NCBI GenBank assembly: GCA_030867685.1 | Contig: JAQOWU010000007.1 | Coordinates: forward strand, 2,604,001-2,639,608 | Direction: 5' to 3' | Source: Wickerhamiella versatilis | Taxonomy: Eukaryota | Length of the DNA stretch: 35,608 bases | Part shown: positions 1 through 35,608 of the stretch, piece after piece | Layout of the letters: every line of letters begins with the position of its first letter | How positions within the stretch are numbered: position 1 is the first letter of the stretch | Program-made: the position numbers and the translations under genes | The notes under the pieces: generated by a model | Database searches by the model: none | Told to the model about the DNA's origin: nothing | Seen by the model: the letters and a program-made list of their open reading frames with translations, nothing else

Positions 1-80
1 CACAGCAACTCTTATGGTAACGGAATATCTTAATTCGTTCAACATACAGCCTGCAGCTTACTTAAATACCAAAAAGAGTT

Positions 81-88
81 TATAAAAA
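81..88 (+). promoter_or_regulatory. Possible TATA box of the ENB1-like gene
   Basis: TATAAAAA about 30 nt upstream of the ATG at 120. Confidence 0.3.
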
Positions 89-119
89 GCGGGAATTCTC
101 AGCTAGGTAATATCGGAAT

Positions 120-2111
120 ATGAGTTCTTTGCCGACCGACCGAGTTCCAGCGGAAGCTGCGTTGGATAAAGTGCCCTCGGATTCATCTAGGTATGCTTCG
201 CTTGATGAGAAGCTGTCTAAGAGTGATCCAGAGGAGATCCGGAGTTCGGACTCTGATGATGCGTATGTGGACAAATACGACAAGGGTGGTCACCGTGGTG
301 TGATGCGTATTTCTGCTATAAATAGGATTTTGAATACTTACGGTACTATTAAGCTATTTGGCCGCGATATCCACACCTTGAGAATAACACTTCTGTTCTT
401 CTTGTTTCTGCAAGGATATGTTACTGGTTTAGATGGTAACATGTCCATGGCGATGCAGCAACCACTCATCTCTATTTTTGGGCACAATGGTGATACATCC
501 GCGGTTACCACTGTGAAGTCCGTGATTGCCTCTGCAGTGTTTATTCCTTATGCCCGCTTGTCAGATAGGGTCGGGCGTATGGAAATTTGGTTGGCAGCAT
601 TGGCTCCGTTTCTTGCTGGACGGATAGCTACAGCGGCAACTCCCACATTTGCAGGCCTCTTCGCTGGTGTAGTTGTTGAGGAGTTCGGCTACGCTGCGTT
701 TCGTTTTTTGTCGGGAATTCTCCCATCTGATATATCCTCTCTTAAGGACCATACGTTCACGATTAACATCTACGAGCTACCGGAAATTATCAACTTCTGG
801 GCGGGATCGTACATTTCACAGTCCTTGATAGGTGCTGAAGCTAAGGAGTACCAACAACATGAAACCCAAATTCGATGGGGATTCGGTATGTTTACTATTC
901 TTGTACCATTCACCACAGTTTTGCTAGCCAGTGTTTATCTCTATGCACAGTTCGTGTCGTACCGCCGTAAAGAACTACCCAGCCTGCGTAATCCCGACTC
1001 TGGAAAATCTTTTGCTCGGAGCCTATATGATCTTTTGAAAGAGCTAGATATCGTGGGTGTCATCCTGTATACCACGGGAATGGTTCTTCTATTCCTTGCG
1101 TTGAGTTTGGGTGGTGGTAAAGAAAACGAGTGGCATAGTGTACACATCATTGTAATGATTGTTATCGGTGGTGCATTGATACCTATCTGGGTTGTATGGG
1201 AAATGTTCTTTGCCACATCGCCGATTCTTCCAAAGCGCTACTTTGGAACCACATTCGCGTCTGCCATACTTATTATGTTCTTCGTCCGTGCCTCTATGTC
1301 AACCCTCTTAGGTCAAGGTCGTACGAATCTTCTTATCGCATATGGTCAATCCACCCAGCATACTCAATGGTTAAGTTCAATGGTTCTTTTCGTAGGTGCT
1401 ATTGTGAATCTCGTTATGGGCATTATTTTGCACTATTGGCCCCATCCTAAGTTCTTTATAATGACTGGTGGATATATTTTCTTGCTCGGCGTAGGTCTTT
1501 TTGTTAAGTACAGGGTGGACTACTTCGATAGCGGTATCCATGGATATGTCGGAGCTCTCGTTATTATGGGTCTCGGTGCTGCTTTCATCAGGTATCCCCT
1601 ATGGACTTTAGTACAAGCTTCTGTCCCTCACAAAGACATGGCTTCTGCTATTGGTCTTTTGATGTCTGCTTATCAGATTGGTGCCTCTGTCGGATCTTGT
1701 CTTGCTTCGGCTATTTGGCAAAACACAATCTTAAAGGATCTTTTGAAGTATGTTGGGCCTATCGAGGAAGTAACTTACGTGGACCCTAAAAAGAAGGAAC
1801 TCGTTAGTGTTCCTGGAAAGAAGTTTGCTATGCGATTCTTTCAAAATCCAAACAAACTCATGTCCGCGTTTAAACAAAAGAATGGTAAAGAAGTACATGA
1901 AGCTGTTCTAAAAGCTTATGAACACGGTAATTGGGTTACTGCGGTTGTTTCTGTTGCACTTGCTGGGGTTGTTGCTGTTTTGGTGTTTCTCCCATTCCCT
2001 TATGACATCGTAACCGAGAATGAAACTATCTCCGAAGAGAAACGTAAAGAGGAAGAATGTAAGTTTTCCGACGGCCGGAAGTCATATATCCTCAGATTTT
2101 TTGGAATTTAA
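120..2111 (+). CDS. ENB1: MFS siderophore-iron transporter, ARN/SIT family, Enb1 (enterobactin transporter)-like
   Basis: 663-aa multi-TM ORF. Segments FLQGYVTGL, PYARLSDRVGRME, AATPTFAGLFAG, LHYWPHPK and IRYPLWTLVQAS closely match my recollection of S. cerevisiae Enb1/Arn4. Confidence 0.85.
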   Translation: MSSLPTDRVPAEAALDKVPSDSSRYASLDEKLSKSDPEEIRSSDSDDAYVDKYDKGGHRGVMRISAINRILNTYGTIKLFGRDIHTLRITLLFFLFLQGYVTGLDGNMSMAMQQPLISIFGHNGDTSAVTTVKSVIASAVFIPYARLSDRVGRMEIWLAALAPFLAGRIATAATPTFAGLFAGVVVEEFGYAAFRFLSGILPSDISSLKDHTFTINIYELPEIINFWAGSYISQSLIGAEAKEYQQHETQIRWGFGMFTILVPFTTVLLASVYLYAQFVSYRRKELPSLRNPDSGKSFARSLYDLLKELDIVGVILYTTGMVLLFLALSLGGGKENEWHSVHIIVMIVIGGALIPIWVVWEMFFATSPILPKRYFGTTFASAILIMFFVRASMSTLLGQGRTNLLIAYGQSTQHTQWLSSMVLFVGAIVNLVMGIILHYWPHPKFFIMTGGYIFLLGVGLFVKYRVDYFDSGIHGYVGALVIMGLGAAFIRYPLWTLVQASVPHKDMASAIGLLMSAYQIGASVGSCLASAIWQNTILKDLLKYVGPIEEVTYVDPKKKELVSVPGKKFAMRFFQNPNKLMSAFKQKNGKEVHEAVLKAYEHGNWVTAVVSVALAGVVAVLVFLPFPYDIVTENETISEEKRKEEECKFSDGRKSYILRFFGI

Positions 2112-2510
2112 TTTCATTTCATACTTTTTAGAGCCAGAATTAGTGCCAGTTACATCAGGTGTTGCGATTTTAATCATCTAGATGAAAATGATGAGCTATA
2201 TGCCGATTCACTTCTCTATCCTTTCTGGAATGCCAGTTTCAGATTTGTTTAACTTTCTTGCCGTACAAGACAATTAGATATATTACCAGCTTAACCAAGC
2301 ACCACCTTATAGGTGCATGGAATCTCTCCAAAAAAACATGTATGTGATGGGAACATTTTATTGTTATTCCTCACTACTTTCTTATGAGTGGAGGGACGTG
2401 TTGAAGCGGTATCATTCACTTTTACATGTTTTTATTGCGTTATGCTTTATCACGACTACTATCTCGCTTCTCAACATTAGACTTCCTCGAAACCTGGGTT
2501 TAAGTATGCT

Positions 2511-2539
2511 TGGTTGGACAATGCAAGATAGCCCACTAC
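2511..2539 (+). repeat. 41-nt-unit dispersed motif, partial copy
   Basis: TGGTTGGACAATGCAAGATAGCCCACTAC. Confidence 0.9.
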
Positions 2540-3430
2540 AGTTGTCACTTGCATCCTCATGTTTTTCTACGGGCCGCATTCATCGCAAATGATGCCATTT
2601 CGTTCTGAAAGTGATGACACGAAGATTTTCTTAAAGATCTTGTTGACATTAATTCTCAATGTATGAAGTGCCGATAATGAGCTAAGCAACCAAAAATCCT
2701 GGATTGAGGATAAAAGATATGGGGCATTGCCCAATCAGTTTCTGGTAGCTTATCTGAGGGATGTTAGAAATCAAGTTGGTAACCCGTGATTATTCAGTGG
2801 GATTGCCGTACCCATCTTGACATGCTGTCTTTGAGTGCCATTTCGAGCCTGACTCGTCGGTCAATACCGGAGGAGTTTGCTGTACAGAAACATGCAGAAT
2901 TAGTAGCTTGAAAGGATTAAATTAATCTGAAAGTGAAGAAATGAATTATGCAAGACTTAATTCGCAAGATTCAATAAAATTCATGACAAGAGCACAGCCC
3001 TATTAGGTCTCAAATGAATTCTACGCGAGAAGTACGAAATAGATTAATGTAAAACTAGGTTATGCGAGCTAAACAGCGGTAATCCTTTGTGGTTACTCTA
3101 TTGTCAAATGTGCACATCAAACCTTGGAACAACTGCCAAAGACTCCTTGTAAAGGCCTCGGAGGGTGTAACGAGCTGACTCGAGCTTTAGTAGGAGGAGG
3201 CAATTCCACTAACATACTCGGGTAAAGAGTCTAAACTAGGTTTGTGGGTCGTTTACGCTCTTCAGCTTCATACGCTCATGAACATTAGGGCCTGTAAGTT
3301 ACAGCATAATAGGTAGTATACCCCACAGTAAGCCCGAATATTAGACCAAATATATATATTATATATTATAAGTCCAAGTAAGAGATGTAATTAACTACAT
3401 AATTCAGATGGGTATCAAGGTTTAAACTAC

Positions 3431-6400
3431 TTACAGCAGTACTAGCATTGCAGCGATACCGATCACAAGAGTACCAAACGGCTTGGACTTTTCTGCAGCA
3501 TTAGCAAGGGCTGGAGCAGAAGAAATAACAGCAGGTGCGGCAATAGGAGCCAATCCACTAGGTGACTCAGATGCTACGGAGGAAGCACTTGAAGCAGCAA
3601 CAGGAGCAGACTCACTTGGTGATTCAGATACCGCTGGGGAAGCACTTGAAGCAGCAACAGGAGCAGACTCACTTGGTGATTCAGATACCGCTGGGGAAGC
3701 ACTTGAAGCAGCGACAGGAGCAGACTCACTTGGTGACTCAAATGCCGCTGGGGAAGCACTTGAAGCAGCGACAGGAGCAGACTCACTTGGTGATTCAGAT
3801 GCCGCTGGGGAAGCACTTGAAGCAGCGACAGGAGCAGACTCACTAGCTGGTCCAGATGTACTTGGCCCAATGACCAAAGTTGTAGGCTCGGTCACAGTAT
3901 AGGTAGAAGAGCCATGGGTGAAAGTCGTTGGTGAAGGACAGTAAGTTGTGAAGTGAGTGACTTCTGCCGTCGCTGTGGTAATACCAGTGGCCACAGGACT
4001 TTCCTCACTCTGGGTATTGGTGCAATCGCATTCCTCTATAGATATTGTCGTCGCTTCAGTCACAGTGTAAGTGGAAGAACCATGAGTGAAAGTTGTTGGT
4101 GATGGACAGTACGTGGTGAAGTAGGTTGTGCCCGCTGTCGTGGTGGCATCAAAGCCTGCACCGCTTGACTCAGTAGCAGCACCTGCAGCTGCAGTACCCG
4201 ACTCGGTACCAGTAGCACCTGAGCCAGCAGCACCGGTACCAGTAGCAACGGATTCAGAACCAGATCCACCGGCACCAGTTCCAGTGGCACCTGAGCCAGC
4301 AGCACCGGTACCAGTAGCACCAGATTCGGAACCAGAGCTACCGGCGCCAGTTCCAGTAGCACCTGAGCCAGCAGCACCGGTATCAGTAGCACCAGATTCA
4401 GAACTAGAGCCACCGGCACCAGTTCTAGTAGCACCGGCAGAACCAGAGCCACCGGCGCCAGTTCCAGTAGCACCTGAGCCAGCAGCACCGGTACCAGTAG
4501 CGCCAGATTCAGAACTAGAGCCACTGGCACCAGTTCCAGTAGCACCGGCAGAACCAGAGCCACCGGCGCCAGTTCCAGTAGCACCGGTAGAAACAACATC
4601 AGACGAGCTCGTAGTCTGTGAAGTCTGCGGACTCACTGTGTGATTCCGACTAGTAGCCGGCTGCGATGTAGTGATGCTTGATACTTCCGGGGTAGCAGAG
4701 CCAGACTTTGTACTGGATCCAGACAATGATCCATGTCTGTTAGAGGACCCAGCAGGCAAAGTTACACTCGACAATGTTGGTTTCAAGCTCGATTTTTCAC
4801 CACTTGAACGCGTAGTGACTGTCTCAGGCAGAGTTACACTCGACAATGTTGGTTTGAAGCCCGACTTTCCACCACTCGAACGTGCAGTAATATAGGACGA
4901 CTGAGTTGTTCTAGTTGTCGGTACAGGTGATCCACTAGACCCATTGATGCCGCCACCTGACGTTACTTGAGCAGATGATGAAGTGGCTGTCGAAACAACG
5001 CTGGTCTGGGAAATTGACGTGGAACAGTGCGCAGGTGAAACAGTAATATCAAATCCAGAAACATGGTTCAACTTAGCAAGTGGCAATATCACATTAATGG
5101 CATCAATGATCTTGTTCACGTCATTCAGGTAGTCCGAGGATGCGTTGACCTGCGCCCACAATACACAACATGGGTGACGTGACAGTCCACCACCGACCTG
5201 AACAATGATGCTCGAGATTCCTTTGTTAATAAGATTCAGACCCGGAACAATAGAGTTAATCAAACCAACAAGTCCAGAACTGTTAAGAGCCTGTAGAATC
5301 TGGTGATCTATCTCCAATAGTTGAGAAATAGCATTCAAGACCTTGGCCTGGCTGTTATAGCTGATACAGTCAATATTACCAGATATGCCGGCAAGATCAT
5401 TGAAGACGGACTGGAGTGAATTAATATGTTCGGGAAGATCGAATATGTTAATGCCTGACTCGAAAGCGTTAATTACGGCATCCACTGCCTTTTCCAGGCT
5501 ATCAATGATGTCGCCAACGATTCCTTCGTTATCGCACTTGCAGCTCGAAGTGGCACTGGGGATAGCCACACTTGAAGTAGCAGGGCTTGTGATTACAATA
5601 GTAGAAGATGGCAAGCTTGAAATGGTGCTTGGAATATTGCTGATGCTAATCGATGAACCAGCCGTGGTGGGGGTTCCGCTAGCACTCACACCTGTTGTAC
5701 TACTCGCCGCTGCGAGCGAAAGAGTTGACGAAGAACAGTGCGCAGGTGAAACAGTAATATCAAATCCAGAAACATGGTTCAACTTAGCAAGTGGCAGTAT
5801 CACATTAATAGCGTCAATGATATTGTTCACGTCATTCAAGTAGTCCGAGGATGCGTTGACCTGCGCCCACAGAACACAACATGGGTGACGTGACAGTCCA
5901 CCACCGACCTGAATAATGATGCTCGAGATTCCTTTGTTAATAAGATTCAGACCCGGAACAATAGAGTTAATCACCTGAACAATTCCAAAACTGTTAAGTC
6001 CCTCGAGCAACTGATGATCTATCTCCAATAGTTGAGAAATAGCATTCAAGACCTTGGCCTGGCTGTTATAGCTGATGCAGTCAATATTACCAGATATGCC
6101 GGCAAGATCATTGAAGACGGACTGGAGTGAATTAATATGTTCGGGAAGATCGAATATGTTAATGCCTGACTTGAAGGCGTTAATTACGGCATCCACTGCC
6201 TTTTCCAGGCTATCAATGATGTCGCCAACGATTCCTTCGTTATCGCACTTGCAGCTCGAAGTGGCACTGGGGATAGCCACATTCGAAGTAGCTGGACTTG
6301 TGATTACAATAGTAGAAGAAGCCAAACTTGATACGGTGGTAGGGATAGTGGTGGCTGCAGATGATGAACACTCCCCAGATGAAACAGTAACATCAAATCC

Positions 6401-7033
6401 AGAAACGTGTTTCAACTTAGCAAGTGGCAATATCACATTAATAGCATCAATGATCTTGTTCACATCATTCAGGTAGTCCGAGGAAGCGTTCACCTCTCCC
6501 CACAATACACAACATGGGTGACGTGACAGTCCACCACCGACCTGAACAATGATGCTCGAGATTCCTTTGTTAATAAGATTCAGGCCCGGAACAATAGGCG
6601 TAATCAAACCAACAAGTCCAGAACTGTTAAGAGCCTGTAGAATCTGGTGATCTATCTCCAATAGTTGAGAAATAGCATTCAAGACCTTGGCCTGGCTGTT
6701 ATAGCTGATACAGTCAATATTACCAGATATGCCGGCAAGGTCATTGAAGACGGACTGGAGTGAATTAATATGTTCGGGAAGATCGAATATGTTAATGCCT
6801 GACTCGAAAGCGTTAGTTGCGGCATCCACCGCCTTCTCCAAGCTATCAATGATGTTACCAAGGATTCCTTCGTTATCGCACTGGCAGCTCGAAGTAGTTG
6901 CTGGCAATTTCACATCATGAGTTGCCGGACTAGTGAATGGAACAGTCGTCGATGCCAACGAGTATGAGCTCGTTGATGCATCTTGACATGCTACTAACTG
7001 AAGTACACTTTGTAGTATCACAAAGGCCCTCAT
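3431..7033 (-). CDS. Large GPI-anchored cell-wall/adhesin-like protein with three tandem Cys-containing helical domains
   Basis: ATG at 7033 (the ORF track starts at an upstream GTG). Signal peptide [16 protein letters not shown], three ~170-aa repeats, Gly/Ala/Thr/Ser repeats, two Sed1/Ccw12-type [14 protein letters not shown] motifs, and C-terminal NAA...hydrophobic tail typical of a GPI signal. Confidence 0.88.
3561..3845 (-). repeat. Coding minisatellite, 5 x 57 bp ([19 protein letters not shown])
   Basis: Units start at 3561, 3618, 3675, 3732 and 3789. Confidence 0.92.
4196..4590 (-). repeat. Coding tandem repeats encoding GATGTGA(A/G)GSG(S) units
   Basis: Repeated ccagtagcacc/gagcc blocks of variable length, roughly 30-39 bp. 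Confidence 0.85.
5025..6895 (-). repeat. Three near-identical ~520-550 bp domain-coding repeats (approx. 5025-5580, 5735-6290, 6380-6895)
   Basis: Long stretches are identical at the nucleotide level between copies. Confidence 0.92.
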
Positions 7034-9347
7034 GTGCACTATACGAATAGTCGCCGCGTAGCTGGGAAAGCGTCCTAATTATACGTAGCCTCGGTATGCG
7101 CGGATTCGATCGGCTCCATCATAACTATGCGCTCCGTAAATTTGTAATCCAAATATGCTATGCATATGCGGTATGAACTTTTTTTGGCAGTAGTAAATAG
7201 TGTGTGCAAGCCCAATCATGGCCTCAATTTAGTTATTTTTCCTGTGTTTACATTGTTTAGAGCTTTAACATGTAGTTTCTAGCACGTTGGCCAGTGCTCT
7301 ACCGGCATGCAAATACCATTAATAAGTGTTGAAGGGAGCACCCCATCAGGGTAATTTGGTCCTGTTTAGACGGGAACGCTATTTATCGTGTCGAAAATCA
7401 AAAGATTGATGGATATTCCACATTATTTTTCTGCTACCACCAAGAAGATCATAGAAAGGATGTCTTAAGGCGAGTCCTGAGGCAACAGACGGATGGGCAC
7501 AGCTCCGACGCCGGCCCCAACCCATGCAGACTCAAACACTTTTTTCAGGGAGCTAGTTATGAAGTGACCTATTTTCATCTAGCTATACTAGAAATAATAG
7601 GGTGTGACCGGGGTGGCGGGAGATGGGATACCGCTTTTGGTATGATTCTCGTCCATTTTCGGTGATAACGGAGACCCAATCGACAGTTTAGTGAGAATTG
7701 ACTAAGCCACCTGTCAGCGACGCAAATCGTGCCGCTCCATACATCACGGTATTAGGGTTGTGAGCTCGGTGAGGATGCGCCGCACAGCCGACTTAATAAT
7801 TCACTGGTGCTTTCGAAATCAGACTTTCGAATTTATTTTATATGGTTCTGGTATGGTGGTGTCTAAGTAGACTGCTCTTCTCCGGCTAGTAACTATTTTT
7901 TTGCGGGCGCGCTACCGTTTCATGTAAGTGTTGCCCGCGATTGAAAGGGATCGGGTAAGTCGTGATGTAGGATCCGGCTTAAAAATCCTTAATGCAGCTT
8001 ACACCCCTTTATTGCTAGTAAAGACCCAAACTCCAAAGTAGAAGTAAATGACATACGTCCTAAATGGCCAGTTGTGGACTAGACCTTTGTTTCTAAATCA
8101 CAAGTGTGCTTCCTCTCAAGTACGCTGCTTCTCCATACTAAGCGCAATAGGTTGTTGTAACGAAAATCGGAAGGAGCTGCGTAACTCCGATAGAACCCTT
8201 CTAGTGTTAGCAAAATGTTAGGCTTTGGAATAGAACAGGCGCAATACGTTCTAAGTGTGCCAGAAAATTTTTTTCTGGCGTGACCGGACCCCCTATTTGC
8301 CACATAAATGGTGAATTATCCTCCATTTTCTGTATCCACAGCCACAACAACAACAACCGCCGCTACGTTTTCACACACCTTATTTATAAGTAACTCTTCT
8401 ATATTATAGCAGTCAACCCGAAGTTTTTGGAAATTTTTTAAGCCTCACAATATTTCTAGTGGACTATCTGACAGCTTTCAGACTTTCAGGGGAGGTCTAA
8501 GCATATGCGCTTATTAATGGATGGTGCTTCAACGGCATGACTACTCTCGTATAGATGCAATACACAAGACATGAGACATGGCATGCTTAGTGATCCATGC
8601 AGAAAGTTCCAGATTGAGGTTTAGGCGATGCTGGGATTAAAATTAGTGAAACTTGTGTTGGTAGCATTGACAGACCACGTAACGATATCATATATTGTGC
8701 TGCAACTCCAGCACCGGCGTTTCTAGTGTTTCATAGTGGTCTGCGCGAACTTCAGAAGTTGTAAGCACCTCTTCTGGAAGATCTGCGGGCATTTCACAAT
8801 CCTCACGTGTGCGCCTAATGTGTCTATTAGCGATTAAAGATCATAGAATGAAGGGTGTTTGAGGATTCCTAGCTTACTATCGGTGGACAACAAGTTCATG
8901 TAGTTTATGATGCACATTGGCTATGTGGAAAATATGACGACAAATCAGGAGGGCCCACTTATTCCAATACACCCCAAGCCTCGAAAGAGCAGTTGACCTC
9001 GTAGAAACATCTGGTTCCTCGATTGCCACTCGGTATTTATCCCGCACAATCCCCTAGTAAAGAGTTGAACAATGTTCCTTGGGATACAGTATAGTTGTTG
9101 CTTGACTACCTAAGGGCCGCTGGACGATGTCTTGTTAAGCACGCTACGTCACAGATAGACAGAGGGGTGGCTACCCTTCGTTTTCAACTATTTACGGTTT
9201 CTCGCTAGAGTGAGAATTAAGGGGTGGATGCATTGAAGTGATCAAAAACGCATCTCCTATTTTTAGGCATATAATCATGCAGGGCAGAACCCATTCCATA
9301 AATATATGTGTAAGCAGCCGATTGAATTACTAATTGGGCGGGGTTGG

Positions 9348-9384
9348 TAGCCCACTACCTGAGACTGGTTGGACAATGCAAGAT
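9348..9384 (+). repeat. Dispersed motif, 36-nt-period variant (lacks TCACT)
   Basis: TAGCCCACTACCTGAGACTGGTTGGACAATGCAAGAT. Confidence 0.92.
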
Positions 9385-9693
9385 GATCCGATCTTTCTAG
9401 GTAATATACGTCGAGTTATTATAAAACCTAGTATAAAGGGTTAAAAATGCTATTCTAGCATGAAAGGTGCGCTACTTGGTATAATGCCTTGCATTTTTTG
9501 TCACATTTTACTAGATAACATGCGGATTAAGCTGCTCAGCTTCTTACAGAAAAACGAAATAGGCATTTATAATCGCACTTGCCTTTGACAGAAGCATGCT
9601 CCAGAAACATATGAACTTTACAAACATCCCGTTGCTGGTTTTATAACATTTTATTACTTTCTAGTTACCTCGGTGATAAGCCACAGTAACTCC

Positions 9694-10467
9694 TCACTGA
9701 GCAGTCAGGCCACCGTCAATCACAAGCTCACTTCCAGTTACAAACTTTGATTCATCGCTAGAAAGATACAACACACCATATGAAACATCCTCAGGCTCGC
9801 CAAAGTGGCCAAGCGGGTACTGCGATTCCAAGAATTTTTGCATAGCTGCAGCGCCAGCACGCTTTGGGTCATAGGCGTTATGTGTCATTGGCGTCCACAC
9901 AATGCCAGGAAACACAGTATTCACTCGAATCCCTTTTTTGGCTAAGTGTATCGCAGCTGACCTCGAAAATGCCCGGATTGCACCCTTGCTCGCAGAATAG
10001 GCCGCTAAGTGGGGATCACCTATCAGTCCCGCCACTGATGCGACGTTGACTATTGAGGCCGTCTCGGACTTACGCTGCTTCATAAGCTCAATAGAATATT
10101 GGGTTCCAAGAAACACACTGTCTAAATCTGTTCTCAGGCATTTATGCCAATCCTGTAGCTTCAGGTGTTCAGCAGTACCGAGGACCGCAATTCCGGCGTT
10201 GTTCACTGTAACATCTAGTTTACCACATTTGTTGGCTATGGTGTCCATGGAAGTTTTCCAATCATCTTGTTTCGCAGCATCAAGCTTTAAAAAATTTGCA
10301 TCCCCACCCGACTTTGTGATTTCTCTAGCAGTTCGGGGGCCGGCTTCCTCGTCAATATCAGCTACAAATACAGACGCACCTTCCCGCGCGAAAGTACGGG
10401 CAATGGATTCCCCGAGCCCTTTTGCGCTTCCAGTTATAAGCGTAACTTTTCCCGCAAGCCGAGACAT
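9694..10467 (-). CDS. Classical short-chain dehydrogenase/reductase (3beta/17beta-HSD, cyclopentanol dehydrogenase or R-ADH-like); bacterial-type sequence
   Basis: TGSAKGLG cofactor motif, NNAG, catalytic YSASK, C-terminal FVTGSELVIDGGLTAQ. Confidence 0.92.
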   Translation of the reverse strand: MSRLAGKVTLITGSAKGLGESIARTFAREGASVFVADIDEEAGPRTAREITKSGGDANFLKLDAAKQDDWKTSMDTIANKCGKLDVTVNNAGIAVLGTAEHLKLQDWHKCLRTDLDSVFLGTQYSIELMKQRKSETASIVNVASVAGLIGDPHLAAYSASKGAIRAFSRSAAIHLAKKGIRVNTVFPGIVWTPMTHNAYDPKRAGAAAMQKFLESQYPLGHFGEPEDVSYGVLYLSSDESKFVTGSELVIDGGLTAQ

Positions 10468-10540
10468 GATTTTTGCAGCAATACAAATTACTTATTCGGT
10501 GAACTCACTTTGTTGCTAAGGGTCGTCGTATTTATCTCCT

Positions 10541-10569
10541 TACCCGAGACTGGTTGGACAATGCAAGAT
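10541..10569 (+). repeat. Dispersed motif, partial copy
   Basis: TACCCGAGACTGGTTGGACAATGCAAGAT. Confidence 0.9.
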
Positions 10570-10673
10570 CTGAGGAATACATGGAGATATAAGAGTGAAT
10601 ACGGAACTAAAGATGATCTAATTGATCACAATTCCCTTAAATTCGCATCCTGCTGCACATTTATTTGGATTCG

Positions 10674-10698
10674 ACCAGTCTCAGGTAGTGAAGTGGGC
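10674..10698 (-). repeat. Dispersed motif, inverted partial copy
   Basis: accagtctcaggtagtgaagtgggc, the reverse complement of GCCCACTTCACTACCTGAGACTGGT. Confidence 0.9.
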
Positions 10699-11350
10699 AT
10701 GGTCTTTGCAACGTCCAACATCCCCTATTACTAGAAATCACATATCACGGTCAACTGAAAGTGTCACGGCCTTCTGCGCCTCCAATTCCTTCTCCCGGTT
10801 GCATAGTGCCTCTCTGATTGAAGCATAAGCCATGCTAGCCAATGCCAAACGGAATGGTCTAGTATGAGAATTTGGTGCTAGCATACATTATGCCAGTAAA
10901 GATGCTTAAAGTAGTTGTTATTGTTCTGACAAGTGTGATTGACTTCCTGCCATCAATTGCTGTAAAACCGCTGGTCCTGTTGTTCTGAAGGAGCGCATAA
11001 ATGAGCCGATAGAACTTGGCCCCTAGTCGATAATTGACATTGAGATACATTAGCGAAGACGCAGTTACACAGTTGAAATTAAATCAAATCTAGAAGGTAC
11101 ACAGATGCTGGGCAAATTGAGTAGGACAAGATGCAGAAGCATCCTCAGAGGTCTCTATTTGTCTTTATTCCCCTGGTTCTGACGAATGGCCTGTACCCGC
11201 GTACGCCATAGTTACCCAATCTGGACTGGGGCGTAGGGCTGAATGAATGTCTGAGGGCCTACAATATTTCCTATGTTTCTTAATTGATATTTAGCATTTT
11301 ACGGTTAAAATGTGGCTCTTATTCTCGTCGCAGATATAGGATCAGATAAA

Positions 11351-11379
11351 TACTTGAGACTGGTTGGACAATGCAAAAT
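11351..11379 (+). repeat. Dispersed motif, partial copy
   Basis: TACTTGAGACTGGTTGGACAATGCAAAAT. Confidence 0.88.
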
Positions 11380-11453
11380 TGACTATATTGCCAACCATAT
11401 GGTGTTTCTTAGCTTGAACCTTATTTCCAAATAGGTATTTACCGTCAGACAAT

Positions 11454-11478
11454 CTGGTTGAATAATGCAAGATAGCCC
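11454..11478 (+). repeat. Dispersed motif, degenerate partial copy
   Basis: CTGGTTGAATAATGCAAGATAGCCC. Confidence 0.85.
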
Positions 11479-11513
11479 GCTCATTTGTCATCACCGACTT
11501 CGCACGCTCTACT

Positions 11514-12014
11514 ATGAACAGGAAGTTTATCATTCGCATCATCCTCAGTGTACTGGTTATTATCACTGATAGCATTGCTCTTGGGATCATGGCTCATCTG
11601 CGTAGCCAATCCTGGGGTAGCTCTTTAATAGGAAGTGTCGTTTTGGCTGCAAATTTCTTGGTACTGGCTTTCACTCTATGGAAGATTCTTACCGATATAT
11701 TCCTACCACCTAACAAAATCCACATGCTCATATTCACCTGGTTATACGGTTTTGTCGATGGTATGATGCTGGCGGCTGCAGCCATCGTCCTAGGTCACCT
11801 GGACTCAGGACGCCTTTCTGAAAGAGCACTAGATGCTTTTTTATGGATAACAGGCGTTTTAATACTCTTTTTGTTGATTTATGAAGTTTCAATTATTACA
11901 AATAATAGTAAAAAAGATTACGAAAATCCTTTTGATGACAGTGACGAAACTTATCGTGAACCCAATCGTGCTGCAGGGGAAGAACTTTTGCATGAGCTTA
12001 GATCTCCAATCTAG
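11514..12014 (+). CDS. Four-TM membrane protein, MARVEL-like
   Basis: Four hydrophobic segments and an acidic tail. R...D.IALG and DG....AAA patterns are shared with the 21101-21688 protein. Confidence 0.65.
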   Translation: MNRKFIIRIILSVLVIITDSIALGIMAHLRSQSWGSSLIGSVVLAANFLVLAFTLWKILTDIFLPPNKIHMLIFTWLYGFVDGMMLAAAAIVLGHLDSGRLSERALDAFLWITGVLILFLLIYEVSIITNNSKKDYENPFDDSDETYREPNRAAGEELLHELRSPI

Positions 12015-12471
12015 AAAATAACGGTTACTGCATTGGGAATTATTGATATATTCCACGAAGAAGCTTCACTATCACATTAAGCCCAACAATCCATTCCTGA
12101 GGACCTTTAATATCATAAGCAGGACAAGCCAGCTCGGTGGCTATCAAGAAAGTCGATTGCATCACATGATGTATTACTAATGTGAAATTGCCAAGAGCTT
12201 GGCACATTATATGCAGAAAGAAATTTATAAATGGTTCAGAAAAGAGTTGAGATATTAAGATTTGAAAGTGATAGGAGCATTAGTGGATCAGGGCTAAATA
12301 CATCGGGATGAAATGACACCTTAAGCGCAGATTGCGGCCACAGATGGTGTTAATGAAAGGAAGCCAAGAAAATGACCCAACCCTATGATTTATCTTTATT
12401 TAATAGTTTAATAAACATCTTTATACCTTAAAAGGTTCTTAATTGGGTTATTTTTCAACAAGAGGACCGCC

Positions 12472-13077
12472 ATGGCAAGATCAACAACTGCTCTATTACT
12501 ATTAGGTATTCAGGTCGTATCAGCACGTGGGTACCCCGCAGAGCCTACGATTACCACGCCTCCAAAGTTAGTCAAGAGAGATAACTATGGGATTCCAGAT
12601 TGGTCTCAATATTGGCCCGCTGCTGCCCAAGAAGTTTCCGACTACAATGGAGCCCCCATCAGTTCATCAGACTTGGCATTGATTTCGAGTTATGTTAAGT
12701 ACGGATATGATGATTTAGTATCTTCATGTTCTAAATTGTATGAGGAAGTAGGCTCATCCTGCGAGCTCATAAACACTGCCAGTCCCTATGCCTTCTCAGT
12801 TTGGGATTCATATGGAGGTGTCTCGGGGATTCTAAGTGATTTAAAAACAGACGATGGGACCAGTGCTACAGCAACTGATGGAGCTGGACTAGCTTCAGAT
12901 GGCATAAAAGCTACGAGCACTAAAGCGGATGATACTAAGACCAGCACGAGTACTAAAGAGGGTGATACCAGAACCAGCGCGACTACCAAAAAGGGAGAAA
13001 AGAATGACGCTCCTAATTCAAGTAGAAATTTAGGACTCATTCAAGCTGGTCTGACTCTGCTGGGTATGATGCTGTAA
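12472..13077 (+). CDS. Small GPI-anchored cell-wall protein
   Basis: Signal peptide, Kex2-type KR site (LVKRD), Ser/Thr/Lys-rich stalk, ND-A...hydrophobic C-terminus. Confidence 0.8.
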   Translation: MARSTTALLLLGIQVVSARGYPAEPTITTPPKLVKRDNYGIPDWSQYWPAAAQEVSDYNGAPISSSDLALISSYVKYGYDDLVSSCSKLYEEVGSSCELINTASPYAFSVWDSYGGVSGILSDLKTDDGTSATATDGAGLASDGIKATSTKADDTKTSTSTKEGDTRTSATTKKGEKNDAPNSSRNLGLIQAGLTLLGMML

Positions 13078-13154
13078 ATTCAGGTAACCACAGTCTATCT
13101 TTAAGATTTTCTCAGCATATGATTTCGACTTTAAGAGAATTGAAATAGTTTGAC

Positions 13155-13176
13155 TGGACAATGCAAGATAGCCCAC
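13155..13176 (+). repeat. Dispersed motif, partial copy
   Basis: TGGACAATGCAAGATAGCCCAC. Confidence 0.88.
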
Positions 13177-13333
13177 AGTAAATTTATAAGAAGTATATTG
13201 CCAAGACAAAACTAATCGAAGTTCGTCGGTGTTTTTCTGGAGTCCATTCAAGTTGATCACTATGCTCATGATGAGACCAGGACTCTGAATTTGGACTTCC
13301 TAAAAAGAGAAGTGAGTACATAGCAAATACTTC
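13177..13333 (-). pseudogene. Decayed copy of the 3' end and 3' flank of the 22258-23177 membrane gene
   Basis: 13155-13333 aligns by eye with 22196-22379 (e.g. gtttttctggagtccattcaa, tctgaatttggac, tagcaaatacttc), with indels. Confidence 0.8.
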
Positions 13334-13869
13334 GAGTACTCCGTGGTGGTACTATACCGTACGGGTTGAGCACCTTTCTTCAACCTTATTGGAATTACTG
13401 CAGTAAATACTTATCCATGTGCCAATTAGATAGAAGCTTCGCCTTTTTGGCGTCAAGGAATCACAGATCGTGGAATTTTCCGAAGACATTGATTTTAAAA
13501 TACCTTGTTATGCACATTACAAGTTTTTTATGATGCCAAAAAAATATTTATCGTGGTTATTGCCATATTATTATGCTAGAGATCAGCGTAACTACCCTTG
13601 TAAAGTAAGAATCAATGTGGCTAGGGTCACTAAACTGGTATCGAACTACGGCTTTGGGAGGCAAATTTGCTTCTTGATGAGCCTGATTTCACTTCATAAG
13701 TTTCTATTGATAGTATTTTGGACGAATGTAACTTAACAGTATGACAACATGATCTGTTATTCTATCTACTTGATCGACAGCTAATTAGGTGAACTAAGTA
13801 TATTAGCTGCTGTTGCTATTGAGAACTATATTTTAGCTTGCTTTCGAAATTCGACAGCCTGACACGATA

Positions 13870-13905
13870 CTATCTTGCATTTTCCAGCCATTCTCAGTAG
13901 TAAAG
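13870..13905 (-). repeat. Dispersed motif, degenerate inverted copy
   Basis: ctatcttgcattttccagccattctcagtagtaaag. Confidence 0.8.
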
Positions 13906-14211
13906 CAAGCTACTGCATGTGATCTACATCTAACACTCGCCAAGACTTTGAAGATCGATTGATTGTAGACGCAGAAAAATTGAATCTTAGATGGGCGTAT
14001 GCTTGAACTTCATATTGTCGGATGCTAGGAGATGTCATAGCTGATCAGGTAAGTGTTGGGATAACATAGAAAACATTCGACCTTGCGAGCTACGAATTAT
14101 AGTCTTGATAACTCATCATACAGCCTTTCATCTGATTCTGTACCGAAATTAACCCCTTAGGTTATTTAAACCCTAAAAAATATGATTGCGGTGGAAGCCT
14201 TGCCATACAAG

Positions 14212-14219
14212 TATAAATA
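14212..14219 (+). promoter_or_regulatory. Probable TATA box
   Basis: TATAAATA 43 nt upstream of the ATG at 14263. Confidence 0.4.
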
Positions 14220-14262
14220 GGGCCTCTCAGGAAGGAAACATCCTATCAACCAGGAAAGTACC

Positions 14263-14616
14263 ATGCTGACCACACTAGTATCGATGTTTGCGTTGGCGCT
14301 AGCCGTCGCCGAACCCATCAGCAACCAGGAACCAAAGTATGTAAATGGCACCGAAGTAGTTTCGCTTCTTGCAATTTACAACTCGCAGGACATTGGGAAG
14401 CCGGTCGAGGGGGTAAATCCTATTTCATACGTCTACGTTCCAGCTGAGTCCGACCCAACCCAATTTGAAGATCTTTTGAGTGGGAGCGGTGTAAGCCTCG
14501 TTGAAGAATACGATCGTCCAGTGGGAAAAAAAGTATGTGTCTCCCATCATCTGGTGGAAGATAACAGTACTCGTATCGTAGAGGAATTGAAGTGGAAAAT
14601 TTGTGTCAAGTTATGA
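14263..14616 (+). CDS. Small secreted hypothetical protein
   Basis: Clear signal peptide MLTTLVSMFALALAVA, N-glycosylation sequons NGT and NST, upstream TATA box, ACCATG start context. Confidence 0.6.
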   Translation: MLTTLVSMFALALAVAEPISNQEPKYVNGTEVVSLLAIYNSQDIGKPVEGVNPISYVYVPAESDPTQFEDLLSGSGVSLVEEYDRPVGKKVCVSHHLVEDNSTRIVEELKWKICVKL

Positions 14617-14708
14617 TTGAGGGTACGCACTTAGGACTTTGTCTTAGCTCTTCTTAACCAGATGTTTCAGTCACTCTTTAGAATATAGCCTCTTCGCTTA
14701 TTTCCACC

Positions 14709-14763
14709 AGATAGCCCACTTCACTAACTGAGACTGGCTGGACAATGCAAGATAGCCCACTAC
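14709..14763 (+). repeat. Dispersed motif, longest copy (41-nt unit plus 12-nt terminal direct repeat)
   Basis: AGATAGCCCACT-TCACTAACTGAGACTGGCTGGACAATGCA-AGATAGCCCACT-AC. Confidence 0.95.
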
Positions 14764-14910
14764 GCAACTAAACTAATGTGTATAGGATTTCGTTCTAGCT
14801 AATTCCCCAGAGCGATGTTTGCACTTCACACAATCGCCAGCACGTTCAATGCGCTTGTTCTGGTAGTTAGGGGTGCAATGAACACTCTAGTTGATCCATG
14901 CGGGCACAGA

Positions 14911-15331
14911 TTACTTTTCAGAGCAAGGATATAATGGTTCCCGGAAATCGTATTGAACCCTCAATTCCTGGGCCTTTGTCCAGACAATATGACCCTCAGG
15001 TGCAGGAGGACCGAGTAGTGCTTTCCAGGCGGCCATGTTGGACGCGCTTTCAGGGTCATTGGATGCAGCATCCATCAGCGACTTAAAGTAAACCTCCCGG
15101 TTATCATATTCATCCATGAACATCCATATTTCGTGTTCTGGATCAGCAGGATCTTCCCTGAAGAAGACCCTCGTACGGGTATAGTAATAAAGGTCTGGAC
15201 GGGAATGCTGGAATTTAAGAACTTTTGAAAACAATGCCATAGCTTTTTTCATGATCTCTCTTGCGAATGACGAACTGCTGAGAGTCTATCTGGCGCTCTT
15301 TTGTTGGGGTTGCTGTTATAGGCTTGGCCAT
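14911..15331 (-). pseudogene. Small soluble protein, possibly a dimeric alpha/beta-barrel (ABM/NIPSNAP-like) fold, with an apparent frameshift in an A6 run
   Basis: ATG at 15331 reads MAKPITATPTKERQIDSQQFVIRKRDHEK. Removing one base from the T6 at 15244-15249 joins this to the 113-aa ORF (AMALFSKVL...EIWMFMDEYDNREVY). The fold guess is inference. Confidence 0.5.
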
Positions 15332-15374
15332 GTTTGACTGTGGTTACGTAAGATGTCCGGCCTTATTACGTGGC

Positions 15375-15402
15375 CTGCTTGGACAGTGCAAGATAGCCAA
15401 CT
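15375..15402 (+). repeat. Dispersed motif, degenerate partial copy
   Basis: CTGCTTGGACAGTGCAAGATAGCCAACT. Confidence 0.82.
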
Positions 15403-15935
15403 CAATGCTACTTGGTATCGCGATAATGACACCGCATGTATTTTGTTGTCTCCAAATTGAAAGATTAGGCTATCCATGCTGATATTGATCGTAAAAGGGG
15501 ATCTGTATCTCTGTGAAATGGCTAAAACGATTTCAGTAGACAGTGAAGTGCCGATGTAGTGAATTGTATAAGACTATATTTTAGCACCATTAAATCGAGT
15601 ATACTATGTATTGGTTTTTTTTTCTTTTCTGTATGTTCTGTGAACTTAGAATTAATTCTCCTTCCTCTGGATAAGAATCATAGCATTACGTTGCCAAATT
15701 ACAAGGTATAAATGTACAACATACATTGACTTGACAATGGAAGATAGCTTACCGCCAGTCTCTAAATTGCTTGACTAGGGAATAATACTTACCCATCTTG
15801 TTGACTTGATATTATACATCTTAATTTATCATGCAGGAGAACCTAGTTTGTGTGCCTGCATCACATAATCAGAGAAAAACTGGTTACATGAGAACATCAG
15901 GTTAATATTTATTTGATTTTACAAGACTGGTTATA

Positions 15936-15959
15936 CCAACCAGTCTCAGGTAGTGAAGT
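15936..15959 (-). repeat. Dispersed motif, inverted partial copy forming a hairpin with 15924-15932
   Basis: ccaaccagtctcaggtagtgaagt. Confidence 0.9.
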
Positions 15960-16060
15960 CACGAGGTTGCACTATTGACCCAGGTATCTGATCATCTATC
16001 TCAGGATCTGGCACAAACTTATGCATCCGCATGCGTCTTACAGCTTCAAATTCCCATTGA

Positions 16061-16074
16061 CCCACTACCTGAGA
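16061..16074 (+). repeat. Dispersed motif, short fragment (36-nt variant junction)
   Basis: CCCACTACCTGAGA. Confidence 0.65.
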
Positions 16075-16606
16075 AACGTTAACCCAGTAAATTGTCGGTC
16101 AAAACCAAATGGAAATATATGTTGAAAGGGTTATATTGGTGCATTTTAACTTCATTAGACACCCTAAAGTATTAACGTTTCTCGACTGTATATTATATTA
16201 TTATAGCTCTTAATACGACCTCATCAAGCTCGGCTGTTGCTGGCTACGCATCCGGGCAGATCGACAATGTGAGACAAGTTGATTAGGGCTGCCCACTTTT
16301 TTGTTTCGCGTAAGTGTTAATGCGGGGGTCATACACCTTGCTCTGCACTTGTCTGACAGGAAGCATTCAAAATTCTGTGGCTTCCTAAATTTTCACTAAT
16401 AGAGTGGAAATGCAACTAGAGCTTAAATGTAAAGCAGTCATTACTAAGTAGGGATTTGTCGCGAGTGGGATCCATACGCTCTCAAAAGGGTCATATTATA
16501 AATTTCGGGTGGGGGTATGATACATCCCGAGAATACAGGCTTGGCATGTAGATCAGAGTACCAATACCATAAATAAGGATCTCAAAGACCCATTTTGTTA
16601 ACAATT

Positions 16607-17932
16607 ATGCTCTTTCATGCCATTTTCACTCTAGCTACTGTTCTCGGTGCTGCTATACAGAGGCGTGCTGCTCCAAGTGATGATGCATTTTATACAGCTC
16701 CAGAAAACTTGACCAGCTATCGCCCGGGGGAGATTATCGAGAGCCGCTCCGTTTTTTCACCGGTTATTCTAAAGGAGGTGACTCAAATAAAATATGCTAC
16801 GACGAATACTCAGAATTCTTCTTCATATACGATAGCCACCGTGGCATCCCCAGATAATATTGAGTACCCACAAAAAATTTTATCAATTCAAGATTGGCAG
16901 GATAGTTCAGGCAAAAATTGCGCGCCCAGTTATGGGTTGGTCACCGGTCTCCTTGGACCGGCCGGAATTACTACCTCAGTTATCGATATGCCAATAGTTA
17001 TTCAATGGGCCCTATCAAAAGGCTACTATGTTGTTGTTCCTGACCATGAAGGGCCCAATAGCGAGTTCATAGTGGGGCACACAGAGGGTCAGGCGGGACT
17101 AGATGGGATCAGAGCAGCTATCTCTTACCTAAACCTCTCTGAAGACACGGATACAGCACTTTATGGCTATAGTGGTGGCTCTCATGCCACAGCTTGGATG
17201 GCTAATTTACATGAGTTTTATGCACCTGAGATCAACATTGTGGGATCAGTGACTGGAGGAACAGTTATTGACATGTATGCGATGTACCACAAGATTGCTG
17301 GTACCGTTTTTTCGGGGTTCACATTTCCCGTTGTTAATGCTTTTGCTAACGCTTATCCTGAACAGGGAGCACAGCTGATGTCGCACTTCAATGCTAAAGC
17401 CAATGCTACACTTAATTATGCAGCTCAGAATGATGTATGCATCGTCGGAGACCTAGTTGGAGGCATTTTCCGTAATATTGGTGATGAAAGTGATCTTGAT
17501 GATATTTTATCGTTCCCTCCTTTAGTTGATATGTTCGATCGAGAAAGTTTACTCAACAACGTGTCAAGTCTTACAGTATCGGCTCCAAAATTCCCTCGGT
17601 TTAATTATCATGCATTATTTGACGAGATTGTGCCCTATCCAGAGGATGAGATGTACACCAGGCAGCAGTGTGCCCTCGGAGCAGATATTCAGTTCCAGAC
17701 ATTTGATCTGGGTGGGCATGCTACCGCAATGCTATTCGGTCTTCCTGGTGCTCTACAATTCTTGGAACAAGCATTTCTTGGGGAAGTTCCCAAAGTGCAG
17801 TGTGGTTCTCAAAATTCTCAGTCGGTCAATATGAATTCATCAAATGTAGATGAAGTGATTGGTAAGGACACTGCCGATCGCATCCGTGCATTTAACGGCA
17901 AGAACACTACTTTGGGAATGATTTCCTGGTAA
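16607..17932 (+). CDS. Secreted lipase, LIP family (Candida antarctica lipase A / lactone esterase-like)
   Basis: Signal peptide plus RR; motifs CAPSYG, PDHEG, GYSGGSHA nucleophile elbow, PKFPRF.YHALFDEIVPY. First ATG at 16607. Confidence 0.92.
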   Translation: MLFHAIFTLATVLGAAIQRRAAPSDDAFYTAPENLTSYRPGEIIESRSVFSPVILKEVTQIKYATTNTQNSSSYTIATVASPDNIEYPQKILSIQDWQDSSGKNCAPSYGLVTGLLGPAGITTSVIDMPIVIQWALSKGYYVVVPDHEGPNSEFIVGHTEGQAGLDGIRAAISYLNLSEDTDTALYGYSGGSHATAWMANLHEFYAPEINIVGSVTGGTVIDMYAMYHKIAGTVFSGFTFPVVNAFANAYPEQGAQLMSHFNAKANATLNYAAQNDVCIVGDLVGGIFRNIGDESDLDDILSFPPLVDMFDRESLLNNVSSLTVSAPKFPRFNYHALFDEIVPYPEDEMYTRQQCALGADIQFQTFDLGGHATAMLFGLPGALQFLEQAFLGEVPKVQCGSQNSQSVNMNSSNVDEVIGKDTADRIRAFNGKNTTLGMISW

Positions 17933-18005
17933 CGATAACTAGGTGAAGTTGTGCAGGTGAATATAGCGTCGTAGATGAATTCTTGTTTTCCACAATATAC
18001 TCCAG

Positions 18006-18043
18006 TTTACTACTCGAGACTGGTTGGACAATGCAAGATAGCC
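18006..18043 (+). repeat. Dispersed motif, partial copy
   Basis: TTTACTACTCGAGACTGGTTGGACAATGCAAGATAGCC. Confidence 0.92.
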
Positions 18044-18661
18044 TAATTTTAGCACTATGAGATTGGTCGGTCTTTTCGGAGTGGTTTGATTTCTCACTCG
18101 ACAAAAGATATTTGATTCTTCGCTGCTGTGTTTAATGCCTCATTGTTAATTGTCCCGGCAATGCAAATTTGCTAAGTGATTGGTGTATTCCCTCCAAGCA
18201 TTCGAACTATCGAGACAGTGAATCGCAATTACTGTATTGGCCGTAATGAGTCAATGCATCAAAAGTACCCGGTGGCTATACAAAGTAAGATAGCCTACTA
18301 CCACATCTCAGAGCATGTCTATCTGTTGTATCCTTCCCAAAGAGCCTGTTGTTATCTTGGGATTCAGAGGCAATATTTCTATTTGTTAAGTAATCGATAG
18401 ATAGTGGTAGCCACTTCTTTGAGTCGTATTCATTATATATTCGGTTAATACTATTCAATTAGTATGTGTGTGGCCCTTAAGGTTAAGACATAGTTTATTG
18501 TCTGTATACAGTGTCCATTGTAAAATAAGGCAAAGGCGTACGTAACTCAACGGATTAGTTATTTATCACCAGGCGCTGCTAAAGCCAGATCAAACCGCAG
18601 CCATGGAAATGCAGATTATGAATGAAGCTGAAGCTACGTTTTATGTATCAAGAGATTTGTG

Positions 18662-18713
18662 TGGTTGGACAATGCAAGATAGCCGCAATTAGGATATTTC
18701 TGCATTGTCCAGC
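18662..18713 (+). repeat. Dispersed motif partial copy (18662-18684) plus inverted fragment (18701-18713)
   Basis: TGGTTGGACAATGCAAGATAGCC ... tgcattgtccagc. Confidence 0.88.
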
Positions 18714-18746
18714 TAGATTTCAAGCCTTAAGTTAGAAATCAGACGA

Positions 18747-20291
18747 TCAGAATTTCATCTCAGATAGAAACCTTTGTGTAGCATGTCTTTCGAGATATAA
18801 AGAAACATCAAACCCACCATCATCCGCACCGGTATCCATAATAGTGACTATGCCGTCGCATTTGTCCATGACGGAATGTACATAGCGTGGTTTTCTCCCT
18901 GTACCATCAAAGTCCAAACTATACGGATCTAGTCTCAACCAGGAAGTAACTAGTAAATGCTGATTCCCTAGAAATGCTTGCCATAGACGCTGCGGTGATA
19001 ACTCATACGCAGCATCATGGAGCATCGATCCCATTTTCTCGGGTGTTATGAAGGAAATCGCATTTCGAATATTCGTAGAGAGTGCACCTATACTTCCCAT
19101 GCACACTTCACTACCTTTTGCTTTCACGTAAGTTATAAAAAGGGGTGATCCAATAAAGTTGGGTGGTAACTTTGGTTCTAACCTCGCTCTTGCACCAATA
19201 GTTATGTCAAGATATACATCCCCTGAGCATTCAACATTCCTACGAGCACAATTGACACCCTGCCAAATAAAGGCCAAAAGAGCATCTAAGCGTGAAATAT
19301 CCTGGCGGGCTCCTTTCTCGCTACGAGCATTACTTCTGATATGATCAATTTTGGAGCCTGTGAAGTGCAATAGCGTATACGAAACAGGCTTCGAAAAATC
19401 CCACGTATTCCAGGGAGGTACAGTAGACTCTGAAAGCCCCCCACATTTCCCAATAATGTATGGTGGTGGCTTCGATGCTTCTATTCTACTAGCAACTTTT
19501 GATGGATATCCAGGAACATTAGTGTGCCACCAATCAAAACGATGTAGGGGAATACTACGTGCAGCAGCAACCAAGGTGGGATCAGATTGGTTCGCATCAA
19601 CGTTTCCAGATGCATAGGAATCCAATAATTGTGGCTCAAATATGGGTCGACCGAGGGGTGATGGTCTGAAGACTCCAAGCCTTGCCCTGCAAATCTGAGC
19701 CCATAGTTGCACAAAAACCATCAGTGTCTGTGCATCTGCAAGAACATGTGAAATTTTGACACTAATTGCATATCCATTATCAGAGAAAAGATTAATTTGA
19801 ATCGACACTCCCGGAAGACCGTGGTAAGAATGAAGATCGTGCAACGCCAATAATGTAGGTGATATCAAAGAGTTCTGAGGAAATTCATTCCCATCCCAAA
19901 TGAATCGCGTAGAAGCTCTCTCTTCTGAACTGGGAGCGAGAACACTCGCAGCGATATTTCCGTGATGGACCACCCCACATTCGACACCTGGATCATCATT
20001 GGTGCCATATTTGACCATAGGACGTCCCCATCGTTCAGTGTGATTTCCATTATGGTGGAATGGAGACCACATCAATTGTCCAGCGAAATGTGGAAACGAA
20101 TTTAAAGCTTCAGACAAGCTACTCTGAAGATGCTGGACAAAGTCATGAGCTTGTATATTACTGGGTATGGAATCATAAATCCAGATTCCGCCAGCTGGAG
20201 AAAAACGTGCCACAGTGGCGTCGAGAATAGAAAGTGATTTAAATTTACCTTCATGCCTTGATTCGGGGAATATACGAGTTCTCTGCGGCAT
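18747..20291 (-). CDS. CoA-dependent acyltransferase, transferase/BAHD (Tri101-like) family
   Basis: LSILDATV N-terminal motif, catalytic HVLAD (HxxxD), C-terminal LDFDG (DFGWG-like). First ATG at 20291. Confidence 0.88.
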   Translation of the reverse strand: MPQRTRIFPESRHEGKFKSLSILDATVARFSPAGGIWIYDSIPSNIQAHDFVQHLQSSLSEALNSFPHFAGQLMWSPFHHNGNHTERWGRPMVKYGTNDDPGVECGVVHHGNIAASVLAPSSEERASTRFIWDGNEFPQNSLISPTLLALHDLHSYHGLPGVSIQINLFSDNGYAISVKISHVLADAQTLMVFVQLWAQICRARLGVFRPSPLGRPIFEPQLLDSYASGNVDANQSDPTLVAAARSIPLHRFDWWHTNVPGYPSKVASRIEASKPPPYIIGKCGGLSESTVPPWNTWDFSKPVSYTLLHFTGSKIDHIRSNARSEKGARQDISRLDALLAFIWQGVNCARRNVECSGDVYLDITIGARARLEPKLPPNFIGSPLFITYVKAKGSEVCMGSIGALSTNIRNAISFITPEKMGSMLHDAAYELSPQRLWQAFLGNQHLLVTSWLRLDPYSLDFDGTGRKPRYVHSVMDKCDGIVTIMDTGADDGGFDVSLYLERHATQRFLSEMKF

Positions 20292-20680
20292 GTTACAGGT
20301 AGTTGGAGCACACGCTTTTATTCTCCAAAAGAAAATCAAAGCCCAGAGAGATAATTTGTGGATGTGTCTTACCCTCGAATCTTTGCCGACCCGTGAAAAG
20401 AGAAAGCTATTAAGTTGGATCTTCTATTATTAATCAAGGGAAATATATCGGCATAGGGTAATGCAGTCATCCTAAGTACTTTGCAGGCGAGGGTAGTAGA
20501 ATAAAGGTCATTTTGATCATTTAGCAAAGAATGGCTAAATCATCAGACCAGGAGAGTATGGCCGGGGGTTTCTTGAGTTCTTGCAATTCGATGTTTAAAA
20601 CACTCATTCTGAGTTAATGCTGATACGATCCTCTCTTTTACACACTAGTTATTGCGGTATTACTAACTTATTCATCTGTT

Positions 20681-20697
20681 ATGCAAGATAGCCCACT
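20681..20697 (+). repeat. Dispersed motif, short copy
   Basis: ATGCAAGATAGCCCACT. Confidence 0.82.
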
Positions 20698-21035
20698 CGA
20701 ATTGGATTGGTGATGTTCCAATTGTGCTTTTGGAGGTGTATGGTGGTAGCAGAGTTATGCTACGGTGTGGACCGAGCTGCCTGATGATCGTCATTAGGGA
20801 GACCGGGGGGCCGCCTTGTGATGGTTGATAGCATGCAGTGCGGGAATCGAAAGAGCGAAAATAAACAAAGAGATTATTGGGCTGATACCCAGTCTACATT
20901 AATTGTGAATTAGCCTGACACTGTGGTTACTCACCGAACAACGCATGACATCCGACATAAATCTCCATTCAGACGAAACAATTCTGGTGTAAATTATTTG
21001 ATGCAAATGGTGAGTGATCCCGATGCCAAGTGGAC

Positions 21036-21051
21036 TGGGCTATCTTGCATT
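21036..21051 (-). repeat. Dispersed motif, short inverted copy
   Basis: tgggctatcttgcatt. Confidence 0.8.
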
Positions 21052-21100
21052 TGTATACACTGTGTTGCCGACGCTGCAATTTTGAGATGGGGTCAATGAT

Positions 21101-21688
21101 TCAAGGCTTTTCCTGACGTACTGATGGATCAAAAGGGACTGAATGGTCCTCTACCTGGGATTCAGGCTGGGGCTCGACCTTCCCCTGTGGGACAGCATGG
21201 TCGAAGTATCCTGTGGTAGTCCATGGCTGGCTGCTATTACCAGAATCGACCACACCAAGAAGAAGCAAAATATCCCACACCACTACAGGGATGCAGAATA
21301 TCCAGGTGAGCCATAGGAAGGCTATCGTTGCATTCCACACTGTGCAACTACCTACGCCATAGTAGTCATAGTAATCTAAACTAACCTGACAGAGACGGGC
21401 CCAATTGGCAAATGCAGCAGCTGCGCAAAGCATGAAGATAAAAGAAAGCCCATCGAGACTGGTGATAATGGCTTTGAATAGAGGGCTATCACCGACAATC
21501 TCCAGACCGGTGCTGGTTCCCACGAATACCATGGTTAGTACTGTGGCAGCAACAGCGTAGTTGAATCTTGGGGTTGAATCTAGTGCTTGGCTTACCAGGT
21601 GACCGGTTAGACCAAGGGCTATGATATCGAAACAAAGCAGGAGACCACGGATGGCCAGGACACCTAGACCCAGGGCTGATAAGACCAT
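21101..21688 (-). CDS. MARVEL (membrane-associating) domain protein
   Basis: Four TM segments; IR.L...F.IIALGL...L, LD.L.FIF.L.AA.A and C....A.IAF.WL.W patterns typical of fungal MARVEL proteins. Confidence 0.8.
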   Translation of the reverse strand: MVLSALGLGVLAIRGLLLCFDIIALGLTGHLVSQALDSTPRFNYAVAATVLTMVFVGTSTGLEIVGDSPLFKAIITSLDGLSFIFMLCAAAAFANWARLCQVSLDYYDYYGVGSCTVWNATIAFLWLTWIFCIPVVVWDILLLLGVVDSGNSSQPWTTTGYFDHAVPQGKVEPQPESQVEDHSVPFDPSVRQEKP

Positions 21689-22004
21689 TTTTTTTCTTTG
21701 GGATGCGCCAAGAATTCAAGAGGGATTAATCCTTATATATTATTTCAACCCCAAATGTTCATAATCACCTTCTTACACAGGTAAGGGTCAGTAGCGAGCC
21801 TCACGGATTTCCAGGCTGTGAAAGGGCCCCACGGTCAAGAAGCATGGACCACCGCCATTATGGATGGTTTTAGGGTAATATAATCACGGACAAAAAAAGG
21901 CTCCTCTCAGTCTTTTGACACATATGAATGCGCTGGACTAGTTTGTGCCAAGCGTGCCAAGAACTGTCCTTACCCTTAGATGAGAAGGGGGGATTTACAT
22001 GCTC

Positions 22005-22040
22005 GCATGAGCATGAGCATGAGCATGAGCACGAGCACGA
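22005..22040 (+). repeat. Hexanucleotide microsatellite (GCATGA)4(GCACGA)2
   Basis: Read directly from the sequence. Confidence 0.9.
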
Positions 22041-22191
22041 GAATGTATACTGTCCAACCAGATTAATTTTGCTACATGGCTTTATGCTGTGGTGCTCTTC
22101 ACTTCTCTAATAGGATGTTCCTGTTATATAATGCCATCTGCAAGGTATCCTGCATCTGTACTCTCCTCAGCATTTACTAAGTGACATCGCT

Positions 22192-22218
22192 TGGTTGGAC
22201 AATGCAAGATATCCCACT
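22192..22218 (+). repeat. Dispersed motif, partial copy
   Basis: TGGTTGGACAATGCAAGATATCCCACT. Confidence 0.9.
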
Positions 22219-22257
22219 GTAAATGTATAAGAACTATATTGCCGAGACAAAGCTAAA

Positions 22258-23177
22258 TTAAGTTTGTGAGAGTTTTTCTGGAGTCCATTCAACTTGATCA
22301 CTACGCTCACGAGACCAAGATTCTGAATTTGGACACCCTAAAAAAAAGGAGGGTATTGAGAGTATGTAGCAAATACTTCCTGCTATTCCACCAAGAAGCA
22401 TCCTGGTATCGCCATTCTGTACGAATGACCACAAATTAACCACGGCCAGAATCAAACATGCACCTACAAAGACACTTAGCCATAGCGGAAACCACCATAT
22501 ACGGTCGTCAACCGGTGCAACTGCCAGAGAGAATGAGAGTATATGCATGGCACCAATGGTCTTAATGACCTAAACAGCTCAGTGGGTACCAAAGAAAAGG
22601 GTACCATGACTTTAATTGAGAAATATATTGCAGGCAAGGCCAAAAAATAAGGGATACATGAAGGAAGTTCGTTCATAAGTGCATATAACAAACATAAAAA
22701 TATAACTGAGGAAATGAGAAATCCAAGCATGCTGATGGTATAAAAGAAAACATTACAGCCAGAACTGTTTGCCCAAATTAAGCTGTAATCTAATTGACCG
22801 TAGATTCTGTCCTCACAATTTTTGGCGTCCATGATATATGTGACAAACAAAACAAATGAATTACAGAACCATATGACTAGAGCCCGCTGAGCAGCAAAGT
22901 AATCTTTAGGTTTGCAAAGGCAGTTAATAACAAAAGGGAAAAATGGGAGTAAGAATCCGATTAATCGCCATTCCATGGTTCCACGAGCAACCTGTGGGAT
23001 AGCAGCAAGCAAGACGCCAGCAAATACTAAAAACATAGATTGACATGCAATAACTCCATAATTAAGATAACTTGAATTAGGAGGAGATGAATTCTTATCG
23101 TCTTCTCTTTTCTTTGTGCCTTCTCTTACTTCATCGACAGTGAATTCTGATACGCGAAAACAATCGCCATCAGACAT
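22258..23177 (-). pseudogene. Multi-pass membrane protein, paralog of 26912-27709, interrupted by one frameshift near 22542
   Basis: ATG at 23177. RALVIWFCNSFVLF matches RAAAIWLCNSFVLL of the paralog, and similarity continues from ORF 22476-23240 (LFRSLRPLVP) into ORF 22258-22548 (SFSLA...LWSFVQ). Confidence 0.7.
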
Positions 23178-23199
23178 ATTTGTAATCAACACAATCTTG

Positions 23200-23224
23200 G
23201 ACTGGTTGAACAATGCGAAATAGC
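23200..23224 (+). repeat. Dispersed motif, degenerate copy
   Basis: GACTGGTTGAACAATGCGAAATAGC. Confidence 0.78.
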
Positions 23225-23544
23225 AGGCAGGCAGAATCACAGGATTATAAGAATCTATGAAGCTAAGGAATAATTACAACCAATCGTAATTATCATGCAT
23301 AGTTTTACTTTGTCTATGCTCAGGTATGTTGACATGCATTCACGAATAAGTAATTTTAATTGTTGACAAAAGCAAAACATTCGACCATTATGGATTATAT
23401 ATAAGTCTTTTATGTGGATTTTGTGTTCCTTCATATAAGTCTAACATTCTGTATTATATCTTAAGATGGTAGCAGGAAACATAAGATGCCAAATTTGACT
23501 ACGGAATGATATGTCATAGGATCCATCAACTATGACACTGGATA

Positions 23545-23642
23545 GGTTGGACAATGCAAGATAGCCACTGATGTATCATGCTGAAGAAGTTAACCAATTT
23601 CGGACAATGCAAGATAGCCCACTAAATTGAACGATGCAAGAT
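23545..23642 (+). repeat. Cluster of three motif fragments (23545-23569, 23602-23624, 23627-23642)
   Basis: GGTTGGACAATGCAAGATAGCCACT; GGACAATGCAAGATAGCCCACTA; TTGAACGATGCAAGAT. Confidence 0.9.
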
Positions 23643-23806
23643 GACACAGGCGAAGGAATCATCAAGTTTGGTAGAGGATTGAATGTTCAGTATCAGAATG
23701 AAGCAGATAAAACGGCATTATGATATCTGCTGGGTAGAGTAGGCGGTGCCTTAATATTAGCATATTTCGCATCTTTCACAAGGACTGAGAAATTGAAGCC
23801 ATAAAT

Positions 23807-26308
23807 CTATCTTAATAAGTATCTACCTGTTATGCTGTCTTCATTATCGGCGACCTGCGAGGGGCTTCCAGTAGCAACAATTTTCCCCCCAGCAGCGCCC
23901 CCCCCTGGACCAAGATCCACGACATAATCTGAATTTCGAATAATATCCAAGTCATGTTCTATAACAATAACAGTAGCCCCACTTGCGGTCAACTTCTGAA
24001 AGACGCGCAGTAACACCTGGATGTCTAATGGATGCAATCCGATTGAGGGTTCATCGAAAACAAACACCGAACCATGCTGATCCTTACGTAAATCTGCAGA
24101 AAGCTTAAGTCGCTGAGCTTCTCCTCCAGACAACGTAGTAGTCGCTTCACCAAGAGTGAGATACCCTAGGCCCAGCTCAACCAGCGAACGCAACTGGGAA
24201 TGCACCTTTTTCATCCCTGTTGTTTTAGCCAACACTTCCTCTATGGTCATTTCTAGCAGCTGTGGAAGCGAGTGCGTTTCGCGTTTACCCCTTTTGCCAT
24301 GTTCCTCCATTGAATAAATATACAGCCCTGCGTCAGGTTCATAGCGTGTACCATGACAGGTTGGACAAGTGATATCCACATCGGCAAGAAACTGTACATC
24401 CAATGATATCTGTCCTGTGCCATCACAAGCATGACAGCGAAGTGATCCAGTATTGTAGGAAAAGTCACCTGGTTTTAACTTGCGTCTTTTTGCCGTAGTT
24501 GTATTGGCATAAGCTCGCCGCAGCTCATCAAGCACACCACAGTAGGTTGCCACGGTTGACCTTGAATTTGCGCCAATAGGCGAAGCATCAATCACATACG
24601 TATTTGTCAAATCCTCGACGTCCAATATTTCAACAGTACTTGGTAACTTTCCACTGGCATGATGCGCTTTAAGCGCTGGTACAAGGCACTCAAGTATCAG
24701 AGTAGTCTTTCCAGACCCCGAAACACCTGTTACACCTATTAGCCGCTGTTTGGGAAAATCCACGGTTAGGGCGGAAACGGTATGAATAGGCTGTGTCTTT
24801 AGATGTATCGCTCCATTAATAAAAATATCTGAGGGTCGGAGACGTGGACGCACATGAACACTCTGGCTCCCCTCTATGAACCCTCCTATAAGAGAGCATG
24901 GGTTTCGAGCCAATTGTGACAAAGGAGAAGAATTAATCACCTCTCCTCCTTTTGATCCAGATCCTGGTCCAATTTCGATCAACCAGTCAGCGTTGCGGAG
25001 AACCTGTACGTCGTGGTCGACTGCGACAACAGTATTTCCATCACCTATAAGTGTATGAATGACACTCAATAGTCCCTCAATATTTACAGGGTGTAGGCCG
25101 ATAGATGGCTCATCCAACACATAGAGAACCCCGGTAGTTCGATTCCGAACTGCTCGTGAGAGCTGGACACGCTGTCTCTCACCTGTAGAGAGTGTAGAAG
25201 AAGGGCGATCAAGACTGAGATATCCCAAACCAAGCTCAATTAGGCGAGCAGAAATTTCTCTGATATTGTTTACGATACTGGTTCCCATTGCTTGCATCTC
25301 CACAGGAAGGTCCTCGGGAACTTCAGTGACCCATTTTGTGACATCAGCCAAAGTTTTATTAGCTATCTGCGCTAAATTGGCACCTCTTACAAGTGACGAT
25401 GATGCCTTCGGACTGAGTCTTGTACCGTGACAATCAGGACAAACCTGAATGCTGAGGTACTTATCAATCCTCTGTAACCCCTTTTCGGTTGAGGCATTTT
25501 TAAGCGCTTCCTCAACTGCGGTATACGCGCTTCTGAATGTCACATTTAAGTCAAAAAGCCTACCGGTCTTTGAAGGAATTAGCACCCTTATCTTTTCAGT
25601 GGGTCCTCGGAAAACAGTGTTTTTCTCCTTCTCCGAAAGGTCACAAAATGGAATCGTTGTACGGACACCCATTTCTCCAACTGCCCTAGCGTTGATAGAT
25701 AGGCCAAAAAGTGACCAAGGACCTACTGCACCTTCTTCAATTGTGAGATTTTCATCCGGTACTAACTTCGTCTCGTCAACTTCCCTGACCACACCTGTTC
25801 CGGAGCACCTTTTGCACGCACCGTCACTGTTGAAAGCAAATGATTCAGCAGATGGTGGGACAAACTCCTCAGCACATACCGGGCAAACTAGGTTTTTTTC
25901 AAGTGCCACGTTGATAGTAGGATCTAAATAGTGCCCATTCGGGCATTTATGGCTACCAACTCGGGAAAATAAGAGACGCAGCCCATTTAGAACCTCCGTT
26001 GAAGTTCCAAAAGTGCTTCTTATTCCAGGTATAGGAGGTCTTTGTCTTAGGGCAAGCGCCGCTGGGATATGCTCAATGGCATCAACGGACGGACGAGCAG
26101 TAGTTCTGATTCTTCGACGGGTGTAAGTAGACAGTCCCTCTAAATACCGGCGGGATCCCTCGGCATACAGAATCCCAAGGGCAAGTGAAGACTTTCCAGA
26201 CCCGGACACACCAGCTATGCCAACAAATTTTCCCAATGGAATTGATATATCGATATTCTTCAGGTTGTGAACTCTTCCTCCTCGTATCACTATATAGTCG
26301 GGCTCCAT
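23807..26308 (-). CDS. uvrA: Short UvrA-family (class II, UvrA2/DrrC-like) ABC ATPase of bacterial type
   Basis: Two Walker A motifs (GVSGSGKSS, GVSGSGKTT), signatures LSTGERQR and LSGGEAQRLKL, Walker B LDEP/FDEP, CxxC zinc fingers, HNLKNID. About 833 aa from the ATG at 26308, shorter than canonical UvrA. Confidence 0.93.
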   Translation of the reverse strand: MEPDYIVIRGGRVHNLKNIDISIPLGKFVGIAGVSGSGKSSLALGILYAEGSRRYLEGLSTYTRRRIRTTARPSVDAIEHIPAALALRQRPPIPGIRSTFGTSTEVLNGLRLLFSRVGSHKCPNGHYLDPTINVALEKNLVCPVCAEEFVPPSAESFAFNSDGACKRCSGTGVVREVDETKLVPDENLTIEEGAVGPWSLFGLSINARAVGEMGVRTTIPFCDLSEKEKNTVFRGPTEKIRVLIPSKTGRLFDLNVTFRSAYTAVEEALKNASTEKGLQRIDKYLSIQVCPDCHGTRLSPKASSSLVRGANLAQIANKTLADVTKWVTEVPEDLPVEMQAMGTSIVNNIREISARLIELGLGYLSLDRPSSTLSTGERQRVQLSRAVRNRTTGVLYVLDEPSIGLHPVNIEGLLSVIHTLIGDGNTVVAVDHDVQVLRNADWLIEIGPGSGSKGGEVINSSPLSQLARNPCSLIGGFIEGSQSVHVRPRLRPSDIFINGAIHLKTQPIHTVSALTVDFPKQRLIGVTGVSGSGKTTLILECLVPALKAHHASGKLPSTVEILDVEDLTNTYVIDASPIGANSRSTVATYCGVLDELRRAYANTTTAKRRKLKPGDFSYNTGSLRCHACDGTGQISLDVQFLADVDITCPTCHGTRYEPDAGLYIYSMEEHGKRGKRETHSLPQLLEMTIEEVLAKTTGMKKVHSQLRSLVELGLGYLTLGEATTTLSGGEAQRLKLSADLRKDQHGSVFVFDEPSIGLHPLDIQVLLRVFQKLTASGATVIVIEHDLDIIRNSDYVVDLGPGGGAAGGKIVATGSPSQVADNEDSITGRYLLR

Positions 26309-26393
26309 TTTAAGAACATGGATCGAAGGGGTCGAGTGCAATGCTTAGAATTCTGGTCATCGGACGATTACGATATATTACTACGAGCTTAGT

Positions 26394-26419
26394 TGAGACT
26401 GGTTGGAGATGCAAGATAG
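26394..26419 (+). repeat. Dispersed motif, partial copy
   Basis: TGAGACTGGTTGGAGATGCAAGATAG. Confidence 0.88.
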
Positions 26420-26595
26420 TTTTCTGAGAGTATAGTATTATCTTAAGTCCTACATTACAGCATGATATGAATGGCTTGGTTATACCGAATTGCAGAAAGG
26501 AAGAATCGCTTCCAGATTAATTCTTTTGTCCACTTTTGAAGTTGATATCAGCTAATTTCATAATTAGAGACGAAAGTTTTGAGAGTTGCCTATCT

Positions 26596-26620
26596 TGAGA
26601 CTGGTTGGACAATGCAAGAT
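26596..26620 (+). repeat. Dispersed motif, partial copy
   Basis: TGAGACTGGTTGGACAATGCAAGAT. Confidence 0.9.
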
Positions 26621-26911
26621 GAACTATTTATTTTCTTGCTTCGTTCAAACTCACGAATTTCACTTATCAATTGAAGTCATTGGCTTGTCATAAATAATGC
26701 AAACTATTCAATGCAGATGTATATGAGTCACCCCCACCTCCGGTTGCATACTGAGTAAACGAACAGTACATAATCCTGATTTCCCTCCTTTCGATTAAAA
26801 ACATTTATGCTGGGTATGCCACATAATGCCAGTTGAACAATGATAGTTATTGCCACGCCACCAATCTCGAGAATCGTAACATTATTATTCTGGAAGTTGA
26901 TACCATAGTCT

Positions 26912-27709
26912 TCAAGGGCTTTGAAATATTAAAAAGCACGCAGTGAATATGTACCCAAGCAGACACACTATTCCAGGAGCAAGGAATAGTGGTGTGACCT
27001 GCACGGTATCCCATACTGAAAATGGGCTACTTACGATACATACGCTGATAAATACCTGTAGAATCCATGTGTTCGTGGTGAGCGATGCAGTGGCGGGGAA
27101 TGATAGACTAGCAATCAAAAGAACCGATGGAATAACTGTCTGTAATGACCGAACCAAGTTACTAAAAGCAGCTGGTAGAGTGGGAATCAAGAACACGCCA
27201 CTAAACGATGAGCCCACAATCATCATAGTAACAGTTATGGGATCAATTGGCCTATTTAAATCATGATTGGTCGCCAAATTCAGAGTCATAGCTGAAAAAA
27301 TTAGCCAAATGGAGCCCAAGATCGCAAAAGCGACTAATACCAAATCACCAAATTCGGATTTAGGATGCTCAGAAATAAAATTCTTATAATCACCACTTTC
27401 TAATATTCCTCTTTCTAGGTACTGATTGTTGAAAAAGTAGGCGATCAAAAGAACAAAAGAATTGCAGAGCCAAATAGCAGCAGCGCGGTATACTGCCATA
27501 TAGCCTTTCTTCTTGTAGAAATGGGAGAGGCATAGTGGCAAAAATGATCCTAGTAATATGAACCACTTGAGCTTTATTGCCAGGAAAGCTGCTTCAGGTA
27601 CCACAGCGGAGCTGAGACCCACAGCAGTCAATCCGAGCGCTTCAAGACCAACGGTAGTTTTCCTTTCTCCTGATGTCTTTTTGGCTTCTTTTGCGGAATG
27701 ATCACTCAT
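26912..27709 (-). CDS. Hypothetical multi-pass membrane protein (paralog of 22258-23177)
   Basis: 265-aa ORF with about 7-8 hydrophobic segments and the shared IWxCNSFVL motif. Confidence 0.7.
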   Translation of the reverse strand: MSDHSAKEAKKTSGERKTTVGLEALGLTAVGLSSAVVPEAAFLAIKLKWFILLGSFLPLCLSHFYKKKGYMAVYRAAAIWLCNSFVLLIAYFFNNQYLERGILESGDYKNFISEHPKSEFGDLVLVAFAILGSIWLIFSAMTLNLATNHDLNRPIDPITVTMMIVGSSFSGVFLIPTLPAAFSNLVRSLQTVIPSVLLIASLSFPATASLTTNTWILQVFISVCIVSSPFSVWDTVQVTPLFLAPGIVCLLGYIFTACFLIFQSP

Positions 27710-28110
27710 TAAACGCTTGCGATGAGAAGAGTAGGACGTTATGTAAGCGAGTTGTTATTCGCGGCCCTATGCGTTGTGTACCGTCCAGTTAGATATAAAC
27801 GCCGTTGGTTCCTAGGGCGCACAGAGTAATTTCTAGACTAGAAGCTTCCAACATAGTTTTTCCCTATCATGACGGTGGCAAAACCAGATTTCACCACGCA
27901 AGGCTCGCTGGTGAATGAAAGGTAACCACTAAAAAATAATCGGACAACACGATGGCAATCAATGATATGAAATCAAAGACTAGTAAGAAGGGAAAGTAGA
28001 TCATTAATTTAGGAACACAGAGCGAGTACGGTTGATGTTTCAAAAGAGGCAATCTGAATAATGGTGCTGGTATTAATGTCTATTAATGAAGGGACAATAT
28101 ACATTTCTTC

Positions 28111-28146
28111 CTGCCTGAGACTGGTTGGACAATGCAAGATAGCCCA
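28111..28146 (+). repeat. Dispersed motif, partial copy
   Basis: CTGCCTGAGACTGGTTGGACAATGCAAGATAGCCCA. Confidence 0.92.
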
Positions 28147-28367
28147 AACCTAATGCTTATATTAAATTGCTATAAGTAAATACCGCTAAATAAAGGTAGG
28201 GATCATTGACATCCGCACAGTGAATCACTATACCTCAACTCCATCCATGTAGCGTTAGCAATGACATTAGACAAAAAAAAGAGTCCGAGGGCAATCAAAA
28301 GATAGTTCTTGAAATGATGGTGGGAAGTACCCTACTATAAATCAAACGGAGTTTGTGGGCCATTAAA

Positions 28368-30196
28368 TCAAACATTTTGCTCTAACTTGTCGTAGTACCA
28401 AATGGTAAGGATAGTATAAATAAACATTGAGGAGACATGATATACGATAGAGCGAGCGGATGCATTCCAGAAAACTCTACTAGGCTGTACTCGAATGAAC
28501 CTATATTCTGGAGAGGAGGGTATTTTATTCTCAGTGAAATCAATGGAAACCGAAATCATAAGCCACAGAATATTATAGGCACAAAGTATCTTAGTGGCAC
28601 TAGTGATTGACATCTTTCGAAGCCGAATCCCTTTTCTCACGCATGATGTTACCAATACAACACTAAAATATTCTGTAGCAATCAAGACTAGTAGCATCAA
28701 GAATATGTAGATGTTATTAGAACGGACGGATGAAAAGAGAAAGAGTTGACCAAAAAGTTGGGATAAAAATAAAAAATGATTTCTCCAACGAGAAAGTTCG
28801 AACTTGGTGTGCGGAGAGAGACCGATGAGAAGCGTATATATTAGCGCAGTATGTGCCAATATATTGATCGCAAACGCTGATGCACCATCAGATAGAGTCG
28901 AGCCTGATCTCGTCGCCGCTGCATAGCTTGAGAGGGTAAGTACAAATATCGGTATGACAATCAAACTCCATGAAATTTTTTTTTCACAGCATTCAAGATG
29001 TATATGAAATAGAACAACAACCAGTCTCCTATTATTACGACAAGAATAGATGCGTCTCCAATCATTAACTGGACCGAAACTACTCTACCCACCTTCTCAG
29101 ATATCTCCGAAATATGCTGAAGATCTCCCTGATCACTATAGAAGACATATTCCTTATGAAGATGCTGAGCACAGCTTTCAAGATAGCATACATACATGTG
29201 CACGGACAGGTACGCGAGCATATATATCAGAGTAGATATATACAAAATCCATAATAAACTTCCCTTTCTGGCTGAGGATCTTGGTATACAGGTTCCAGAA
29301 ATGCCCTTTTCACTTCTTTTTGAATCATCCTCGTCATCGCCTTGTGGCCTAGCAGCCCACGCGCTCAGAAGATTGAAAATATAGATACATGAGACGCATA
29401 ACATGACAGATACAACTGAAGCAACATTTTCTTTGGGCCATAGATTCATAATGGGGAATTTTTCAACCACATCTGAAAGAGGAGCATATTCTTCAAAATC
29501 ATCATCGTCTCCAAAAATATATTGATCAGCTCTTGTTGTTAATAAACCAATTAGAGACCCCAAAAGACAGGATATTGACAATCCTATATTATCAATTTTG
29601 TTTATTGTGCCTCCTAAATATGTATTCTTCAGTCCGGCAATCAATAATGCGGTAAGAGACAGAAGTTCCAGAGGCAGTAGTTCCAAGAAGTGCCAGTACT
29701 CAAAACGATTGGACACCTGCAGTAAAAAAGCAGTAAGACTCGTTAATAAAGTTAAATTCAAAAAAAAGTACCGCCACCTGGACAAACATACCTTGGCTTG
29801 AGAAGAAAGCATACTCAATGTAATAAATGTAAAAGCAGTGTAGGTTAGAATTTCAGATATAGCTCTGAAAAAACTAAAGTAATAACACATTTTAGTGAGT
29901 GCCATAATATTTCCCATAAGCAACAGGAATGTGGTAGAACATGCAACTAGGCACGACGGGACTTTTGACCCTATTAATACAAGAACTCCTGACACTGTTA
30001 AAAAAGAGTATAGTGCAGGGAAATAAAAAGGGCAGTACTCTAGTCGGAACAGGGTCGAAGGAGCGTAAGCATTTACGATAGTTTCAACAGCCAACCCGAA
30101 ATATATTATATACAGAAGACCCTTGTTAGCCCAAAAGACTTTAGTGTTGTCATCAAGGGACTTGAGTTTTGAGCTAATTGTGCTGATACGCTGCAT
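28368..30196 (-). pseudogene. Large multi-pass membrane protein with two internally homologous halves, split by a frameshift in an A9 run; possibly a highly diverged MFS
   Basis: ORFs 28961-30196 and 28368-28964 overlap by 4 nt, and the second lacks an ATG start. One extra base in the T9 at 28976-28984 fuses them. EILTYTAF...KVCLSRWRYFFL repeats as NILAHTAL...KFELSRWRNHFL. Confidence 0.6.
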
Positions 30197-30271
30197 TCGC
30201 CATTCAACTCCAAGCAGATAGATTCACGAAGCAAAGAAGCTGATGGCAATACCAGATTAGTAACGAGTAAT

Positions 30272-30317
30272 CACTTCACTACCTGAGACTGGTTGGACAA
30301 TGCAAGATAGCCCACTT
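30272..30317 (+). repeat. Dispersed motif, more than one full unit
   Basis: CACTTCACTACCTGAGACTGGTTGGACAATGCAAGATAGCCCACTT. Confidence 0.95.
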
Positions 30318-30707
30318 AATCAAGTTAATGCGCACGCATCTGCCTTAATATATTATTCAACGCATAATAATCGTTACCATACTGAGATCCAATAGACGAG
30401 GCATTAACGTGGATAATCTGATCATACGCTAAACTACGTCATAATTCGACGATTAAGCTGTTTATGCGACAACCAGGTTGCTGTTCAATAAGTCTTGTGC
30501 TATTGATCCTAGGAATGATTAGTTGTTCTGTGCTCTAATGACATGCTGGAGAAATATAAGACTGTTGTATGTGAATTATGCTTCATAATTTGACATCACA
30601 AACCGTTGAAAATACCTGAGTAGCATGGTTTTTTTGGTTTCATACTCGTTTTTTACTCCTTTTCGGAAGGGAAACAAACAGCTGAATGAAAATGCCAAAG
30701 CTGAAGG

Positions 30708-31793
30708 TTAAACTGTAGAGATTTCAGCGCCGAGTTCTGATTCCTCATAACCGCTTAGGTGTCCCTTGTGCTGCTTCCACCATTTGCGAATTGATCTTAG
30801 CCTCCTATATGGCGGATAATCATCGATAGAGGGGGGGCTATAGATGAAAAAGTCATATGCAAGAGAGCCAATAAAACCACCTAGAGTTGGTGCAGTGATG
30901 CCTCCTACCAGCCACCAAAGACTGTGATCGTACCAAATTGATTTTGGGAATCCCATCATCGACATAACAAGCCGAGGGCCCAGGTCACGCACTGGATTCA
31001 GCCCAAAAGGCGTGTAGAAACCTGCGCAACACCCAAGACATGTAATGGTCATTCCGAAGTACCATGCGTTCAGGCCTTTGGCTGGATTAAGGTTTTTATC
31101 ATCACTCACTGAAAGAATAATTGCTAACAGAATAGCAGTACCACTAAACTCATTGAACCATGAAGATGCCACCGGCATTCCTGGCTCGGTAGTGGTATAA
31201 AATGAGCCGCCGGTTGGTAGAGACCATGCATTAGGATCAAGCGTCCTGAGAGCTGGATAATATAGGCCAAAGCTCCAAGCACTTGCAAGCATGGCAGCAA
31301 AGAACTGGGCTACCCAGTATCTCACAGCCTTTAGAAAAGGGAATCCTCTGAAGAGCCACATGTTAAATGTAACCGTTGGATTAAGATGAGCGCCGGAATA
31401 TGCACCAGCTATGCAAATGCCTATGGTGAGACCGATACCCCAACCAAATACCATGGTAACCCAGTTCCCCTTATTTACATCCATACCGACGTTCATTTGA
31501 GCATTGCTCGAGTAACCGATGAACAGGAAGACAAAAGTCCCTAAGAATTCGGCAAGCTCACCTTTATACCTTGATTTAAACGACGACACATCTTTCTCAC
31601 TTTGTGGGAGCTTAGGTGCGGTAGTGTAATTAGTTTTGAGCGCTCGCTCCCGCTCGAGGTCGGATATAATCAGATGGAGCTGTTCAAGAAGTATTTTACT
31701 TCGAGATAGTACATCTATATTCTCGTCAGCATCAGCACTGTATTCTTTTGGATGCTCAACTGTTTCTTTATGCTCAATGGTAGCAGCCTTCAT
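30708..31793 (-). CDS. Aquaglyceroporin (MIP family, GlpF/Fps1-like)
   Basis: AEFLGTF, SGAHLNPTVT, NEFSGT and GLNPVRDLGPRL; the Asp after the second NPA-box equivalent is typical of glyceroporins. Confidence 0.93.
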   Translation of the reverse strand: MKAATIEHKETVEHPKEYSADADENIDVLSRSKILLEQLHLIISDLERERALKTNYTTAPKLPQSEKDVSSFKSRYKGELAEFLGTFVFLFIGYSSNAQMNVGMDVNKGNWVTMVFGWGIGLTIGICIAGAYSGAHLNPTVTFNMWLFRGFPFLKAVRYWVAQFFAAMLASAWSFGLYYPALRTLDPNAWSLPTGGSFYTTTEPGMPVASSWFNEFSGTAILLAIILSVSDDKNLNPAKGLNAWYFGMTITCLGCCAGFYTPFGLNPVRDLGPRLVMSMMGFPKSIWYDHSLWWLVGGITAPTLGGFIGSLAYDFFIYSPPSIDDYPPYRRLRSIRKWWKQHKGHLSGYEESELGAEISTV

Positions 31794-32066
31794 GCAGAGT
31801 TTTGGCGTTTACTTACGATTAATATTTTTCCTAGCCCTAACCTCCACCTAGTACGAGGATGCGGGGGATAAGATGACAGGGCTACAGCCAGATATCCCTC
31901 ATTAGACGTGATGGCCCGATAACTGCTTGATAAATGTTCATTGACACTTTACTAAACTCTGGGTTCAATTTGGTGATAGACTGTAACTGATACCGCTTTT
32001 AGTATTCAGGAAACCAAAATTTTTCGTATGCGGCGTTCTTAGATTATGTCAGATCGTTCCTGTCGT

Positions 32067-32095
32067 TGGTTGGACAATGCAAGAAGGCCCAGTTC
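32067..32095 (+). repeat. Dispersed motif, degenerate partial copy
   Basis: TGGTTGGACAATGCAAGAAGGCCCAGTTC. Confidence 0.85.
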
Positions 32096-32507
32096 TTTCG
32101 TCACTAACTTAATAATTTATGTGCACAGTTATAGCTTGATATGTCACCTACAACCTAACATGCTGGCGCCTCAATTTATCCTCTTTTATTTTGGAAGACA
32201 GAGTCGGCTATTAGCATTCTAGGCGGTCAGGTAAAGCCACAGGCGTAGTCCAATGTAGTTGATGGCGGATAATATTATAGGATTTATAATATTGCGGAAA
32301 TCAATCAAATTCCGCCAAAAATATATTCCGCGGTCAAATAATTTGGGACTAAAATCGTTCAAAAATTGCATTAAAAACATAGCATTGAACCAAATAGCAG
32401 TCTTGAGGGTTTCAAATATCTAGCCAGGTATACATCAAAGACAACAATGATGATCGTATGATGCTAAATTGACTTACATATTATATACGTCATTTAATAG
32501 AAGCCAT

Positions 32508-32558
32508 TAGCCCACTTCACTACCTGAGACTGGTTGGACAATGCAAGATAGCCCACTA
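32508..32558 (+). repeat. Dispersed motif, near full-length perfect copy
   Basis: TAGCCCACTTCACTACCTGAGACTGGTTGGACAATGCAAGATAGCCCACTA. Confidence 0.95.
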
Positions 32559-32834
32559 TATAACAGGATATGTCTCAACTTTTCTTTGCATTCATAGATC
32601 ATTTCAGAATAAATATGCGCACTTGCACTGGTGTATAAGCTAATTCCGTAATAAATCAGTTTCAAAAGCAATGCTAAGCGTTCTTCACCTAGAACCATAT
32701 ACATCTAGTTTAACTGAACTGCCAGTGAAAACATACTTTACTGGGCGAGATGGAAACAATAGGATCAGATTTAATATGTCTTACGAAGCTTAAATCTCAT
32801 TAGAAGGTTGCTATAGACTAGATTGAATTAGGTC

Positions 32835-33962
32835 TCAATTAGCCCAAAATCCCCTTGGTATTGCATAGTGCTCCGCAAATAAGAAATAGCTATAAGTGAA
32901 TATGACTCCGCAGGAACCTCCAGTTGCAATGTCAGTTATAGCCATATCTAACTGCTGTTTTGATGGTATTTTACCAGCCATCGTAGTTATACTTGCAAGG
33001 ATTACTTTGACAACGAATACCGAGATAAATGGGGTCAAGTAAGCCCGCCAATGCCAGTGGAAACCGCTAGTAGAAATACCATGTTTTGCACCAAGGATTC
33101 CGAGTATTCCACAAGCAGCTATGTGAATCCAGCTTGTACATGAAGCAAGTAGGTGTGAAATACATGTCTCAGTTCGAATAACTTGATTGAAGAAGCATAC
33201 GACAAGAGTAACCAGGACAACTGGCTTTTCCTTTAACAGCGGCATGATTATAGTTTTCTTCTTGCTTGTAACCGATGGTTTAGTAGTATTGACTTGCAAC
33301 CTAGCTACCCGTAAAGCAATAGGCATTTGTATCAAAAGCGAAAAACCAGCTAAAGAAAGGATTGATACCGTTTTAATCAGTACTGTAAATACCGTAGGTA
33401 TTCTCATTTCAGCATTCGAAAAATATATTGAAAGTATATGAAGTAGAACATTCACTACAAAGGTTCCCAGAATGATGTTGCGATGCCCTTCCCCTCCAGA
33501 TGCCTTGTAGACAAGTGTTAATACAGCTGGGATGATAGCCGTCCTGGAGATAAAGGTAATCAAGTGTAAAGATATTAAAGCCAAATAAAGTAGTATGGAG
33601 ATAGTTAGTGATCTTTGGTGATCAATCCAAAACCCCAACCATGCTTTTACCGGAGATAATAATTCAGTAAACAAGTTACATGATCCAATTCCTACTGCAG
33701 ATGCGAACAATGCTTGAAAATGGTCAACAGGTTGGCAGCGAATATCTAATATCCGCAAAAATCCATTCTTGAAGGCCACTGGGTCGTTAAACCCACTTCG
33801 TTCATGTATATATATAAGGAGAAGCACGAGCATCCCTGAAAATAAGGACACGATACCGATTGTAGCCATAGGAGTAAGCTGTAGTAGACACTCCTCGTCT
33901 GTTCTCTGATGCTGGTTAGACCATGAGAATACCCATTTGTCCGATTCACCAGTCACAGACAT
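32835..33962 (-). CDS. Hypothetical multi-pass membrane protein
   Basis: 375-aa ORF with many hydrophobic segments; no family recognised. Confidence 0.65.
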   Translation of the reverse strand: MSVTGESDKWVFSWSNQHQRTDEECLLQLTPMATIGIVSLFSGMLVLLLIYIHERSGFNDPVAFKNGFLRILDIRCQPVDHFQALFASAVGIGSCNLFTELLSPVKAWLGFWIDHQRSLTISILLYLALISLHLITFISRTAIIPAVLTLVYKASGGEGHRNIILGTFVVNVLLHILSIYFSNAEMRIPTVFTVLIKTVSILSLAGFSLLIQMPIALRVARLQVNTTKPSVTSKKKTIIMPLLKEKPVVLVTLVVCFFNQVIRTETCISHLLASCTSWIHIAACGILGILGAKHGISTSGFHWHWRAYLTPFISVFVVKVILASITTMAGKIPSKQQLDMAITDIATGGSCGVIFTYSYFLFAEHYAIPRGFWAN

Positions 33963-34007
33963 CTGACCAAATCCCGCTCGAACACCTAATATTTATTATT
34001 AATAACA

Positions 34008-34048
34008 ACCTGAAACTGGTTGGACAATGCAAGATAGCCCACCTGAGA
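34008..34048 (+). repeat. Dispersed motif, 33-nt-period variant running into a second unit
   Basis: ACCTGAAACTGGTTGGACAATGCAAGATAGCCC-ACCTGAGA. Confidence 0.92.
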
Positions 34049-35608
34049 TCAATGTCAAGTTATACCGTACGTACGTTGTGTTCTCTATAAATAAAGGATA
34101 CACATTCACTGTTCCCTATCACGAACAGTCTTCGTATTGCCCTTTTAGCGCCATGCTTCGGTTGCTTACATATATGACGTATTACGCAATGCCACGCCTG
34201 CATTCCCCACGAATAGTCGACAACATCTTGGCATGCTTTGAGATTGTGTCGGCAATATAAATCTCTTCAGCCTATATATTATAAATGAATGATGGATTAA
34301 GATCACCCGCTTCACATTTTTCATCATACCCCAGACTTCCCCATGTGGCTTTGTCATAATTTCCATTCCTGCGACGCCGGTTGATTCTTAAAAGTCCATA
34401 GAAGTACACGGATCCCACTAAAAAGCGACCAATTAATCTTTTAGTACTTAGTCCTATCTTATAAGTTTTTGACCTTGACCAATTCGAGGCGATCTGAATT
34501 TTTTCAAACCGTGCAACATGACCACGGGATATGCGAGATTACTGCATCTTGCAATATTAATAAGTGAGAACTTCGTTCCTTACTTACTCAGCTACATTAC
34601 GTCTCATTTTGTTTCTTTGTCTTGAACAACCTAAACAATGTATGAGGGCTTGTCAATTGTGGCCACAAGCATTTATGCATGGGTTAAGCAAGGCGATCGA
34701 TCTTTCTACATGTTGCTCTATTTAATGATGATATTCAAGCATCTTTTCACCAATGACCAAGGATCTCTCACCGATGGTCATTATACAGGGAAATGGATAA
34801 ACTACGGGTGGAAAGGTTTCTTTTTACGAGTGGGTCCCATTGTATTTTCCTTATTGACAGTTTTACAAGTTTCTTTCTGTATTTTATCTGCAATACTGGT
34901 TATATTTGGCAGCGACATGCCACCTCTCGTAAATTTGCTTCTGCTCTGCGCTATGCAATTATGTGGGTACGCGTCTACTATTATTTTTATAGATATATCT
35001 GGGGGTAGTGCCGGTGCGATACGTGAAACGCTAGAATGCACGGCGTTAACTTATGTCACACTGAACGTTCTCCCTTCGGAAGTGAAAGCTGACTTGTCTT
35101 GTTGGCGCTATATTTTCTCGATCATAACCCTTTTGTGCTGTTTGTTATGGGTCGTTTCAATGATGCAAGAGAAATTTAACAGAACGTACTTAGCGGACAT
35201 CCTGCCTTTAGGAGGACTATGTGCTACTTCGGTTATAGTCATGCTGCTTAATGCGATTGGTTTCCAAGACATAACAGCCAGCAAATTCGATATGCTACTC
35301 AATATATCCAATTTCTTCTGGTCATGTATTGTTATCACTACTTCACCACTTAAAGATGGATTACATGGTGATTATAATTATAGACCATGGTATTGGTTTT
35401 CATGGCACAATGACCCACTCATGTGTGGTGTTTATTATCGTAATTCACTGCTATATTCCATTATCATATGTGTTACAACCATGTTTACATTCAATTTTTT
35501 GAGCGCTTGGCGCGATGAGTCTCAATCCCTAGAAAAAATCTCTGGAAAATATCCAGAAATAACTGTAAATCACTTTATCGGCCTGAAATATCTCATGGAA
35601 GACAAGAG

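Follow-up and report, generated by a model that had tools for sequence, protein, structure and literature searches.

A 41-nt unit recurs throughout the 35,608-nt stretch of Wickerhamiella versatilis DNA analysed here (the window), where 25 copies of at least 20 nt (20–53 nt) and six fragments of 12–19 nt span positions 2511–34042. On balance, we favour the reading that this unit is the yeast's telomeric repeat and that its copies are patches, each laid down in a single round of telomerase activity at a site of breakage and rejoining. The features described below suggest that the unit corresponds to terminal telomeric DNA, point to telomerase as the maker of the patches and would place them at break-and-rejoin sites.

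Copies of the repeat unit and the genes between them

Copies were located by circular mapping of the unit on both strands, with blastn as a cross-check (Table 1). The initial annotation had counted about 24 copies of at least 20 nt and about seven fragments, an observation that the recount confirms with slightly different numbers. Twelve of the 25 copies are perfect, and identity to the unit, pooled over all copies, is 712/741 (96%). The core 14-mer GGACAATGCAAGAT occurs 19 times with at most one mismatch, against 0.03 expected from 100 shuffles, and the full 41-mer with at most three mismatches occurs twice (0.00 expected). Between 9.3 and 34.0 kb a copy occurs about every 1.1 kb, and many spacers are crowded with two to four copies just 50–450 nt apart.

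Identity falls from 96% within copies to 29–30% in the adjoining 12 nt on both sides, and the 25 copies show no target-site duplications (longest direct match 3 nt, in 1/25); sharp borders without such duplications fit a ready-made sequence that was inserted, not a conserved site in decay. Neither inverted repeats nor A-rich tails were found at the copies, which also showed no hairpin potential relative to shuffles (z = +0.45 to +1.99). The unit contains 9 G and 11 C, without G/C strand bias, and its string found no match in the literature. A variant unit, TACCCGAGAC, is present in one window copy and in RNA reads.

No copy of at least 20 nt lies inside an ATG-initiated ORF of at least 120 aa (0/25; coding fraction 0.54; P ~3e-9 under random placement). 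The earlier statement that the motif avoids such genes altogether therefore stands for all 25 copies but not for two short fragments, 19104–19116 and 24355–24368, which fall inside ORFs and could have arisen by chance. Two of the copies overlap short ORFs (50–79 aa) that are probably spurious. The near-uniform orientation first noticed was also recovered, with 21 copies on the plus and four on the minus strand (binomial p = 9e-4), and this polarity tracks the chromosome rather than the genes, which lie on both strands across the region. Between 18.6 and 34.0 kb, each of the nine spacers around eight minus-strand genes holds one or more copies that reach 20 nt, in agreement with the unbroken alternation of motif and gene originally described there. 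Distances range from 22 to 986 nt to gene starts and from 49 to 2,858 nt to gene ends, with no fixed spacing. Copies occupy nearly all intergenic gaps of the window's silent, foreign-gene-bearing stretch.

The initial gene labels (Transferase family, MARVEL, UvrA-like and MIP) all hold, whereas the claim that the genes are functionally unrelated holds only in part: the 233-aa and 265-aa genes, and likewise the 411-aa gene and the 3'-open ORF 34638–35606, form distant paralog pairs. The UvrA-like gene has one copy 86 nt upstream of it and another 164 nt downstream; it is actinobacterial in type and was probably acquired horizontally by the yeast. The window also holds other genes that lack close named relatives among yeasts. 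None of the 15 scanned ORFs encodes a recombinase, the window contains no reverse transcriptase gene, and tblastn of the window proteins against the window detected no gene fragments. A duplication of ~190 nt (13138–13333 and 22179–22379) starts exactly at a motif copy and, this segment excepted, no shared flank extends beyond the copies. A multi-copy gene module at 32.6–34.0 kb (~3x depth) has copies at both borders, and depth steps through 3x, 2x and 1x to its right.

Table 1. Repeat copies, fragments and genes in the window. Arrows join the first and last unit positions.
Feature	Position	Strand	Description
Copy	2511..2537	+	27 nt, 27->12, perfect
Copy	9353..9384	+	32 nt, 14->4, perfect
Copy	10541..10569	+	29 nt, 17->4, 1 mismatch (TACCCGAGAC variant)
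Copy	10674..10698	-	25 nt exact, 6->30; preceded by degenerate further unit part
Copy	11351..11376	+	26 nt, 17->1, 1 mismatch
Copy	11454..11478	+	25 nt, 26->9, 2 mismatches
Copy	13155..13176	+	22 nt, 31->11, perfect; left edge of duplicated segment 13138-13333
Copy	13870..13897	-	28 nt, 20->6, 3 mismatches
Copy (longest)	14709..14761	+	53 nt, 1->12 of next unit, whole inferred template frame, 2 mismatches
Copy	15375..15402	+	28 nt, 26->12, 3 mismatches
Copy	15936..15959	-	24 nt, 10->33, perfect
Fragment	16063..16074	+	12 nt; may be chance
Copy	18002..18043	+	42 nt, 8->8, 4 mismatches, 28 nt exact; isolate contigs break here
Copy	18280..18299	+	20 nt, 34->12, 3 mismatches
Copy	18662..18684	+	23 nt, 27->8, perfect; then inverted 11-nt fragment 18701-18711
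Acyltransferase gene	18747..20291	-	Transferase family (PF02458), 514 aa
Fragment	19104..19116	+	13 nt, within acyltransferase ORF; possibly chance
Fragment	20681..20697	+	17 nt, 37->12, perfect
Copy	21029..21051	-	23 nt, 36->17, 2 mismatches
MARVEL gene	21101..21688	-	MARVEL-domain membrane protein, 195 aa
Copy	22192..22218	+	27 nt, 27->12, 1 mismatch; left edge of duplicate 22179-22379
233-aa gene	22476..23177	-	No Pfam match; distant paralog of 265-aa gene
Copy	23200..23224	+	25 nt, 24->7, 3 mismatches; 22 nt upstream of 233-aa gene ATG
Copy	23545..23566	+	22 nt, 28->8, perfect; goes on as ACT past 1-nt deletion
Copy	23602..23623	+	22 nt, 32->12, perfect
Fragment	23627..23642	+	16 nt, 2 mismatches
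UvrA-like gene	23807..26308	-	ABC ATPase, 833 aa; 60-64% identity to Actinomycetota UvrA paralogs
Fragment	24355..24368	+	14 nt, 1 mismatch, within UvrA-like ORF; probably chance
Copy with internal deletion	26394..26419	+	14 nt exact, 26 nt gapped; 86 nt upstream of UvrA-like ATG
Copy	26596..26620	+	25 nt, 21->4, perfect
265-aa gene	26912..27709	-	No Pfam match
Copy	28114..28146	+	33 nt, 19->10, perfect; isolate contigs break here
411-aa gene	28961..30196	-	No Pfam match; distant paralog of 3'-open ORF 34638-35606
Copy	30272..30317	+	46 nt, 9->13, perfect; reads/contigs from elsewhere in genome pile up
MIP gene	30708..31793	-	Aquaglyceroporin-type, 361 aa; best named relative Starmerella bombicola, 51% identity
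Copy	32067..32095	+	29 nt, 27->14, 3 mismatches
Copy	32508..32557	+	50 nt, 4->12, perfect; left border of multi-copy module
Membrane gene	32835..33962	-	375 aa, multi-copy family; isolate contigs ~3x depth, paralog differences
Copy	34008..34042	+	35 nt, 18->11, 1 mismatch; right border of multi-copy module

A common linear frame and its interpretation

All 21 plus-strand copies of at least 20 nt fit one linear frame of 53–55 nt, which consists of one 41-nt unit and a 12-nt terminal redundancy, AGATAGCCCACT, the same 12 nt standing at both ends of copy 14709–14761. Coverage along the 55-nt frame climbs steadily from the 5' side and drops abruptly past position 53; no copy exceeds 53 nt. The 3' ends of these copies are tighter than their 5' starts (SD 3.5 versus 9.1 nt; Rayleigh R 0.87 versus 0.38), with 20/21 at unit positions 4–14 and 8/21 at 12/13 (p = 3.7e-6), so that variable starts share a common stop, ...AGATAGCCCACT (...CCCACT). 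Since random pieces of an endless array would give uniform end phases, the copies are not random array pieces. A core of unit positions 34–41 and 1 is present in all 21, and extension beyond it is strongly asymmetric, with a maximum of 31 nt in the 5' direction against 10 nt in the 3' direction. Terminal redundancy of this sort is reported to be a usual feature of telomerase RNA templates in yeast (PMC6115765).

Under the telomerase reading, the unit would be copied from an RNA template of ~53 nt, equal to one unit plus the 12-nt redundancy. The 3' end of broken DNA would pair anywhere along this template, producing the variable 5' start, and extension to the template's 5' boundary would produce the common 3' end and the length limit. 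The extended end would then be joined to, or copied onto, other DNA rather than growing into a telomere, and repeated cycles would leave one or more patches in almost all intergenic spacers, those that hit genes being purged by selection. Extension of mainly the centromere-side break end, followed by distal re-completion, would give the common plus orientation, and some patches would be true junctions between segments of different history. As catalyst this reading calls for telomerase plus either end joining of the ordinary kind or break-induced replication, instead of a site-specific recombinase. A tandem period equal to that set by the 12-nt redundancy is expected of iterative template copying. 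Very long telomere units are described in the budding yeasts Pichia kudriavzevii (28 bp; PMC6053246) and, putatively, P. norvegensis (43 nt; PMC7857110), and the likeness of the 41-nt unit to that of P. kudriavzevii is not above chance (1,913/2,000 shuffles score as well). Features that argue against the telomerase reading include this chance-level likeness, the variant units such as TACCCGAGAC, which are not predicted by a single template, the minus-strand copies 10674 and 15936, which end at positions 30–33 and fall outside the frame, and the absence of G/C strand bias in the unit.

Alternatively, the copies could be former chromosome ends, each left when an arm was truncated, healed by a telomere and extended by capturing DNA, including foreign DNA, in repeated rounds. 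Such a history would make every copy a junction and amounts to the accretion idea of the initial annotation with telomere healing as catalyst; it overlaps the patch reading, the main difference being the amount of DNA added per event. The chromosome-polar orientation, the duplication beginning at a copy, the bracketed module with its rightward depth steps and the bacterial-type gene between two nearby copies agree with it, as does the reading of internal telomere-tagged relics in Magnaporthe as once-terminal sequence (PMC7367193). We nevertheless consider it unlikely, given that it predicts random end phases and some relics longer than one unit, against the clustered 3' ends and the 53-nt maximum observed; random breaks should also truncate genes, whereas all 25 copies miss the ORFs and gene fragments were not found, and the crowding of two to four copies in many spacers counts against it as well.

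Presence of the core in every plus-strand copy is also expected if that core (~GGACAATGCAAGATAGCC) were a selected site for a telomere-binding or other sequence-specific protein, serving as silencing relay, insulator, roadblock terminator or origin. The excess of the core 14-mer, the 12 perfect copies, the occupancy of nine consecutive spacers and the silence of the genes in RNA would suit such a role. Perfect identity over 46–53 nt, however, far exceeds the need of a binding site, conservation ends at sharp borders instead of being graded, extension about the core is strongly asymmetric and spacing to gene starts and ends is variable. We regard selection on a binding site as quite unlikely, and it would account for the retention of copies rather than their origin.

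RNA reads and isolate contigs

Genes from 18.9 to 32 kb have zero depth in X24, a set of RNA reads under the same species label; the region is transcriptionally quiet, although zero depth could also mean that the RNA strain lacks it. At the two long copies, 55 and 58 X24 reads jump back by 41 nt, with 41 nt to either side, and head-to-tail 41-nt arrays exist in RNA of the same species. Three junctions between unique sequence and array are covered by 58, 79 and 92 reads (agreement 0.96–1.0), with the unique sequence always 5' of the plus-strand motif and a different starting phase in each, whereas the opposite array side yields only a mixed consensus (~0.6). These one-sided junctions suit arrays with a beginning but no end, such as transcripts running from subtelomere into telomere.

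The motif is abundant genome-wide in isolates (genome ~10 Mb) as judged from summed word depth, ~1,070–1,110 in the two long-copy bins against 26–31 in single-copy bins, a sum that is not a copy number and could come from thousands of dispersed copies instead of arrays. In isolate X9, 212 of 4,647 contigs lie on a 20-kb stretch, and contigs break at copies. A tandem signal at the DNA level came from only one of the Logan contigs, which collapse arrays; it goes back 39 nt at single-copy depth. Contigs of two isolates do not differ from the window over 15609–32321. The presence/absence differences that the initial annotation had proposed to look for among strains did not appear at any copy there, so this stretch gives no sign of cassette gain or loss and no direct sign of ongoing insertion.

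It is distinctly improbable that the unit is not telomeric but a minisatellite or, spread by reverse transcription, the 3' terminus of some RNA or retroelement. Target-primed reverse transcription would also leave 3'-anchored, 5'-variable copies, the unit has no G-rich strand, and the location of the arrays at chromosome ends is putative. Against this, the copies have neither target-site duplications nor A-rich tails, stay within 53 nt without longer shared flanks apart from the one duplicated segment, and share the window with no reverse transcriptase; tandem arrays with the exact period of the 12-nt redundancy point to iterative template copying, and transposable elements are reported to be very scarce, at 0.2–1%, in W. 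versatilis and W. domercqiae, two of the three W/S-clade genomes studied (PMC13376923).

The integron-like array first proposed, with the motif as a recombination site at which a recombinase encoded elsewhere moves single-gene cassettes, draws on the copy in every spacer and the eight co-oriented genes, but we rejected it as barely credible: the copies lack hairpin-forming symmetry, inverted repeats and target-site duplications, vary in length and phase with no fixed site, may stand several to a spacer and occur as tandem arrays in RNA as well, the 15 scanned ORFs include no recombinase (as the initial annotation had itself noted), and the two isolates have identical arrangements. What survives of that proposal is the claim that the motif marks DNA junctions, which accords with the template-length products, the duplication at a copy, the bracketed module and the chromosomal polarity; it is plausible that the copies mark places of DNA-end joining.

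Comparison with known systems

The window resembles integron attC arrays in having a short repeat between single co-oriented genes, and differs in being eukaryotic, in the variable length and phase of its repeat and in having no integrase, attC-like fold or cassette variation between isolates. Subtelomeres of Saccharomyces cerevisiae carry interstitial TG1-3 tracts between X and Y' elements. These are likewise telomere-polar tracts between subtelomeric modules and possible points of recombination or breakage, but they separate a few large repeated elements, whereas in the window sub-unit patches set ordinary genes apart one by one across 25 kb or more. Interstitial telomeric sequences are described as promoting rearrangements (PMC11626172, PMC7736798).

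Short interstitial telomeric sequences of vertebrates are attributed to telomerase insertion during double-strand-break repair (PMC2246262, PMC7215372, PMC8537989). Both they and the window copies are short telomere-type internal tracts with unique flanks and no target-site duplications, read as scars of telomerase-template repair. Here, in contrast, the unit is 41 nt long, each patch would represent part of a single pass along the template, and the template boundaries would show in its ends; the copies are also extremely dense, show strong polarity and are restricted to a silent region of a yeast chromosome. Moreover, the vertebrate insertions are defined by absence from orthologous loci, whereas the window copies are likened to them by sequence features. 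Internal telomere-tagged relics of Magnaporthe oryzae are taken to mark sequence that was once terminal, and also places where duplication and end joining occurred (PMC7367193). They share with the window telomere-type sequence at the borders of duplicated segments, and in both cases breaks near chromosome ends would have been mended by end joining or by break-induced replication; unlike them, the window has no retrotransposon, and its tracts are sub-unit and 3'-anchored rather than (TTAGGG)n on element ends.

Closest to home, Wickerhamiella/Starmerella (W/S) chromosomes have 'end' domains described as long, terminal and low in expression. These domains are reported to be enriched for xenologous genes, an enrichment that is significant in W. 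versatilis, and yeasts of the clade are reported to have a deficit of DNA-repair genes (PMC13376923). Neither 'interstitial' nor 'intergenic' appears in the main text of that study, whose telomere motifs are in its supplement, so the dispersed motif of the window goes undescribed there. With its silent gene array, a bacterial-type gene and one Starmerella-affiliated protein hit, the window looks like one of these end domains.

Number, placement and anatomy of the 41-nt copies

Circular both-strand mapping, cross-checked with blastn, recovered the 41-nt unit AGATAGCCCACTTCACTACCTGAGACTGGTTGGACAATGCA as 25 copies of 20–53 nt and six fragments of 12–19 nt over the span 2511–34042, counts that agree closely with the roughly 24 copies and seven fragments of the initial annotation. 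Twelve of the 25 copies are perfect, 712 of 741 positions within copies are identical to the unit, and the 14-nt core GGACAATGCAAGAT was counted 19 times with at most one mismatch, where shuffled sequences give an expectation of 0.03. The claim that no copy lies inside an ATG-initiated gene was likewise borne out: none of the 25 falls within such an ORF of at least 120 aa, a class covering 54% of the window (P ~3e-9). Of the six shorter fragments, two do lie in ORFs and may be chance matches. Two copies overlap ORFs, these of only 50–79 aa. The single prevailing orientation also held, with 21 of 25 copies on the plus strand (p = 9e-4), as did the unbroken alternation of motif and gene from 18.6 to 34.0 kb, where all nine spacers around the eight minus-strand genes carry one or more copies of ≥20 nt. 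Single spacers can contain two to four copies, and the density between 9.3 and 34.0 kb is about one per 1.1 kb. Total avoidance of ORFs, combined with two to four copies per spacer, suggests that there were numerous events, sifted by selection, and not a single one for each gene.

Every copy (25/25) is internal and flanked by non-telomeric DNA, as in interstitial telomeric tracts. The flanks are unrelated, showing 29–30% identity to the continued unit, and similarity drops immediately at the borders; beyond the motif no flank is common to the copies, save one duplicated segment. No target-site duplication of at least 4 nt was found in the 25 copies. Rfam at gathering thresholds gave no match and ARAGORN no tRNA, on which grounds a known RNA or tRNA-derived element was rejected, and the 20-mer TTGGACAATGCAAGATAGCC had no match in JGI metagenome contigs. 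The string TGGACAATGCA of the copy at 18662 is found again in inverse orientation 25 nt further downstream; the two make up a short inverted repeat immediately 3′ of the acyltransferase gene.

All 21 plus-strand copies are accommodated by a 55-nt linear frame, whose coverage climbs gradually from the 5′ side to 21/21 at positions 34–42 and collapses past position 53. Their 3′ ends are concentrated, 20 of 21 at unit positions 4–14 (Rayleigh R 0.87, SD 3.5 nt) and eight at positions 12/13, after ...AGATAGCCCACT; the 5′ starts are scattered over positions 1–34 (R 0.38, SD 9.1 nt). The first 12 nt of the longest copy (53 nt) recur as its last 12, and the frame deduced from the copies is accordingly 41 + 12 nt, with AGATAGCCCACT at each end. 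Random sampling of an endless array does not describe the copies, which instead show the pattern expected of telomerase insertion, with a variable start phase, an end at the template boundary, a maximum of 53 nt and no target-site duplication. Terminal redundancy is described in the available text of PMC6115765 as a typical mark of yeast telomerase RNA templates, and a unit with short redundancy, variable entry and a fixed stop matches what such a template does. Variant units occur, and two minus-strand copies fall outside the frame. The 53-nt copy, situated in a 3.5-kb ORF-poor stretch, was considered as a telomerase RNA gene and rejected, as it carries two changes absent from the other copies. 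The same stretch (13.1–16.6 kb), with five motif copies, holds one plausibly protein-like ORF of 113 aa.

Coordinates of the features in the window
Feature	Position	Strand
MFS/TRI12-type transporter ORF		
Short-chain dehydrogenase ORF		
LIP-family lipase ORF		
Transferase-family acyltransferase ORF		
MIP channel ORF		
Several membrane proteins without Pfam match		
1,200-aa repeat-rich protein	3431-7033	-
166-aa ORF	11514-12014	
Duplicated segment, first copy	13138-13333	
Longest motif copy, 53 nt	14709-14761	
113-aa ORF	14911-15252	-
Small inverted repeat, first arm	18666-18676	
Small inverted repeat, second arm	18701-18711	
MARVEL protein	21101-21688	
Duplicated segment, second copy	22179-22379	
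233-aa gene	22476-23177	
UvrA-like ATPase, 833 aa	23807-26308	-
265-aa gene	26912-27709	
411-aa gene	28961-30196	
186-nt stretch, no isolate contig depth at two tabled places	32322-32507	
375-aa gene with flanks	32558-34007	
3′-open ORF	34638-35606	

Arrays, abundance and comparison between isolates

The run index lists no RNA run for the stretch, and the RNA run X24, selected by species label and bearing the same label as the isolates, provided the single RNA data set. At two long copies, 55 and 58 of its reads go back by 41 nt, with 41 nt on either side, which shows that head-to-tail arrays of the unit exist. Three classes of junction carry unique sequence 5′ of the plus-strand motif (58, 79 and 92 reads; agreement 0.96–1.0), each entering the repeat in a different phase; 3′ of the motif, the reads give a mixed consensus (~0.6) or the repeat just continues. 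Arrays that start in clean unique sequence without ending in it would be expected of transcripts running from a subtelomere into a telomere. Two flank consensus words derived from the loose ends are absent from the window, so the junction transcripts derive from elsewhere in the genome. In one junction RNA a degenerate partial unit comes first, followed by repeat to ...CCCACT and then by unique sequence (mixed consensus, ~0.6). The three junction RNAs, all abundant, are candidates for subtelomere-to-telomere transcripts, the last alternatively for the telomerase RNA.

In the isolates, represented by the contig sets X9 and X10, summed word depth reached ~1,070–1,110 in bins with long copies vs 26–31 in single-copy bins, a figure that does not tell arrays from many dispersed copies and is not to be taken for a copy number. 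A total of 212 of 4,647 contigs of X9 mapped to the 20-kb stretch; isolates with the stretch have ~10.2 Mb of contigs overall. High word depth and the number of contigs together indicate that the motif is abundant genome-wide.

One check proposed in the initial annotation was whether breakpoints between strains fall at motif copies. Across 15609–32321, the comparison of the two isolates, whose tables are identical, did not bear this out: their contigs show no letter differing from the window, and breaks occur only at the longer copies, where they arise from assembly at the repeat. Apparent skips between distant copies were rejected as deletions, as the shorter side measures only 20–30 nt (51 in one case of going back), and are read as motif-bearing loci from elsewhere that align with a pair of copies. 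Beyond the contig end at 32321 lies a 186-nt stretch without contig depth at the tabled places 32346 and 32376, spanned by a food-metagenome contig (X14, 31678–32537) with 13 differences. A structural difference between strains or a hole in the assembly may account for it, and a hole alone proves nothing.

Gene content, duplication and genomic setting

The ORFs lack introns and have a fungal style, CTG is not a rare codon, and GC content ranges from 37 to 54% per kb. The UvrA-like protein combines ABC_tran and UvrA DNA-binding domains and is 60–64% identical over its full length to Actinomycetota proteins of ~820–880 aa annotated as 'excinuclease ABC subunit UvrA' (Georgenia, Nocardia, Microbacterium, Streptomyces), and the only closer relatives have 72% identity or less, among them P0020 (72%, on a 40.9-kb contig); a bacterial origin is therefore credible. 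On protein similarity, this appears to be a bacterial gene carried by a yeast; the short length of its product is reminiscent of the UvrA2/DrrC-type drug-resistance paralogs. For the MIP protein the best named relative is from Starmerella bombicola (51% identity), and for the MFS protein no close named relative was found, its other relatives being 68–84% identical, among them P0139 (84%, on an 18.6-kb contig). For the 375-aa family, a weak lead (score 0.85) to half-size MFS/UNC-93-like proteins was all that emerged. Within the 1,200-aa ORF are nested tandem repeats (57-nt units ×5.3, and 72/111-nt units) and three ~640-nt copies of 90–95% identity. It resembles the repeat-rich surface or adhesin-like proteins common near yeast chromosome ends, and its Pfam hits (DUF3164, a docking domain) are probably spurious, no stretch passing alone.

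The genes had been described as functionally unrelated, a description that holds only in part. The 233- and 265-aa genes are distant paralogs (26% identical, E 5e-11), as are the 411-aa gene and the 3′-open ORF (28%, E 1e-14), and the MARVEL protein weakly matches the 166-aa ORF (E 6e-4). A ~190-nt segment is moreover duplicated at ~80% identity, its left border coinciding with a motif copy and the DNA further left being unrelated. Isolate contigs over the 375-aa gene and its flanks stand at 90–98x vs ~28x for single-copy sequence, with ~2% differences from the window, and X24 reads over the gene show the same paralog differences as the contigs of ~3x depth; the gene therefore belongs to a multi-copy family. 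This module (32.6–34.0 kb) is bracketed by motif copies, and the bin 34285–34951 stands at ~2x depth in the isolates. A duplication starting at a copy and a module bracketed by copies agree with some copies being junctions.

Yeasts of the Wickerhamiella/Starmerella clade are portrayed in the available text of a 2026 study (PMC13376923) as having three-chromosome genomes whose terminal 'end' domains are of low expression and accumulate bacterial and mould genes, together with few transposable elements and a deficit of DNA-repair genes. Both features of such domains, low expression and a xenologous gene, were observed here: RNA depth in X24 is zero at 18.9–22.9 kb and over most of 23.6–29.6 kb, the genes at ~18.9–32 kb being silent, and the UvrA-like gene is present. 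By analogy, the window fits the end-domain picture, with the reservations that a single protein hit, that of the MIP protein, ties it to the clade and that the silent state comes from one RNA data set, which may derive from a strain without the region.

Origin of the copies and comparison with known systems

The reading we favour, at slightly better than even confidence, takes the 41-nt unit as the putative telomeric repeat of this yeast and the dispersed copies as patches laid down by telomerase on broken ends. Each copy would be the product of a single round of telomerase; rather than becoming mature telomeres, the extended ends would have been joined to other DNA or copied onto it, the centromere-side end being extended and the distal part then re-completed. 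Simple filler at two-ended breaks should show either orientation with the same likelihood, so the chromosome-polar orientation speaks against it and favours centromere-side extension with distal re-completion. Some patches at least would then be real junctions. Very long telomere units have precedents in budding yeasts, with 28 bp given for Pichia kudriavzevii (PMC6053246) and a putative 43 nt for P. norvegensis (PMC7857110); nothing else usable on Pichia or Starmerella units was found in the literature. Confidence stays near even because the end location is putative, the unit lacks a G-rich strand, its similarity to the 28-bp P. kudriavzevii unit is at chance level, variants exist, all plus-strand copies share a core, two minus-strand copies depart from the frame, the strains compared show no polymorphic copy and the RNA data set is a single one.

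A broader proposal, which we regard as doubtful, is that telomerase seeding of broken ends, with end joining or break-induced copying, serves routinely to rebuild end domains and stitch in foreign DNA, the patches recording each join and delimiting single-gene modules later duplicated or shuffled by recombination between patches. If true, it would offer a mechanism behind the exceptional rate at which Wickerhamiella/Starmerella-type yeasts acquire genes horizontally.

Among the rival explanations, it is unlikely that the copies are pure relics of former chromosome ends. A selected protein-binding element of unexplained origin is distinctly unlikely; a selected site would give a core common to all plus-strand copies, and such a core is present. 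Slightly less likely still is a non-telomeric repeat or a retro-copied RNA end. A transposon, MITE or solo LTR was rejected, with no target-site duplication of at least 4 nt in 25 copies and no common flank beyond the motif except one duplication.

The integron-like gene-accretion array proposed in the initial annotation is scarcely credible. Four folds, made from the three longest copies with one of them taken on both strands, were no better than those of shuffles (z +0.45 to +1.99), so these copies form no hairpin-bearing inverted-repeat site; copies vary in length and phase, and several may share one spacer; target-site duplications are absent; and no cassette differs between the two isolates over 15609–32321. 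As the annotation had stated, the window encodes no recombinase or transposase, a Pfam scan of its 15 ORFs of at least 120 aa returning no such family, and a gene elsewhere in the genome is possible. What stands of the idea that the motif marks junctions is drawn from polarity, the duplication at a copy and the bracketed module; integron-type recombination sites do not stand.

Searches for the motif strings and for a 41-bp or 41-nt telomere repeat returned no published description, with the proviso that the supplements of PMC7857110 and PMC13376923 may list the repeat; the main text of PMC13376923, as available, describes no sequence mark between end-domain genes. Because the unit is long, each patch would keep both the phase at which a broken end was engaged and the point at which copying stopped, which six-letter repeats cannot do. 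If the telomerase-patch reading is right, the copies by themselves predict, for a yeast that has not been studied, a telomerase RNA template of 53 nt ending at the complement of ...CCCACT, and constitute a base-resolution record of break repair in a domain with horizontally acquired genes. If telomere proteins turn out to bind the copies, these become candidates for relaying the silencing of unusually long range that has been reported for end domains.

The nearest known mechanism is found in vertebrates, where short telomeric tracts are inserted at sites of break repair (PMC2246262, PMC7215372, PMC8537989); the nearest fungal parallel is the internal telomere-tagged relics of Magnaporthe, markers of once-terminal DNA (PMC7367193); and the nearest setting is the chromosome end domain of the Wickerhamiella/Starmerella clade (PMC13376923). 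The window differs from all three in its long unit, which makes each patch informative on template entry and exit, in the density (about one per 1.1 kb over 9.3–34.0 kb) and polarity of the patches, and in their position between ordinary and horizontally acquired genes. Telomerase patches linked to the entry or shuffling of foreign genes would be new.

Follow-up and report, generated by a model that had tools for sequence, protein, structure and literature searches.

How did so many short, near-identical and similarly oriented pieces of one 41-nt sequence come to lie between the genes of a yeast chromosome? The DNA analysed (the window, a stretch of 35,608 nucleotides whose first letter is position 1) had been read in a preliminary description as carrying single-pass copies of a very long telomerase RNA template. 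We give a probability of about 0.5 to a related reading, namely that the copies are anchored, single-pass templated additions made by telomerase at internal DNA ends in a subtelomere-type region. The evidence lies in the form of the copies, in their setting among the genes, and in raw RNA reads and assembled contigs from outside the window.

The 41-nt unit and its copies

The 12-mer AGATAGCCCACT was found at both ends of the longest copy, at 14709-14720 and 14750-14761, with a spacing of 41 nt, in agreement with the preliminary description. At no more than one mismatch, the 12-mer was present 15 times in the window (13 on the + strand and 2 on the - strand), against 0.15 expected from 100 shuffles. 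The 41 nt at 32508-32548 were taken as the reference unit; the composition of its + strand is 9 G, 11 C, 9 T and 12 A, and the - strand is 56% G+T. When three units placed in tandem were aligned to the window, 34 non-overlapping matches of 10-53 nt resulted; Table 1 lists those of at least 16 nt. A scan for exact matches of at least 14 nt identified 24 fragments, whereas 200 shuffled windows averaged 0.01 and never held more than one. These represent 23 copies, as the copy at 14709 is broken into two exact fragments by its own two mismatches. The majority of the copies are 100% identical to the consensus, and their density in the window is about one per 1.3 kb. At the positions of the two mismatches in the 14709 copy, the consensus letters were present in nearly all other copies in the outside sequence data.

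The copies span all phases of the unit and several cross the unit boundary, with wrap-around present in the three longest (53, 50 and 46 nt). The claimed ceiling of about 1.3 units was upheld, the window maximum being 53 nt, and Tandem Repeats Finder identified no tandem array of the 41-nt unit in the window. The outer frame is fixed, in that no copy extends beyond phase 38 leftward or beyond about phase 8-9 rightward. The core common to the copies is TGGACAATGCAAGAT; nothing beyond about 15 nt is shared by all of them as a complete site, and the truncation points are many. The 53-mer showed no fold beyond chance on either strand (z of +0.4 to +1.3) and no palindrome. The copy at 9353 goes on leftward (TAGCCCACT, 9343-9384) across a 5-nt deletion between two CACT repeats, a change of the slippage type.

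Table 1. Copies of the 41-nt unit in the window, with strand, length and remarks.
Positions	Strand	Copy	Remark
2511-2537	+	27 nt, perfect	no other copy within the first 9 kb
9353-9384	+	32 nt, perfect, ending ..AAGAT	unit alignment
10541-10569	+	29 nt, ending ..AAGAT	73 nt from start of short-chain dehydrogenase (SDR) ORF 9694-10467 (-)
10674-10698	-	25 nt, perfect, phases 2-26	end outside the cluster
11355-11376	+	22 nt	unit alignment
11454-11478	+	25 nt, 92% identical	35 nt before ORF 11514-12014 (+)
13155-13176	+	22 nt	inside 204-column duplication shared with 22179-22379
13870-13897	-	28 nt, 89% identical	unit alignment
14709-14761	+	53 nt, longest copy	unit plus 12-mer at both ends; 2 mismatches (14727 A for C, 14738 C for T)
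15379-15398	+	20 nt, diverged	unit alignment
15733-15748	+	16 nt, diverged, weak match	unit alignment
15936-15959	-	24 nt, perfect, phases 6-29	unit alignment and exact scan
18016-18043	+	28 nt, perfect core	reaches left to about 17998 with mismatches
18662-18684	+	23 nt, perfect	62 nt from stop of ORF 18747-20339 (-)
20681-20697	+	17 nt, perfect	unit alignment
21036-21051	-	16 nt, perfect	unit alignment
22192-22218	+	27 nt, 1 mismatch	paralogue of the 13155 copy
23200-23216	+	17 nt, diverged, weak match	only overlap with a listed ORF, near that ORF's GTG start
23545-23566	+	22 nt, perfect	first of pair; 35 nt to second
23602-23623	+	22 nt, perfect	second of pair; unit alignment
26394-26419	+	26 nt, with indel	52 nt from start of ORF 23807-26341 (-)
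26596-26620	+	25 nt, perfect, ending ..AAGAT	unit alignment
28114-28146	+	33 nt, perfect	unit alignment
30272-30317	+	46 nt, perfect	75 nt from start of ORF 28961-30196 (-)
32067-32084	+	18 nt, perfect	unit alignment
32508-32557	+	50 nt, identical to consensus	first 41 nt are the reference unit
34008-34042	+	35 nt, 1 mismatch	45 nt from start of ORF 32835-33962 (-)

The two ends of the copies behave differently. For 19 of the 21 + fragments, the right end lies in phases 38-40 or 0-9 (13 of the 41 phases; p = 3 × 10−8), in the forms ..AAGAT, ..GATAG, ..TAGCC, ..CCCA and ..CCCACT, which bears out the description of right ends clustered within or just past the 12-mer. One of the three - fragments ends inside the phases of this cluster. 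The left ends had been described as scattered. Those of the + copies are indeed spread over the unit, but they are not random, as 8 of 20 begin with one of the four TGs in the unit (p = 4 × 10−4); a T precedes six of these eight. The architecture that had been proposed, one unit plus a terminal direct repeat, is real: a 12-nt repeat, one anchored end and one variable end are all present.

Fragments of at least 14 nt lie on the + strand in 21 cases and on the - strand in 3 (binomial p = 3 × 10−4), or 20 and 3 when counted as copies. When the copies were displayed in register, their flanks showed chance-level similarity, and the copy edges were abrupt and undecayed. Some left ends are blurred by point mutations, as at 18016 and 34008, where the match runs further left with mismatches. 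No duplicated bases indicative of target-site duplication were found at the copy junctions examined, and there were no terminal inverted repeats, poly(A) or other tails at the copy edges. Sharp edges free of target-site duplication are among the features expected of an insert made during break repair. Those of a transposable element (a MITE, a solo LTR or a truncated LINE or SINE) were absent from the window, where neither terminal inverted or long terminal repeats, target-site duplications, tails nor a longer parent element was found.

Read-through past ..CCCACT was considered and rejected. An A follows four of the seven full-ended copies in the window; the isolate contigs showed no enrichment, 11 of them ending at 14761 and 3 at 14762. 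At 18662-18716, the + copy is followed by a 16-nt spacer and then by an 11-nt reverse-strand piece (TGCATTGTCCA), a small foldback-like arrangement; the 11-mer match of TGCATTGTCCA alone is near chance (E of 0.77).

Gene context, age and direction

The ORFs of the window are intron-poor and number about one per 2 kb, and the stretch reads as budding-yeast nuclear DNA. The predicted products include an MFS/TRI12-type pump, a 1,202-aa repeat-rich protein, a short-chain dehydrogenase, a secretory lipase, a BAHD-type transferase, a UvrA-like ABC ATPase and an aquaporin. Pumps, wall-type repeat proteins, secretory lipases, short-chain dehydrogenases and aquaporins are gene kinds usual in yeast subtelomeres. 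The nearest named relative of the aquaporin was found in Starmerella bombicola (51% identity), and another ORF of the window was placed no finer than Ascomycota by the protein atlas. As the Starmerella bombicola relative is only 51% identical, membership of Pichia, a genus with long telomere units, is not implied. No Rfam match at the gathering score and no tRNA by ARAGORN was identified in the window.

Several ORFs have features of their own. The 844-aa ORF at 23807-26341 (-) contains ABC_tran and UvrA DNA-binding domains of the bacterial UvrA-like type, and is a possible horizontal acquisition into yeast. The 1,202-aa ORF at 3431-7039 (-) contains coding tandem repeats with periods of 57, 72 and 111 nt and three 300-nt repeats; its sole Pfam match is a weak one to DUF3164, and from its sequence the product looks like a cell-wall or adhesin-type protein. 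The ORFs at 28368-28964 and 28961-30196, both on the - strand, overlap by 4 nt and gave no Pfam family; a single gene, interrupted by an intron or a frameshift, may underlie the two.

The copies avoid the ORFs. Among those of at least 16 nt, 26 of 27 are intergenic, even though ORFs cover 56% of the window (p = 6 × 10−9). At least one copy is present in 13 of the 14 inter-ORF gaps, and several gaps hold 2-7 copies. The orientation of the copies is independent of the direction of the genes, and all ORFs of at least 150 aa are intact. A Pfam scan of ten ORFs, six of them short ORFs in the long gaps, revealed no gene relics near the copies; its sole match was one MARVEL domain, in a listed ORF. 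Nine of the 26 intergenic copies (10541, 11454, 13155, 18016, 18662, 21036, 26394, 30272 and 34008) lie 35-83 nt from the start or stop of an ORF, the minimum distance being 35 nt. By a hand estimate, this share is about twice that of random placement, and it may reflect open chromatin at gene ends.

The window contains a single non-coding segmental duplication, between 13138-13333 and 22179-22379 (204 columns, 79% identity), which includes the copies at 13155 and 22192. Within it, the copy shows 4 differences in 27 motif positions, no better than the flanks. As this divergence is like that of the flanks, the individual copies seem, on comparison of the two sequences, to drift neutrally and without site-by-site selection. 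The near-identity of the remaining copies points to repeated recent copying from a presumed master sequence. Flanks common to different copies were also considered as a clue to the mechanism, and this candidate was rejected; the only such pair (13155 and 22192) is a plain duplication that includes the copy.

The density, length and perfection of the copies increase rightward, and the final 8 kb of the window contain the longest and cleanest of them (33, 46, 50 and 35 nt). In the preliminary description, the - strand was taken as the telomeric G strand and the chromosome end was placed to the left. The - strand of the unit contains 11 G and 9 C, and is thus almost symmetric. The TG-start bias fits + strand synthesis at least as well as - strand synthesis. 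Together with the solitary copy at the far left and the long copies at the right, the TG starts weakly favour synthesis of the + strand, with the chromosome end to the right; under + strand synthesis, the template boundary would perhaps lie at ..CCCACT. The direction leans slightly against a - G strand and a left-hand chromosome end.

The repeat outside the window

The stretch at 13900-16100 is also present in food-fermentation and sediment metagenomes and in isolates of one species. Positions 14669-14801 were compared with the raw reads of one RNA run, with two isolate contig sets and with one metagenome contig set. None of the listed data sets containing the stretch is recorded as RNA; the RNA run was picked by its species label, and its library looks unstranded. 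The two isolate contig sets come from different studies but are identical in contig sizes and depths; they are probably one data set and were counted once. The locus, including the 14709 copy, was unchanged in all three contig sets, as were the 35 letters between the paired copies at 23545 and 23602. No RNA reads fell on the unique flanks of 14669-14801.

The motif was present in 499 RNA reads, 498 of which continue into other sequence. A joint at which the sequence goes back by 41 nt was observed in 169 of the 499 reads, with 75 start places and up to 41 letters on either side. The head-to-tail extent in RNA is therefore at least 1.7 units, longer than any copy in the window. The preliminary description had held that its reading would fall if no tandem array of the unit existed, and these 169 reads supply a tandem form. 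In the three contig sets the 41-nt go-back joint was not found; contigs assembled from k-mers cannot hold such arrays, and its absence there is weak evidence against a tandem form in DNA.

The commonest loose ends in the RNA reads were of two kinds: in 177 reads unique sequence passes into the repeat at phase 20, and in 156 reads the repeat runs to phase 21 and gives way to unique sequence. As unique sequence flanks the repeat on both sides, the head-to-tail reads may come from one internal transcribed locus and not from telomeres. These boundaries at phases 20 and 21 differ from the boundaries of the window copies at phases 38 and 8. A second single-locus transcript has a uniform flank and carries the repeat from phase 5 (130 reads, agreement of 1.0). 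Either of these transcripts could be a candidate telomerase RNA. At position 14716, G replaces C in 69 of 288 RNA reads and in no DNA contig; the likely source is one particular transcript, or a copy carried by the strain that gave the RNA.

In a 10.2-Mb isolate assembly, the motif was found on 115 of 4,647 contigs, and the window alone has 15 copies of at least 25 nt; this comparison, which is rough, suggests that the motif is regionally concentrated. An estimate of copy number from depth (about 33,000 for the motif and about 29 for the flank) was discarded as invalid, the depths of overlapping short contigs having been summed. A metagenome scan with a boundary-crossing 18-mer was likewise uninformative; its 10 loci are chance hits, with no further piece of the unit and no blastn match to the window (E of 1 × 10−10). 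The 24-nt core had no match in the prokaryote genome collection.

Origin and meaning of the copies

The fixed frame (phase 38 to 8), the anchored end, the abrupt edges and the fresh, identical copies argue together for the copying of a linear template. The fragments would be internal copies of a long 41-nt repeat of telomere type that belongs to this yeast. The enzyme responsible, in all likelihood telomerase, would be a templated one that copies a linear RNA template of about 53 nt consisting of one unit plus the 12-nt terminal repeat. At a break in a non-coding stretch, a DNA 3' end would pair with the template, copying would run for less than one pass or for one pass at most, and the end would then be rejoined to the rest of the chromosome. 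The predicted product is a sharp-edged insert, anchored on one side at a boundary of the template or in its alignment zone (..AGATAGCCCACT) and variable on the other side. The uniform orientation would follow chromosome-arm polarity, as in the TG-oriented tracts of Saccharomyces cerevisiae subtelomeres. The identification of the enzyme as telomerase and of the tandem form as the telomere, the subtelomeric position of the region and the choice of the synthesised strand are what we infer from the features described above. The absence of a fold in the 53-mer beyond chance is as expected of a template. Several observations speak against this mechanism. No chromosome end was seen in the window or in the sequence sets compared with it. 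The unit is barely strand-asymmetric (9 G and 11 C on the + strand), unlike most telomere G strands, and a two-ended break should yield both orientations, so the bias of 21 to 3 needs an added assumption, such as arm polarity or selection.

The telomerase-template reading of the preliminary description is partly supported, by the architecture, the tandem form in RNA and the precedent of long yeast units. It had proposed that the healed end was ligated to another fragment, which fits poorly with the intact ORFs and with a copy in 13 of 14 gaps. Insertion at breaks that are repaired in place fits better. A related proposal, that the copies are scars of former chromosome ends, with healed short-telomere stumps to which new distal DNA was later joined so that the region grew outward piece by piece, would account for the uniform orientation (21:3) and for the sharp edges, the anchored end being the healing junction in the alignment zone; stumps of no more than 53 nt would also suit fusion of only eroded, uncapped telomeres. 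We nevertheless consider this history unlikely. The joining of random fragments should truncate genes, whereas the ORFs of at least 150 aa are intact, 26 of 27 copies lie off ORFs and no gene relics were seen among the ten ORFs scanned against Pfam. Nor does it suit the occupation of 13 of 14 gaps, several by 2-7 copies, and the end points of erosion should be uniform, whereas TG positions account for the starts of 8 of 20 + copies. Selection for a protein-binding or recombination site in each intergenic region (a promoter, insulator, silencer or recombinase target) would also explain the occupied gaps, the nine intergenic copies at 35-83 nt from an ORF boundary and the highly conserved core. 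It is the least probable of the explanations considered, and very improbable in itself, given the many truncation points, the abrupt edges, the orientation that ignores gene direction, the lack of a palindrome or fold, and an old duplicated pair whose motif has diverged like its flanks. A complete shared site, a fixed relation to genes and conservation above that of the flanks, as expected of cis-regulatory or recombinase sites, were not found.

There is another explanation, in which a non-telomeric 41-nt satellite or minisatellite, such as an internal transcribed array or an rDNA-spacer subrepeat, was spread by break capture or recombination. The sole tandem evidence is in RNA reads, whose commonest flanks are unique on both sides (177 and 156 reads), as for an internal array, and the unit has no clear G/C strand asymmetry. 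Captured pieces, however, should have ends of random phase and lie in both orientations. The anchored ends (19 of 21, p = 3 × 10−8) are not those of random pieces of an array, the orientation is 21 to 3, and a 53-nt ceiling with fixed outer limits needs a linear master. A satellite origin is therefore judged improbable. A fixed end opposite a variable one is also the pattern of truncated retro-copies, and the copies are young and near-identical. The source of such retro-copies could be the tail of a mobile element or some short RNA distinct from telomerase RNA, with truncation at a variable point by a reverse transcriptase that an element encodes; a miniature mobile element was also considered. 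We regard this origin as quite improbable. The copies lack a poly(A) or other tail, target-site duplications and terminal inverted repeats; none of them exceeds 53 nt, and an element body is absent from the window, where the Rfam and ARAGORN searches were also empty. The 12-nt wrap-around repeat is left unexplained.

Templated addition by telomerase can be set beside known systems. In de novo telomere addition, a 3' end with a few template-matching bases is extended, the distal DNA is lost and a full terminal array is formed. The tendency of the copies to begin at TG is reminiscent of the TG/GT junctions that such healing events leave; here, in contrast, synthesis ends within one pass and the chromosome continues. 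The telomere unit of Kluyveromyces lactis is 25 bp. In the sections of the sources available, units of 28 bp are given for both P. kudriavzevii and Tetrapisispora and a putative unit of 43 nt for P. norvegensis (PMC7857110), so that the very long yeast unit claimed in the preliminary description is plausible in the light of the P. kudriavzevii and P. norvegensis units. Budding-yeast telomerase templates are likewise described, in the available parts of the literature, as a single unit together with a short sequence directly repeated at the two ends. The present repeat resembles the long-unit yeast telomeres in having a complex unit of tens of bases and an implied master with terminal direct repeats; it differs in its length of 41 nt plus a 12-nt repeat, with an implied template of 53 nt, and in its slight G/C asymmetry. 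Homology to the 28-nt unit of P. kudriavzevii was no better than chance, as 242 and 387 out of 500 shuffles reached as high a score, and it was of no use for assigning the strand. The telomere unit is not printed in the portion of the Starmerella reference-genome paper examined; supplementary table 1 of PMC7857110, on yeast telomere units, may include the unit of this species.

In mammals (primates, rodents and horse), telomeric repeats are reported in the accessible text of PMC7215372 to have been inserted during double-strand-break repair. The present copies are like those inserts, as there described, in being telomere-type sequence at internal sites with sharp edges, and unlike them in that each stays below 1.3 units, the unit itself being very long, with a phase-anchored end, dense spacing and uniform orientation. 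The S. cerevisiae subtelomeres are enriched in TG-oriented telomere-like tracts, among them SiRTAs and interstitial TG1-3 tracts, on which a new telomere can form when a break has removed the distal DNA; SiRTAs are for the most part degenerate TG-rich sequences of the X and Y' elements, according to the part of PMC10055226 available. The copies resemble these in being candidate telomere-like tracts in a single orientation, with what may be a subtelomeric concentration, and would be putative telomere seeds; unlike SiRTAs, they are exact pieces of one long unit between ordinary genes. In the literature searched, which covers few subscription journals, the motif was found in no paper in either orientation, and no description was found of dense sub-unit telomere pieces between yeast subtelomeric genes. 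Long yeast units, interstitial telomeric sequence and de novo addition are known already; dense, oriented, sub-unit fragments would be new.

We tentatively propose, with less confidence than attaches to the mechanism itself, that this is a yeast with a template of about 53 nt for a 41-nt unit, among the longest known, whose telomerase acts routinely at internal subtelomeric ends and for less than one pass. If the repeat were instead a non-telomeric satellite, a templated mechanism would still be required to explain its anchored, oriented, sub-unit fragments, and we know of none currently described for yeasts. If the telomerase reading is true, the boundaries of a long telomerase template and its preferred start and stop points could be read from the genome without biochemistry. 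The genome would carry a dense, oriented record of telomerase starts and stops, and the marks would double as telomere seeds. To our knowledge, yeast telomerase at internal breaks is known mainly from selected laboratory healing events; here, telomerase would rival end joining at internal breaks and would mark nearly every subtelomeric intergenic region. The species would then offer a natural system for asking whether sub-unit pieces seed telomeres or shape subtelomeric chromatin.
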